59,274 nucleotides of DNA from positions 1 to 59,274 of the forward strand of contig JAWCQN010000004.1 in assembly GCA_038869755.1 (NCBI GenBank), written 5' to 3'. Origin of the DNA: Candidatus Pacearchaeota archaeon (GTDB lineage: Archaea; Nanobdellota; Nanobdellia; Pacearchaeales; GW2011-AR1). The notes beneath the pieces are model-generated. The model worked only from the letters and a program-made list of their open reading frames with translations, was not told where the DNA came from and ran no database searches. Positions 1-59,274 of the stretch are shown one piece after another. The stretch's first letter is position 1. Each line of letters begins with the position of its first letter. The position numbers were made by a program, and so were the translations under genes.

Positions 1-9
1 ATATCTTTC

Positions 10-55
10 GGTACCTAATTAACTACTGTAGAGTTGGTACCTAAAAGTTTAAATA
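10..55 (+). promoter_or_regulatory. Promoter with two GGTACCTAA boxes (candidate operator) upstream of AbrB-like gene
   Basis: GGTACCTAA at 10-18 and 36-44 (palindromic GGTACC core), followed by TATA-like TTTAAATA at 48-55, ~23 nt before ATG at 78. Confidence 0.5.
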
Positions 56-77
56 TAAGTCAATTCTACTTTAGATT

Positions 78-239
78 ATGAAACTGCAAAAACAACTTTC
101 TAGAAAGGTTGGAGATGTGGAATATGCTAAGTGGGTTTTAGTTATACCTCCAAACCTAATAGAAGAATTGAAGTGGAAAGAAGGACAAGAATTGGAAGCA
201 GAAATTAAGGAGAACAAGTTGGTTGTGAAGAAAACTTAA
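78..239 (+). CDS. AbrB/MazE/SpoVT-family small DNA-binding protein (53 aa, not in ORF track)
   Basis: Translated by hand: MKLQKQLSRKVGDVEYAKWVLVIPPNLIEELKWKEGQELEAEIKENKLVVKKT; the V-x-IP...L-x-W-x-x-G-x-x-L...L-V-V pattern is typical of the swapped-hairpin fold; TATA upstream. Confidence 0.8.
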   Translation: MKLQKQLSRKVGDVEYAKWVLVIPPNLIEELKWKEGQELEAEIKENKLVVKKT

Positions 240-338
240 TTTTTTTGTTCAAATTTCCAGACGTTTACTTTACAGCTCAATTCCTCCAAATGTTTATAAA
301 TACTTCTTTTTTACTATTAATGCCTTAAATTTATAAAA

Positions 339-2120
339 ATGTCACAGGAAAATAGACCAAAAGATTTACATCAACAAATAAATGAGGATAAATACGTTTC
401 CAATAATATTCCTGAACTTTCTGAATCAGTTAAAAAAGAAATGCAGAAACAAAAAGAAGAATTGGAAAAACTGCAGAAATGGATTATAAAAAAATATCCG
501 TTCACTCTGTCCATAGGGATATTGCCTCCACAGGCAGTTCCAAAAATAGAAGAGGAAGAACCTATACCAGAAACTGAAAAAAAAGAAAAAAGAGTCCATA
601 TTGTCCATATAATTCCGGAAGAGCATTTCAAAAATATTGGAAAAATAAAAAAAGAGTTGATAGAGCATTCAAAAAATTATAAACAAAAACTCTGGTTCCA
701 TATAATAACCCCGGTTGATATATGGAATTTCTTGATGGATTCAAGATATGATTTATCAGGTGCCATAGCAATGTCATTTCCGTTATATGATAAAGGAATT
801 TTAGGAGCTTTAAGGGTTGCAGAAGTCCATAAAAACCTGCTATTAAAAAAATTTGAGAAATATGTTTCAAGTTACGTAATTGCCGGATCATTGGTAAGAG
901 GTACAGCAACGAAAACCTCAGATATAGATGTTTTTGTTATAATTGATGATACAGATGTAAAAAGAATGCCAAGGCTTGAATTAAGGGAAAGGTTAAGGAG
1001 CATGATTTATCAGTATATTATCACTGCAATGGAGATTGCGGGAGTAAAAAATAAGTTAGAGCCGCAGATTTATTTATTGACAGATTTCTGGGAAGCTGTA
1101 AAAGATGCTCATCCTGTTATGTTCACTTTCATAAGAGATGGTGTTCCATTGTATGACAGAGGAAATTTCATTCCATGGAAACTTCTGTTAAAAATGGGAA
1201 AAATAAAACCATCTCCAGAATCTATTGATATGTTCATGTCCATGGGGGATAAAACAGATCAAACAGTCAACAGAAGATTAATTGATTGCATGATAGATAT
1301 TTATTATGGTATCCTAACCCCTTCTCAGGCATTATTAATGTTATATGGATTACCTCCACCAACACATAAGGAAACTCCAAAAGTTTTCAAAGAAATTTTC
1401 CATGATAAAGAAAAACTTATAGAGAAAAAATACGTTACAACTCTTGAAAAGGCTGTTCATTTATTCAAAGATTATGAACATGGAAAATTAAAAGACATAA
1501 AAGGAACTGAAATAGACCAGCTTTTAAAAGAATTTGAAGATTATATTAAAAGAATAAAACACCTTAGAGAAGAAATAGAAAAAGTTTCAAATAGGAAAAC
1601 CATTGAAGAAATAGAAAAAGAGATATTTCAAATTATGGAAAACCTATTTGGCAAAAAATCAAAGAAGGAGTTAATTGAAATCTTTGAAAAAGAGCTTGTA
1701 AAAAAAGGTAAAATGAGTCCAAAAATGCTGGACGTCCTAAAAACCATTGAGAAAGTTATCCAAGAATATAAAAAAGATAAAATTAAAAAGGAAGACGTGG
1801 ACAACGCAAGAAAAGATGCAACAATACTGATCAACCATTTGATTGACTATGGACAAAGATGTGACTTAGTTGCCATTGACAAATCAAGGATACAAATATC
1901 ATACAAAGGAAACAAAGCCGATATTATAATCGCAAATTATGACGCGTTCTTGGTTGATGGATCAACTATAAAAAAAATAACAAACAAGCTTGAAGAGTCT
2001 TCTATTGAAGAACTTAATAAGGCAATATCTGCACAAAAAGGTAATATAGAGTTGAAGATCTCAGCAAAAATCTTCGAAGTCCTCAGAAAGGAAATTGGTG
2101 ATTTTGAAATTATTTTCTAA
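339..2120 (+). CDS. Pol-beta-type nucleotidyltransferase (MNT) with HEPN-like helical domain and probable degenerate N-terminal MNT copy
   Basis: GSLVRG...SDIDVFVIIDD NTase motif; the N-terminal third repeats the pattern (W..L.D...I....PLYDKG vs FW....D...I.DGVPLYDRG); paralogous to 7495..8373. Confidence 0.75.
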   Translation: MSQENRPKDLHQQINEDKYVSNNIPELSESVKKEMQKQKEELEKLQKWIIKKYPFTLSIGILPPQAVPKIEEEEPIPETEKKEKRVHIVHIIPEEHFKNIGKIKKELIEHSKNYKQKLWFHIITPVDIWNFLMDSRYDLSGAIAMSFPLYDKGILGALRVAEVHKNLLLKKFEKYVSSYVIAGSLVRGTATKTSDIDVFVIIDDTDVKRMPRLELRERLRSMIYQYIITAMEIAGVKNKLEPQIYLLTDFWEAVKDAHPVMFTFIRDGVPLYDRGNFIPWKLLLKMGKIKPSPESIDMFMSMGDKTDQTVNRRLIDCMIDIYYGILTPSQALLMLYGLPPPTHKETPKVFKEIFHDKEKLIEKKYVTTLEKAVHLFKDYEHGKLKDIKGTEIDQLLKEFEDYIKRIKHLREEIEKVSNRKTIEEIEKEIFQIMENLFGKKSKKELIEIFEKELVKKGKMSPKMLDVLKTIEKVIQEYKKDKIKKEDVDNARKDATILINHLIDYGQRCDLVAIDKSRIQISYKGNKADIIIANYDAFLVDGSTIKKITNKLEESSIEELNKAISAQKGNIELKISAKIFEVLRKEIGDFEIIF

Positions 2121-2125
2121 CTAAA

Positions 2126-2452
2126 ATGAGTCTTGAATTCATTAACTCTAATGCTGAATATGCCTTATGGACAACCAGAATTCCAAAACATAATAATTTT
2201 TATGAAGAGGATATTACTTTCTTTTTACAAGTATTAAAAAATAAAAAAAAAGAAAATGGAAATCATTTAGACACTCTTATTTTAAAATGCATAGATAGTG
2301 GTCTTTTTGTTGCTGAGCCTAATAAAGAAAATATCACGACTATAAAAAATAATATTCCATACTCCAAGTTGATTCCTGCAAATGATTCCTTAATAACCTC
2401 TTTCCTAATACTTTATGAGGTATATTCTAAAATGACTACCAAAGCTTTTTAA
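2126..2452 (+). CDS. Hypothetical protein
   Basis: 108-aa ORF, 5 nt downstream of previous stop, same strand. Confidence 0.6.
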   Translation: MSLEFINSNAEYALWTTRIPKHNNFYEEDITFFLQVLKNKKKENGNHLDTLILKCIDSGLFVAEPNKENITTIKNNIPYSKLIPANDSLITSFLILYEVYSKMTTKAF

Positions 2453-2475
2453 AGCTATTATTTAATATTTATACT

Positions 2476-2742
2476 ATGTCACATAAAGGAATTGTAATTC
2501 AATTCAGGCGGGGACGCCATGTAATTCATGAAAGACATTTTTTGATAGATGTGGGTGCGAAAAACAGAGAGGAAGCTTCAAAATTCATGGGAAAAGAGGT
2601 TATTTGGATTTCTCCCGGAAAAAACAAGAAAAAAATACATGGAAAAATTTCAGGCCCACATGGCAACAAAGGACTTGTTAGAGCAATATTTGAAAAGGGT
2701 CTGCCAGGGCAGGCCTTAACAACAGAAGTGGAGATAAAATAA
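2476..2742 (+). CDS. rpl35ae: 50S ribosomal protein L35Ae (eL33)
   Basis: FRRGRH...GKI.GPHGNKGLVRAIFEKGLPGQAL motif characteristic of L35Ae. Confidence 0.95.
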   Translation: MSHKGIVIQFRRGRHVIHERHFLIDVGAKNREEASKFMGKEVIWISPGKNKKKIHGKISGPHGNKGLVRAIFEKGLPGQALTTEVEIK

Positions 2743-2743
2743 A

Positions 2744-2932
2744 ATGAAAAATATAAGACAAGAAATAATAATAGTTCCAATAAATGAGGAATATGTAAGA
2801 AAAGGCATTCCAAGAATTCAAGTGCCTTATTCAATAATTGATAGTAATATAAAACAAAAAGAAACAAAAAGAGAATATTTACCATCAAAAACAAGTAATT
2901 TTTACGATAAATCAGAAGGAGAATTAAATTAA
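2744..2932 (+). CDS. Small hypothetical protein between two ribosomal protein genes
   Basis: 62-aa ORF tightly packed (1-nt gaps) between rpl35ae and rpl10e. Confidence 0.55.
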   Translation: MKNIRQEIIIVPINEEYVRKGIPRIQVPYSIIDSNIKQKETKREYLPSKTSNFYDKSEGELN

Positions 2933-2933
2933 A

Positions 2934-3476
2934 ATGGCTACTTTAAGAAAAGCAAGAGCATACTCAAAAAAATATGCAAGACCTTATACAAGAATATCAA
3001 AGAAAAAATCAAAATCTTTCATTAAAACAGTTCCGCAAACAAAAATAGTAAAATATAACATTGGAAATAAAAAAGCATTTGACGAGAAAAAATTCAACAC
3101 AATCGTAAGTTTAATTAGTGAAGAAAATGTGCAAATCAGGGACAATGCACTTGAAGCTTCAAGGCAGGCAATTGCGAGAGAGCTTGACAAAAACATACCA
3201 GGCCAGTATTATTTTGAAGTCAGAATTTATCCTCACCATATCCTAAGGGAAAATAAAATGTTAACAGGAGCAGGAGCAGACAGAATGCAAACTGGAATGA
3301 CCCAGTCATTTGGCAAGACCATAGGCAGGGCTGCATTAGTCAAACCAGGACAAGAAATATTTATTATAGCAACATCAGGAAATAAACAAATAAAATTAAG
3401 CAGAACCTTATTTAGTTCAGTTAAATCAAAGCTACCATGTAAAACAAAAATAATCACAAACATATTACAGCAATGA
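2934..3476 (+). CDS. rpl10e: 50S ribosomal protein L10e (uL16)
   Basis: QIRDNALEASR, YPHHILRENKMLTGAGADRMQTGM..SFGK..GRAA motifs. Confidence 0.97.
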   Translation: MATLRKARAYSKKYARPYTRISKKKSKSFIKTVPQTKIVKYNIGNKKAFDEKKFNTIVSLISEENVQIRDNALEASRQAIARELDKNIPGQYYFEVRIYPHHILRENKMLTGAGADRMQTGMTQSFGKTIGRAALVKPGQEIFIIATSGNKQIKLSRTLFSSVKSKLPCKTKIITNILQQ

Positions 3477-3670
3477 AAATAAAAAATTTTTATTTTATAC
3501 AGAGTATTTTTTACATAACCTTAGGATTATTAATACTAATGAATATACCTGGGAATATTTTAGGAGCTGCTATTGGGATATCTAGACTGGAAAAACCAAT
3601 TGAACTTTTATTCAGTATTTTGTTCATTGCTGGCGGAATAACCTTGTTAATAGTGTCCAAAAAGAAGTAA
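3473..3670 (+). CDS. Small membrane protein (2 TM)
   Basis: 65 aa, two hydrophobic segments, ATGA overlap with rpl10e stop. Confidence 0.6.
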   Translation: MKIKNFYFIQSIFYITLGLLILMNIPGNILGAAIGISRLEKPIELLFSILFIAGGITLLIVSKKK

Positions 3671-3791
3671 TTATTATCTTATTAATCTCTATTTGTTATT
3701 TACCTTATCTAATTTCGTAATTGAAATGGGAAAGTTATCCACAATAAACTTTATTAATCTAATTTTCCAGTTATTTAAAAGAGTGTGAATA

Positions 3792-6419
3792 ATGGTCCAA
3801 AATAAATATATTAGGTGGCTTTCTGAACTTGATAAATCTTCTGGGAATATTGCCGGAGGGAAAGGAGCTAATTTAGCTGAAATGTTTAATGCCAAATTTC
3901 CAGTGCCACCGGCTTTTGTTATAACTACCTTGGGATATACTCATTTTATCAATGCTGCAAATATTAAAAAAAGAATTGATGAAATACTTGAAAAAATAGA
4001 TGTAGATAACACAGAGGAACTGGAAAAAAAAGCTGCTGAAATAAGAAACATAATTGTCAGAGCTGAAATGCCTGAAGATCTAAAAGAGGAAATACTTGAG
4101 TCTTACGAGGATATAAGTGTTGATAAAAATGCATTAAGTACCGCATCAAAAGACGCATTAAATATCTTAAGGTACTCTCAAGAACCATGTTTTGTTGCTG
4201 TCAGATCATCAGCTACAACAGAAGATTTATCTGACGCAAGTTTTGCAGGACAGCAAGAAACTTATCTTAACATAAAAGGAAATAAAGAAATATTGGAAGC
4301 TGTAAAAAAGGTTTTTGCAAGTTTGTTCACTGCAAGAGCAATATACTATAGAAAGAAAAAGGGATTTTCAAAAGAGAAATTTTCTCTTGCAGCTGTAGTG
4401 CAAAAAATGGTCGACTCAGACAAATCAGGAGTAATCTTCTCTAAAAACCCTGTGAGTGAAAGAGACACAATAATAATAGAAGCTGTATTTGGTTTAGGAG
4501 AGGGAATAGTATCAGGCAGAATAAAACCAGACACTTACGAAGTTTCAAAAGAGCTTTATATACTTGATAAAAAAATATCTGAGAAAAAGATTGCAATTAC
4601 GAGAAATTCACAAGGAGAAAATGTTGAAGTAAAGTTAACAGATCATGTAAGCAAGGCACAGGTAATTGAAGATAGCATGATAAAACAATTGGCAAATATC
4701 GCTCAAAAAATTGAAGATCACTATGGCAAGCCACAGGATATAGAGTTTGCAATAGAGAATGATGAAATATTTATTGTACAGTCAAGACCTATAACAACAA
4801 AATCCAAAGCCAGAGAAAAGGAAATCAAGGTAAATCCTATATTAAAAGGACTTGGAGCCTCCCCGGGAATTTCATCAGGCACAGTTAAAATAATACATAA
4901 TTTAAATGAACTCTCAAAAATACAAAAAGGCGATGTATTAGTTACAGAAATGACAAATCCTGATATGGTTGTTTCAATGCAAAAAGCTTCTGCAATTATT
5001 ACTGATGAAGGTGGTCTTACCTCACATGCAGCAATAGTAAGCAGGGAAATGGGAATTCCTGCAATTGTTGGCACAGGAAATGCAACAACTTTTTTGAAAG
5101 AAGGACAAAAAGTAACGGTTGATGGATACAGAGGAGAAATTTATGAAGGCATAACAGAAGAACAAAAAGTTGAAATACTCCCAATCGTAAAAACAAAAAC
5201 TAAAATAAAAGTCATTGTTGATATACCAGACGCTGCAGAGAGGGCTGCAAAATCCAAGGCAGAAGCTGTTGGGTTATTAAGGATTGAGGGAATTATAGCT
5301 TCGGGAGAAAAACACCCCTTATACTTCCAGAAAAACAATAAACTAAATGAATATACCGGGTTGCTTGAAAAAGGAATATCAAAAATTTCAGAGCATTTCA
5401 ATGAAATATGGATAAGAACATCTGATATAAGGACAGATGAATTCAAAAATCTTGAAGGCGCTCCAAAAGAAACAGAAGGCAATCCTATGCTTGGTATGCA
5501 TGGAATAAGATTCTCTCTAAAGAATGACAAGATACTAAGAGCAGAGTTTAATGCAATAAAAAATTGTGCTATAACCTACTCAAACAAAATTTTTGGAGTA
5601 ATGTTCCCACAAATTATTTCTGTCGAAGAAGTTATTGAAGCAAAAAAAATTGCCAAAGAACATGGCCTTATGGAACTGAAAAATATAAAAATAGGGATAA
5701 TGGTAGAAACACCTGCAGCTTGTTTTATTATAAAACACTTACTAAAAACAGGCCTGGATTTCATAAGCTTTGGAACAAATGATTTAACTCAGTATATTTT
5801 GGCAATAGACAGAAATAATGAAGAAGTTCAGTATCTCTATAATGAAAAACATCCTGCTGTGTTAAATGCAATAAAAAGAGTTTTAAGAACATGTCAGGAG
5901 TTTGGAGTCGAATCAAGTATATGCGGACAAGCAGGCAGTAATAAGGAAATGGTCAGATTTTTAATAGAAAATGGTATTTCGAGTGTAAGTGTTAATGCAG
6001 ATGCTGCCCATGAAATTTCAAAGTACATAACAGAGTTGGAGAAAAATATGCCTCATAAAAATCATGAAAGGAAAAAGAACATTAAGAAAAACCCTAAGGA
6101 TTTAATAGAGGATATAACAAAAAAAGCAGAATATGCAATTAAGGAAGAACTTCAAAAACATCCTATAATAATCAAACCAAAAGTTGATGAAAATTATAGC
6201 AACTATGATTATGATAATTATGGAGAAATAAAGAATACAGACCAAAACACTAAAACAAAAATTCCTGAATATGTTGCAGGAGCTAAAGAAAAATCCAAAG
6301 ATGACAATTCACAAATAAATGCAATAAAAATGCTTTTTGGAGAATTTGATGATTCCACTTCTTTTGATAACTTAAGAAAAAAAGAGTCTAATTCAGATAT
6401 AGTGTTGGATATTTTTTAA
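3792..6419 (+). CDS. ppsA: Phosphoenolpyruvate synthase (pyruvate, water dikinase)
   Basis: GGKGANLAEM, AVRSSATTED..ASFAGQQET, phospho-His TSHAAIVSRE, GIMVETPAA, SFGTNDLTQY, SICGQA; extra ~120-aa low-complexity C-terminal tail. Confidence 0.95.
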   Translation: MVQNKYIRWLSELDKSSGNIAGGKGANLAEMFNAKFPVPPAFVITTLGYTHFINAANIKKRIDEILEKIDVDNTEELEKKAAEIRNIIVRAEMPEDLKEEILESYEDISVDKNALSTASKDALNILRYSQEPCFVAVRSSATTEDLSDASFAGQQETYLNIKGNKEILEAVKKVFASLFTARAIYYRKKKGFSKEKFSLAAVVQKMVDSDKSGVIFSKNPVSERDTIIIEAVFGLGEGIVSGRIKPDTYEVSKELYILDKKISEKKIAITRNSQGENVEVKLTDHVSKAQVIEDSMIKQLANIAQKIEDHYGKPQDIEFAIENDEIFIVQSRPITTKSKAREKEIKVNPILKGLGASPGISSGTVKIIHNLNELSKIQKGDVLVTEMTNPDMVVSMQKASAIITDEGGLTSHAAIVSREMGIPAIVGTGNATTFLKEGQKVTVDGYRGEIYEGITEEQKVEILPIVKTKTKIKVIVDIPDAAERAAKSKAEAVGLLRIEGIIASGEKHPLYFQKNNKLNEYTGLLEKGISKISEHFNEIWIRTSDIRTDEFKNLEGAPKETEGNPMLGMHGIRFSLKNDKILRAEFNAIKNCAITYSNKIFGVMFPQIISVEEVIEAKKIAKEHGLMELKNIKIGIMVETPAACFIIKHLLKTGLDFISFGTNDLTQYILAIDRNNEEVQYLYNEKHPAVLNAIKRVLRTCQEFGVESSICGQAGSNKEMVRFLIENGISSVSVNADAAHEISKYITELEKNMPHKNHERKKNIKKNPKDLIEDITKKAEYAIKEELQKHPIIIKPKVDENYSNYDYDNYGEIKNTDQNTKTKIPEYVAGAKEKSKDDNSQINAIKMLFGEFDDSTSFDNLRKKESNSDIVLDIF

Positions 6420-6576
6420 TATTTTAAATACCTGCGCCATCTAAAAATTCCTCATTTGTAAATCCTATTTGCTTTTTCATTTTAATTTATAGCCTTCATA
6501 AGGAGTATTTAAACCTTCCTATTAATATTGACTAAATAGTAGTAACAACAGAAAGATTTAAATACTTGAGCATCAT

Positions 6577-7476
6577 ATGATAATTAATAAAAATCGTATA
6601 AAAAAGAAAATGGCACTTGAAGACACAATAAAAAAAGAAATATTCAGTCATGCTAGTGCAACCCGTGAACTTGGAAGTGTTATTGAAAGAGTAAAGGCTG
6701 GAAAAGGCCCTTCAAATAGTGGAAACTACGAATCTGATATTATCCCTTATATAGGGATCTATGCACGGGATGAAATACAAGAAGAAATTGCAGATTCTTT
6801 AGTTAATAATCCTGATACTTTATCTCAAGAGTTTAGAAATGATATAGCCGGAATGTATATTGCAAAAGCACACAAAAATGCAAGGTCAAAACTGGTTGAA
6901 AAAGTATCTTCAAATACAAATTACTCTTCAATACTAGATGAACTGGAAGGGAAACATCTTTATCACTTAATATTAAACGCGCCTGAATATAAAGGCTCTG
7001 ATAAAAAATTTTCAGAAGCAGGAAATCTTTATAGAGAAATGAAAAAATGGAGAGAAGCTCTAGAAAAAGAAGATATTGATGCTTATATCTTAAGTGCAAA
7101 GAATGATAAAATGAAAAAATTACTTGAAAAATATAAAGGAAATAAAGAATTTATATTAGGATTAATGGCTAAAAGAACTGCTATAAAACAGCAGGGATAT
7201 CTTTCACACTTTATAGATGAAAAGAAACTTGATATGAAAGGGCTTGAAAAAGCAAAAAGCCAAGAAGAAATTGCAGAAATTTACGGCAAGGCAATAATCC
7301 CAGATAAAGTAAAACACTACCTAAAAGAAGCAACTCTATCAGCTGAGAATGGTGAGAGAGAAAATATTTATGAATTAACAGGAATATCTTACCTCATAGA
7401 TCAGGCTGAAAAAGAAAGAGCTAAGAGAAACAAGAAAGCTAAAAAAGAGCTAGAAGAACATGAAAAAACTTCTTAA
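6577..7476 (+). CDS. Hypothetical helical protein (true start possibly ATG at 6610)
   Basis: Long ORF with host-like codon use; TATA TTTAAATA near 6557. Confidence 0.7.
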   Translation: MIINKNRIKKKMALEDTIKKEIFSHASATRELGSVIERVKAGKGPSNSGNYESDIIPYIGIYARDEIQEEIADSLVNNPDTLSQEFRNDIAGMYIAKAHKNARSKLVEKVSSNTNYSSILDELEGKHLYHLILNAPEYKGSDKKFSEAGNLYREMKKWREALEKEDIDAYILSAKNDKMKKLLEKYKGNKEFILGLMAKRTAIKQQGYLSHFIDEKKLDMKGLEKAKSQEEIAEIYGKAIIPDKVKHYLKEATLSAENGERENIYELTGISYLIDQAEKERAKRNKKAKKELEEHEKTS

Positions 7477-7494
7477 ATAATTTTAGGCAGTTTT

Positions 7495-8373
7495 TTATTT
7501 TTTCTCATTATCTTTCTGCTGGCTAACAATATCATCAACCAACTTAGCCATGACTCTTATAAACTCTTTAGTCCTTTCCTGCCACTCTTCTATTTCTGAT
7601 CCTTTTATCTCAGTTGTCTCACCATGAACTATTTTTCTGTGTAAAATATAAAGATCTCTAAACCAGACAACATATTTTATTTTAATTTTATTAGTATCCA
7701 CAAACTGCTCTTTCAAATTCAGGGGAATTTGTTCATATGAGGGTGGAAGTATACCAACTGACATAAGGGCGGCCTGAGATGAATCAACCATTGCCCAAAA
7801 TAATCCATCCACGCTGTTTAAAATTGAAAACTTGCTCCTGATAAAATGTTCAGGAGCTCTTTGCAAAGCATTGTAAATAGCTTCATTTGTTGATTTTATC
7901 CTTCCCTGAATTAATAAAGATTTTAAAGGATTAAAAAATCCTCCACTATCAACTAAAGCCTCTCCATATCTGAGTATATTAATAATTACAGGATCACCTT
8001 TCAACATATCGTTCCACCACGAAGTGATTTTCGTTGTAGTAATGTGAAGCTCTTTCTTGTAAGGATTGGCTACAACTAATTTCCCAAGCTCCTCCCTATA
8101 CCACGCAATTAACTCCTGATCCCATTGAACAGAGGCGTCATCTATAACAATAATAATGTCTATATCTGAACTTGAAATTGCAGAGTTTTTTGTAGAGCTC
8201 CCAAATAATATAACTGACTTAACCAAATTGTTGAATTTTTCGTAAAGTTTTACTGCAAAGTCCATTGCAATATCCCTATCACTCCTTAAATCTATAGATG
8301 TCTTTTTTATAGGATTATTTTGTTTAGAAACATTCTTTTTTTTATCACTCTTTTTTTTATTTTTGCTAACCAT
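7495..8373 (-). CDS. MNT nucleotidyltransferase fused to HEPN-like domain
   Basis: ILFGSS...SDIDIIIVIDD; C-terminal helical region with SSQAALM..G..PP...IP..L...F and LHRKIVHG. Confidence 0.8.
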   Translation of the reverse strand: MVSKNKKKSDKKKNVSKQNNPIKKTSIDLRSDRDIAMDFAVKLYEKFNNLVKSVILFGSSTKNSAISSSDIDIIIVIDDASVQWDQELIAWYREELGKLVVANPYKKELHITTTKITSWWNDMLKGDPVIINILRYGEALVDSGGFFNPLKSLLIQGRIKSTNEAIYNALQRAPEHFIRSKFSILNSVDGLFWAMVDSSQAALMSVGILPPSYEQIPLNLKEQFVDTNKIKIKYVVWFRDLYILHRKIVHGETTEIKGSEIEEWQERTKEFIRVMAKLVDDIVSQQKDNEKK

Positions 8374-8444
8374 ATATCTCCTTTTTATACTACTGAAATT
8401 AAGTAAAATTTCTTTTTAAAAGTTTGGTTTTTAATATAATAAAA

Positions 8445-10262
8445 TTATTGCATCGGAGTTCCGCCAAATCTTGACTCTCTTCCTGTCTGAACCTGTCCTC
8501 CAAGTTCTTGAGGAAGAGCTGAAAAACTTCTTCCCCAAATTGAATGATAGATATCTGGATTAATGGTTCCATATCCTGCAAAATAACCCGGGGAAGTATG
8601 AAGGAACTGATTCCAGTATGGTGAAACTCCTGTCTTGTAGGCTGAAGAGCCAAATGCTGACAATGTTGAAGGAAATGGAGAAATCTTAAAATGTTGGTAC
8701 CAACCTCCTGTTTCAATTACTTTAGAAAGTTTATTGAACTTATCTCCAAATATCTTAATAGTTTCTTCCATGGGAACATTTCCCATACCCATTGGCAACT
8801 CTGTGTGCTCCATTCCGAAATTATCTGAAAGATGCACATGTTTCAGGTAAGGAGAAATCTTTTTAGCCTCTTTCAAAACATCTTCTTTTTCATATCCATA
8901 TTTCCTAATCATATTTATATGGCCGACATCCCATGTAGCGCCAATCAGTTTTTCAGCAATTGCCTTGGCTTCTGATTCAGAATAACCTTTTTTTTCCCTA
9001 AGGTTTTCAATAAATTTATTTCTTGTTTTTTCTATTAATAATTTCAAATCCTCGGCTCTGGATATTCCGGAACCTGCAGGGGGATTTTCAATACTTATTA
9101 TAGGAGATTTATCCTTAAATTTTTCGTATGCATTTAATGCAACATTTGCAAAAGTTTCGGAAGATTTATCCATAATAAACTCATTAAGTGGTTTGTAAAT
9201 CTGAACACTCTTTAATTCATCCAAAACCCTAATTCCTTCCTTAACAATCTCATTTAATGTCTCAAGATCATTTTTTTCAAGTTTTTCATAATTTTCTCTC
9301 ACTTTATTGGCAAATTCCTTGAGTTTCCTTAACCCCTCGGCGTCATTCCTCTCTTCTGCACTTTTATAAGCTGTATCATAAAGCTGCCTTAACTGATTAT
9401 ATGAATCTTCAAGATTAATCTTGGCAAATCTCTCTCCTCTTTCAAGATTTATTCCCAAAAATTCAGACATTTCCGGAAACTGCTCCCTGACATCATTTAA
9501 ACTTACTTGTCCTGACTGAATCAATTTATTAATTTCATAAACTTCCGGCTTTTCAGATTTAAGCCTCTCTATAGATTCGAGTGCCTCGCTGGCTCTTTCA
9601 GCATAATAAGCAACCTGATTTTTCTGCTGAGCCCAGATTCTCTGGTTTAAAAGCTGTAATTCTTTATTAGGATCAAATTCATATGGCTTATCTTCTTTGC
9701 TTTGAGGAAATTTATGCTCTTCCTGCCTTAACGGGCCAACACTACCAGTTTTTGGATCGATAACAAACATAGAAGTAATTTTTTCCTCCCCCTTAACTTT
9801 TTCTCTCTGAAGCATTTCAGGGAGTTCTGCTGTCGAATGTAAAGTTATAACAATATTCCCATCTGGATTTAGCATATGCCCTCTCTCAACAGCCTGTTTT
9901 AATTGAATCTCGGCTTGTTTTCTCTGGGATTCATCCCATCTGCTTGCCTGAGAATTAAACCCGGAAGGTTCAACTAAAGGACCATGAAAACTAAGATTTA
10001 CTCCGGCAAGTTTTGCCTGCCTTGAAATCTCCTTCAAGTGTGGATCAGGAATATGATCCAAAACTTCCTTAAATGTTCCCTGAACTTCAAACTCTTTTGC
10101 ACCAATATTTATTTTTTTAGCAATTTCTTGTAATTGATTAGCTGTTCTTGCATCTAAAGTAAGGGCAAAATTTGAGGCTGGCTGCCTATAACCAGTTGTA
10201 AAATTATACTTAGGATCAAGATGATATCCTGCTCCTTCATAAAAAATTTCATATGGTGCCAT
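8445..10262 (-). CDS. Xylose-isomerase-like / AP-endonuclease-2 TIM-barrel metalloprotein with large helical insertion
   Basis: Metal-ligand motifs SFHGP, TLHS, SIEN, TWDVGHIN, HVHLSDN...HTELPMG.GN, VIE. Confidence 0.75.
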   Translation of the reverse strand: MAPYEIFYEGAGYHLDPKYNFTTGYRQPASNFALTLDARTANQLQEIAKKINIGAKEFEVQGTFKEVLDHIPDPHLKEISRQAKLAGVNLSFHGPLVEPSGFNSQASRWDESQRKQAEIQLKQAVERGHMLNPDGNIVITLHSTAELPEMLQREKVKGEEKITSMFVIDPKTGSVGPLRQEEHKFPQSKEDKPYEFDPNKELQLLNQRIWAQQKNQVAYYAERASEALESIERLKSEKPEVYEINKLIQSGQVSLNDVREQFPEMSEFLGINLERGERFAKINLEDSYNQLRQLYDTAYKSAEERNDAEGLRKLKEFANKVRENYEKLEKNDLETLNEIVKEGIRVLDELKSVQIYKPLNEFIMDKSSETFANVALNAYEKFKDKSPIISIENPPAGSGISRAEDLKLLIEKTRNKFIENLREKKGYSESEAKAIAEKLIGATWDVGHINMIRKYGYEKEDVLKEAKKISPYLKHVHLSDNFGMEHTELPMGMGNVPMEETIKIFGDKFNKLSKVIETGGWYQHFKISPFPSTLSAFGSSAYKTGVSPYWNQFLHTSPGYFAGYGTINPDIYHSIWGRSFSALPQELGGQVQTGRESRFGGTPMQ

Positions 10263-10326
10263 TTTTATAATAAGATATAAATTAACAGATATATAAATAT
10301 TGCTGAAAAAAGCAATTTATATCTAA

Positions 10327-10941
10327 TTAAAAATCCCTTCTTCTTCTGTCTCCTGGAATTTTCCTGCGATGGTTTTCATCTGCATCCATGGCAGGAAATC
10401 GGTATAGTTTGTCTTGAGATGAATATTCATCTTTCAAATTTATCTCTTGTAATGGAATAAATACTTCCCTATCCTTAACAGGCCTGTTGATATTAAAAGA
10501 ATTTAACTCTTCAATATCCCTTCTTAATGCCAATGTTCCAGCAACTGAAGATTCTGCAGGCTTATAACTCTCTCCCAAAGTTGTAGTATTTACATCAGAT
10601 ACATTATTTATATCTCCGCCTTCTATATATCCTCTTTTCCCATTAACATCATAAGAAAAATCTGGTTTCTCATCATTATCTTTTCTTGATATTCTTGTAA
10701 ATCCTGCACTGGTAGAAACTGAATTCTCAATTGAAAGAACAGGAGCCTTTCCAGAAAATGTTTTTCTTAAAAATTCTATAGAGTTATCAAAATCAAAAAC
10801 CTCTTTTTTATCCAAAACATCCTCTAATTCTGAATCTTCAGATAAATTTTTTTTATTAGGTTTTAACTTAACTGGCTTTAACTTACTCTTTTTTAAACTC
10901 TTTTTTTTAACTGACTCCTTCTTTTCTCCTTCTTTTGCCAT
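10327..10941 (-). CDS. Hypothetical protein with Lys-rich N-terminus
   Basis: 204-aa ORF between tgt and TIM-barrel gene, same strand. Confidence 0.6.
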   Translation of the reverse strand: MAKEGEKKESVKKKSLKKSKLKPVKLKPNKKNLSEDSELEDVLDKKEVFDFDNSIEFLRKTFSGKAPVLSIENSVSTSAGFTRISRKDNDEKPDFSYDVNGKRGYIEGGDINNVSDVNTTTLGESYKPAESSVAGTLALRRDIEELNSFNINRPVKDREVFIPLQEINLKDEYSSQDKLYRFPAMDADENHRRKIPGDRRRRDF

Positions 10942-10961
10942 ATAAGTTAAACTACTAATAT

Positions 10962-12089
10962 CTATTTATACTTTCCTCTCAATCTTTCCATCAACATCGT
11001 ATAAAACCTTAAATTATGTATAGTTGTAAGCCTAATAGCTTTTTTGTCTTTTTTCTTAAACATCTCATAAATCTGACCTTTTGTAAAATTCAAACATGTA
11101 TAACAATTACATGATTTAGAAATTGGTTCATTGTTATCTTTATTTCTTGAATTTCTTACCCTAACATATTCATAAAAATCCCCATTTTCATCAAGCTTCT
11201 TTAATTTTCCAAAACCAAAAAAACTTCTCTTAAAATTATAAAGCCTATTATTTCTCGCTTCTCTTGTAGGTATAACACAATCAAATAAATCATAACCCAT
11301 ATTTACACACTTAACAATATCTTCAGGTTTCCCTATACCCATCGCATATTTCACTTTATCTTCAGGCATTAATTCGCAAACATACTCTAAAATATCAGAT
11401 AAAAATTCTCCTTTTTCATTGACAGGAAATCCTCCGAAAGCATAGCCATCAAAACCAATTTCTTTTAAAGCATCTGCACATTTTTTTCTTAATTCAAGAT
11501 GATTTCCTCCCTGTATAATGCCAAACAACAAAGGCTTTTCCTTGTCTGCCATATTGGATGTAAGTTCCAAAAATTCCTTTTTACATCTTTTAGCCCAGCC
11601 AACAGTTCGATTAACTGATTTCTCCTGCTCTTCAAAACTTAATTCTGGTCTCGTACAATCATCCAGACACATAATAATATCAGATTTTATTAAAAATTGC
11701 AGCCTAATGCAATTTTCGGGTGTTAATTTTATCCTCTCTCCCAAATAGGAAAATTCAACCCCTTCATCACTTATTTTTCCAAACTCTCCATAAGAGGAAT
11801 GGTTTTCGTGAAAATCTCTTATCAAAGACATCACCTGAAATCCTCCGGAATCGCTTACAATTAGTCCGGGAAAATTAATATGCTTATGAATACCCCTCTC
11901 TTTTGAGATTTTGCCGATTAGTTTATCTTTTAATAAATGATAAGTGTTGACAACCAAACCATTAATTTTAACATCAAGAGCATCTTGCATATTGATACCT
12001 CTAATAAAACCCCTTGTTGCATCTGGCAGAAACATAGGTAATTCAAATTCCTTTCCCCTGACTTTAAAGCTCTTGATTATAACAGCCAT
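10962..12089 (-). CDS. tgt: tRNA-guanine transglycosylase, bacterial (queuosine) type
   Basis: NTYHL, SDSGGFQ, LDDCT, GIIQGG, YAMGIGKPEDI, FDCVIPTREAR, Zn site CNCYTC...HN; 375 aa with no PUA domain. Confidence 0.9.
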   Translation of the reverse strand: MAVIIKSFKVRGKEFELPMFLPDATRGFIRGINMQDALDVKINGLVVNTYHLLKDKLIGKISKERGIHKHINFPGLIVSDSGGFQVMSLIRDFHENHSSYGEFGKISDEGVEFSYLGERIKLTPENCIRLQFLIKSDIIMCLDDCTRPELSFEEQEKSVNRTVGWAKRCKKEFLELTSNMADKEKPLLFGIIQGGNHLELRKKCADALKEIGFDGYAFGGFPVNEKGEFLSDILEYVCELMPEDKVKYAMGIGKPEDIVKCVNMGYDLFDCVIPTREARNNRLYNFKRSFFGFGKLKKLDENGDFYEYVRVRNSRNKDNNEPISKSCNCYTCLNFTKGQIYEMFKKKDKKAIRLTTIHNLRFYTMLMERLRGKYK

Positions 12090-12210
12090 AGTTTAATTTA
12101 ATAGAAAGAGTTTAAAGATTTTTATGAATTTTTTAAAGACATATCGATTCATAAACCATGAAACCATTAGTTAATCGATACACTTATAACTTACACTTCT
12201 ATATATTTTT

Positions 12211-13011
12211 ATGATAAACAGAAGATTCAAAGCAAACAGGCCGAAAATAACTGGAAGCACGGATATAACTCCTTATTGGGAGGTAGTTGATAATATAATC
12301 AGAGAGAGTGATGTAATAATAGAGGTTCTGGACGCCAGAATGCCTGAATTGTCAAGAAATGAAGAAATTGAAAAAAAAGTTAAAGAATCTGGAAAGGAGC
12401 TTATTTTTGCTGTGAATAAATCAGATTTAATACCTGAACATTATCTAAAAAAAAGAAAAAAATTTTCAGGAAAGGTGTTTTATATCTCGGCAAAAAATAG
12501 AAATGGGATTGAAAAAATTAGAAACCATATATTCTCTTTGTCAAAAAAACATGAGAGTATTAAGATTGGAGTCTTGGGTTATCCGAACACAGGAAAGTCA
12601 TCACTTATAAACTCACTTGTCAGAAGCAAAAAAGCTCCTGTTTCAGCAAGGGCTGGAACAACCCATGGGCAACAATGGATAGCTATGAAAAAGAATATAT
12701 TAATAATCGACTCTCCTGGAGTTATACCTCTAAAACAAAATGATGAAATAAGATTAAGTTTAATTGGCTCAAAGAATCCTGATAAAACCAAAAACAAAGA
12801 GTTAGTTGCAGAAAAAATAATTGAGTTATTTACAGACAAAAAGAATTTATTTGAATACTATAAGATAGAAACTAAATCTAATAATCCTGAAGAAATTCTA
12901 GAAGAAATAGGAAGAAAAAGAGGTTTTCTCAAAAAACATGGATTAGTAGATGGATCCCGGACAGCTGAACAACTAATAAGGGACTGGCAATCTGGAAAAT
13001 TGAGATTATAA
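12211..13011 (+). CDS. Circularly permuted ribosome-biogenesis GTPase (YlqF/RbgA family)
   Basis: EVLDAR.P, NKSD (G4) and SAK (G5) precede GYPNTGKSS (G1), GTT (G2), DSPG (G3); C-terminal RDWQSGKL. Confidence 0.92.
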   Translation: MINRRFKANRPKITGSTDITPYWEVVDNIIRESDVIIEVLDARMPELSRNEEIEKKVKESGKELIFAVNKSDLIPEHYLKKRKKFSGKVFYISAKNRNGIEKIRNHIFSLSKKHESIKIGVLGYPNTGKSSLINSLVRSKKAPVSARAGTTHGQQWIAMKKNILIIDSPGVIPLKQNDEIRLSLIGSKNPDKTKNKELVAEKIIELFTDKKNLFEYYKIETKSNNPEEILEEIGRKRGFLKKHGLVDGSRTAEQLIRDWQSGKLRL

Positions 13012-13092
13012 AAAGAAAAAATATTGAAGCAATATTTGAAAACAATTAAGGAGTTCAACAACATTTATAAATTCCTTTAACATCATTATATT

Positions 13093-13446
13093 ATGATTAA
13101 AAAAAAGGTGAAAAAGTCTGTAGGAAAAAAAACGAGCTCGAATAAAGACAGGTTGTTAATAGAAAATTTAGTATCGCTTCAAAAAGTTCTGTTGAATTTA
13201 AGTGTAAAACTTGAAAGTTTGTCTGAACAAACTTCCAAATTACTGGCATTATTTGAAATTTCAGCAAAGTCATTCGCAGAAAAACAAGGTGGAATAAGCA
13301 AAGAGGATAAAGAGTTTGTTGATAAGCTTAATCAGTTAATGGAGCAAAATAAAATACTGGCCAAAGGCCTTACTTTAATGGAAGAAAAATTGAGAGTAAG
13401 CAATTCGCAAATGCCTCCTCAAAACAGGCATTTCCAAAGACCATAA
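13093..13446 (+). CDS. Hypothetical coiled-coil protein
   Basis: 117-aa ORF with heptad pattern; upstream TATA. Confidence 0.7.
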   Translation: MIKKKVKKSVGKKTSSNKDRLLIENLVSLQKVLLNLSVKLESLSEQTSKLLALFEISAKSFAEKQGGISKEDKEFVDKLNQLMEQNKILAKGLTLMEEKLRVSNSQMPPQNRHFQRP

Positions 13447-13454
13447 TTTATAAA

Positions 13455-14075
13455 ATGAATGATATAAAAGAGTCATTTCTCTACGAATTCACAAAAGAAC
13501 TTATTTTAAATTCAGCTCCGGCATATGTAAGAGATAAAGAAACTGAAAGAGAGCTAAAAATGAATGAGATAAAAGAAAAAATAGATACACAACTATCACT
13601 CGATGAAAATAAAGAACAAACATTCAAAAATTCAAAAACAATAACAAATACGCAAAATATTCAAATTGATAACAGGAAAAAATACTTAAATAGACAAGAC
13701 AAACCCATATCTCCAATTCCAGAATATAATCAACCTGCAACATTTGAAAATAAGAGGTTGGAAGGTTTATACTTTGGAAAAATTCAAAATATGGTTTATG
13801 ACCAAAATGTAGTAAGTATAGAATGTCCAGGACCGGGAAAATTCATTATAATAAGCACAATAACAAAAATAATTCCAACTAAAATAATGCTTAGTAAGAA
13901 TGAGATAAATTCAATTATAGAATCTTTCTCTCAAGAGGCAAGAATTCCAAGAATAGGAGGGGTTTTTAAGGCTATAGTTAATAACCTCATAATAACAGCT
14001 ATAGATTCTGAATTCGCGGGACCAAGATTTATTATATCAAAAATCCGTGGAAGTCCATCCCAATTTTTCCAATAA
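13455..14075 (+). CDS. Hypothetical protein resembling the N2 domain of type II/IV secretion/pilus ATPases, with no ATPase domain
   Basis: GKIQ.MVYD.NVVSIECPGPGK.I...PTKI.LS.NEINSII..FSQEA resembles the GKI..L..DP.IEDI.C.G...I...TNI....EL segment of FlaI/TadA; no Walker A. Confidence 0.55.
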   Translation: MNDIKESFLYEFTKELILNSAPAYVRDKETERELKMNEIKEKIDTQLSLDENKEQTFKNSKTITNTQNIQIDNRKKYLNRQDKPISPIPEYNQPATFENKRLEGLYFGKIQNMVYDQNVVSIECPGPGKFIIISTITKIIPTKIMLSKNEINSIIESFSQEARIPRIGGVFKAIVNNLIITAIDSEFAGPRFIISKIRGSPSQFFQ

Positions 14076-14094
14076 AGTTTATGACTTAAAAAAA

Positions 14095-16032
14095 TTAACC
14101 TAACAAGGATTTTGCTTTTTCTTGAAGCTCCTTGGCAAGTTCTGATTTTTTTCTGGCTATTTCTTCTTCCTGATGTTTCTTAAAATCTTTAACTCTCTCT
14201 TCAAACATTCTTTTATATTTGGCATTAATAGCAGCTTCTCTCTTGGATATTTCTTTTAGCATAGCCTGATGTGCCTGTTCAGCAAATTTTTTCTGAAGCA
14301 TAATTCTTTCCTTTTCCATTTCACTTTCTTTTTCTTTCTTAAATAAATTAATTTTGTCAATTAAACTTTTTTTCTCAGCCGCAATTTCAAGATTTTTTGC
14401 CTTATGGTCCTCTAATAATTTCTTTTCTCTTAACTTAATCTCTCTTAATTTTTCATTATATTTAGATTCCAAACTTTTTAGATTATTTTCCAGTTTCCTT
14501 TTTTCCAAAAGAACTCTTGAATTAGCTTCTGAACTATACTGACGTTTAAACTGTTCTTCCAGCTTTTTCCTCATAGAATCTACACTCTTTCTTAATAAAG
14601 AATCATAGTGAGATTTAAGTTCAAGTTTATATTTTCTCTTTTCATTAAATGACATTTGGGAAATTTTACTTTTTTCCTCATTCAGTTTTTGATTGTATTC
14701 ATTATTCAATCTTTCTTTTTCTTTAATGATATGCTTCAATAATTCTGAATCGAATTTTTTATGGTATTCTTTCTTTAATGAATTTGTTAATTTCTGAATT
14801 TCATTTTTGTGTTTTTCAATAAGAAGCTTCTCTTCTTCAGCTCTCTTTATAGAGTCGTCATGCCTAATCCTAGATATTTTTGCCAACAGCCTTGAATTTC
14901 TCTCCTTTAATTGTTCCAAAACATATATTTTTTCTGATAAATTCTGCTGAAGCAAGTCATTTAATTTCATTTGATGGGCAATCGCCTGATTCAGTTTTTT
15001 TGTTTTATCAATAATCTCTTTTCTATGTTCTTTCTCGTTTTGAACCATAATTTCATTTAGTTTTTTCTGAAATTTGTCGTCTGCTTCTTTCCTAAGCTGT
15101 TCTTTATAATCAGCCAGTGTTTTAAGCATATGTTCATGGGCTTCTTTAGCAAGTTTTTTCTTTATTGCACTTTGCTCTTTATCTTGATTCTTTAAATTCT
15201 GTGCCAATTTCTCAGCCAAAATGTTCTTTTGTCTAATAAGTTCATCATGATATTTTTGTTTCATTTTTGAAACATATTCTAAATCAAGTCTAGCTTTCTC
15301 TTCTTCAAACTTCTTTTTTAGTTCAGATGAAAATTTCTTTGCAACCTCATTATGCAATTCTGTTTGAACTTTTTGATCATATCTCTCTTTAAGTTTATTT
15401 TCCACTTCTTTGTATTTTAGCTCTAATTCCTTCTTTCTTAATTCTACTTCCTTCCTTAATTCTTCATTCAAATTTTCTTCTTCCTGTTTAAGCTTTTTAG
15501 AAAGATCAATTTTAACATCATGTAAAAATGCATTAAATCTGTCATCAATAAAAAAATTAACCTCCTCATCAATTCTTCCTTTTTTCTTCTGATCTTTCTT
15601 AGTAATTTCCTGTTCTATATTAAGCAACTCTTTTCTCAATAATTTATTGGAATCATATACTGTTTCTTTAATCTCTCCTTCCAAACTCCCAACAGCTCTT
15701 TTTAAAGATTTATTGGTATCTATAACAGCAGCTTCAATATTTTTAACCTTGCTTTGAATTTTTTTTAATGGTGACTTCTTTTTTATCTCTCTCTTATTAA
15801 GGATTTTTTTTCTTAATGCCCTAATCTGTCTTTCCAACTCAGGAAGAGAAGAAGTATCTTTTAAACGAGACTTTATTATACTAACTTCTTTCTCAAAACC
15901 TTTTGTAAATCCCTTCGCCTCAAGAGAAGATATTTCTCTTTTCAGTTCCTCTAACCGATTAACCTTTTTCTGAAAAGAATAAAACTGTTTTTTTAGCTCT
16001 TCTTCATTTTTATTATAATTTTTTCTCACCAT
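14095..16032 (-). CDS. Long coiled-coil protein (645 aa)
   Basis: K/E/L-rich heptads throughout, almost no Pro or Gly, no ATPase motifs. Confidence 0.8.
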   Translation of the reverse strand: MVRKNYNKNEEELKKQFYSFQKKVNRLEELKREISSLEAKGFTKGFEKEVSIIKSRLKDTSSLPELERQIRALRKKILNKREIKKKSPLKKIQSKVKNIEAAVIDTNKSLKRAVGSLEGEIKETVYDSNKLLRKELLNIEQEITKKDQKKKGRIDEEVNFFIDDRFNAFLHDVKIDLSKKLKQEEENLNEELRKEVELRKKELELKYKEVENKLKERYDQKVQTELHNEVAKKFSSELKKKFEEEKARLDLEYVSKMKQKYHDELIRQKNILAEKLAQNLKNQDKEQSAIKKKLAKEAHEHMLKTLADYKEQLRKEADDKFQKKLNEIMVQNEKEHRKEIIDKTKKLNQAIAHQMKLNDLLQQNLSEKIYVLEQLKERNSRLLAKISRIRHDDSIKRAEEEKLLIEKHKNEIQKLTNSLKKEYHKKFDSELLKHIIKEKERLNNEYNQKLNEEKSKISQMSFNEKRKYKLELKSHYDSLLRKSVDSMRKKLEEQFKRQYSSEANSRVLLEKRKLENNLKSLESKYNEKLREIKLREKKLLEDHKAKNLEIAAEKKSLIDKINLFKKEKESEMEKERIMLQKKFAEQAHQAMLKEISKREAAINAKYKRMFEERVKDFKKHQEEEIARKKSELAKELQEKAKSLLG

Positions 16033-16087
16033 CTTTTTTTATATTAATACACAATGAAATATGTAAACTTTATTTTTATACCTTTCG

Positions 16088-19000
16088 TTATTTAAGAGGA
16101 TTATGTCCTTCATATTCATCTAATTTTTTCTGCAATCCTGTTGTATCATAATATCCTTTACTCTTCCATTCATTTAACTTTCTTCTCAAATCACTAATTT
16201 CATGTTTTGATATTTGTTTTTTCCTGATTCTTCTTTTTATGTGCCTTATTTCTTTCCTTGCCCTTCTCCTTTCTTTTCTGAACTCTTTTTTCTTGATTTT
16301 AATAATTCTTTTTTCCTCTCTTCTTTTCTCTCTTGATTTCTTTAATTTGGTAATTGTATTTTCAATTGCTTCATTTAATTTCCTCTCTAGATCAACTGTT
16401 GAATAGTAAGCTTTCCTTCTCCATTCTGAAAGTTTTCTTCTAAGATCAGCAAAAGGTATAGGCATTCTGTATATAGGCCTCTCTATTCTTTTTCTAACCC
16501 ATGTCTTCTCCTCTTTTCTTAACCTTGCTCTCTCTTTTATTCTTGATACAGATTTTTCAATTCTTATTTTTATACTAATGGAAGGAAGCCTTAATTTAGG
16601 TACTAAACTCCTAAATCTTTCTGAAAATGGCTTCTTGGAAACCCTTCTTTCTTTTGTTTCGGGTGTCTCAGGAGCTTCCCTTCTTCTTAAAATCCTGACT
16701 AAACCGGTTAGTGGTGAAACTTCATACAATGCCTTTCTCATATACAACAACATAATTATTAATAATAACAGCAATAGCCACAACAATGAAATTATATATG
16801 GAAGATAATCAAAGTATGCAATTCCTTCTATGCAGGCAGGACAATTAGGACCTCCGCAATCAACATCTGTTTCATCAAAATTCTTAATTTTATCAAAGCA
16901 ATAAGCACATACTCCCCTATAGTCTGATGTAACAAAACCTATATCAACTCTTAAAAGCCCATTAGAAGATCCTTCCTTATACCTTGCAACTAATTTATCA
17001 GTTTCAGCGTCATATATCTCGATAAAGGTTTGATAACACCACTCTGTCTTTATCGTCCTAAATTCTTTTGATAACGAACATTCTTTCCTATTGATAAAGC
17101 TCTCTTCCTCACAAATACTTTTATCTACACATTGCTGCTCTTGGAAAGCTGATAAAATTGGAATTCCCTTAAGAACATCACTATAGTCATAATTCACCTG
17201 ACAATCTCCAAATTCTGTACATATTAATTCAGGAGTGCAAGTACATAATTCAAATATTGGAAGATTTACATTGGTTCCGCACTGATTCAAATCAATACAA
17301 TCATAAGAATACCTATATGTTTCATTGGCACAAGATGTCCAACGGCAATACCAGTTTTCCTCACAATTCAATAAACCCTGAACTATTTTAATTCTCCATA
17401 ATATTGATTGCGTTCCGCCGCCGGATAAAATATCTGCTCTTACTATAGAATCTTTGTCAAATAATTTTGTATATTTTGAGGACAAGCTTCCAACTCCGGA
17501 ATTTCCACTTTGAAAAACTCCGTCATAATACCATTTTACTTCCACTAAATTAGTCCCGGCTCCGCTTACATTTACTGAGAAATTTATACTGCTTTTATTC
17601 AAAATGTTAAGATTCAAATTTTGTGGACTATATTCTATTGAAAGCCCAAGAATACACTGCTGAACCTCCGGAGGTTTACCTTCATCAGTTCCACACTGAT
17701 TCAAATCAATACAAGTTCTTGTTTGATATGGGTAATCTGGAGGGGGTGATAAATTAATCCCACTATCCTGTCCTCCTCCAAATATTCCTCCAGAACCTCC
17801 AGAAGATCCATAACTGCCAACACTTCCAGAACCGCTGCTTCCTCCTGAATTTTCTCCCGACCATTGTTCTCCGGAAGGTAAATTAAATGAAAATATTTTG
17901 GTTCCACCAACTTCTATCTCCTTGGTAATTGGCTCTGAATTAATTGTAACAACTATTGATCCATTTTTAATTTCATTTACAGTTAATGTATGCACCTCAA
18001 TAACATTATTCAAAATAATTGAATAAGACGAAGTCCTTATCCTTAGTAAAACTTTATCTCCAAATCTTTCTTCATATGTAACAGAAATGTCCTCCCCCTT
18101 AAATATAGTTAATTGCACTATTTCGCCAATACCTACCAATACCTGATCAGGGGAAAGAGTTATTTCAGACTCATTTTTAATTGTCTGATTATTATCTTCT
18201 GGGAGCTGAAGTGTTTCGTTTTTACATAAAATTGAACAGCCATCTGCTGAAAGTGAATTACCATCATCACATTCTTCTCCGGCACCAGTCTGTATAACTC
18301 CATCACCACACCTTTCATTAAGGACGCATTCATTAAAACCATTACATAGAGAATTACACTCTTGAATACCTGAATAACCTCCAACCTCACAAGACTTGGA
18401 ATTTCCATCACAAATTTCATTCAATTCAGTTAGATTATTTCCGCATAAACTTATACAGGCAAGGCAATTAGAGCCTCCACAATCAACATCTGTTTCATCA
18501 AAATTCTTAATATTGTCAAAACAATGATCCAAAACACATTCAGAATTATTTCCATAATCAACACAAGTACTACCAATTGAACACCTTTCACCTGCAACCC
18601 ATTTGTTTACTCCTTTAGAATCTGTTTTACAGGTATAAATCCTGTTATTAATACATGTTTCATCATTTAATTCACATATTTTAGATTCGCCTGATTTACC
18701 AGATACACATAATCCATTTGAACATATCTCACCTCTTGAACACCTTTTATTAGAACTCCACTTTAAACATCCATTATTATCAGACTGGCATACCTGAAAA
18801 GTGCCTGCTCCAGTGCATCTTAACGCACCTTCAATCTCACATGAGTTTAGCTGTGTGCAGGCACACTCTCCATCACCAACACATATTAAACCTGATTTAC
18901 ATCTATAATTTTTCCAGTTCAAAGTCAGTTTATTTCTTTTAATTGTTTGAGTACATTCCTGATAAATATTCTTCTTTACAAGATGGCATCTCTTATTACC

Positions 19001-20545
19001 AATGTCACTCTCAACGCTACAGCTTGTTAGTGTAGCAAACCCTGTAATCTTACTGGAAAAAATATTTTTAATTTTATTAAAATTATCCAGAATATTCTTT
19101 TGATTATCAACAAAAACATAATTTGCATTAATCAATTTTTCATCAATTTTTAGTTCTGAATTTTTCTTGTCTATCTGATTTTTTGATAATACCTCAATTT
19201 TAACTGGAATCCTGTTTTGTTCCTGACTCATTTCCAAAAGAAGATTAGAAGTTTCAAAACCGTCGTTTAAACCTGAATTGTAAGATAATTGTGTATTAGG
19301 AGCTATACACCCACTCCAAGGTCCGCATTGCCAGTTAGGAGTGCAACCACATTCCCTAAACTGGGTTTCACTTGATCCACATCCATCAAATCTTGATCTT
19401 GTCTCTTGCCCAAGATAACACGAACTCCAGTTACTCCAGTTACTCCAAGAAGGAATGCATATTCCTCCCCCGCCTCCTCCCTCGCTACAACCACGAATTT
19501 CAACTTCTATACAACCACTAGAATCTGTTCTTGATCTGGTTTGAAGACCATTAGAGCATTCACTCCACCCGCTAAATGCTCCGAAATCAGCAGAACATAC
19601 ATCAACATCTGAATGAATTGATGTAGCAAGAAAATTAATAAAATTATCATCACTTACTAAAACATCCCAACGTAAAGCATTTGCAAAAGAATAATTTAGC
19701 GTCACATTTCCCTGATATCTTCCTGTAGAAATTCTGGAAATATTTCTTCCCGGATAATAAAGCTCACCATCTGGATATAAAACCAAAGCAGCACTTGTTG
19801 CATTTGCGCTGATATTCATAGGGTCATAATCAAATGTCCCGGAAACATTGGTTTTTGTTATGTTTATTGTCAAAATAGCTTTATCCCCGCTGTAATATTT
19901 TCCATTAGATCTTTTATTAATCTGTTCCAAATCAGCAATGAACTTAACAATTGAGATATTTATTGTTGCCTCATTAATAACAATCTTATCTGAAGTTAAA
20001 ATTGAAAAATTTACAGTGACATTCCTTATATCCGGATTATAACCAAGTTTGGAAAAATTCATTGTACAATGTCCTGAGGTATTTGTTAAAGAACTTCCAA
20101 TGAAAATACCATTATCATAAAAGTAACATGTCGCAAGAGAAAAACCAGCAGATGTCCCATTTTCATGAACTTGAGCTGTAAAATTCAGACTATTTGGTAT
20201 ATATCCCTTTGTATCTTCCTCTGCCACAGAATCATTTCCACGAACTATTTCTTGATTATCAGTGTGAGAGGTAATAGTTATAGCAAGATTTTTAATATCT
20301 TCCAAAATTCCAAACCTTCCTGAAAGGGTATCAGAGATATATCTGCCTACTACGCCTATACCTCCAACAAATCTCTGAATGAAAGTTGTCGAGCTTGAGT
20401 TTGTCTGTGAAAAAGAATCTGGTCTTGACTCCATAGTGTAATTTGAAGAAAAACCTTGAAAAGAAATAACAAAGGGTATGAAAACAACTAACATAAATAC
20501 TAAGAACATCAAGATTAACCGATAAACACCTCTTTTTTTAGTCAT
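16088..20545 (-). CDS. Giant Cys-rich cell-surface protein (thrombospondin-1-like and Myxococcus-type Cys-rich repeats), one C-terminal TM, basic cytoplasmic tail
   Basis: N-terminal signal; WSxWSxC...QTRSR repeats; CGDGVIQ..AGEECDDGN...DGCS..C; two DETDVDCGG motifs; TM IISLLWLLLLLLIIMLLY; Arg/Lys-rich tail. Confidence 0.85.
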   Translation of the reverse strand: MTKKRGVYRLILMFLVFMLVVFIPFVISFQGFSSNYTMESRPDSFSQTNSSSTTFIQRFVGGIGVVGRYISDTLSGRFGILEDIKNLAITITSHTDNQEIVRGNDSVAEEDTKGYIPNSLNFTAQVHENGTSAGFSLATCYFYDNGIFIGSSLTNTSGHCTMNFSKLGYNPDIRNVTVNFSILTSDKIVINEATINISIVKFIADLEQINKRSNGKYYSGDKAILTINITKTNVSGTFDYDPMNISANATSAALVLYPDGELYYPGRNISRISTGRYQGNVTLNYSFANALRWDVLVSDDNFINFLATSIHSDVDVCSADFGAFSGWSECSNGLQTRSRTDSSGCIEVEIRGCSEGGGGGGICIPSWSNWSNWSSCYLGQETRSRFDGCGSSETQFRECGCTPNWQCGPWSGCIAPNTQLSYNSGLNDGFETSNLLLEMSQEQNRIPVKIEVLSKNQIDKKNSELKIDEKLINANYVFVDNQKNILDNFNKIKNIFSSKITGFATLTSCSVESDIGNKRCHLVKKNIYQECTQTIKRNKLTLNWKNYRCKSGLICVGDGECACTQLNSCEIEGALRCTGAGTFQVCQSDNNGCLKWSSNKRCSRGEICSNGLCVSGKSGESKICELNDETCINNRIYTCKTDSKGVNKWVAGERCSIGSTCVDYGNNSECVLDHCFDNIKNFDETDVDCGGSNCLACISLCGNNLTELNEICDGNSKSCEVGGYSGIQECNSLCNGFNECVLNERCGDGVIQTGAGEECDDGNSLSADGCSILCKNETLQLPEDNNQTIKNESEITLSPDQVLVGIGEIVQLTIFKGEDISVTYEERFGDKVLLRIRTSSYSIILNNVIEVHTLTVNEIKNGSIVVTINSEPITKEIEVGGTKIFSFNLPSGEQWSGENSGGSSGSGSVGSYGSSGGSGGIFGGGQDSGINLSPPPDYPYQTRTCIDLNQCGTDEGKPPEVQQCILGLSIEYSPQNLNLNILNKSSINFSVNVSGAGTNLVEVKWYYDGVFQSGNSGVGSLSSKYTKLFDKDSIVRADILSGGGTQSILWRIKIVQGLLNCEENWYCRWTSCANETYRYSYDCIDLNQCGTNVNLPIFELCTCTPELICTEFGDCQVNYDYSDVLKGIPILSAFQEQQCVDKSICEEESFINRKECSLSKEFRTIKTEWCYQTFIEIYDAETDKLVARYKEGSSNGLLRVDIGFVTSDYRGVCAYCFDKIKNFDETDVDCGGPNCPACIEGIAYFDYLPYIISLLWLLLLLLIIMLLYMRKALYEVSPLTGLVRILRRREAPETPETKERRVSKKPFSERFRSLVPKLRLPSISIKIRIEKSVSRIKERARLRKEEKTWVRKRIERPIYRMPIPFADLRRKLSEWRRKAYYSTVDLERKLNEAIENTITKLKKSREKRREEKRIIKIKKKEFRKERRRARKEIRHIKRRIRKKQISKHEISDLRRKLNEWKSKGYYDTTGLQKKLDEYEGHNPLK

Positions 20546-20702
20546 TTTTTAAATTTTTTATTACAATCTCCCCTTTTTCAATATCTAAAAATAATTCAAC
20601 ATCATCACCAATATTAAGATTAAGATTTTCCAGTATCGGACTAGGAAGAGCAATTCTATTCAGCTTCTGGATTTTTAAAGTTCCAAATTTAACTCTTTTC
20701 AT
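20538..20702 (-). CDS. AbrB/MazE/SpoVT-family small DNA-binding protein (54 aa, not in ORF track)
   Basis: Translated by hand: MKRVKFGTLKIQKLNRIALPSPILENLNLNIGDDVELFLDIEKGEIVIKNLKND; RI.LP...L.L..GD.V...I.I pattern; overlaps the start of the 1485-aa gene by 8 nt. Confidence 0.8.
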   Translation of the reverse strand: MKRVKFGTLKIQKLNRIALPSPILENLNLNIGDDVELFLDIEKGEIVIKNLKND

Positions 20703-20705
20703 TCT

Positions 20706-20745
20706 AATACTTTTTAAATACTTAATTAATACTAAAATTAGTATT
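20706..20745 (-). promoter_or_regulatory. Candidate operator: AATACT x3 at 11-bp period plus one inverted copy
   Basis: AATACT at 20706, 20717, 20728; AATACTA-AAAT-TAGTATT inverted repeat 20728-20745; directly upstream of the AbrB-like gene. Confidence 0.45.
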
Positions 20746-20808
20746 TAAATTTATCTGATAGTTTTTATCAAAATTATTAAAAAATTTTTAATAATATGAA
20801 ATAACATA

Positions 20809-22164
20809 TCATGAAGTGAGGTTATAGCTTCCAGTATATTTTTCAAAACTCTTTGATTCTTTTTGAGTAACTTCCTGACTCTCTTTTAATGATTTTGCCA
20901 GATATTTAAGCCACCTTGCCATATCAAGTTTAATTTCATTAGTAAGGACATCTTCACTTTTTTCAAAATTATAGGAATTTTCTATCCAATACTTTCCTAT
21001 TTCAAACCTAACGAACAACCTATCGCCAACAACTTCTGCTTTCGTTATCTCAACACTTCCCTTCCCTGTTTTATATTTTAGCAAATCAAGCTCTTCTTCT
21101 GTTAAAACAAAATCACTGGCATTTTCAACTTTAAAATCAACACTAACATTAGAGGTGATATTGCCAGTTATATTTGATAATGTTTCGTTCTTCACAGATT
21201 GTTGAGAGGATTCGACATCAAGAATTGTATTAACAGAAACAATATTTTGGCCATTATAGTCTATTTTAATTGTTAATTCTCCTTCTTCAGGTTTTATACT
21301 TAGGGAATTTAAATCAATACTTAGCTTATAATCTGCATTATCTCCCAAAAATTCCTCACCGAATCCAGAATCGTCACTTTTAACCTCGTAGTCTGTTTTA
21401 ACAGTTACAACATTGCCTTCTATTTCCAGAGATACAGGTTGTGATGAAGAAGCTATTTCGGCGCTTTCACCTTTCTTAAGTTCATATGTATAGGGCGAAT
21501 TTTTTGATACTTTTCCTTTTATTTCATCTTTAATTGAAACTTCGGCAGCCACCTTTCCAGTAATAAAATTCCTTGCCCGGATAAAATTGCCTGTAAGCGG
21601 GTTAGAAGTAACTTGTTCATTCACTCTACCATTTTCCCCGGAAGATGTTTCTTGCTGCTGAGTAGTCTCCTGATTGGGTTTTTCTTTTGTTTTACCTGAT
21701 TCTTCTAAATTAACATTTTCCCCGGAAGATGTTTCTTGCTGCTGAGTAGTCTCCTGATTGGGTTTTTCTTTTGTAATAATAAGGGTAAAATCGACTTCTG
21801 GATAAATGGTTTTTTTACCGGGAATTCCATAACCTTCTCCATTTCCGGACAATGAAACACCTTCAGCATAAAAAGTGCCAGTAGTTGTCCCTTCATCTAA
21901 AATATCTGAAAGTTTGTATTCATAAGTCTTGGATTTTGTGCTAACAACAACAATAGAATCTGCAGGTATTAATTCACCTTCTTTCAAATAAAGAGACATG
22001 GCTCCTTCCAAACTCTCATTTTCTTTATAAGAAGTAGTTAAATCCAAGATTGCTTTTCCTGTAATATTTTTTCCAGTATTTATAAATTTCAAATATCCAA
22101 ATAAAACCACAATTAAAATTAACACCAAAATTACCAGAATAACATTATTAATTTTATTTTCCAT
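20809..22164 (-). CDS. Membrane-anchored extracellular protein with internal tandem duplication
   Basis: N-terminal TM followed by ITGKA; many N-x-S/T sequons; TKEKPNQETTQQQETSSGEN present twice. Confidence 0.75.
   Translation of the reverse strand: MENKINNVILVILVLILIVVLFGYLKFINTGKNITGKAILDLTTSYKENESLEGAMSLYLKEGELIPADSIVVVSTKSKTYEYKLSDILDEGTTTGTFYAEGVSLSGNGEGYGIPGKKTIYPEVDFTLIITKEKPNQETTQQQETSSGENVNLEESGKTKEKPNQETTQQQETSSGENGRVNEQVTSNPLTGNFIRARNFITGKVAAEVSIKDEIKGKVSKNSPYTYELKKGESAEIASSSQPVSLEIEGNVVTVKTDYEVKSDDSGFGEEFLGDNADYKLSIDLNSLSIKPEEGELTIKIDYNGQNIVSVNTILDVESSQQSVKNETLSNITGNITSNVSVDFKVENASDFVLTEEELDLLKYKTGKGSVEITKAEVVGDRLFVRFEIGKYWIENSYNFEKSEDVLTNEIKLDMARWLKYLAKSLKESQEVTQKESKSFEKYTGSYNLTS
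21630..21774. repeat. Exact 61-bp direct repeat (period 84 bp, in frame) inside the 451-aa gene
   Basis: 21630-21690 identical to 21714-21774. Confidence 0.95.
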
Positions 22165-22165
22165 A

Positions 22166-22873
22166 TTAGTTTGTTAATTCTACTGATGTGACTACATTTC
22201 CCCATTTAATATTTTCACTGCCCTTAGAGACATAAACAGAGATGATGTCCCCGGGTTTATAACTCACTATCCCCTCAGATTGAATGTCAAAATCAATTTT
22301 CTCGGAATCTGAACTTGAAATCAAATTACCAAACCCTGTATCTTCTCCATTTTTATAGACCCTAATATAAACATCCCCCTCTCCCTCAGGAATTTCCAAG
22401 CTCGTTGAAATTCCAGTAACACTACCAGATCTTAACATTACATAACCTAAATTTTCATTTAGCTTAACCCCGCTTGAAGATTCCAGATAAGAGGAACTTG
22501 ATAAAATTCCAGAATAACCAAAAAATAAAGTTTGAATATTTTTTGTTTTATCTTCTAATTTTTTAAATTCATTAGAAGAGTATGTGACTACAAAAACTTT
22601 TTTTGATTCATTATTTTTTGTATAATTTACCTCATAAATTCCAACTTTATTTTCATCTATTTTCTTTATATCTATATCATTAGGAAGCCCGCTTTGATCT
22701 ACTTTTTCTATGTTTTTTATATCACTTTCAACGATTCCGGTTTTATTAATAAATTCTTTAATATACTTCTCTTCATTTTCTGAAATAATACCGGAATTAG
22801 AGAAGGATTGAGCAACGACTAAACCTGCTAACACTATTACAAGTATTAAAAATATCAAACCCTCTTTTTTCAT
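22166..22873 (-). CDS. Secreted protein with beta-rich C-terminal domain
   Basis: Signal peptide MKKEGLIFLILVIVLAGLVVA; 1-nt gap to the next gene. Confidence 0.7.
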   Translation of the reverse strand: MKKEGLIFLILVIVLAGLVVAQSFSNSGIISENEEKYIKEFINKTGIVESDIKNIEKVDQSGLPNDIDIKKIDENKVGIYEVNYTKNNESKKVFVVTYSSNEFKKLEDKTKNIQTLFFGYSGILSSSSYLESSSGVKLNENLGYVMLRSGSVTGISTSLEIPEGEGDVYIRVYKNGEDTGFGNLISSSDSEKIDFDIQSEGIVSYKPGDIISVYVSKGSENIKWGNVVTSVELTN

Positions 22874-22882
22874 TTTTACAAA

Positions 22883-23131
22883 TTATAGATTACTTGCCTG
22901 TTGTGAAGCATTGTACTTTACCAAAATAATTGATTCATTCCCTGTTGTTAAGACAACATATCCATTTTGATTAGCCAAATCAATTATATACCGGACTACT
23001 TTTTCCTGAGCAGCTACGTCTTTCTGTATAAAATATCCCTGAATCTTAGGGCCAAGAAAAACCACATAAATAAGAGCTATTGTTAATAAAATAATTATTA
23101 TTATGGCTATTGCAAATTTTTTATCTCTCAT
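22883..23131 (-). CDS. Small single-TM protein
   Basis: 82 aa, N-terminal hydrophobic helix, operonic with surface-protein genes. Confidence 0.65.
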   Translation of the reverse strand: MRDKKFAIAIIIIILLTIALIYVVFLGPKIQGYFIQKDVAAQEKVVRYIIDLANQNGYVVLTTGNESIILVKYNASQQASNL

Positions 23132-23241
23132 TTTACAACTAAATTAATAATAAATAAATGAAAAACAAGTTTAAAAATATTCTTATTATACGGAAAATAG
23201 AAATTTTAAGAGCCGGCAATACTAAACATAAAAAGAGAAAA

Positions 23242-24450
23242 TTAAATAATTTCTCCAAAACCAATAAGCCTCCAATGACCCTGAATATTCCTTGCAATAC
23301 CAACATTATCCCCTTTAAATGGAACTATTGGAATATTGAGTTCCAAATCAAGCTCATCTCCTTTAATATGAAGTATTTTCCCGACAGTTATTGAAGTATT
23401 AATACTTAACATCAATAATTCACCAGGTTTAAAATCTTCAACCTCCAAATGCCCTTCAGCACCTAACACCTCTTTAAAATGGTGTGCATTGAGTTTAATC
23501 CTGTTTACAATATCTGGAAGATTCCCTTTTATGCTAACAACACAGCCTGATAAAGAATCTGCTTTTGTTATGGACATATCAAGTTCACTCTCTATAGCCA
23601 AACTCCCGCCTGGACCGGCTTCATTGACTGAATACTCTCCCCTATGAAGAGAAATAATTTTTGTTTTCACCGTTTCATAAAGAATCTGATTCCTCTCTTT
23701 TTTCAAAATGCCCGGCTTTATCTCAATTTCATCCCCAACTTTTAAAATTCCTTTTTTTAGTGAGCCACCTAAAACTCCACCATGCAAGTCAATTGCTTTT
23801 GTACCGGGCCTGTTAATGTCAAAACTTCTTGCAACAACAAAAAGCGGTTTTGAAACAACATCCCTTTTTGGAATATCCAAAGAAGCAATTGCAGAATAAA
23901 TTTTATCCAAATTTATTTTTTGCTGTGCGCTAACAGGAATTATTGGACAATTTTCAGCTATACTATCTTTAACAAATTCTTTTATCTCTTTATAATTTTT
24001 CAGTGCCTGCTCTTTACTAACTAAGTCTACCTTATTCTGAACAATGATTATCTGGGAAACTTTTTTTGCCTGCAATGCAACCAAATGCTCTCTTGTTTGT
24101 GGTTTAATGCCTTCATTAGCAGCTATAACAAGAAGAGCTGCATCAATAATGGCAGCTCCAGACAACATTGTTGCCATCAACATCTCATGTCCTGGAACAT
24201 CAACAAAGCTCACATATCTATAAGGCTCTCCATCATCCTTATTAAAACCATCTTTATTCTTTCTCAAAATTATATCAGCATACCCTAATTTTATTGTGAT
24301 TCCACGCTTCAGTTCCTCAGAGTGAGTATCTGTAAACTTACCTGTTAAAGCATATAACAAAGTAGTTTTTCCGTGGTCTATATGTCCAACTACTCCAACA
24401 TTTAAAATAGGTAGTTTTTCAACATCAGTTTTATTTTTCTCTCTTGTCAT
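23242..24450 (-). CDS. eif2g: Translation initiation factor 2 subunit gamma (aIF2-gamma)
   Basis: GHIDHGKTT, DTHSEELKRGITIKLGY, DVPGHE.LMATMLSGA, QNKVD, RSFDINRPG, WRLIGFG. Confidence 0.97.
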   Translation of the reverse strand: MTREKNKTDVEKLPILNVGVVGHIDHGKTTLLYALTGKFTDTHSEELKRGITIKLGYADIILRKNKDGFNKDDGEPYRYVSFVDVPGHEMLMATMLSGAAIIDAALLVIAANEGIKPQTREHLVALQAKKVSQIIIVQNKVDLVSKEQALKNYKEIKEFVKDSIAENCPIIPVSAQQKINLDKIYSAIASLDIPKRDVVSKPLFVVARSFDINRPGTKAIDLHGGVLGGSLKKGILKVGDEIEIKPGILKKERNQILYETVKTKIISLHRGEYSVNEAGPGGSLAIESELDMSITKADSLSGCVVSIKGNLPDIVNRIKLNAHHFKEVLGAEGHLEVEDFKPGELLMLSINTSITVGKILHIKGDELDLELNIPIVPFKGDNVGIARNIQGHWRLIGFGEII

Positions 24451-24524
24451 GAAATACTTTAGAATAAGGTATTTTTAAAGGTGGTGGTTTTGTCTAATCT
24501 TTTTCCTAAAATATGATTTTGAAA

Positions 24525-24785
24525 TCAATCTCCACACTCAATATACCAATCCAAATATTCATCACTATTTATTAATTCTTCTGCCTCTTTTGTATTAGTA
24601 AAACCATAAAGTTCTCCTCTCCAATAACTTATCTTCACTAAACCTAGTTTCTCAAATTTTTTGATAATCTCAAATGTTTTCTTTTCTCCCAAAGATTTTG
24701 CTAATTTTTCATGCGTATTAACACCAAGCCCTACAATTTTATAAAGAATCTGATACTCTTCCTTAGATAATTTAATTTTATTCAT
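24525..24785 (-). CDS. Hypothetical protein, possible winged-helix
   Basis: L...EYQIL......T...LAK.LG.....IIKKFEKLGLVK resembles wHTH. Confidence 0.55.
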   Translation of the reverse strand: MNKIKLSKEEYQILYKIVGLGVNTHEKLAKSLGEKKTFEIIKKFEKLGLVKISYWRGELYGFTNTKEAEELINSDEYLDWYIECGD

Positions 24786-24815
24786 TCAAAAAGTATTATA
24801 CTACAAATAATAAAT

Positions 24816-25220
24816 TTATTCCTTATTTTCCTTATTCTTGCCAGCACCCTGATCTGGAAAGATATCTTCTAATTTTTTCCCGCCTTCTTTTACAACGTTA
24901 AGGTTTATTTGAACTGTACTGGAAGATATCTCATTACCCCTGACAGTTTTTTTCCTCCGAAATCCTTTATGTGGAACGCTTCTTAAAAAAGGCCCTTTTG
25001 TAAGTAGAACCTTCCTTAATGCAGGTCCTTGGACATCCCTCTTACCAGGAAATCCTGATTTATCACTAGTCCCTCTAATTTCCAACTCATATCCGGACAA
25101 ATCTCCAGAAAGCTCTTTTCCAGAAAATTTATCTCCTATTTTTTTTCCGATTAAAAATTCTGATTCAGTTTCTAATTTATAGGTTTTTCCTTTACTTGAA
25201 ATATTAATTTTAAATGCCAT
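24816..25220 (-). CDS. rps6e: 30S ribosomal protein S6e
   Basis: FKINIS, LIGKKIGD, GYELEIRGTSDKSGFP, GFRRKKTVRGN, QINL; next to eif2g, the usual archaeal arrangement. Confidence 0.95.
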   Translation of the reverse strand: MAFKINISSKGKTYKLETESEFLIGKKIGDKFSGKELSGDLSGYELEIRGTSDKSGFPGKRDVQGPALRKVLLTKGPFLRSVPHKGFRRKKTVRGNEISSSTVQINLNVVKEGGKKLEDIFPDQGAGKNKENKE

Positions 25221-25271
25221 TAGCTATGATAAAAGAAATGCATTTTTAAAGGTTGCTGTCATAATTAGTTA

Positions 25272-26036
25272 ATGTTAAATGAAATCATCCTATCAGTAAT
25301 TCAGGCAGCTACAGAGTTTCTGCCAGTATCAAGTTCAGGACATTTGGCGCTATACTCAAATATTTTCTCAGAACCTGATTTGTTTTTTATATCTTTTCTA
25401 CATGTAGCCTCTTTATTAGCAATATTAGTATTTACAAGAAAAGAAATTTATCAGTTAATAAACTTTAATAAAAATTACAGAAAACTATGGTTGTATATTA
25501 TAATTGCCACAATCCCGGGAGCATTAGCAGGATTTTTATTTAAAAAATATATTGAAGCTTCTTTATACTCATTTTTATTTTTGGGAATTGCTTTTATGTT
25601 TACCGGAACCGTATTATTTTTAACTAAAAATTTTAATGGAAACAATAAGTTAAATTATAAAAATTCCATAATAATAGGGATTTTTCAGGTACTTGCTTTA
25701 TTCCCGGGAATTTCAAGAAGCGGAATGACGATTTCCTCTGCAATTTTTTTAGGGATAGAAAGAGAAAAAGCTACTAAATTCTCTTTCTTACTTTTTATCC
25801 CTCTCTCAATAGGAGCATTCACACTTGAAATGTTTGAGTATTACAAAAGCAATATAGAAATAAATATACCAATCTTAACTTTAATAGTTTCATTTATTAT
25901 TTGTTTTATATTAAGCCTTTTATTTCTTAACCTTGTCCTTTACATTATTAAAAAAGAAAAATTCTGGATGTTTTCTATATACTGTTTTGCAATAGGAATA
26001 ATAATTTTGATGCTAAATTTTCTTTACCCTGCCTAA
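25272..26036 (+). CDS. uppP: Undecaprenyl-diphosphate phosphatase (BacA/UppP)
   Basis: QAATEFLPVSSSGHL and ALFPGISRSGMT motifs; multiple TMs. Confidence 0.93.
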   Translation: MLNEIILSVIQAATEFLPVSSSGHLALYSNIFSEPDLFFISFLHVASLLAILVFTRKEIYQLINFNKNYRKLWLYIIIATIPGALAGFLFKKYIEASLYSFLFLGIAFMFTGTVLFLTKNFNGNNKLNYKNSIIIGIFQVLALFPGISRSGMTISSAIFLGIEREKATKFSFLLFIPLSIGAFTLEMFEYYKSNIEINIPILTLIVSFIICFILSLLFLNLVLYIIKKEKFWMFSIYCFAIGIIILMLNFLYPA

Positions 26037-26929
26037 CAAACCATGCTCAAAGCAGGAACCGAATTAAACTTATCCCAAAGAGTGTTTATCTCTGAAAAAT
26101 AAGTATCGGTTTTTGTCCCAAGATAATTTTTAATTTTTTCCTTAGACCACCAGTTTATCAAACTGTTATCTGCCTTTAAAAAATATCCTTTTTTATTTCC
26201 AAAATAAAACCTGAAATTTTTATTTTTAACAAAATATCTAAAATCATGGTTATATGGAAAAAAACTCTTGGATGCAATTATTCCAATGCCTTCTCTAAAC
26301 ATCCTGATAAAATCAGCGTCTCTTGAAACCAAAGCCGGAATTTTATCTGAATACATAGCAACATAAAGAGTAGCTGCAACAAGTCTTTCATCAGTATCAT
26401 TTGATTTTCTTGGTCCATTATAACTGCCAACTCTTTTTGTTTTGGAAACATTTTCTTTCCATCTCTTGGAATCAAATTTAAAATGAAAATAGTCCTCTGT
26501 TGTTTTTATTATATCTAAAAGAAAGATATATCTTGTATCTAAGAGTTCAATATTGGACGTCCGGGAGGATTCATAAGCTGTAATCATACTATATTTTAAT
26601 AAATCAAGCTTATCAAGTAATTTTTTTTGATCATGTGAAATCTTTCCATTATCTCTAACCCTCTTTGAAATATCATTAAGGACCCTAAGAGGCCTCTTAA
26701 TTTCAACACTTACTTCATTGATTGTTCTTACATTTGGTCTTTTGAAAGAATTGTTAAAAAGGGAGTAAGATAAAAGATATTTATCAATCAATCTCTCATT
26801 AAGCTGATTACACTGATATATACCAATAAGATACCTCAATAATGAAGGTTCAATCAGACAACAAGTATCCAGTATTACAAGCTGTTCAGATTCAATTATT
26901 TCATCCAAACTTAAACTTTTCTGAAGCAT
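26033..26929 (-). CDS. PIN-like domain protein
   Basis: VILDTCCL, V..E, TDERLVA, VSRDADF give the four acidic positions typical of PIN nucleases. Confidence 0.55.
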   Translation of the reverse strand: MLQKSLSLDEIIESEQLVILDTCCLIEPSLLRYLIGIYQCNQLNERLIDKYLLSYSLFNNSFKRPNVRTINEVSVEIKRPLRVLNDISKRVRDNGKISHDQKKLLDKLDLLKYSMITAYESSRTSNIELLDTRYIFLLDIIKTTEDYFHFKFDSKRWKENVSKTKRVGSYNGPRKSNDTDERLVAATLYVAMYSDKIPALVSRDADFIRMFREGIGIIASKSFFPYNHDFRYFVKNKNFRFYFGNKKGYFLKADNSLINWWSKEKIKNYLGTKTDTYFSEINTLWDKFNSVPALSMVC

Positions 26930-26999
26930 TATTCGTCTATAAATAAAACATTTTTAAAGATTTATATAATTTATAATACTTCTCTAAAATAAATTAAAA

Positions 27000-27920
27000 T
27001 CAGAGAACATTAAATTTGTTGTCTCTTTGCTCTGGATTAGATTGTGAGCCAAATTGTCCGGTGTTTTGAGCATTATTTTTTTCTTGCCTCAGGCTTTCAA
27101 GCTCTTTTTTAGCTTCATCAAATTTTCTTTGAGCTTCTGCAAACCTGTCTTCTCTGGATTTTTCAACTAAAGGCCTTTTTTGTGGCTCTGTTAATCTGGC
27201 AGATCGTGCTTTAATATCCTGAATCTCCTTTTGCGCCTGTTTTATTTTTCTCTCTGCAGCTTCCAATTCTTTATCATAAAAGACTATAGGAGGTTTGTTA
27301 TCAGTATAATACTCTCCCTTACTCAAATTATTTCCGCGTTTGTAGAATATCATCAAAATAAGAAGAACAATTAAAACAAAAACAGATGCCCACAAAAAAT
27401 AATTATATTTTCCCGAAAGCAAACTTTTAATTGATAATCCTTCAAAAACAGATTTTTCTTGGCGAGAGGATGTTTCATCCAAGGGAGAAAGAGAAGTACT
27501 AATAGAGACATTTAAGTTACTTACATTATTCGCCTCCAAATTTGTCTTAACATTTTCCTGAGCAGAAAAATTATTGGAAGACAAAACATCAGATTCATTT
27601 ACCAAAACATAAAGTGTTATATTTCCGCCAGCAGGAATATTTTTCAGCCTCTCATAAAAAACTTTTTTATCATCTTTCTTTATTAATACTTGGACTCCTA
27701 ATTCAGATTTATCTCCTGTAAATAAAACATTAATTTTCCCGTCAAAACCTGTACGATAAATATAGCTCTGCAGAGAATTATAGGTTTCTCCCGGATCAAG
27801 CACAAAAAAAGTAACCTCATGAAAAGGCAAGGTGTATAAAGTAATATTTGTATCAATAGCACTTGATAATGGAATTAAAAACAGATAAATAAATGCTGCT
27901 ATCAACAAAACCCTTTTCAT
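27000..27920 (-). CDS. Type I membrane protein with cytoplasmic coiled coil
   Basis: Signal peptide, internal TM FLWASVFVLIVLLILMIFY, C-terminal helical repeats. Confidence 0.7.
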   Translation of the reverse strand: MKRVLLIAAFIYLFLIPLSSAIDTNITLYTLPFHEVTFFVLDPGETYNSLQSYIYRTGFDGKINVLFTGDKSELGVQVLIKKDDKKVFYERLKNIPAGGNITLYVLVNESDVLSSNNFSAQENVKTNLEANNVSNLNVSISTSLSPLDETSSRQEKSVFEGLSIKSLLSGKYNYFLWASVFVLIVLLILMIFYKRGNNLSKGEYYTDNKPPIVFYDKELEAAERKIKQAQKEIQDIKARSARLTEPQKRPLVEKSREDRFAEAQRKFDEAKKELESLRQEKNNAQNTGQFGSQSNPEQRDNKFNVL

Positions 27921-27999
27921 AATAATACAAATCCCTACTTGTTTATAAAGATTTTCCTAAATATTACAAAAGCCAAATAATTTATTGCAAAAAATTATA

Positions 28000-28072
28000 T
28001 GCCCCCACCGGGATTCGAACCCGGGTCAAAGCCTCGAAAGGGCTTTATGCTTGGCCTCTACACCATAGGGGC
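28000..28072 (-). tRNA. tRNA-Glu(UUC)
   Basis: Cloverleaf GCCCCTA...AAGCC-CTTTCGA-GGCTT...CCGGG-TTCGAAT-CCCGG-TGGGGGC-A; no encoded CCA. Confidence 0.95.
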
Positions 28073-28158
28073 ATAATTCTCCTAAACAAAGGTTAACATA
28101 AATTAGAAATTAAATCAGAAAATAGTTTTTAAACCTAACTATATTGCTTAAACTATCA

Positions 28159-28500
28159 TTAAATTTTAAGTTTTTTTGCGTAATCACTAATAAAAAAGAC
28201 GCCTTTTTTCTCTCCGCTTAATGCAAAAATCCAGCTCATAATCCAAAAAATAATAAAAAAAGAATAAACTACTACACTGATAAATGAACCTATTAAAGGG
28301 ATTAAGGAAGTCCCATAACCAATTATTAAAACTATAAAAATTACCAGAGATTGTTTGGCATAAAACATAACATATTCCTTATCATTCCAGAGAGTTATTG
28401 CAAGAATAAATCCAACTATACTTAAAAAAGTTGTAATAAAAGCCAGAAAATTATCCTCTTCAATCAAATTTATTTTATCCTTATACTTTTTTTTAACCAT
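28159..28500 (-). CDS. Small membrane protein (DUF4870/Tic20-like)
   Basis: AFITTFLSIVGFI...YVMFYAKQSL...IPLIG...WI.ALSGE pattern; 3 TMs. Confidence 0.7.
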   Translation of the reverse strand: MVKKKYKDKINLIEEDNFLAFITTFLSIVGFILAITLWNDKEYVMFYAKQSLVIFIVLIIGYGTSLIPLIGSFISVVVYSFFIIFWIMSWIFALSGEKKGVFFISDYAKKLKI

Positions 28501-28563
28501 TAAATAACTAATAAAAAGTCTTTTTTAAAACTTTTTCTATCCTGCAACCACAGGCAAGATATA

Positions 28564-28692
28564 TGAGCCTGCCCAGATTTGAACTGGGGACCCCTGGCTC
28601 TCTTAGACTTTTTTCCTGACTAAGAGAAAAACAATCCTCATAGATTGTTGTCATATAAGACCAGTGCTCTAACCTGACTGAGCTACAGGCTC
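28564..28692 (-). tRNA. tRNA-Ile(UAU) with 54-nt intron (28600..28653) at position 37/38
   Basis: GAGCCTG acceptor, GCTC/GAGC D-stem, CTGGT-CT-TAT-A|intron|A-GCCAG, CCCAG-TTCAAAT-CTGGG; strict BHB: CTTA/TAAG helix, bulges TAT and AGA, flanking GAC/GTC helix. Confidence 0.92.
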
Positions 28693-28766
28693 ATGAGACT
28701 TAGCTCTAACCTTCCAAATTTCGGAGAGTTAATAAAGATGCTTCCATTATTGAGCTACAGGCTCAT
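28693..28766 (-). repeat. Duplicated 5' end of tRNA-Ile with hairpin insert, lying between the promoter and the tRNA
   Basis: TGAGCTACAGGCTCAT at 28679-28694 and 28751-28766; GCTCTAACCT at 28666-28675 and 28703-28712; TATA at 28788-28795. Confidence 0.85.
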
Positions 28767-28862
28767 ACATTTCTAAAAAATAAGTTGTATTTAAAGATTC
28801 CTGATTAAACTAATATATTTAAGAAAAGATAATTTTTTAAACTGATAAATTTATTAAAAGTA

Positions 28863-28985
28863 ATGAAAGAGGAATATGAAGAAGAATTTTCTGATGATCT
28901 GTCTGATGACGATCTCCCATTTGAAGATGATGAAGATGAAGATTCAAATGGGAACGATGATGAAGATGAAGATTTAAGTTATTAG
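28863..28985 (+). CDS. Extremely acidic 40-aa microprotein (not in ORF track)
   Basis: MKEEYEEEFSDDLSDDDLPFEDDEDEDSNGNDDEDEDLSY; TATA-like TTTTTAAA ~25 nt upstream; T-rich tract downstream. Confidence 0.65.
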   Translation: MKEEYEEEFSDDLSDDDLPFEDDEDEDSNGNDDEDEDLSY

Positions 28986-29017
28986 TATTCCATAACCTAA
29001 TTTAATTTTTTTCTTTT

Positions 29018-29992
29018 TTAATTTTCATTTATAGATAGATCAAACCTATTATTTCCCTCATTTATTTCGCCAACTAAATCATCAGCGTCTATGATGAATG
29101 ATACATCTTTAAGATTCTTATTTACCCTGATACCAGAAACCGAAATTTCCTTGCCTGTACCTGAATCCAATTCACCAATATTATAATTGCCAATTAAATT
29201 ATTGTCCCCATAAAAAGTTAAATTCACAGGCTCGGATTTTTTTAAACCTGCATTAATGATCTCTATATTGAAACTAAATTCTATTCCTTTTTTCTCAGCA
29301 ACTGCTTTTATGATAATAAGATCTGGAAGACTGGGAATAGAATAAAGTTCATTAATGTTATCAATAATCTCTTTTGTCATCTGCTGATTACAATTAACAG
29401 TATTATACATTATTGAATTTTTATCAATGCTGTGTTTAAAACCTAATACATGAAGTATCTCATGGATGGCTATTATTGGTTTTGAGCAGGTATTTTCTTT
29501 ATATAAAAAAATTGTGCCGTTATTAATAATGTAAAAATTTGTTGCATTAATTATTGAAGATGGTCCACCTTCTCCAGCAATAAAATACCCTTCATTAATT
29601 CTTCTCTCAGTTCTCTTAGAATTGGAACAAGAAACCTCTATCTGACCATTTAGATCTAATTCATAAAATTCCAATATGGTATTCTCCTCCAATAAATCAA
29701 ATGCTCTTCTTGCATCGTCTGCCCTATCACTGGAACAAGTCTGATCTATAAAATAGCTTATACGCTTATCTTTAAACCGCATATTATCATAAAACAAGAC
29801 ACCATCTGGAAAATCATCCGGGATAGTAATATTAACAATACTCCTATTTCCCTCATCATTCACAGGAACAAATTTTTCAACCTCACTAAAATAATAACTA
29901 TCAATAATAGGATAAATCTGGTAGATGATAAAACCAATAACTCCAAGCAGGATAAAAATAAGCATATATGATAAGGTATCTAAAAATTTCAT
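29018..29992 (-). CDS. Membrane-anchored matrixin (M10) metalloprotease with C-terminal CARDB domain
   Basis: HEILHVLGFKH zinc motif, SIMY Met-turn, LPDL...N.G...ID....EINEGNN CARDB signature. Confidence 0.88.
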   Translation of the reverse strand: MKFLDTLSYMLIFILLGVIGFIIYQIYPIIDSYYFSEVEKFVPVNDEGNRSIVNITIPDDFPDGVLFYDNMRFKDKRISYFIDQTCSSDRADDARRAFDLLEENTILEFYELDLNGQIEVSCSNSKRTERRINEGYFIAGEGGPSSIINATNFYIINNGTIFLYKENTCSKPIIAIHEILHVLGFKHSIDKNSIMYNTVNCNQQMTKEIIDNINELYSIPSLPDLIIIKAVAEKKGIEFSFNIEIINAGLKKSEPVNLTFYGDNNLIGNYNIGELDSGTGKEISVSGIRVNKNLKDVSFIIDADDLVGEINEGNNRFDLSINEN

Positions 29993-30034
29993 ATAGTATT
30001 AAAATCATTGATGTTTTAAATTTAATCATTTAGG

Positions 30035-30685
30035 CTACAAAAAAGAGTCCCTGAGATAATCAAATCCTGCAAACAATCCGATAAGACCTGTTGCAATGCT
30101 TAAAATCAAAATTATAGGCCCAGTACCAGGTAAATTAAAGATAATTGCTCCAATAGCTATAGATTGGATGAAAGTCGTTACCTTACCAATATATTTGACT
30201 TTATATGAATCCAAATTCCTTATTATCCTTACAACAAATCCCGGGAATGCCACTATTTCCCTTGATAAACATATTACCAACAAATAAGCCATATTTTTAT
30301 CAGTATAATAAAACTTATACATCAATATTAATACCAAAGGAATCATGAATACTCTATCTATTACCTGATCCAGCCTTGCGCCAAGCTCTGTTTTTTGATT
30401 GAGTCTTCTTGCAAAAAATCCGTCAAACCAATCTGATATAGCTGCAAATGCGAATAAAACGCCTATTAAGATATTGTTATAATTAAACAAAATCATATAA
30501 CCCAAAATAAATGCAAAAATAAGCCTGATTAGCGTAATAGTATTTGGAACATTTAAAATAAATTCTTTTTTAATCTCTTTTTCAAATTTTTTGCTCTCTT
30601 CTTTAAGTTTTTTGTTAATCTTAGATAAATTATTATTTTTATTTAAAGAAGCATTTTTCTTATTTATTCCTTTTTCCTTAACCAT
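30035..30685 (-). CDS. CDP-alcohol phosphatidyltransferase (PgsA-like)
   Basis: NVPNTITLIR, SDWFDGFFARRLNQKTELGARLDQVID signature. Confidence 0.9.
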   Translation of the reverse strand: MVKEKGINKKNASLNKNNNLSKINKKLKEESKKFEKEIKKEFILNVPNTITLIRLIFAFILGYMILFNYNNILIGVLFAFAAISDWFDGFFARRLNQKTELGARLDQVIDRVFMIPLVLILMYKFYYTDKNMAYLLVICLSREIVAFPGFVVRIIRNLDSYKVKYIGKVTTFIQSIAIGAIIFNLPGTGPIILILSIATGLIGLFAGFDYLRDSFL

Positions 30686-30729
30686 GTTTATAAAAGATAA
30701 AATAACTATTTAAATTTTCTCTGTAAAAT

Positions 30730-30859
30730 GTATTGTTGTATCTGTGGGTGTTTTATACAACGTTTTAAGTTGATTAACCATAAAAAATTTATGGAAAAGA
30801 GTTTAATCAAAAAGGGCAAATCTTTTTTATTCAGTTTAGCACCTACAACGCAACAATAC
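30730..30859 (+). ncRNA. Candidate structured RNA (long closing stem plus three internal hairpins)
   Basis: GTATTGTTG(30730-38)/CAACAATAC(30851-59); TGTGGGTGTT(30743-52)/AGCACCTACA(30838-47) with G-U pairs on + strand; inner CAAC/GTTG, CCATAAA/TTTATGG, AAAAGA/TCTTTT. Confidence 0.45.
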
Positions 30860-31187
30860 GCTGTGAAAATATAATTTTAAACATCAAAAAGAAATACTTT
30901 TTGTGGCTTAAAACCACTAAGAAGCTTTAAATATTCAAATAACCGGAAATGTACATGGGTGATAAGGATTTTATAGGAAAAACAATAGATAAGATTTTTT
31001 ACAGTGATGTTTTCACAATAAACTATTCTGTTTTAGCAATCAAATAAAAACTATTTTATTTACGAAGAATCATCATTAATCCAGTTATTGCAACTAAAAA
31101 GCAATCTATTTTAAATATCTAAGATAGCAGTATTACAACAAAAAGATAATAAGGTTTAAAAATCATAAGGAATAATTTATGATACAT

Positions 31188-31259
31188 GCCCGCGTAGTTA
31201 AGTGGCCATAATAAGACCCTGTCGCGGTCTAGTCCCGGGTTCGATTCCCGGTGCGGGCG
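31188..31259 (+). tRNA. tRNA-Asp(GUC)
   Basis: GCCCGCG...AGACC-CTGTCGC-GGTCT...CCGGG-TTCGATT-CCCGG-TGCGGGC-G; TATA ~26 nt upstream. Confidence 0.95.
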
Positions 31260-31348
31260 TCCTTATTTTTTAAATTCAAAAATAATTAAAAGAGAAATTT
31301 AAATCTCGCAAAAAAAACTTTATTTGTTCTATAGCCATTAGTTTAGAG

Positions 31349-32329
31349 TTATACTAAAAAACTAATTGTTTTATTATTATTGCCCTCATTTATTTCAATT
31401 ATTTCATTTTCATAATCAACAACAAAAAAAATTTCATTATTTGTCAAATTATTAAGTTTTATATTTCTAACACTAATTATTTTACCTGAACCTATGCCTA
31501 ATTCCCCAATAGAATAATTTAAAATTAAATTATCACCATTATAAAGAGAAAGTTTGGTATCATTAGAACGAGAAAGACCAACATTAACAATTTTTGCTTC
31601 AAAATCAATGTAGTCTTCGCTAAAGTTGGCCTTAACTTCCTTTAATTCCAAATCCGGAAGCTGTGAATCCTTATATAAAAAATTTACCTTTTCAATAATT
31701 TCTCCAGTAATCTTCTGACTGCAGTCTGATGTATTATACATTATTGAATTTTTATCAATGCTGTGTTTAAAACCCAAAACATGCAAAATTTCGTGCAACT
31801 CAAGAACAGGATAGGAACACTCACTTTCTCCATAAAGTCTGATACTCCCATTGATAATAATATTATACCTTGAATTATTTAAAATAGATAATGGTCCTCC
31901 CTCTCCAAGTATGTGTGTATTTCCATTTTTTAGTGTATAATTAAAACAATACACATTTATATCAGCTTGTTCATTTGCCTCGTAAAAACTTAAATTGGTC
32001 TCTGCATCCAGAATAAAAAAAGCTTTAGCCAGATTATTAAGATTTCTCTGGGAACAGTTTTCAGATATAAAATATGATATTGAATTATTACTAAACCTTA
32101 TATTTTCATATATTAACTGCTCTCCTAAAAAAGAATCGTAGTTGACATTTTCAGAAATTATAGGAGACTCAAATACATAAATCTGGTTAATTCCATTACC
32201 TGTGGGAGATAAACCAACAAACAAATAAGAGATTATAAAATACGACAAAATTGCCACAAATCCTACAAATAAAAGGGAGAAAAAAAACACAAAGACCATA
32301 AATTTAGTATTAACCATAAAAATACCCAT
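31349..32329 (-). CDS. Membrane-anchored matrixin (M10) metalloprotease with CARDB domain, paralogue of 29018..29992
   Basis: HEILHVLGFKH, SIMY, LPDL...EINEGNN. Confidence 0.88.
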   Translation of the reverse strand: MGIFMVNTKFMVFVFFFSLLFVGFVAILSYFIISYLFVGLSPTGNGINQIYVFESPIISENVNYDSFLGEQLIYENIRFSNNSISYFISENCSQRNLNNLAKAFFILDAETNLSFYEANEQADINVYCFNYTLKNGNTHILGEGGPLSILNNSRYNIIINGSIRLYGESECSYPVLELHEILHVLGFKHSIDKNSIMYNTSDCSQKITGEIIEKVNFLYKDSQLPDLELKEVKANFSEDYIDFEAKIVNVGLSRSNDTKLSLYNGDNLILNYSIGELGIGSGKIISVRNIKLNNLTNNEIFFVVDYENEIIEINEGNNNKTISFLV

Positions 32330-32416
32330 AATTCTTTTTTATAAATCTAACTATTCTGATTTAAGAGAAAAATTAAAAAGAAGAAGTTTATATACTTTTA
32401 CGCATATAAAAATAAG

Positions 32417-33481
32417 ATGGAAGAAAAAAAAGAGAAGCAAACCACAATTATTGAGATTAAACATAGCGGACATTCAACTAATGAAGAATTTTTAAACATT
32501 TTAAAAATGGTGTCACCCGGAACTTCATTAAGAAGCGGAATTGATGGTATTGTGGAAGCAAAAAAAGGAGCTTTAATAGTTCTGGAAAATGAAAATGTAA
32601 ACAGAATAATTGATGGTGGTTTTAAGATTAATGCAAAATTTACACCACAAAAACTCATAGAGCTATCAAAAATGGATGGGGCAATCGTCCTTTCCAAGGA
32701 TATAAAAAGGGTAATTTATGCTAATGTCATGCTTGTCCCTGACAGCAAAATTCCAAGTCAGGAAACCGGAACAAGACATAAGGCTGCTGAAAGAACTGCA
32801 AAAATGACAGGAACTCTTACCATAGCAATTTCAGAAAGGAAAAACCAGATAAATATATACTATAAAGACCTAAAATACCACTTAAAAGATAAATCTGAAA
32901 TACTAAGAAGGGCAACTGAAACGCTCCAGATTTTAGAGAAGCAAAGAGAATTGTTTGATGTAAATATTGAAAGACTTAATTACCTTGAAATATTCAATGA
33001 TTTAAATATAATTCAAGCAGCAAAAGTAATTCAGAAGGGTAAAATAATGCAGAAAATATTGGAGTCTCAGGAAAAAACCTTAATAGAACTCGGAAATGAA
33101 GCAGGGGCAATTAAACTTAGAATAAAAGAATTAATGAAAGATGTTGAAAAAGAAACAGATCTTGTCATTAAAGACTATACAAAACTAAATTTAAAAAAAT
33201 CAAAAATTTTACTTGATAATTTGTCTTATGAAGAACTTATAGACAATGAAAACATACTTCTTGCCTTGGCCCAAAATGAGAATAATCAGGTAGAATTAAT
33301 AAAAGGGTGGAGAATTCTTTCAAAAACCCATCTGGATGAAAATGAAATATCAAAAATAATAAATGAGTTAAATGACCTGCAGGTAATACTGGAATCAAAA
33401 AAAGAAAAATTCGAGCAGATAATAGGGAATGAGAAGGCGATAATACTGGCAAAAGATCTGGCAAGAATAAAAAACCAATAA
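32417..33481 (+). CDS. disA: DisA-type diadenylate cyclase
   Basis: PGT.LR.GI, ELSKMDGAI (DGA), ETGTRHKAAERTAK (RHR-like), AISERK, followed by a helical DisA linker. Confidence 0.85.
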   Translation: MEEKKEKQTTIIEIKHSGHSTNEEFLNILKMVSPGTSLRSGIDGIVEAKKGALIVLENENVNRIIDGGFKINAKFTPQKLIELSKMDGAIVLSKDIKRVIYANVMLVPDSKIPSQETGTRHKAAERTAKMTGTLTIAISERKNQINIYYKDLKYHLKDKSEILRRATETLQILEKQRELFDVNIERLNYLEIFNDLNIIQAAKVIQKGKIMQKILESQEKTLIELGNEAGAIKLRIKELMKDVEKETDLVIKDYTKLNLKKSKILLDNLSYEELIDNENILLALAQNENNQVELIKGWRILSKTHLDENEISKIINELNDLQVILESKKEKFEQIIGNEKAIILAKDLARIKNQ

Positions 33482-33519
33482 TTGAAAATATTTATATAAT
33501 CTATCTTCCAATATAAGCT

Positions 33520-34158
33520 ATGGAAAAAAATGAGTCTATTATAGAAGAAGGTGTTCCAAAAAAGTTTAACGTATTTTTGCTTGTTCTTCTCTCAATTATA
33601 ACCTTAGGAGTTTATTCTTACATTTGGTATATTATAAATGGAAAAAAACTAAATAACCTTAAAACAAAATCAAAAATAAATAATAAAATACCATTAATAT
33701 CATTAATAGTGTTCCTTATAATAATTATATTAACCATTGCATTAATAACAATAGCAAAATTAAATGTTATTAACGAAGGAATTAATGCAACCACCATATC
33801 AGATATCCCTATACAATTTACAATAATATTCACTATAAATATTGCATTAATAACAACATTATGCATACTTACCTTGTTTCTGGCATTTAGAACAAGAAAA
33901 ATACTCAATGAAACTCTTGAAAACAAAGGTGAAAAAGTCAAAATTTCTGGATTCTTTAGTTTGATATTCAATCTATTTTACCTCCAATATGAAATAAACA
34001 GGATTATAGATGACAAAGAGAATAACAAAAGACTTGGACCTTGGATTGTTTTTGCTATATTGATACTGACTTTAATATTGCCATTAACCATAATTCTTAT
34101 TCTGGTTTATGTTTTTAAAAAAAGTATAGATATAGGAATTTTTAACAGAGTAACATAA
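33520..34158 (+). CDS. Membrane protein (DUF4234-like)
   Basis: LLSIITLGVYSYIWY and FYLQYEIN motifs; several TMs. Confidence 0.65.
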   Translation: MEKNESIIEEGVPKKFNVFLLVLLSIITLGVYSYIWYIINGKKLNNLKTKSKINNKIPLISLIVFLIIIILTIALITIAKLNVINEGINATTISDIPIQFTIIFTINIALITTLCILTLFLAFRTRKILNETLENKGEKVKISGFFSLIFNLFYLQYEINRIIDDKENNKRLGPWIVFAILILTLILPLTIILILVYVFKKSIDIGIFNRVT

Positions 34159-34243
34159 ATCCATAATTTATTAAAAAACAGGTAATAAAAAAGATATTAT
34201 ATGTTAGTATAATGTTTTTAAATAAATTTTTCAACTTTAACTA

Positions 34244-34972
34244 ATGAAAAGACGTGATTTCCTAAAGAGATTGATTGAGATAACATTAGCATCATCAAAT
34301 TTGGGTGTATATTCTGAATCAATACAACAACCAAAAATTAAATCAGAAGACCTTTTAGCTACAGGAATAAAGAATATTTATCTGACCATAGATGATGGAC
34401 CCGGAAAATACATGGGAGAAATACTTGAAAAAATAAATAAAAGAAAAGGAAAAGTTGTTTTCTATATTGTAGGAGAACACTATAATGCAAATAAAACAGG
34501 GCAAACTCTGGTAAAAAAAGCAATAGAGTATGGCCATATAATAGCAAACCACTCTTATTCTCATCCAAATTTTAACAGCATAAGCTTAGATTCTGCAAAA
34601 ATACAAATTCAGAAAACAGATGAGATAATTGAAAAAGCTTATAGTGAGGTTGGAATTAAAAGAGAAGTAAAATTATTTAGGTTCCCAGGGGGTTCTGCTA
34701 AAAAAAGCGTGATCCCTTTTTTAGAAACCTTAAGATATAGGCCTATAAGGTCTTGGGACAGCAAGAAAGAGGATGACTGGAACATAGATACATTGGATTG
34801 GAAATACGGCAATGGCATTGATGGAGAAAAAATTATGAATATATGCAGGAAAACCAAGGAAGGAGATGTTGTATTAGTACATGATCAACCAAGAGGAAAT
34901 TATTTTACAGCCAATAGAATAATACCTTATTACCTTAATGAAAAAGAATATAAACTAATTTTACCTGCCTAA
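34244..34972 (+). CDS. Polysaccharide deacetylase (CE4/NodB) with twin-arginine N-terminus
   Basis: LTIDDGP, NHSYSH, FRFPGG, DTLDW, VLVHD motifs; MKRRDFLK. Confidence 0.9.
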   Translation: MKRRDFLKRLIEITLASSNLGVYSESIQQPKIKSEDLLATGIKNIYLTIDDGPGKYMGEILEKINKRKGKVVFYIVGEHYNANKTGQTLVKKAIEYGHIIANHSYSHPNFNSISLDSAKIQIQKTDEIIEKAYSEVGIKREVKLFRFPGGSAKKSVIPFLETLRYRPIRSWDSKKEDDWNIDTLDWKYGNGIDGEKIMNICRKTKEGDVVLVHDQPRGNYFTANRIIPYYLNEKEYKLILPA

Positions 34973-36660
34973 TCCAAATATTTTCCAATAACCTCGTTAA
35001 ATAACTTAAATGGAGGCTCTTTAGGATTATTTTCAGGATTTAAACTAGTGGGAGTTGATTGTCTCACAGGATAATACCTTAATCCCTTTTCCAACTCATA
35101 AGCCTCCAAAGCTTCTAAACTTCCCCCTGTTCTTAATGGAGTTGAAATTAATTTCATATTCAATCTTTCATCACTCCCTGCCGGGGCTCCCCATCTTATT
35201 TCAGGAGGGTGATTTGGATCAAAAGACAAATCAAAAAGCCTTTTTTCTATGTCAGATAGTGTAAGACTGACTTCACCACCATTTGATTTTTTATATACAA
35301 TAAAATAATTCGAAAAAAGTTCTTCTTTTCTTTTCATCAATTTAGCAGCCAATTCCTCCGAAAATGAAAATCCTGAATAATCATAGACTCTGCTAAAAGG
35401 ATCAAAATTTATCAGCATATCTTCTATTCTTGTTGTTATATAATTATACTTATTCTTTCTGTCAACATCGCTTGAAGGTGAAGAAAAAACCTCCCATCTG
35501 CCATTTGCCTGATAGATATTTTCTGAACTTGAATCATTTGGAAAAGTTATAGGGCCATTAATTAAAACATCATTCCATGCAGCTTCAACAAATTCAACCC
35601 TTTCTTTCATCATCTCTGCAAATTCCAATATAGAGTTCTCCAAAAAATCCAGTGGCTTTTCCTTACCAGTTCTTAAGCATGCCCTGACATAATCAGGATA
35701 TGAGGAAACTTTTTGTCCATTAACAATTAATCCGGATGAATTAATTTTAGCCATATCTTTATACTGTAAAATAGAATAACCAAAAGGAATCATTTCTTCA
35801 TTAGTAAAATGAACTGCTCTTCCATTATTTATTTTAGCTAACCTGATATTTCTAAATCCATCATAACACCTCTTCAATCCGTGAACTCCCAATTCAGCAG
35901 GTTTCACAGATGGTATTGCTGATAGGGTTTGATTAAATGTTATAGAATGGTCTGGATGAGCATCCAAAAAATGAACCTCTCCTGATTCTTCAATATGACC
36001 TACAACCAAACAATGTCCGTTGGCATTATAACACATTGTTCCGGGCATTAGGCAGCTCCTATCTATGGAAATTGGAACAGAATCTGTCTTTTCCAGATTA
36101 GGATCTGTCCTAAAATTTCCTGAAACAAAATTATAACCTCCATGTCCGCCAAATATCGAATTCTGAATAAAACTTCCAAAATCTCCATTAAATGAAAGGC
36201 TATCAACGTGTCCTATAGGATGATTTCCCTTAGAATACCTTATATCGCTTCCAGACTCCATTTTAATTTTTGAAACAAGACAAGGAAGCCCTCTCCTGTA
36301 AGAGTAATACAAAAATAAAAGCATGGGAAATGATCCGCAATGATTTGCTGCATTCAGGATATTTGCTTCCTTATCTGAAATTTGTGGATTACCGTCATTC
36401 AAGAAATTCTGGTGATTAAGTAAATTCATTTCGTCGTCTTTGATTATGTAATTCAAGCGAGCCATTTTTTGTTTTCCAGAACCATTTCTTTTAAAATGAT
36501 AGATATTGCCAACCCATTTGGAATACCTGTAAAATTCGTCCAGATTCCATGTCCTTAAATGTTCCCATGCTCCTGTATTCGTATCAGCATCTACATAAAA
36601 AAATAAAGAGCTTATTGCAGGCAAAACTTTAAAAAAGTCTCTTCTAGACACTCCTCTCAT
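34969..36660 (-). CDS. Twin-arginine protein with putative papain/NlpC-P60-like Cys-His-Asp triad
   Basis: SRRDFFK; HCGSFP (Cys), PGT.CY...GHCLVV (His), FLDAH (Asp) in NlpC/P60-like order. Confidence 0.55.
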   Translation of the reverse strand: MRGVSRRDFFKVLPAISSLFFYVDADTNTGAWEHLRTWNLDEFYRYSKWVGNIYHFKRNGSGKQKMARLNYIIKDDEMNLLNHQNFLNDGNPQISDKEANILNAANHCGSFPMLLFLYYSYRRGLPCLVSKIKMESGSDIRYSKGNHPIGHVDSLSFNGDFGSFIQNSIFGGHGGYNFVSGNFRTDPNLEKTDSVPISIDRSCLMPGTMCYNANGHCLVVGHIEESGEVHFLDAHPDHSITFNQTLSAIPSVKPAELGVHGLKRCYDGFRNIRLAKINNGRAVHFTNEEMIPFGYSILQYKDMAKINSSGLIVNGQKVSSYPDYVRACLRTGKEKPLDFLENSILEFAEMMKERVEFVEAAWNDVLINGPITFPNDSSSENIYQANGRWEVFSSPSSDVDRKNKYNYITTRIEDMLINFDPFSRVYDYSGFSFSEELAAKLMKRKEELFSNYFIVYKKSNGGEVSLTLSDIEKRLFDLSFDPNHPPEIRWGAPAGSDERLNMKLISTPLRTGGSLEALEAYELEKGLRYYPVRQSTPTSLNPENNPKEPPFKLFNEVIGKYLD

Positions 36661-36726
36661 TTAAAGTTATAAAAAGAATATTATTTAAATTTATTAGCAG
36701 TAAAAAACATATTATTGATATAGGAG

Positions 36727-38037
36727 TTAAAATCTTTTTTCAATTTTAACTGCTGTTGGCGCTTCACCACCATGCCATGTAAATCTTGGCCTTACTCTCA
36801 TAGGGTATATCCTTTCCGAGTTATCATCCAAGATTATAGCGCTCCCTTTTAAACGAGGAAGCTCATCTATATGCTTCCTGATGTTCTCCAATAAATATGT
36901 CTGCATTATCTCATTTAAAGCAGAAATATCAGGCTGTGCTGTCAATCGATGAGAAATAACAATATCTGACTGGGTCATTACATCCTTATGAATCTGTCCA
37001 GGCTGCTGAGTTGCGAGAACTAAAGAAAGTCCCGGTTGTCTGCCTTCCCTCAATATCTGAATCAAAGCATCACTCGCAGATGTTTTTCCGTCTTTTGGAA
37101 GAAATTCATGAGCTTCATCAATAAAAACCCAAACTAAAGGGACCTCTCTTTCCTGAGTATATGAAAGGTAATCAGCTCCATGCCTGACACTTTCAACCTC
37201 TTCTTTTTTTCTTGACAGCATTCTTTCATTAAAAAGTTTTCTGCAAATGAGGCCGATAACAAGCGCCCTCACATTAAAAGCCCCGACAGAATTATAAACG
37301 CTTAAATCTATAACACTAGTTACCCCGGGATTTATTAAATCCCGAATACTGGTCTCTTTTTCTCCTTTTTTCGAAAAAATACCCCATGTAGAAACAGCTT
37401 CAAACAAGCCTAAAGCTGCGTTTTTTTCATTCGGTAAAGAATTAACATCTGACCTTATCCTTGACAAAATATCAGAAATATCGTAATCTCCCTTATTTTT
37501 AAGATCATAAATTATTCTTTCAATCAAAACAGCAACAGAATCTATAATATTTAAATCAAAAATTAAAATCCAGTCTTCAGCACCCATATCACTTATTTTT
37601 AATGCAAAAGGGAAATCTACAGGTATGCCTTTATCTAAGTATTCATTAAAATAACCGGAAGGTGCAAAAACTTTCACAGGCAATTTTTTAGGCTTTAGGT
37701 CCCACTCGCTCAAAAGATCTTTCTCTTTTTCATTTTCATATTTCATAGTCCAAAAAATACCCATTGTATCAAAGATTATTGGAGCAATGTTCCTTCTTGC
37801 TTCTATAGGCAGCTGAGATAATTCCTCGGCAATTGTCCCAAGAGTGTATGATTTTCCAGAACCTCTCTTACCTGCAACAAGAATTACATGGCTTCGCGCA
37901 ACATCCAGATAAATATTATTAGACAGAGAGGTATACTGCCCCATTTTAACAAAACCCTTCCCGATTTTTACAAGACCACTGTGGCCAAATTTTTTCCTGT
38001 CAAAATCATCTCTTCCAATTATAATATCATAAGGCAT
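36727..38037 (-). CDS. HerA/FtsK-superfamily ATPase (DUF87-like)
   Basis: HVILVAGKRGSGKS Walker A, FDTMG, VFIDEAH Walker B, REGRQPG, LATQQP. Confidence 0.88.
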   Translation of the reverse strand: MPYDIIIGRDDFDRKKFGHSGLVKIGKGFVKMGQYTSLSNNIYLDVARSHVILVAGKRGSGKSYTLGTIAEELSQLPIEARRNIAPIIFDTMGIFWTMKYENEKEKDLLSEWDLKPKKLPVKVFAPSGYFNEYLDKGIPVDFPFALKISDMGAEDWILIFDLNIIDSVAVLIERIIYDLKNKGDYDISDILSRIRSDVNSLPNEKNAALGLFEAVSTWGIFSKKGEKETSIRDLINPGVTSVIDLSVYNSVGAFNVRALVIGLICRKLFNERMLSRKKEEVESVRHGADYLSYTQEREVPLVWVFIDEAHEFLPKDGKTSASDALIQILREGRQPGLSLVLATQQPGQIHKDVMTQSDIVISHRLTAQPDISALNEIMQTYLLENIRKHIDELPRLKGSAIILDDNSERIYPMRVRPRFTWHGGEAPTAVKIEKRF

Positions 38038-38061
38038 ATTTTATAGAACAAATAAGATTAT

Positions 38062-38370
38062 TTAACCCTTTCGAAGATAATTATAGTATTTATCCAAGCA
38101 AGTTTCATAAAAATCATAATCTTTGTCTTTCAAAGCTCTAAGCCCAAGCCTTATCAAACTTCTTATCTCTCTTTTTTTATAACCCTTAAAGTAGGCATAC
38201 TCTAAATTATCAACCTCTTCCAATTCCCGTATCCTATCTTCAATACCCCTAACCAGCGCTTCAGGAGAAAAATGAGAAACAGAATCTCTACTACCAAAAC
38301 TCTCAAAGAAGTTTAATACTCTATCTATTATTATTGAAGCCATTTTTACCATTTTTACTAAGGATTTCAT
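38062..38370 (-). CDS. Hypothetical protein
   Basis: 102-aa ORF upstream of the HerA-like gene, same strand. Confidence 0.55.
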   Translation of the reverse strand: MKSLVKMVKMASIIIDRVLNFFESFGSRDSVSHFSPEALVRGIEDRIRELEEVDNLEYAYFKGYKKREIRSLIRLGLRALKDKDYDFYETCLDKYYNYLRKG

Positions 38371-38447
38371 ATATATAATTTTAATGGTTGTAAACCATAG
38401 ATTTATCTACCATAACATTTTTAAATGTTCATCATCTGCAATATAGA

Positions 38448-39395
38448 ATGGATGCACAAAATACTAAAAAAGAAAAAAGTGATGTGATAAAAATAAACTT
38501 AAGCAAAATTAAAAAGATTCCAACACACTCATGGGCTATATTTTCATATGTTTTAATTATAGCACTGATAATTCTGCTTGCAATTAATTTCTCTGGAAAT
38601 AATCTTGGAAATTCAATAAGTAAAGATAAAATTAAGCCGGAAATTCAAAATTTTGTCAATTCTCAGTTAATAGATAACACAGCAATTGTTCAGGATGTTA
38701 AAAAAGAATCTGGTATTTATGTTGCTACAATAGTGTTAGATGGCCAAAATGTCCCTTTATACTTCACAACAGACGGAAAATTCATCTCTCAAGGAGCCCC
38801 GCTTGAATCAATAATAGGATCAAACAAAATTCAGCAAAAAAATACAGGAAATAACAACCAAGAAAAATTTGTAGATGCGAGTGAAGATGATGACGCTGTG
38901 CTTGGAAATAAAAATGCTCCGGTAACAATTATAGAGTTTTCGGACTTTCAATGTCCATTTTGTGAAAGATTTTTTAGTGAGAGTTTTCCTCAGATTAAAT
39001 CAAAATACATAGACTCTGGAAAAGTCAAACTGGTTTATAGGGATTTTCCTCTCAATTTTCATCCAATGGCTCAAAAAGCCGCTGAAGCTGCAGAATGTGT
39101 AAGGTCCAAAGGAAGAGATGAAGCCTTTTGGAAAATGCATGATAAGATATTTGAAAATCAGGATTCCCTATCAGAAACCAATCTAAAAAAATGGGCAAAA
39201 GAGCTTGGATATGATATAGATAGTTGTTTAGATAATGGGGAGAAAACACAGGAAGTTTTAAAAGATTTATCAGATGGAACTTCATATGGGGTTTCCGGAA
39301 CTCCAAGTTTTTTCATTAATGGAAAAATGATTGAAGGAGCTGTTCCATACCAAATATTTGAATCTGAAATAGAGAATGCTTTAGCTTCAGTCTAA
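38448..39395 (+). CDS. Membrane-anchored DsbA/thioredoxin-fold protein
   Basis: TM; G..NAPVTIIEFSDFQCPFC; YRDFPL.FH; GVSGTPSFFING. Confidence 0.92.
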   Translation: MDAQNTKKEKSDVIKINLSKIKKIPTHSWAIFSYVLIIALIILLAINFSGNNLGNSISKDKIKPEIQNFVNSQLIDNTAIVQDVKKESGIYVATIVLDGQNVPLYFTTDGKFISQGAPLESIIGSNKIQQKNTGNNNQEKFVDASEDDDAVLGNKNAPVTIIEFSDFQCPFCERFFSESFPQIKSKYIDSGKVKLVYRDFPLNFHPMAQKAAEAAECVRSKGRDEAFWKMHDKIFENQDSLSETNLKKWAKELGYDIDSCLDNGEKTQEVLKDLSDGTSYGVSGTPSFFINGKMIEGAVPYQIFESEIENALASV

Positions 39396-40574
39396 CTTAT
39401 TTATATAGGAAATTTCTTGTTCACTTAAATTTAACTGCTTTTGAAAATGTTCGTTTTTAAGGATACTCTTCAAAAAATAAAATTCCTTAGAAGCCTTCTT
39501 TTTTGAACAATGAATTACTTTGGCATATTTTGAAATTATTGATTTTTTATGCTTTTCTTTTTCACTATTCATCCATATTTTTAAAACTCTGGAAGGTTTC
39601 TTATATGCAGTAAAACCTGATTTGGGATTTGATTTAGAAAGGGATATTCCTGCGCTTAAAAAAATATTCTGATAAACTAAAAACCTCCAATACCTCTGTC
39701 TCTGTATTCTTCCCCTGAAAACATCTGCAATACTTAATGCTTCGTATGCATTAAATAACTCCTCTCCGGAATATTCATAAGGAATATTTTCTTCTAACCA
39801 TAAAAACACCTTATCCAAAGGCATATCTAATGAGTCATAAATCCTAAGAGTTTCTGGAGTCAATAAATTCTTAAAAACAAATTTTAAAACATTGAAAATA
39901 TCAGCCTGTTTATTTCTTTCATCAATTGATATATATGATAAATCAATATCACTAGATACTAACTGCAAATCATTCAGCGCAGCCCTAACATCGCCTTTTG
40001 ACTTTATTGAAAGTGAAACCAATATCTGATTGTCAATGATTAAATGTTCTTTTTTAGCAACATCCTGCAAAATTAGTGAAATGGTTTTATAATCCAGTTC
40101 TTTCATGGCAACCAGTCTGGATTTATTTCTCAGCTCCCCAAATTTGGCATCCCATATATTGTTTGCAGTCATAACTATTGGAAATTTTGTAGATTCTATC
40201 AAATCAACCAGCTCTGGAAGTCCGCCTTTATCACTCATGGATAATCCATCTACTTCATCAACTAACAAAACTTTCCACTTTTTAAATAAACCCGCCTGTT
40301 CTGAAGCTGGCTTTAGTTTTATTAATAACTGCTCCTTGTTCCTAAAATCTGATGCGTTTAATTCAAACATTTCAAGATTAAGCTCATTTTGGATTACATA
40401 TGCTAAAGAAGTTTTTCCAACTCCGGCAGGCCCATGAAGAATTATTGCTTTCTTATCATTGGGAAAATTTTTAAAAAAATTTTTTATCTCCAATATCACA
40501 TTATCCTGCCCTTTTAATTCATGAAAATTTTTTGGCCTGTATTTTTCAGTCCAGCTTTGAATTTCCTGCGTCAT
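39387..40574 (-). CDS. rfcL: Replication factor C large subunit
   Basis: WTEKYRP, GPAGVGKT, ELNASDFR, LVDEVDG, GDVRAALNDLQ, WLEEN, ADVFRGRI...YW. Confidence 0.93.
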   Translation of the reverse strand: MTQEIQSWTEKYRPKNFHELKGQDNVILEIKNFFKNFPNDKKAIILHGPAGVGKTSLAYVIQNELNLEMFELNASDFRNKEQLLIKLKPASEQAGLFKKWKVLLVDEVDGLSMSDKGGLPELVDLIESTKFPIVMTANNIWDAKFGELRNKSRLVAMKELDYKTISLILQDVAKKEHLIIDNQILVSLSIKSKGDVRAALNDLQLVSSDIDLSYISIDERNKQADIFNVLKFVFKNLLTPETLRIYDSLDMPLDKVFLWLEENIPYEYSGEELFNAYEALSIADVFRGRIQRQRYWRFLVYQNIFLSAGISLSKSNPKSGFTAYKKPSRVLKIWMNSEKEKHKKSIISKYAKVIHCSKKKASKEFYFLKSILKNEHFQKQLNLSEQEISYINKLD

Positions 40575-40575
40575 T

Positions 40576-41544
40576 TCATCTGCCTCTTCCAGCCATTACA
40601 AAACTTGCCAACAAGGATTCAAGTTGTATAAATTCGTCGCTTCCTTCAACAAGCCTGAATTCTATTTCACCTGTTCTTTCTGTAAGCTTAACTTTTAGTT
40701 CAGGCTCCAACGACAGGTTCCATATCTCTTTTTGAATAGATTTGATAATATCTGTTCCAGAAATACTCTCTCTTAACATAATATCCAACAATTTTTCTTT
40801 TGATTTAATAAAATCTCCTGACAAGGCATATTCCAAAACAATTTTTATATCTGATGGTTTTGCACTTGGAACAAGAATTTCAACCAAATCAACAGTTATT
40901 ATATCGCTTATAGAGCTGGTCGTTTGCAACAAATTTATCATTCTCCTACAATCCCCCTCACTCAATTCAAATAATACTTCTACAGCCTTATCATCAATTT
41001 TTAATTTCTCTCTCTCCGCAATTCTCCTGATTATTTTCTCTATGTCCTTTCTCTCCAAAAGCCTGAATCTGAATACAGCACATCTGCTCTGGATTGGATC
41101 AATTATCTTGGAAGAGTAATTGCAAGAGAGTATAAATCTGCAGTTTGAAGTATAATTTTCCATAGTCCTCCTTAAGGCATTTTGAGCCTCATTTGTTAAA
41201 GCATCTGCTTCGTCCAAAAATATTACTTTAAAAGGAACACTTGCAATTGCCTTGGTTCTGGCAAAATCCTTAACTTTTTGCCTGATAACATCAATACCTC
41301 TTTCATCTGATGCGTTTAATTCAAGATAATTCTCCCTCCATTTTTCTCCAAATAGCTCTCTCACAACAATTAAAGCCAAGGTTGATTTTCCCACTCCGGC
41401 AGGACCTGCAAATAACATATGTGGAATATTCAAGGAATTTGTCAAAGAATGTACCCTTTTAACAATATCTGACTGACCCACAATTTCATCGAAACTTCTT
41501 GGCCTGTATTTTTCAGTCCAGATTTCGCTTTCAACCTCTTTCAT
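40576..41544 (-). CDS. rfcS: Replication factor C small subunit
   Basis: WTEKYRP, GPAGVGKST, ELNASDERGIDVIR, LDEADAL, ALRRTME, IQSRC; no intein. Confidence 0.96.
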   Translation of the reverse strand: MKEVESEIWTEKYRPRSFDEIVGQSDIVKRVHSLTNSLNIPHMLFAGPAGVGKSTLALIVVRELFGEKWRENYLELNASDERGIDVIRQKVKDFARTKAIASVPFKVIFLDEADALTNEAQNALRRTMENYTSNCRFILSCNYSSKIIDPIQSRCAVFRFRLLERKDIEKIIRRIAEREKLKIDDKAVEVLFELSEGDCRRMINLLQTTSSISDIITVDLVEILVPSAKPSDIKIVLEYALSGDFIKSKEKLLDIMLRESISGTDIIKSIQKEIWNLSLEPELKVKLTERTGEIEFRLVEGSDEFIQLESLLASFVMAGRGR

Positions 41545-41611
41545 AAATGTTTTATAAACTATTCCTATAAAAAGATTGCTATACTAAAATAGAAACAATA
41601 TAATTAATAAC

Positions 41612-41740
41612 TTAAATGGCTCTTTCTCTCTTAAGCCTTCTATTTCTTTTTGCTTTTCTTAACTTCTTTCTCTGCCATTTCCATCTCATTTGGCGTTTTT
41701 TCTTCCATCGTCTTGATGATCGTTTCATTTTGAACAGCAT
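41612..41740 (-). CDS. rpl41e: Ribosomal protein L41e (eL41/eS32); start at 41740 or 41728, not 41797
   Basis: KRSSRRWKKK..MRWKW..KKLRK.KR matches the archaeal L41e pattern; TATA at ~41760-41767 fits a leaderless start at 41740. Confidence 0.85.
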   Translation of the reverse strand: MLFKMKRSSRRWKKKRQMRWKWQRKKLRKAKRNRRLKRERAI

Positions 41741-41780
41741 AAATTTAATAAAAAATTTATTTATAAACCTTGTTGTGAAA

Positions 41781-42116
41781 TTATAAATTTGAATCAAGCC
41801 ATCTTTTTACCTGACTTTCAGGTTGTGCTCCTACAAATTCTGCCACTACCTTCCCATTTTTGAACATTTTAACAGAAGGTATACTTAAAACATTAAATTG
41901 CTGTGCCTTAACATGGTTTTCATCTACATTAAGTTTAGAAAGTAAAAACTTGCCTTTGTATTCTTCAGATAATTTTTCCAATACAGGACCTAAATACCTG
42001 CAAGGACCACACCAAGCTGCCCAAAAATCAACCACTACAGGAATTTTCTTAGATTTTTCAATAACTTCTTTTTCAAAAGTCTTATCCGATATTTCTACAA
42101 TATTTTTGCCAACCAT
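41781..42116 (-). CDS. trxA: Thioredoxin
   Basis: VVDFWAAWCGPC, SIP. Confidence 0.95.
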   Translation of the reverse strand: MVGKNIVEISDKTFEKEVIEKSKKIPVVVDFWAAWCGPCRYLGPVLEKLSEEYKGKFLLSKLNVDENHVKAQQFNVLSIPSVKMFKNGKVVAEFVGAQPESQVKRWLDSNL

Positions 42117-42204
42117 GACAATTAATATTTTTTTTTATATTTAAATTTGACGCTTATCTTATGAACATAAAAAAATATCCCAAAAAAATAATTTGCTATA
42201 TAAA

Positions 42205-43224
42205 TCATTTCTTCGCAAAACTCTCTGCAACTAAAATAGGAAATAAAATTGTAGCATCTCCATAAACTTTAACACTTTGATTTTCTTTTCCTATATTACT
42301 TTTAAGTTTACCCCAAGAAACAGCTTCGTCTGGAACAGCTCCTGCATCACTTCCATCAAATTCCTGTGCAGTATTTATATACACGGCATAATCAGTTCCA
42401 TTTCTGTAAAGATGTGCATTCAATATAGAATGTTTAACAACTCCTCCTCCTAAAATAATAACTCCGCTTTTTTCCAGACCCAAAGTGCTATCATTTAACC
42501 TTTTCCCGTCTTCAACACTGTCTAAGATAAAATCTTCTCTTCCTTTTTTATACTTAAAAAAATAAATCATATCTCCTAATGATCCGTCCATTATAGCCGG
42601 ACAATAAACAGGTATTTTATTCTTCCAAGCCCAATAATAAATACTTTCCTTATTATTTATCTTTTCTCCTAATTTCCAGATTAATTCACTTGGCATATAT
42701 GGTTTTCCTGCTTTTTTGCTCTCTAAATAAACCTCTTCAAGTATTGGTATAACCCATTTTTCAAATGCAATATATCTTGAGTTAGGAACAAAAATATTTC
42801 CAATTCTGTTAATAGCTCTTTTCCTTAATTCCTTTCCTGAAGCTCTAAAATCTCCTAAGATAAAATCTCCCAAACATTTAATAAAATCCTCTTCAACTCC
42901 TCCGGCTGTTGTTACAATAAAATCAATTTTCTTATGTTCAGCCAAATACCTGAAAATATCCCTTAAACCACTACTTACCATATTAGAAGTGTATCCTAAA
43001 AAAATAGTGGCTTTATCAGCCCTCATTTTATTAACAATTTCTATAGCCTTAGAAAAATTAGTTGCCTGAAAACCCATTGAATTAAAAGATTTAATAAGTT
43101 CTGCATAATTTACTCCTTTATTAAAATCATAACCCTTAATTTTAATTCCTTTTACCTCTGAACTTTTCTTAAAAATATTTTCCCTTGCAATTGAACCATT
43201 ATTTCTAACCATAAGATATAACAA
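42205..43224 (-). CDS. dys: Deoxyhypusine synthase (likely start ATG at 43212)
   Basis: GFQAT, FLGYTSNMVSSGLR, TTAGGVEED, NRIGN, DGSLGD, EFDGSDAGA.PDEAVSWGK. Confidence 0.96.
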   Translation of the reverse strand: MLYLMVRNNGSIARENIFKKSSEVKGIKIKGYDFNKGVNYAELIKSFNSMGFQATNFSKAIEIVNKMRADKATIFLGYTSNMVSSGLRDIFRYLAEHKKIDFIVTTAGGVEEDFIKCLGDFILGDFRASGKELRKRAINRIGNIFVPNSRYIAFEKWVIPILEEVYLESKKAGKPYMPSELIWKLGEKINNKESIYYWAWKNKIPVYCPAIMDGSLGDMIYFFKYKKGREDFILDSVEDGKRLNDSTLGLEKSGVIILGGGVVKHSILNAHLYRNGTDYAVYINTAQEFDGSDAGAVPDEAVSWGKLKSNIGKENQSVKVYGDATILFPILVAESFAKK

Positions 43225-43390
43225 ACTTTAATAGAATTTCTTAAACGAATTAACAAATAGGAATAGCAATACTTTCCTGAATCTTCACTAACCTATTCAT
43301 AATATTCTATAATAAAATAGGATTTAAAAAACTATCCACTCATTATATATTCAGTATTATTTATAAACACTATCCCATTATATATTAATT

Positions 43391-44074
43391 ATGAAAAAAA
43401 AAGATAGTAGAAATGTTTATTACATTTACTTATTCAGACATGGACAGACATACTACAATAAAAAAGGGATATTCACAGGCTGGAAAAATTCTAATTTAAC
43501 GCCATTGGGTATAAAACAGGCAGGAATAATAAGCAAAAAATTAAAAAATAAAAAAATTCAGGTTGCCTTCCAAACAAAGCTTGGAAGATCAAAAGACACT
43601 CTAAAAATAGTTCTTAAAAATCATCCGGAGTGCAAAAAAATATTCACAGATAACAGAATGATTGAAAGAAACTATGGAAGATTAAATGGAATTTCTCACA
43701 AAGCATTTATAGAAAATATAGGAAAAAAAATTTACAATTTGGAAGTTGAAGGAGATGCCATAGAAAATTTGAGTAAGGGGTTAAGAAATAAAGTTCAAAA
43801 GTTGCTTGGTGAAGAAGAGTATAAAGCAATTCACAGAGGATATAACATCCCTCCTCCGAAAGGAGAATCTTTCGCAATGGTTGAAAAAAGAGTAAAGCCG
43901 TTCATAAAAGATTTGGTAAGATACATTAAAAAAAATAAAGTTAATGTAGCAATTTCAGCCCATGGAAATTCTATAAGGCTTTTTAGGAAAATATGGGAAA
44001 AAAAATCAAATGAAGAGGCTGAAAAATGGTTTATTCCTTATGATAAGGTTTTTATATATAAAGTCAGGATATAA
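43391..44074 (+). CDS. Histidine phosphatase / 2,3-bisphosphoglycerate-dependent phosphoglycerate mutase family
   Basis: FRHGQT..N...FTGW, ERNYG, PPKGES, AHGNSIR. Confidence 0.85.
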   Translation: MKKKDSRNVYYIYLFRHGQTYYNKKGIFTGWKNSNLTPLGIKQAGIISKKLKNKKIQVAFQTKLGRSKDTLKIVLKNHPECKKIFTDNRMIERNYGRLNGISHKAFIENIGKKIYNLEVEGDAIENLSKGLRNKVQKLLGEEEYKAIHRGYNIPPPKGESFAMVEKRVKPFIKDLVRYIKKNKVNVAISAHGNSIRLFRKIWEKKSNEEAEKWFIPYDKVFIYKVRI

Positions 44075-44077
44075 AAA

Positions 44078-45268
44078 ATGTCTATTTTAATAAGAAAACA
44101 TCATGGCGTGAGAGAATTCACAGGAATTGGAAAATTAAGTTTAGTAGGATTTATCAGCGCTTTGGCAAATTCATTCGTGATAACAATATGGGCTGTTTAC
44201 CTTAACAGCTTTATTAATGATACAGCCAAAGTTGGACTAATTTCAGCTTTTCTGACCTTGGTGGCTGTAGCTTCATATTTCATATTCATACCCTTTATTG
44301 AAAAATCAAGCAAAACAAAAATATATTCTTTTTCCTTGATTATTTTTGGAATATCTTATTTATTGTTCGCATTTATTAAAAGTTTTGCTCTGTTCATGGC
44401 AGTAGCAATAATAATTAATTTGACATATGCACTAAGAATAACAAGTTTCGGGCTTATAATTAAGGATAAATCCGGAAAAAAAAGGCTGCCAAGAAATGAA
44501 GGGATAATATATACTTTTGCAAACATTGCATTTATTATCGGCCCGCTAATTGCAGGATATATTTCATCAAAATCAGGAAACCCCATGATATTTATCATAA
44601 CCTCTATTTTAATATTCCTCACATTAATCATTTTTAATTTTTCCAATATAAAAGATGACCATGAACTTAAAAAAACACACAAAAATTTATTTTTAAATGC
44701 CTTTAAATTTCTAAAAAACAAAGACAGAAGTATTGCTTATATAATAGGTTCTGGTCCAAGTTTCTGGTGGGCACTGATATATTTATTTATCCCGTTATAT
44801 ATAATAAACAACGGCCTTGATAAGTTATGGATAGGATATTTCCTATTTGCTGTCCCAATTCCATTAATCTTTCTCGAATATAAAATATCCAATAAAGTCA
44901 ACAAGACAGGATTTAGAAAATTATTTACATTTGGTTTCCTAATAGCCTCAATATCTGCATTAATTTGCTTCTTTTTAGGGAACATTTACATTATACTTGG
45001 TGTTTTAATACTTGCCAGTATTGGATTAGCCATGCTGGAGCCGACAACAGAAGCATATTTTTTCTTTGTTTCAAATAAAAAAGATGAGCAAAGATTTTAC
45101 GGACCATATAACACAAGGATTGAATTAGGTGGTTTGGCAGGCAAATTCATCCCGGGCATAATTTTACTGTTTTTGCCATTTAAGTATATCTTCATTGTTT
45201 TTTCAGCAATAATGTTTTTATTTTTTTTAATTTCCCTGATTTCAAAAAATAAAGCAGAAAAAAGCTAA
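44078..45268 (+). CDS. MFS transporter
   Basis: ~12 hydrophobic segments, 396 aa, IIGPLIAG motif. Confidence 0.85.
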   Translation: MSILIRKHHGVREFTGIGKLSLVGFISALANSFVITIWAVYLNSFINDTAKVGLISAFLTLVAVASYFIFIPFIEKSSKTKIYSFSLIIFGISYLLFAFIKSFALFMAVAIIINLTYALRITSFGLIIKDKSGKKRLPRNEGIIYTFANIAFIIGPLIAGYISSKSGNPMIFIITSILIFLTLIIFNFSNIKDDHELKKTHKNLFLNAFKFLKNKDRSIAYIIGSGPSFWWALIYLFIPLYIINNGLDKLWIGYFLFAVPIPLIFLEYKISNKVNKTGFRKLFTFGFLIASISALICFFLGNIYIILGVLILASIGLAMLEPTTEAYFFFVSNKKDEQRFYGPYNTRIELGGLAGKFIPGIILLFLPFKYIFIVFSAIMFLFFLISLISKNKAEKS

Positions 45269-45343
45269 ATACCAATTCCCAAATGAAAAAATTACTGGCA
45301 GAATATAAACATAAAATAATAATTTTAAAATACAAACCTTAAT

Positions 45344-45730
45344 TTACTTCAAATTTTTTAATATCTCTTCTTCAGTTTCCATATGGTCTCTTAATTTTCT
45401 GATTAGCATTCTAATATCAGTATCTAAAGAAGCTTTCATCTGAATTATACTACCGGAATTTAAAGTTTCAAGAATAGCTTTTTTTATGCCATTAAGCTCC
45501 TTATGTTCAAATTTAATTTTATCATATTTAAAATCTGGATTTTCTTTATAAAATTTAGAAAACAATTTATCTTCTTTATCCTCATGACGATTCCAAAACT
45601 TTATTAATTTCATAAGTGTATGTTTAATGTTAGAAAGATTTATTTCCTCAGAATCCATGTTATCTTCTAATTCCAATAGCTCTCTTTCTATTAATTTGTG
45701 CTCTTTTTTCAGAAATGACAAAGAAATCAT
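45344..45730 (-). CDS. Hemerythrin/HHE cation-binding domain protein
   Basis: EH..I, H...E..LF, EH, H...EE pattern. Confidence 0.8.
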   Translation of the reverse strand: MISLSFLKKEHKLIERELLELEDNMDSEEINLSNIKHTLMKLIKFWNRHEDKEDKLFSKFYKENPDFKYDKIKFEHKELNGIKKAILETLNSGSIIQMKASLDTDIRMLIRKLRDHMETEEEILKNLK

Positions 45731-45771
45731 AAAAATTAATATGAGTTATAATATATAAATTTAATGAAAGA

Positions 45772-45973
45772 TGCTCCCGCCGGGACTTGAACCCGGGTCT
45801 GGGCCGTTCTCCGAAATCTCAAAATACTACAAAACCAAAGTTTTGTTCTAAACTGAGACTTTCCTAATAAAGGAAGGAGTGCAGTTGATTTGAGAATCGT
45901 GCTGTATCCTTTCAACAAAGTTAACAGGCACTGCTCGAGAGGGCCCAATGCTTGACCGCTACACCACAGGAGC
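45772..45973 (-). tRNA. tRNA-Glu(CUC) with 129-nt intron (45807..45935) at position 37/38
   Basis: GCTCCTG...GGGCC-CT-CTC-G|intron|C-GGCCC...CCGGG-TTCAAGT-CCCGG-CGGGAGC-A; BHB-like CTCT/GGAG helix with bulges CGA and AAC. Confidence 0.88.
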
Positions 45974-45983
45974 TAAAAGACAT

Positions 45984-46058
45984 CAAAGGTTTCTTTTATA
46001 AACTTCCTTTAATACTCACATAAACACCAAAGGTTTCTTTTATAAACTTCCTTTAATA
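45984..46058 (-). promoter_or_regulatory. Tandemly duplicated tRNA promoter (exact 31-bp direct repeat, period 44)
   Basis: CAAAGGTTTCTTTTATAAACTTCCTTTAATA at 45984-46014 and 46028-46058; each copy contains TTTATAAA with a purine-rich BRE-like run on the - strand. Confidence 0.85.
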
Positions 46059-46089
46059 TCTTTAATATTTAATAAATACTATAAAAATC

Positions 46090-46752
46090 TTACTTTTTAC
46101 CTGAAAACCTCTTTCTTCTTTTAATCTCAAGATAAAAAATAATTATAAACAAACAAATGAGTAAAACAATTATAGTAATCAAGTTCAAATTCTTATTTAT
46201 TAAATCAATATTATCTCCAAATAAATAACCTAAATAAATTAAAATAAGAGACCATATTCCAGCACCAAGGGCTGTATAAAAAGCAAATTTTATTTTATTC
46301 ATTTTTGCAAACCCGGCAGGAAAACTAATAAGCTGCCTTATTACTGGAATCAATCTTCCGATAAAAGTTGTTATATCACCATATATTTCAAAATATCTGT
46401 CTACCTTTTCAAGTTTTTCCTTATTTATCAAAACAATCTTTCCATATTTGACAACTAATTTATCGACAATTCTTCTTCCTAAAATAAGAGCAAGATAATA
46501 ATTAATAAAAGCCCCTAATAAACTACCTATTAATGAAGCAAGTAAAACCAGTAGAAAAGACATTTTTCCCTGAGAGACTAAAACGCCTGCTGGAATCAAT
46601 ACTACTTCGGAAGGAAAAGGAATAAAACTGCTCTCAATTGTCATTAAAATAAATATTCCCAAATAGCCAAGTTTTCCTATTGCGCTCACTAAAAAATTAA
46701 CCCCTGAATTAAAAACCTCTGAAATCATGATACATCCAAATACACCTAACAT
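46090..46752 (-). CDS. DedA-family membrane protein
   Basis: [32 protein letters not shown]. Confidence 0.93.
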
Positions 46753-46860
46753 CTATAAATAAACAGCATTTATAAATATCACATCTTATATAATTCTATC
46801 TATCTTGTTTGTGAATAATAGAAAGAAAAACAATAAAAACCAGGTTCAATTAATTAAAAG

Positions 46861-47205
46861 ATGAAAAAGCCTTTAATAGACAGGCGCCCATGGGGATATG
46901 AAGAAATATTTACCAAAAATAAAAAAACTTCTGTTAAAATTCTCCATATAAAGCCTAAAAAGAGGAATTCTCTCCAACTTCATAAAAATCGCACTGAATT
47001 TTTATACTTGCTGGACAACCCGATAAAGGCAGTTATTGGAACTAAAACCTTAAAATTAAAAAAAGGAAAAGCTATTTGGATAAAGAAAGGTGTTAAACAC
47101 AGGTTAATTGGCATGGATAAAGAAGCAAGAATCCTTGAAATTTCATTTGGAAAATTTTATGAAAAAGATATAAAAAGATTGGAAGATGATTTTGGAAGAG
47201 TTTGA
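46861..47205 (+). CDS. Cupin, mannose-6-phosphate isomerase type II C-terminal domain-like
   Basis: RPWG, SLQLH..R.E, HRL, EDDFGR. Confidence 0.85.
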   Translation: MKKPLIDRRPWGYEEIFTKNKKTSVKILHIKPKKRNSLQLHKNRTEFLYLLDNPIKAVIGTKTLKLKKGKAIWIKKGVKHRLIGMDKEARILEISFGKFYEKDIKRLEDDFGRV

Positions 47206-47268
47206 TAATAATTATAATAAAATAAATATGGAACTGAGTATATTAATAATTCTAATATGAAAAAATAA

Positions 47269-48621
47269 TTAAGAAAATTTCCTTATTAATTTTACAACTT
47301 CTCTCTTTTTTTCAATCATTAGTTTTTTATTATCAGCTTCCAGATTAAGCCTTACTAAAGGCTCTGTATTACTTTTTCTAATATTAAACCACCAATCTTT
47401 GAAATAAATTGTCAAGCCATCAAAATTATCTGTTTTTTCAGCTTTTTTTGAGTAATGCTTTTTTATTTCATCAAATATTTTATCCTTGTTTTTTTCTACG
47501 ATTTTAAGACTTTTTTCATCAATCTTTCTGTATTTTTTAAATTCCCTCACCATATCTGAAAATTTGCCTGCATACTGGGAATATATCTCTGCCACAATTA
47601 AAAATGTTATAATCCCTGAGTCAACATAATAATTTTTCTTGTAATAAAAATGTCCTGAGTTTTCAGCACCAAACTCTGCATTAACTTTTCTCATGGTTCT
47701 TTTCATAAATAAATGTCCTACTCTTTCTTTGAAAGCCTTTCCGCCGTATTTCTCAGCTATTTCTTGAACTACTTTGCTCATTACCGAATTGTAAACAAAT
47801 TTACTTTTTGGTTTTTTTTCCAGAATATGTTTTATTATAAGAGAAGCAATAAGTGAACTATCTGTCCTGTGGGCTTTTTCATTAACAAAAACAACCCTGT
47901 CAATATCTCCATCAAAGGCCACTCCAAAATCACATTTTTTTTCCTTCATAATTTTTTCAAGATGCAACACATTTTTTCTTTTAGATGGATTTGCATCGTG
48001 ATCTGGAAATCTTCCATCTAAGTTAAAATCAAGCGGAATAACCTGAATTGGCAGATTTTTGGAAATAAGCGGGAAAAATTTTCCGGCCATACCATTCCCG
48101 GCATCAACTATTATTTTCATTTTTCTTAATTTTTTAATATTGATAAAAGAGTGAACATGTTCTACATATTGCCTTGTTATATCCTTCCTGATAATTTTTC
48201 CTTTTTTTGTCTTGAATTTAAAATCATTTTTTTCTGCAATTTTTCTTATTTTGTCAAGATCCCTTCCATTGTTTATAGGTATTGCATTGGCAAGAGAAAA
48301 TTTTATTCCGTTATACTCTGAAGGGTTATGTGAAGCGGTAATCATTGCTCCCGGTTTTTTAAAAAAAGCTGTTGCAAAATACAATGCATCAGAGCTTACA
48401 AGTCCTATATCTATTGCATTTGCTCCCTCATCAATTACTCCTTTAATAAATGCCTTTGCAAGAACAGGAGAACTCAACCTCATATCTCTTCCAATAATGA
48501 CATTCTTGCATTTAAAATAGATAACGAAGGCCCTTGCAACTCTGTAAACTAACTCGCTGGTTACCTCTTTCCCGTACCTCCCCCTTATATCATTAAGATT
48601 AAATGCTTTTGAAAAATCCAT
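47269..48621 (-). CDS. Phosphomannomutase/phosphoglucomutase
   Basis: DIRG, ITASHNP, FDGDIDR, AENSGHFY, R.SNTEP. Confidence 0.93.
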   Translation of the reverse strand: MDFSKAFNLNDIRGRYGKEVTSELVYRVARAFVIYFKCKNVIIGRDMRLSSPVLAKAFIKGVIDEGANAIDIGLVSSDALYFATAFFKKPGAMITASHNPSEYNGIKFSLANAIPINNGRDLDKIRKIAEKNDFKFKTKKGKIIRKDITRQYVEHVHSFINIKKLRKMKIIVDAGNGMAGKFFPLISKNLPIQVIPLDFNLDGRFPDHDANPSKRKNVLHLEKIMKEKKCDFGVAFDGDIDRVVFVNEKAHRTDSSLIASLIIKHILEKKPKSKFVYNSVMSKVVQEIAEKYGGKAFKERVGHLFMKRTMRKVNAEFGAENSGHFYYKKNYYVDSGIITFLIVAEIYSQYAGKFSDMVREFKKYRKIDEKSLKIVEKNKDKIFDEIKKHYSKKAEKTDNFDGLTIYFKDWWFNIRKSNTEPLVRLNLEADNKKLMIEKKREVVKLIRKFS

Positions 48622-48693
48622 ATAGCCTATTTAACAATATAAAGAAGAAAGCAAGGTTTTTAAGAGTGTTGATATTATCTATTTAAATAAAAA

Positions 48694-49458
48694 ATGGTAT
48701 TGTCAATAGATATTGGAGCTACAAATATAAGAATAGCTGAAGTGAAAGACCATAAGGTAACTAATAAAATAAAAACAAAAACTCCAAGAACAAAAAATGA
48801 AATAATTAAATGTTTAATTGAATTGGTAAATAAGTATGATGATAAAAAAGTAATCTGTATTGGAATAGCAGGATTTGTGAAAAACGCTAAAATTTATGGA
48901 ACTCCGAATATGGATTTAAATGGAGTAAATATAAAAAAAATTCTTGAAAAGAGATTTAATTCAAAAGTTTATCTGGATAATGATGCAAACTGTGCAGGCT
49001 TGGGTGAGCTGTATTATGGACATGGAAAAAACAAAAAAAATTTCGTTTTGCTGACACTTGGAACAGGAATTGGAGGAGCTGTCATAATAAACAGGAATTT
49101 GTATAGGGGAACAGGATTTGCAGGAGAGCCGGGACATATGATTATTCCAGAAGGTATTTTTGAAAAAATCTCTTCTGGAAAAAAATATCAGGATTTGATA
49201 AAAAAATATCCTAATAAAAAAAATAAAATCATCGACAAGATATCAAAAAATCTTGCTGTAGGTATATTAAACATTTCGTATATCTTAGATCCCGAAATTA
49301 TTATCTTAGGAGGAGGATTTTCTGAACTGAAAGATTTAATTGAAAAGGTCAGAAAAAAATTCCATGAAATGGACATAATAAAAAGAAAGATCCCTGTCGT
49401 TCATGCCAAATTAGGAGACAATGCAGGTCTAATTGGAGCTGCACTCCTAAAGAGATAA
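48694..49458 (+). CDS. ROK-family sugar kinase
   Basis: IDIGAT, NDANCA.LGE, TLGTGIGG, AGEPGH, ILGGG, AGLIGAA. Confidence 0.9.
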   Translation: MVLSIDIGATNIRIAEVKDHKVTNKIKTKTPRTKNEIIKCLIELVNKYDDKKVICIGIAGFVKNAKIYGTPNMDLNGVNIKKILEKRFNSKVYLDNDANCAGLGELYYGHGKNKKNFVLLTLGTGIGGAVIINRNLYRGTGFAGEPGHMIIPEGIFEKISSGKKYQDLIKKYPNKKNKIIDKISKNLAVGILNISYILDPEIIILGGGFSELKDLIEKVRKKFHEMDIIKRKIPVVHAKLGDNAGLIGAALLKR

Positions 49459-49498
49459 TAAACGCAATATTTTAAAAGACCAAATTCTTTAATCATCT

Positions 49499-51703
49499 AT
49501 GGAAAAAAAGGGGGGCAATATAATTCTCTTTGTAGGATCCTATCCTCCAAGAGAGTGTGGAATTGCAACATTTACAAAAGACTTAACAGATGCTATCGAT
49601 AAAAAATTTAATCCCTTCATTAAAACAAAAATTCTTGCGATGAACAACAATGGCGTTAACATATACAACTATAAAAAAAAGGTTATATATCAGTTAGGCG
49701 ACACTGAAAAAGAAGATTATATAAAAATAGCCGAGAAAATAAATTCGAACAATTCTATAAAACTAATTTGCATACAACACGAATTTGGAATATTTGGAGG
49801 AGAGCTTGGAGAATACCTAATAAGTTTTCTAAAAACCCTGAAAAAACCAAAGATTATCACTTTCCATAGCATACTTCCCAAACCAAATGAAAAAAGAATG
49901 CAGGTTGTCAGAGATATATCAGAAAATGTCGACGAAATAATAGTAATGACACAAAAAGGAATTGAAATCCTAAAAAATGAGTATAATATTCAAACTCCGA
50001 TAAAAGTTATCCCGCATGGAATCCCAACAGTTGCATTTGAGTCACAGTTTAAAACCAAAAAAACCCTTGGTTATCAAAATAATATAATATTATCTTCGTT
50101 CGGAATGATTAATTCCGGAAAGGGATATGAATATGTTATTGAAGCCCTTCCTGAAATAGTAAAAAAGTATCCTAATCTAATTTACTTAATTGTCGGCGCC
50201 ACTCACCCAATTGTTAGGAGAAATGAAGGAGAGTCTTACAGAAATTTTCTTGGAGAGAAAGTCAAATCACTTAGTCTAGAAAAAAATGTCAAGTTCTACA
50301 ATAAATATACGACACTAAAGGAAATTATATATTATTTAAAAGCGACAGACGTATATATTTCGTCGTCATTAACTCCGGAACAGATAACATCAGGGACTTT
50401 AGTATATGCGATGGGATGTGGAAGAGCAACTATTTCAACACCATTTTTACATGCACAGGATGTAATAAATCATGAAAGAGGAATATTATTAAATGATTTT
50501 AGAAACCCGGAATCCTTCAAAGAAGCAATATTAAAAATACTTTCAGACAGAAAGAAACTTAAGGAGATAGAACAAAACAGTTATTCTTACACAAGACATA
50601 TGACCTGGCCAAATGTTGCTATTGCCTATGGAGAAAGTATAAGGAAGTATATTTATATGCCTGAGATTTATTTTGAAATTCTTCCAAAAATAAACACGAA
50701 ACACATAAGAAAAATGACTGACAATTTTGGAATAATGCAATTTTCCAAATATACTTCTCCGGATATTGATTCTGGATACACCTTAGATGACAATGCAAGG
50801 GCCTTAATTGTCGCTGGAAAGCTATATTTAAAATCCAGGAATAAGAAATTTTTAAGGCTGATTTCAACTTATTTAAGTTTTATAAGATATGTCCTTAATT
50901 ACGACGGAAAACTTTTTAATATAGTATCTAAAGAAAAAATGATTGATAAAAATTCCTGGAGTGAGGAAGCACAGGGCAGGGCTATTAAATCACTTGGATA
51001 TATTTTATCTATACAAGGAATTCCTGAAAACATAAAAAAAGAGGCAAAAAGCCTTTTTTTCGCATCATTGTCAGGAGCAAAAGAAATTAAAGCTCCAAGA
51101 GCGTTATCATCTCTAATATCTGGTTTATATTATTATAATAAAGAGAATTATTCTCAAAAAATTATAGGGTTGATAAAAAATTATTCTCAAAGGCTTGTTG
51201 ATTTGTATGAAAGCAATAAGGAAAAAAACTGGAAATGGTTTGAACCTGTTCTAACTTATTCAAACTGCAAAATTCCCAGAGCTTTGTTACATTCATATAT
51301 AGCAACGCAAGACAAAAAATATCTTGATATAGGATTAGAATCCTTAAATTTCCTGTTATCAAAAACATTTGAGGGTAAAATTTTTGTTCCAATAGGACAA
51401 AATGGCTGGTATAAAAAAGAAAAAAGAAGATCTTATTTTGACCAGCAGCCAATTGATGCAGCCTCCATGGTTGAAACACTAACTTTGGCCTATAAAATTA
51501 CAAACAATCCTGAATACGAAAAAAAGTCCTTAATAGCATTTAACTGGTTTTTGGGAAATAATACATTAAATCAGATAATTTACGATGAACAAACAGGTGG
51601 ATGTTATGATGGCCTTGGAAAAGAGGCCATAAATCTAAATCAAGGCGCAGAATCAACTCTTTCATATTTAACAGCAAGGCTGACTTTAGAGGAGATTAGT
51701 TAG
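49499..51703 (+). CDS. GT4 glycosyltransferase fused to an (alpha/alpha)-barrel-like domain
   Basis: YPPRECGIATF, IQHEFGIFGG, QITSGTL.YA; C-terminal GYTLDDNARAL, WFE..LTY.N, FDQQPIDA, CYDGL...NLNQGAES. Confidence 0.85.
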   Translation: MEKKGGNIILFVGSYPPRECGIATFTKDLTDAIDKKFNPFIKTKILAMNNNGVNIYNYKKKVIYQLGDTEKEDYIKIAEKINSNNSIKLICIQHEFGIFGGELGEYLISFLKTLKKPKIITFHSILPKPNEKRMQVVRDISENVDEIIVMTQKGIEILKNEYNIQTPIKVIPHGIPTVAFESQFKTKKTLGYQNNIILSSFGMINSGKGYEYVIEALPEIVKKYPNLIYLIVGATHPIVRRNEGESYRNFLGEKVKSLSLEKNVKFYNKYTTLKEIIYYLKATDVYISSSLTPEQITSGTLVYAMGCGRATISTPFLHAQDVINHERGILLNDFRNPESFKEAILKILSDRKKLKEIEQNSYSYTRHMTWPNVAIAYGESIRKYIYMPEIYFEILPKINTKHIRKMTDNFGIMQFSKYTSPDIDSGYTLDDNARALIVAGKLYLKSRNKKFLRLISTYLSFIRYVLNYDGKLFNIVSKEKMIDKNSWSEEAQGRAIKSLGYILSIQGIPENIKKEAKSLFFASLSGAKEIKAPRALSSLISGLYYYNKENYSQKIIGLIKNYSQRLVDLYESNKEKNWKWFEPVLTYSNCKIPRALLHSYIATQDKKYLDIGLESLNFLLSKTFEGKIFVPIGQNGWYKKEKRRSYFDQQPIDAASMVETLTLAYKITNNPEYEKKSLIAFNWFLGNNTLNQIIYDEQTGGCYDGLGKEAINLNQGAESTLSYLTARLTLEEIS

Positions 51704-51794
51704 CATTCTCACAAACAAAATATTTCTTGTTTTATTTATTTAGTAAAATTTTTGTATTAGAAATATTTTAATACCTGCCAGTTTTATTTAAATT

Positions 51795-52919
51795 ATGGAT
51801 TTAAAAAAAGAGGCCTACAATAAATCTATCGAAATTCTGGAGAAAATATCAACTCCAAACGGATTTTTTGCAGGCTATCCGGGATATGATGCCATATGGG
51901 CAAGAGATTCAATGATAATTTCCCTTGGAGCTTCTCTTTTAGGAAATAAATTCAAGAACACTTTTGAAAAATCTTTAATAACATTATCAGATAACCAGTC
52001 ACTAAATGGACAAATTCCAAATGCAGTTGACAAGTTTGCTAAAAGAAAACCCCGCGTAGATTTTCAGTCAATTGATTCAAGTTTATGGTATATAATAGGA
52101 CATTATATATACAAAAAAAGGTATAATGATTCATCTTTATTTGATAAATATGGAAAAAATATAGAAAAAGCCTTTATATGGCTAAAGTATCAGGACACTG
52201 GGGAAGATTCAATGCTTGAACAACAGCCTACAAGTGACTGGTTTGACGCATTTCCCCACAGATATGGACATACTATTAACACCCAAGCACTATATTATAG
52301 ATCTCTTATATTGAATGGAAGGAAAAAAGAAGCTGATAAACTAAAATGGATGTGTAACAAACATAAAGACAATGCTTTATGGAGTCATGAGTTTGGATTT
52401 TATCTTACTTACAGGTGGAAAAACCACGGGAAATATCATGAAAAAGGAGATTGGTTTGATTCTCTGGGAAATTTATTGGCAATTATCTTTGAACTGGCAG
52501 ATAATAATAAAAGTGAAAAAATTTTAAGTTACATAAAATCAAATAAAATTGACAAACCATATCCGGTAAGATGTATTTATCCGCCATTAACCAAAAATAG
52601 CAAATACTGGTATGATTATTTTGAAGATTGCTCTGCAAAAGATCCTTGGCATTACTCCAATGCAGGAATCTGGACTTACATAGGAGGGTTTTATATCCTC
52701 GCACTGATTAAAATGAAAAAATTTAAGGAAGCAGAATACCAGCTTGGGAAATTAGCAGAAGCAAATATGCAAAATAATGGAAATTTTGCAGAGTGGCTTA
52801 ATGGAAAAACCGGAAAAATAGGAACCTCTCAATCAGGAAAAGAAGGATATCAGGGATGGAACGCAGGAATGTATATATTAGCATATGAATCCCTAAAACA
52901 AAAAAAATGTTTAATCTAA
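51795..52919 (+). CDS. (alpha/alpha)6 glycoside hydrolase (GH100 / amylo-alpha-1,6-glucosidase C-terminal-like)
   Basis: IWARDS, DSSLWY, DW.D, Y.NAGIW, FAEW, QGWNA. Confidence 0.75.
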   Translation: MDLKKEAYNKSIEILEKISTPNGFFAGYPGYDAIWARDSMIISLGASLLGNKFKNTFEKSLITLSDNQSLNGQIPNAVDKFAKRKPRVDFQSIDSSLWYIIGHYIYKKRYNDSSLFDKYGKNIEKAFIWLKYQDTGEDSMLEQQPTSDWFDAFPHRYGHTINTQALYYRSLILNGRKKEADKLKWMCNKHKDNALWSHEFGFYLTYRWKNHGKYHEKGDWFDSLGNLLAIIFELADNNKSEKILSYIKSNKIDKPYPVRCIYPPLTKNSKYWYDYFEDCSAKDPWHYSNAGIWTYIGGFYILALIKMKKFKEAEYQLGKLAEANMQNNGNFAEWLNGKTGKIGTSQSGKEGYQGWNAGMYILAYESLKQKKCLI

Positions 52920-52921
52920 CT

Positions 52922-54061
52922 TTATTTGAAATGTTGGTTTATCAAGTCTAACATTTTTTTAGCAACAATTTTATAATGAAAGTTTTTTAATGCGTAATCT
53001 GCAGCTTCTCTTCCCATCTGTTCTCTTAAAAGGTCGTCTTTTAATAATTTAAGAGTATAATCTGCAAGTTGTAGAACATCTGCCCTATAGGCAAATGTTT
53101 TTGGTTTATCAAAAACAATCTGGTGTTTTTCTTCAAAACCCATCCATGGATATGCCCACTCTCTTTCAAGTTTTACTTCAGACTCAACATCAACTAAAAA
53201 TCCTGTTTTTCCATGGACAATCACATCTCTTGGACCTCCAACATTTATTGAAATTACAGGCTTGCCACATGCCTGAGCTTCCAATTGAATCATTCCAAAT
53301 CCTTCAAGTCTGGATGGGCCTGCATAGATGTCGCACGCCTGTATCAAAGAGGCCATAAATTCAGGAGAGTATTTTCCAGAAAGATAAATAACTTTATTTT
53401 TATCTATGCCAAGCTCATCTAAAAGTTTGTTTTCTTCATGGCCATGGTCTTCCGCAGAAAAGCTGTCATAAGTTTTTAAAACATATTTCCAGTTTGGAAA
53501 TTCTTTATCTATTAGTGCAAGAGCCTTAAACATCTCCTGAGCTCCTTTACTGGTAACATCTCCACCAGCTGTAAGAATCATTTTATCATGATCCAGAATT
53601 CCAAGCAACTCCCTTAATTTTTTCACACCAAAGCTATCCTTATCAACTGAATGAAATACTTCTGGATCAAAACCTATCGGACAAACTTTTATATTGTCCC
53701 CCTTGACCCCATCTCTTATATATGTGGATTTAACCCAGTTGCTTGTAGCTACTATTAAAGGCAGATTATTCAATGTGTGATGATAATTTGCAACCCAACC
53801 ATCTGCATTAAACCAAGGAACTGCCTTAAGCCCGTGGTTCATAGGACTATGTACAACTTCGGGAATATTTCCCCAGTATCCAATTCCCAAAACTATATCT
53901 GGATTAAATGCTTTGTACGCATGTAATTTTTGTAGATTATCAGCCCTGTCACATGGCATTACTTCAACTCCATTCTCAACTAACCCTTTTATCAAATAAT
54001 GTCCCTGCAAACTCTGTCCATCAGGTTCTGGAGGATGTGGATATAAAACCAATATTTTCAT
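52922..54061 (-). CDS. GT4 glycosyltransferase
   Basis: KGAQEM..A, PSRLEGFGMIQLEAQACGKPVI, GG..DVI.HG.TG. Confidence 0.9.
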   Translation of the reverse strand: MKILVLYPHPPEPDGQSLQGHYLIKGLVENGVEVMPCDRADNLQKLHAYKAFNPDIVLGIGYWGNIPEVVHSPMNHGLKAVPWFNADGWVANYHHTLNNLPLIVATSNWVKSTYIRDGVKGDNIKVCPIGFDPEVFHSVDKDSFGVKKLRELLGILDHDKMILTAGGDVTSKGAQEMFKALALIDKEFPNWKYVLKTYDSFSAEDHGHEENKLLDELGIDKNKVIYLSGKYSPEFMASLIQACDIYAGPSRLEGFGMIQLEAQACGKPVISINVGGPRDVIVHGKTGFLVDVESEVKLEREWAYPWMGFEEKHQIVFDKPKTFAYRADVLQLADYTLKLLKDDLLREQMGREAADYALKNFHYKIVAKKMLDLINQHFK

Positions 54062-54062
54062 T

Positions 54063-54665
54063 TTATAAGAATAACCTGCTAAATGATTCTTTACTATAAC
54101 AGCTTAAAGCTTCAAAACTATTTGTTTGAAAACCATACATATTCTTAATAATATTTAACTTGTCCTTATATAACTCTTCATTAAGTTCAATAATTACATC
54201 GGATTTTTTAGGAACAGGGAGTTTCAAATCAGGTATTCCCGGAGTTGATTTATCACTTAGTTTATAAGAAAAAAAATGAAGTTCGTCGCATAATAATTTT
54301 CCGGTTTTAACCATGATATCAACAGCTTTGTGAATTTCTTTATGTCTTATATGTCCATATTCCCCGTTTTCCCCATGAGTAAAAATATAATTAAAATTCC
54401 TAAAAGGGATATTATTCTCAATTACCTGAATAATATAGGAAATTGGTAATGGCTCAAGTTTTTCATCGTCCAGATCAGCAATAATAGGTATTGCCCCATA
54501 ATATTCACATACTTTTCTAAATTTCGGAGCCCTATCAGGATCATTTGCCCTGCATAAGGAAACTATGGTCCAGTTCCAATCCTTATTTTTCAGTATAATA
54601 CCTCCCATCCATATCGTCTCATCATCAGGATGAGCAACAATCACCAAAGCTTTTTTATCTGACAT
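54063..54665 (-). CDS. PIG-L/LmbE-family N-acetylglucosaminyl deacetylase
   Basis: VAHPDDET and TH...GEYGHIRH motifs. Confidence 0.88.
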   Translation of the reverse strand: MSDKKALVIVAHPDDETIWMGGIILKNKDWNWTIVSLCRANDPDRAPKFRKVCEYYGAIPIIADLDDEKLEPLPISYIIQVIENNIPFRNFNYIFTHGENGEYGHIRHKEIHKAVDIMVKTGKLLCDELHFFSYKLSDKSTPGIPDLKLPVPKKSDVIIELNEELYKDKLNIIKNMYGFQTNSFEALSCYSKESFSRLFL

Positions 54666-54707
54666 AAATAATCCAGATTAAGTGCTTATTTAAAATTTTT
54701 TATATTG

Positions 54708-55460
54708 TTATATAGACAATTTCAAATCACTGGCAACATCAGAGGAAATAATAAACTCTACATTTTTGTGCCTTCTTAAAATACTTGCCGGAATTTTCCT
54801 GCTGATTTTTCCTGACAATGTTTTCTTAATAGCAACACTCTTCTTTTTTCCGACAGCAATTAAAATTATCTTTTTTGAATTCATTATCGTCTTAATGCCC
54901 ATAGTCAATGCATATTTTGGAAAATTCTCGTTAAAGAAATATTTTGAATTTTGTTTTATTGTTGATTTTGATAATTTAACCATCCTTGTTAAACTCTGAA
55001 AAGAAGAATTTGGCTCGTTAAAACCTATATGCCCATTAACTCCTATACCAAGCACCTGAAGATCAATGCCGCCTTCCTCTTTTATCATTCTTTCATAATT
55101 CTTACATTCTTTTTCATAATCTTTGGTATTTCCGGACAAAAAATGTATGTTTTCCTCTTTTATGTTAACATGTCTAAAAAAATTTTTTTCCATAAAATAC
55201 CTAAAACTATTTCTGCTTTTTCCTGATATAGGATAATACTCATCAAGATTAAATGTCTTTACTCTGGAAAAATCAAAATGATGTTTTTTATAATGATAAA
55301 TTAATTCTTTGTAAAAAGGTTTCATTGTCTTCCCGGTTGCCAAACCAAAAACTAAATTTGGTTTCTTTTTTATTTCATTACACACAATTTTGGCAGCTTC
55401 CTTGAAAACATCTTTTTCAGTTTTTACAATTAATAATTTAAAATCACTTTTATTTATCAT
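54708..55460 (-). CDS. nagB: Glucosamine-6-phosphate deaminase
   Basis: GLATG.T, TFNLDEY, GGIDLQVLGIG.NGHIGFNEP, ALTMGI, PASIL..H. Confidence 0.93.
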   Translation of the reverse strand: MINKSDFKLLIVKTEKDVFKEAAKIVCNEIKKKPNLVFGLATGKTMKPFYKELIYHYKKHHFDFSRVKTFNLDEYYPISGKSRNSFRYFMEKNFFRHVNIKEENIHFLSGNTKDYEKECKNYERMIKEEGGIDLQVLGIGVNGHIGFNEPNSSFQSLTRMVKLSKSTIKQNSKYFFNENFPKYALTMGIKTIMNSKKIILIAVGKKKSVAIKKTLSGKISRKIPASILRRHKNVEFIISSDVASDLKLSI

Positions 55461-56542
55461 TTCATATTCAAATGCCTGAAAATTTCATTAAAAGAAATTT
55501 TCCTGACACTCACAACACTATCTGCACCACCAGCATATATAATCAAGGATTTTTTATCTTTAGTAGGAATGGCAGATGTAGGAAATACGACATTGGCCAG
55601 ATAACCTTCTTTCTCAAATTTTTCTGAAGGAGATATTAAAGGTTTATTAGGAGAAGACCTTGCTAAAACTATCTCTGGATTTTTTAAGTCCAATAAAGCT
55701 GCTCCTGCACTGTAAAATCTTTTTTCTCCTTCCTCTCTCATCCCATGATAAATAATCAGCCATCCTTTTTTGGTTTTTATTGGTGGACATCCTCCACCAA
55801 TTCTGTCAGCCTCCCATGTTCCAGGTCCTCTTGGCCTCATTAAATTTTTATCTTTACCCCAGTATATCAAATCCCTTGAATATGAAATCCATATTCCAGG
55901 TTTAGTGAAGTTAAAAAGACTTTCAGGCCTGTTTAAGGCAACATACTCTCCATTAATTTTTTCAGGAAATAAAACCACATCCTTATTTTGCTCCCTGAAT
56001 ATTAAACCCAAACGTTTCCATTTCTTTAAATCATCTGAAACAGCAAGATAAGTTGATACCCCTTCCTTAACTGAAACTCCTACATAGGTCATATAGTATT
56101 TTTCTTCTATTTGTGTAATTCTGGGATCTTCAACACCATAATCGCTCTCATCAGGAACCCCGCTAAATACCGGTTCATGCTCAATCTTATCAATATTATA
56201 CCCGTCTTCCTTAATAGTTATTTTTCTAAAATGAGAAATATGAGGAAGAATGCATGTTCCGTCCCTCAAATAAATTTCATTCCATTTCCCTGTCTTAAGG
56301 ACATCCTGCTCCATAATTGTTTTGTATTTTACTTTATATTGATATTTAGAAGTAATAAATGGGCACATTAAAGTTTTTCCTTTCTTATACTGTATGCCTG
56401 ATTCTGCAACTCTTACATACATAATTATCTTTCCGTTTTTGTCTCTGATGGCTCCTGGATTTAAAACACCAAGTATTTTCCAGTCTTTAAAACTCGGTCT
56501 TAAATTATCAGGAGACAATAACACCTTGCTTTTTTGTGACAT
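55457..56542 (-). CDS. GH130 beta-mannoside phosphorylase/hydrolase
   Basis: LNPGA, GVEDPRIT, NKDVVLFP, IGGGCPPIKT, YHG, NVVFP. Confidence 0.88.
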   Translation of the reverse strand: MSQKSKVLLSPDNLRPSFKDWKILGVLNPGAIRDKNGKIIMYVRVAESGIQYKKGKTLMCPFITSKYQYKVKYKTIMEQDVLKTGKWNEIYLRDGTCILPHISHFRKITIKEDGYNIDKIEHEPVFSGVPDESDYGVEDPRITQIEEKYYMTYVGVSVKEGVSTYLAVSDDLKKWKRLGLIFREQNKDVVLFPEKINGEYVALNRPESLFNFTKPGIWISYSRDLIYWGKDKNLMRPRGPGTWEADRIGGGCPPIKTKKGWLIIYHGMREEGEKRFYSAGAALLDLKNPEIVLARSSPNKPLISPSEKFEKEGYLANVVFPTSAIPTKDKKSLIIYAGGADSVVSVRKISFNEIFRHLNMK

Positions 56543-56577
56543 TTTAACTAAAAGGTTTATTTAATTTATAAACCATT

Positions 56578-58923
56578 CTATAACTTTTTTTTAGAAATAT
56601 ACCAGATTATATAACTTAGGGATCCTATTCCAAACAATAAAATAATAATTATTAAAACATAAAGAAAATAAGTATTACTTCTCTTAATATTTTCCTGAGA
56701 AGAAACTGTGGTTGAATTGTCTGTTAAATTAAATCCAGACTGATTACTTCCTGAAAAAAAGGTATTATTGTTTTGAACTCCCCCAGCTATACCTGCCCCA
56801 CTTCCAGAGCTTCCACCTCCAGAAGAACCCCTTCCACCAGAAAAATTAGTAGGGGTTTCCTCAGCAGAGTATTTTGAAAATCCAATTACATTAAAAACAA
56901 GATTACCATTATTATAATTTATATTAGAGCAAATATTTGAAGGGCATACTTCATCATTCATTAAAACTCTCGGGTTGTCAAAAGGCAAATTGTATAAAGT
57001 TAAAGTTGCAGATTTATTCAATTGGGGAGATATGACTGAATTTATTTCTATATGGTTGCTATTAATTATGACTCTTGAATTCAAATCTATCCCATCAGAC
57101 AGGTTAACAGGAGAATTAAAGTGAATTTTTCCCTTACCTGTTTTCTCCAGAATTAAATTTGGAATATTTGAAGTGTCAATAATAGAAAGATTAGTTGTGG
57201 ACCCGTCAAAATTATCATAACTAATATTCAAATATTCAAATGCTCCAACATCTACACCTCTGCCTTGTGGAACAAAATTTCCTGAAAAATCTCTTATTAA
57301 TCCAACATTAGTTCCTGCATCAATCCCAGGAGAATTCTGCAAAAGCCTGAAATTATTATTGCCTGAATCAACAAACAAAGGATTAGTGGTTATTGAATTT
57401 GTTGAATTTCCATAAGCAAGACTAAACTCCATGTAATTACTAATACTGGCATTTCCCCATAGTATAAACCCAAAATAAGATTTTCCAAATGCATTATTTT
57501 CATAAATATTATTTTTTCCAAGAATTCCGTCATTCTCACCCCCATTTTCCACAAATAATTGATATTCTGAATTATTGACTGCTATATTATTTTTTATAAT
57601 ATTTCCTGTAACAGAATCATTAACCAATTTATAATCTCCATGAACCCATATTCCATATTTATTACCGACAGCAACATTATTGAAAATAGAGTTGTTATGA
57701 ATTCCAGACCTATTATCACTACCATACAAAGTAAAACCTCCATGAGAATTATTATATGCAATGTTATAATACATTTTTACCCCTACTCCTTGCTCTGCAA
57801 TAAATCCGTTTTTTGAGTTATTATATGCAATATTATACCTAGCAACACAACCCTCATTGAAAACATCAAAATAAAATCCTGCTCCGCTTCCAGATAAATT
57901 TCCATAATTGCTATGTGAAACAGAGTATTCAATTAAAAGATTGGAAGCATTATAAGATCCAATTCCAGTGCCTTCTGTAATAGCAAAACCATTTCCATAC
58001 GCTGTTGAGTATCTTACAATAGTATTATTTGTTCGAGCTGAAATCTGAATTCCTGATCCTCCATTTCCATATGAAGTGACATTTTGGATAAAACCATTAT
58101 CATTAGTCAGGTAATTATGTGAATTAGTTGTAAGGACTCCATGACCAAAATTATAGGATGAGATAGAATTTATTATAGTAATATTATCTACATCTCCAGT
58201 AGCATTGTAAGCCTGAATTCCAACATTATTTGTTTTATCTGCATGCAATCCGTCTATTGTGATGTAATTTTTTCCTAAAATAGAAACTCCAAGACTCCTG
58301 ACACTGGCCTCAATACCGGGATTTTGAGGAATTAGATTTGGGTTGCTCAATGAATAAATATATAGAGTATTAGAACTCCAATTCCACTCATATTCATTGT
58401 TTAATTGCGTATCCTGCTCAGGAATTCCCCTCACTCCATTAAAAAAAACCTGTTTTGTGGGAGTTGTTAAATTAACCTTCCATATGCCCGAACCCATGTC
58501 CTGCCATCCTGTAAGAACATTTGCTCCACTAATTATAGGATTGGGGCCGGAACCATATGCTCCAAAAAATATATGACTGGTAGAATTTCCAGAATTTGGA
58601 ACATTAAGCTGCTCTCTCCATATCTGGCCTCTTTTAAATAAAACAGAGTCTCCGGGATTTAAAGTCAAAGAATTTATTTTTGAAATAGTTTTAAATGGAA
58701 GCAATTCACTTGTACCGGAATTTGAATCATTTCCATTGATAAAATCCACATAATAAGTTGTTCCAACTGGGCTTAAATCGACCTTGATGGATTTTTGAAA
58801 ATTATTAAACTGATATATAACAAGTATAAATAAAATTACTAACAGAACCAAAACCAGTTTTAACACCTTTAAATTATCCCTATTTACCACTCTTTTCACC
58901 ATTAAGATAAAATATGTTTTCAC
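56578..58923 (-). CDS. Surface-anchored right-handed beta-helix (pectin-lyase-like) protein
   Basis: TYYVD..NG.DSNSGTS...PFKTI; Asn/Gly-rich beta-helix repeats; F.L..NSP.IDAG...D.GAFE; N- and C-terminal TMs; Gly/Ser linker. Confidence 0.82.
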   Translation of the reverse strand: MKTYFILMVKRVVNRDNLKVLKLVLVLLVILFILVIYQFNNFQKSIKVDLSPVGTTYYVDFINGNDSNSGTSELLPFKTISKINSLTLNPGDSVLFKRGQIWREQLNVPNSGNSTSHIFFGAYGSGPNPIISGANVLTGWQDMGSGIWKVNLTTPTKQVFFNGVRGIPEQDTQLNNEYEWNWSSNTLYIYSLSNPNLIPQNPGIEASVRSLGVSILGKNYITIDGLHADKTNNVGIQAYNATGDVDNITIINSISSYNFGHGVLTTNSHNYLTNDNGFIQNVTSYGNGGSGIQISARTNNTIVRYSTAYGNGFAITEGTGIGSYNASNLLIEYSVSHSNYGNLSGSGAGFYFDVFNEGCVARYNIAYNNSKNGFIAEQGVGVKMYYNIAYNNSHGGFTLYGSDNRSGIHNNSIFNNVAVGNKYGIWVHGDYKLVNDSVTGNIIKNNIAVNNSEYQLFVENGGENDGILGKNNIYENNAFGKSYFGFILWGNASISNYMEFSLAYGNSTNSITTNPLFVDSGNNNFRLLQNSPGIDAGTNVGLIRDFSGNFVPQGRGVDVGAFEYLNISYDNFDGSTTNLSIIDTSNIPNLILEKTGKGKIHFNSPVNLSDGIDLNSRVIINSNHIEINSVISPQLNKSATLTLYNLPFDNPRVLMNDEVCPSNICSNINYNNGNLVFNVIGFSKYSAEETPTNFSGGRGSSGGGSSGSGAGIAGGVQNNNTFFSGSNQSGFNLTDNSTTVSSQENIKRSNTYFLYVLIIIILLFGIGSLSYIIWYISKKKL

Positions 58924-58969
58924 ACTTTAAAAAGATGTTTGTGCCAAACCCTCTCTCGCCTTCTGAATT

Positions 58970-59274
58970 TTATAGCCCTGCCAGGATTCGAACACTTACA
59001 TTCGTAAGAATGGAAGTTCCCGAGAATTTCCAATTCTCGTGGACTGGGACAGGTTCGATTATAGCCCTGCCAGGATTCGAACACTTACATTCGTAAGAAT
59101 GGAAGTTCCCGAGAATTTCCAATTCTCGTGGACTGGGACAGGTTCGATTATAGCCCTGCCAGGATTCGAACACTTACATTCGTAAGAATGGAAGTTCCCG
59201 AGAATTTCCAATTCTCGTGGACTGGGACAGGTTCGATTATAGCCCTGCCAGGATTCGAACACTTACATTCGTAA
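58970..59274 (-). repeat. Tandem array of an identical 89-bp unit (3.4 copies, runs off the window) containing a tRNA 3' end
   Basis: Units start at 58971, 59060, 59149, 59238; the - strand of each ends GTTCGAATCCTGGCAGGGCTA (T-loop, T-stem, acceptor strand); internal hairpins CTTAC/GTAAG and CGAGAATT/AATTCTCG. Confidence 0.92.

Follow-up and report, generated by a model that had tools for sequence, protein, structure and literature searches.

Short, hairpin-forming non-coding repeats dispersed through genomes are exemplified by REP/REPIN elements with RAYT and by the IS200/IS605-derived PATEs, and for neither do we know of elements that insert inside tRNA genes and duplicate the tRNA end. 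tRNA genes harbour the non-canonical archaeal introns, for which transposition has been proposed, including in Thermoproteales. tRNA-like processing elements, of the mascRNA type or in the archaeal 5S flank, are cut by RNase P and RNase Z. In SSV1/pNOB8-type integration, as set out in the tRNA gene disruption model of Sugahara et al. 2012 (PMC3293823), a directly repeated tRNA 5′ or 3′ terminus flanks the insert.

The window analyzed here, a stretch of 59,274 nt from a Candidatus Pacearchaeota archaeon (GCA_038869755.1, contig JAWCQN010000004.1), contains representatives of two unrelated families of minute non-coding cassettes rich in hairpins, plausibly non-autonomous elements, located at tRNA gene ends in a DPANN-like archaeal family. 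Each cassette has a spare direct copy of a tRNA terminus on one side and the intact tRNA on the other, and bears an inverted copy of this terminus at its tRNA-proximal end. The terminal direct repeat, the one intact tRNA gene and the heterogeneity of the locus within a natural population are common to the cassettes and SSV1/pNOB8-type integration. The cassettes differ in their gene-free insert of 50-120 nt, in a spare copy that is the local tRNA's own sequence, and in the additional inverted copy of the terminus. Moreover, our search for an integrase-type island or an attP-bearing virus or other element found none, and the att-like route of spread proposed in an earlier sequence-only reading of this DNA is not supported. 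The dispersed element of the first family, named E, resembles REP/REPIN and PATEs as a hairpin-forming intergenic repeat occurring in both orientations in a genome with a solitary Y1 (HUH-type) gene, but it has few copies per genome and does not border the Y1 gene. Like non-canonical tRNA introns, the cassettes are short structured inserts at D-arm or T-arm positions and similar between different tRNAs; unlike them, they have no bulge-helix-bulge (BHB) motif at their boundaries, and the tRNA is uninterrupted with its end duplicated instead. The 5′ units recall the mascRNA type in that their predicted closing helix repeats the cognate acceptor-stem strands over approximately the length of the acceptor/T-stem stack; in contrast to it, they have no T arm, and Rfam models gave no match on cassette units.

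The first family is represented at tRNA-Ile(UAU) (28564..28692, minus strand, as are all features of this locus). The gene is intact (Rfam tRNA, 56.3 bits) and contains a canonical BHB intron of 54 nt (28600-28653; aragorn i(41,54); strict BHB h=5, h′=3). The duplication of its 5′ end reported earlier is real: two identical 16-mers, corresponding to tRNA nt -2..14, lie 56 nt apart. Copy 2 (28679..28694), consisting of nt 1-14 and two preceding bases, is part of the real tRNA, and copy 1 (28751..28766) is a spare copy of nt 1-14. Copy 1 is followed by the decayed core of E (28724..28750), composed of the first hairpin, hpA, and a conserved tail and recognized by alignment with cassettes of relatives, then by a second hairpin, hpB (28710..28728), which folds and aligns with hpB of the relatives. 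X′ (28695..28709), which complements the tRNA 5′ end imperfectly, covers nt 1-11, is predicted to close the cassette by pairing with copy 1, and is separated from the intact tRNA by a short linker. Cassettes at Ile, Lys and Arg can be aligned with the insert, and those of six genomes (G015, G442, G325, G143, G393 and G155) with its core; as judged from these alignments, the insert is a decayed copy of E. Upstream of copy 1 lies a TATA-like promoter box (28787..28796) with an orthologous counterpart in genomes G017 and G020, where it immediately precedes the tRNA. These two, the closest relatives, have empty sites: the Ile cassette is absent, and tRNA plus intron are 93% and 91% identical to those of the window. 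The comparison of orthologous sites envisaged in the sequence-only reading thus yielded filled and empty ones alike.

Short non-coding hairpin inserts flanked by a tRNA-end copy and leaving the tRNA intact turned out to be recurrent. The 5′ pattern was present in 46 of 301 family genomes (43 of 191 genera) and the 3′-end pair pattern of tRNA-Gln in 36 of 401 genomes of the order (22 of 153 genera), with no match to the reversed-pattern controls. Among 100 tRNAs of a biased sample, three had an upstream copy of the 5′ end and 11 a downstream copy of the 3′ end, against none of either in swapped-flank controls. Most minimum free energy folds of 16 class-II 5′ units were three-way junctions in which copy 1 paired with its complement (z-scores -1.6 to -6.0). 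The pairing of insert ends with the duplicated tRNA end noted in the window holds and is general in relatives. In the majority of 30 units, 7-21 nt separated the inverted copy from tRNA +1. All class-II 5′ duplications end exactly after nt 14, two bases past the palindrome AGCT (nt 9-12), and copy 1 sometimes has mismatches not present in copy 2. No strand asymmetry was apparent in the 5′ units (29 versus 35 G-U pairs).

The further copies sought genome-wide and in relatives place the tRNA-Ile insert in a dispersed family that also occupies other tRNAs. With up to three mismatches allowed, the 26-nt core of E was found in 11 of 151 genomes (10 of 150 genera) and in no control; genome G000 has 13 copies, mostly within three tandem arrays. 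In other genera E occupies this same position in tRNAs for Ile, Lys, Arg and Phe, and in every case it is the first 14 nt of the local tRNA itself that are duplicated. It was also found in one tRNA intron and in intergenic DNA, there in both orientations and sometimes clustered. Matches at non-orthologous loci are 92-100% identical, compared to 64-76% for flanking genes, and the site of an intergenic copy (C1:~21100) is empty in four relatives (G018, G006, G012 and G007). Between G000 and G010, the Lys(UUU) cassettes have a common architecture with wholly changed hairpin stems and preserved pairing; to judge from sequence, they look orthologous with compensatory changes, which would also fit a conserved function.

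The second family is represented behind tRNA-Gln(CUG) by a tandem array of 3′ cassettes (58970..59274, minus strand), recognized by TRF as an 89-bp unit repeated 3.4 times at 100% identity that extends off the contig end, and by its match to the tRNA-Gln 3′ end. On the minus strand, the unit runs from the T-arm complement Y′ (59044-59058) through module M (58994-59043) to Y (58970-58993), 24 nt that copy the tRNA 3′ end plus 3 trailer bases. M contains hairpins hp1 (58995..59016, plus strand), with a GNRA-type loop on the plus strand, and hp2 (59021..59039, plus strand); compared with type-A relatives, hp1 is inverted relative to the tRNA. In contigs publicly available for the likely source run, unit pieces reach 1.6-2.2 times the flank depth, and antisense tRNA-Gln(CUG) follows directly beyond the end of the window contig. 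The earlier description of this locus is borne out in part: independent contigs support the flank-unit and unit-tRNA-Gln joins, and the depth suggests about 2 copies rather than 3.4. In a second sample the flank runs straight into the tRNA-Gln body, over 8 letters only, a hint of an empty site.

In relatives, tRNA-Gln is followed by a linker, the T-arm complement, the two hairpins of M and a copy of the tRNA's final 12-31 nt, whose variable start has no common palindrome. In M, 86% of cells were paired across 12 units drawn from 11 genomes, compared to 76% in shuffles (0/500), with 12 double-changed pairs (0/500 shuffles) and slid controls at 55% or less. Both orientations of M occur inside one genus, the module flipping between relatives, and a modest bias toward the sense strand is seen in type-A units (30 G-U versus 12 A-C cells). 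The units at Gln, Glu and Ile reproduce T-arm or acceptor sequence of the very tRNA they adjoin. M was seen behind tRNA-Gln only, G000 having no other copy, and vertical inheritance with loss fits this restriction as well as mobility does. Plain tandem repeats occur at the Thr and Leu tRNA flanks and in the Ser intron of G000.

All three remodelled tRNA loci of the sequence-only reading are where it had placed them, but they do not form the single family it proposed: tRNA-Ile and tRNA-Gln carry two separate lineage-wide classes of hairpin cassette, and tRNA-Glu(CUC) (45772..45973, minus strand; aragorn) lies outside both. Its intron, 129 nt long and canonically placed (45807-45935, aragorn), and the two copies of a 27-nt promoter box read from the sequence (45984-46010 and 46028-46054), both on the minus strand, are as described yet ordinary. 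The gene with its intron is alignable in 13 genus genomes, by which measure the intron is a normal, inherited canonical one conserved across the genus, and the box recurs at many loci in relatives. The motifs taken to unite the inserts are within chance expectation. In random same-length triples drawn from this genome, a 10-mer in common, as between the Ile and Glu inserts, was seen in 5.6%, any pair with a common 10-mer or longer in 13.5%, and the 8-mer common to the Ile and Gln inserts in 20%.

The cassettes might instead be endogenous, vertically inherited leader or trailer modules kept for a structured-RNA function, generated by local direct-plus-inverted duplication through slippage or template switching at tRNA palindromes and patchily spread owing to easy, precise loss between direct repeats. 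The tRNA end, its complement and the decoy copy could possibly form a three-segment alternative-pairing switch, or RNase P and RNase Z might release tRNA-like pieces. The attachment of M to tRNA-Gln in 22 genera with covariation and sense-strand G-U excess speaks for such modules, as do the Lys(UUU) cassettes with replaced yet paired stems, the copying of local T-arm or acceptor sequences, and the plain tandem repeats at Thr, Leu and Ser loci. Nevertheless, we consider this explanation rather unlikely: the E core is 87-100% identical across genera and different tRNA species while genes have diverged to 64-76%, intergenic E sites are empty in four relatives, 5′ units have no strand bias, and an M that occurs either way round with respect to the tRNA does not sit easily with a cis-acting RNA. 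Less probable still are scars or miniature derivatives of att-type integration, with tRNA-end copies as attL/attR and hairpins as arm-site remnants. Direct repeats of a tRNA terminus around foreign DNA are indeed the classic archaeal integration signature, according to PMC3293823 and PMC9897764, G000 encodes two Xer-like tyrosine recombinases, and in genome G258 two 3′ halves of tRNA-Gln, both accompanied by a unit, enclose a gene-bearing segment of 940 bp. On the other hand, the 22-nt T-arm/acceptor word of tRNA-Gln occurs at most twice per genome in 201 family genomes, neither it nor a type-A unit was on any viral contig, the spare copy is always the local tRNA's even with the same E at four tRNA species, and conserved, covarying units of 55-130 nt are unlike decaying scars.

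Non-canonical introns excised at a BHB and spread by reverse splicing, with the outlying tRNA-end copy as the true exon, are very improbable. In principle, AGCT (nt 9-12) could form a 4-bp central helix between two copies, and DPANN endonucleases with extra loops are reported to accompany disrupted tRNA genes (PMC5829648). However, a strict BHB scan that picks up the canonical introns in Ile, Lys, G002 and G003 found none excising insert and copy together at any of the 5′ or 3′ duplications, which counts against the reverse-splicing route suggested earlier. The tRNA is contiguous and attains its full score without such splicing, the mismatches confined in some cases to copy 1 and the varying starts of the 3′ copies are at odds with it, EndA is a single 189-aa ORF, and there is no reverse transcriptase. 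Least probable of all is an assembly artefact at the contig end behind tRNA-Gln. The perfect identity of the array and its extension off the contig, tandem repeats at several other contig ends of this assembly and a depth for only about 2 copies would suit it, but independent public-run contigs join flank, unit and tRNA-Gln(CUG), and in 35 other genomes homologues of the unit come after tRNA-Gln, some of them within long contigs.

No mobilising enzyme could be tied to the cassettes. A solitary IS200/IS605-type Y1 transposase gene (Y1_Tnp) is the only enzyme candidate seen for E or M; reverse transcriptase and TnpB were searched for and not found. Y1_Tnp is present in 7 of 11 E-positive versus 41 of 140 E-negative genomes (one-sided p=0.025, the related genomes being non-independent), a weak statistical link. 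The translation reads YIH in place of the expected HUH, and the hairpin flanking the gene is unique in the genome. To our knowledge, IS200/IS605 elements insert without target duplication, and so they leave the tRNA-end duplication unexplained, which always spans the insertion point to the tRNA terminus rather than a fixed length.

Small non-autonomous hairpin cassettes remain our best reading, held with moderate confidence and with an inferred mechanism. E, and probably also M, would either be copied into the short palindromes that tRNA genes contain, D-arm AGCT and T-arm TTCGAA/CCWGG, or originate there. Survival would be limited to events duplicating the tRNA end, because one intact gene remains; Rfam and aragorn find the tRNAs intact without cassette splicing. 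In the transcript the cassette would form a 5′ leader or a 3′ trailer, to be removed by RNase P, whose RNA is present, and RNase Z. Unequal recombination between tRNA-end copies may let arrays expand, contract or disappear, and M may flip between its imperfect inverted repeats. In this archaeal family, such cassettes would be tolerated at tRNA genes because the duplicated tRNA end leaves the gene intact.

The tRNA genes of the Candidatus Pacearchaeota genome under study (G000) and of its relatives carry short cassettes, each made of an insert and a spare copy of the tRNA end, whose architecture recurs with statistical support and whose sites are filled in some genomes and empty in others. The genome measures 627 kb (20 contigs, 30% G+C; the window is all of contig C4) and has 36 tRNA genes, eight of them with canonical introns (aragorn, introns on), a single splicing-endonuclease ORF of 189 aa and an archaeal RNase P RNA at C2:15965-16294 (81.9 bits, cut-off 84). 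At locus (i), the window tRNA-Ile(UAU), the sequence-only reading had seen a 16-bp repeat of the tRNA 5′ end around a 56-nt insert, and the coordinates agree: on the minus strand the two 16-mers occupy 28679-28694 and 28751-28766 with the 56-nt insert in between. The tRNA gene itself (28564-28692, minus strand) is complete and contiguous save for its sole intron, a textbook BHB intron at 28600-28653, and the tRNA-Gln genes of relatives are complete before their units, which confirms that the inserts leave the tRNA intact. The promoter box of locus (i) is located upstream of copy 1, the spare copy of the tRNA end. G017 and G020, the two closest relatives, have tRNA-Ile genes (intron included) that are 93% and 91% identical to that of the window; in both, the orthologous promoter box lies directly 5′ of the tRNA and the insert is missing. 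A homologous cassette is found in G015 and a 5′ cassette with a different insert in G003. Promoter duplication was considered as the origin of locus (i) and dismissed, as the segment aligns instead with hairpin hpA of element E, the dispersed hairpin element described below. A 32-nt x1.9 AT-rich repeat is located just upstream of the tRNA-Ile promoter (window 28805-28864). Isoleucine codons are decoded in G000 by tRNAs with UAU (window 28564-28692) and GAU (C10:20060-20176) anticodons, and two tRNAs with a CAU anticodon are encoded on C8 and C11.

The survey pattern, which required the D-arm word of such tRNAs to recur 45-105 nt further upstream, matched 46 of 301 family genomes (43 of 191 genera); the reversed control pattern had no match. 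All 30 loci fetched belong to tRNA-Ile or tRNA-Lys because the pattern allows just these. The 5′ cassettes sort into two classes. Class II, to which the window cassette belongs, consists of a copy ending after nt 14 of the tRNA, two hairpins, the complement of nt 1-11 and a linker of 3-25 nt. Most MFE folds of the 16 class-II units folded for z-scores (−1.6 to −6.0) are three-way junctions in which copy 1 pairs with the complement to form the closing helix, in keeping with the earlier proposal that the insert ends in sequence able to pair with the duplicated tRNA end. The complement of the tRNA 5′ end is longer than in shuffled inserts, and its distance from tRNA +1 is 7-21 nt in the majority of the 30 units. 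At tRNA-Lys(UUU) of G000 (C9:14743-14937), where the class-II 5′ cassette has a period of 82 nt, a 20-nt promoter-like stretch is truly repeated: it forms the second hairpin of the cassette and is found again upstream, so that a further partial unit seems to precede.

Element E, defined by a 26-nt core, is dispersed with high identity. The insert of locus (i) aligns with cassettes of tRNA-Ile (G442, G155, G015), tRNA-Lys (G325) and tRNA-Arg (G143), each of which duplicates the first 14 nt of its own tRNA, and the three best-kept inserts differ from one another at 5-7 of 52 positions, as counted on the alignment. The core is present in 11 of 151 genomes and 10 of 150 genera (controls 0). Within G000 it occupies 6-7 loci in both orientations relative to the neighbouring genes; it is found behind stop codons, before start codons, directly upstream of tRNA-Leu(CAA) in opposite orientation (G000, G437) and within a tRNA-Ser intron (G362). 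At other loci of the genus the core is 92-100% identical as compared to 64-76% for the flanking genes. Around position 21100 of contig C1 of G000 (C1:~21100), a 54-nt piece with the core is located between two genes, the stop and start codons of which abut in G018 and G006; in G012 and G007, the matches are contiguous. The suggested comparison of filled and empty orthologous sites thus uncovered both kinds, at the Ile site (G017/G020) and at C1:~21100 (four relatives). Given the alignments, the dispersal of the core and its identity above that of flanking genes, locus (i) counts as a decayed representative of a hairpin element that has been copied time and again, and is no private oddity.

Tandem copies of the core exist as well: in G000, it is at the heart of arrays with 61-nt and 106-nt periods at C18:9056-9370, at C11:1-219 and at the end of C11. 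On the opposite strand, each 61-nt unit has a GGAGG, an ATG and an open frame of 19 codons, and the last unit adjoins a real gene start. A 41-nt x2.4 tandem with the core (C1:119963-120062) abuts the 5′ end of tRNA-Leu(CAA) at a contig end, in orientation opposite to the tRNA; G437 has a single copy at the same place. A 64-nt x2.7 tandem (C11:17259-17433) resides within the 206-nt canonical intron of tRNA-Ser(GCU), the intron that contains two E cores in G362.

At the 3′ side, units behind tRNA-Gln were found in 36 of 401 genomes of the order and 34 of 355 of the family (controls 0). They contain a two-hairpin module, M, that covaries and changes orientation and, unlike the E core, is not dispersed. 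Arrays comprise 1-3 units in relatives, identical within an array in G005, G258 and G002 (Ile) and diverged in others. Type-A units run from a linker through a T-arm complement, a T-loop-like word, hairpin 1 and hairpin 2 to the copy of the tRNA 3′ end. The three helices are backed by 12 such units from 11 genomes: 86% of the cells are paired versus 76% after shuffling (0/500), changes on both sides occur at 12 pairs (0/500), and slid controls reach at most 55%. The tRNA-sense strand has 30 G-U versus 12 A-C cells. In the window unit, hairpins 1 and 2 are both present but point the other way, and imperfect inverted repeats enclose them. Relative to the 12 type-A units, M is inverted in G000, G258, G017, G347 and at the second Gln gene of G011 (G011:C2), and comparison between genomes reveals both orientations inside one genus. 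Downstream of tRNA-Glu and tRNA-Ile, some relatives have the same architecture rebuilt from local T-arm sequence. In G258 (L083, G258:C4:19200-20800), tRNA-Gln and two units are followed by 940 bp with a membrane-protein gene, then by another tRNA-Gln-like gene, the 5′ half of which is divergent and the 3′ half identical, and by one more unit. A motif within the 47-nt x3 tandem at C14:7562-7704 of G000 turns up again in the second unit type of the C11 array and in a tRNA-Gln unit of G006.

The 89-bp tandem unit with a tRNA 3′ end, as initially described for locus (iii), was recovered by TRF (89 nt x 3.4, 100% identity, up to the contig end), and the tRNA stretch within it corresponds to the tRNA-Gln 3′ end. 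The tRNA-Gln(CUG) gene has no copy in the assembly and is located on the minus strand just past the contig end: public contigs from what is probably the source run connect the left flank to the unit and also lead from the tRNA-end copy of the unit into the antisense tRNA-Gln(CUG) body. Since the unit pieces have a depth of 15-21 versus 9.6-9.8 for the flanks, the array comprises about two copies. A contig of a second sample, with 1 difference in 694 nt, goes from the flank into the body of the tRNA behind the 24 nt in common; with just 8 letters seen, it hints at an empty allele. By synteny with tRNA-Thr(GGU), contig C15 seems to be the neighbour, and its start probably faces the right end of the window across the missing tRNA-Gln(CUG), as judged from the order in relatives. 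C15:1-237 is a 55-nt x4.3 tandem array that runs off the contig start and ends 8 nt before tRNA-Thr(GGU).

Locus (ii), the tRNA-Glu(CUC) gene, has the 129-nt intron and the doubled promoter box that the sequence-only reading had noticed. The intron (position 37/38, aragorn i(40,129)) forms a BHB with the anticodon loop, with a helix h of 5 bp and a central helix of 4 bp including one G-U (by hand), and is an archaeal BHB tRNA intron by these features. The strict BHB scan missed it because of the weak inner helix. The intron-bearing gene aligns full length in 13 genomes of the genus, and the 27-nt promoter box, present twice at the locus, is found at numerous loci of relatives (e.g. 20 matches in G001 and 19 in G008). 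The 10-mer common to loci (i) and (ii) overlaps the BHB helix of the intron, and no link of locus (ii) to the cassettes was found. Genome-drawn and shuffled controls led to rejection of the idea that shared motifs unite the three loci in one family.

On a strict definition, the cassettes are not BHB introns. The strict scan of 8 loci, which asked for a 3-nt bulge, a 4-bp helix and a 3-nt bulge at both splice sites, recovered canonical introns and found no BHB excising cassette plus copy at (i), Lys, (iii), G018, G002, G003 or G015; moreover, the mature tRNA sequence is uninterrupted. The direct repeat of the tRNA end around the insert agrees with att-like integration. Classic integration would also involve an integrase-bearing element or a viral or plasmid attP, neither of which was found: no viral contig contains the Gln word or unit, and a plain count of the 22-nt word, our check for kb-scale islands, gave no genome out of 201 with more than two copies. 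MITEs have their own terminal inverted repeats and a fixed target duplication, whereas the inverted pair of the cassettes is the tRNA end plus its complement and changes with the tRNA, and the duplication is exactly as long as the stretch up to the end of the tRNA (14-19 nt on the 5′ side, 12-31 nt on the 3′ side). The E core, at 6-7 G000 loci in both orientations, may be a REP/REPIN-like or IS200/IS605-derived mini-element; M is not dispersed. In REP/REPIN-RAYT systems and IS200/IS605-derived mini-elements, the cognate Y1 transposase is classically flanked by the repeats; the G000 Y1 gene, a candidate partner by its weak co-occurrence with E, is not flanked by E. M may be an inverton, a DNA segment between inverted repeats that exists in both orientations; its two forms come from comparison between genomes. 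Rfam 15 matched nothing except tRNA in the window and 13 cassette loci, which speaks against a known RNA family. A degenerate whole-tRNA copy was discarded on account of merely partial resemblance, a hammerhead-like core at the junction because the essential G is a C (by eye) and Rfam gives no match, and a C/D-box guide because no boxes were visible on inspection.

The search for a co-occurring mobilising enzyme gave a single candidate, a Y1 transposase. TnpB, RT, DDE_Tnp_1, IS110 and rve domains are missing from G000. The genome encodes two Xer-like recombinases, located elsewhere, and a solitary Y1 transposase-like ORF (C2:36135-36551, 138 aa, Y1_Tnp 69.6 bits) that has YIH at the expected position of the HUH motif and no TnpB partner. 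The GC hairpin at its 3′ end is unique in G000. Of 151 family genomes, 48 have a Y1 gene: 7 of the 11 with the E core versus 41 of the 140 others (one-sided p=0.025), a weak association among related and incomplete genomes.

The duplicated stretch ends precisely at the tRNA terminus, and the inverted copy adjoins the tRNA. The cassettes are presumably tolerated because the duplicated terminus keeps the tRNA whole, RNase P and RNase Z would remove them as leader or trailer, and unequal recombination may change the arrays. E, and perhaps M too, might be non-autonomous mobile elements. A broader reading, which we consider rather improbable, takes the cassettes as the mark of a hitherto undescribed route by which DNA enters tRNA genes, combining pairing, template switching and an invertible M. 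A hairpin element of ~55 nt would pair through a GCUAC-type segment at its 3′ end with the universally conserved tRNA nt 7-11, the T-arm palindrome serving as the equivalent partner at the 3′ side. It would then be copied in by template switching up to the tRNA terminus. The result would be an intact gene plus two copies of the tRNA end, one inverted and one direct. M, which is linked to Gln, would further act as an invertible switch.

Introns, splits and permutations are well known from the tRNA genes of ultrasmall archaea, and their origin is debated. Full-text searches returned no description of such tRNA-end cassettes. The literature searched describes tRNA-end repeats only around kb-scale integrated elements (PMC3293823, PMC9897764). 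In practical terms, the cassettes break assemblies at tRNA genes, which is why tRNA-Gln(CUG) is missing from the G000 assembly, and they can mislead tRNA annotation. For the biology of this large family, tRNA ends emerge as hot spots at which tiny pieces of structured DNA come and go, multiply and flip while the gene stays unbroken. The cassettes are a candidate minimal mobile element in genomes almost devoid of transposases, and one core that apparently moves among different tRNAs and into an intron offers a concrete, testable source of new tRNA introns and leaders.
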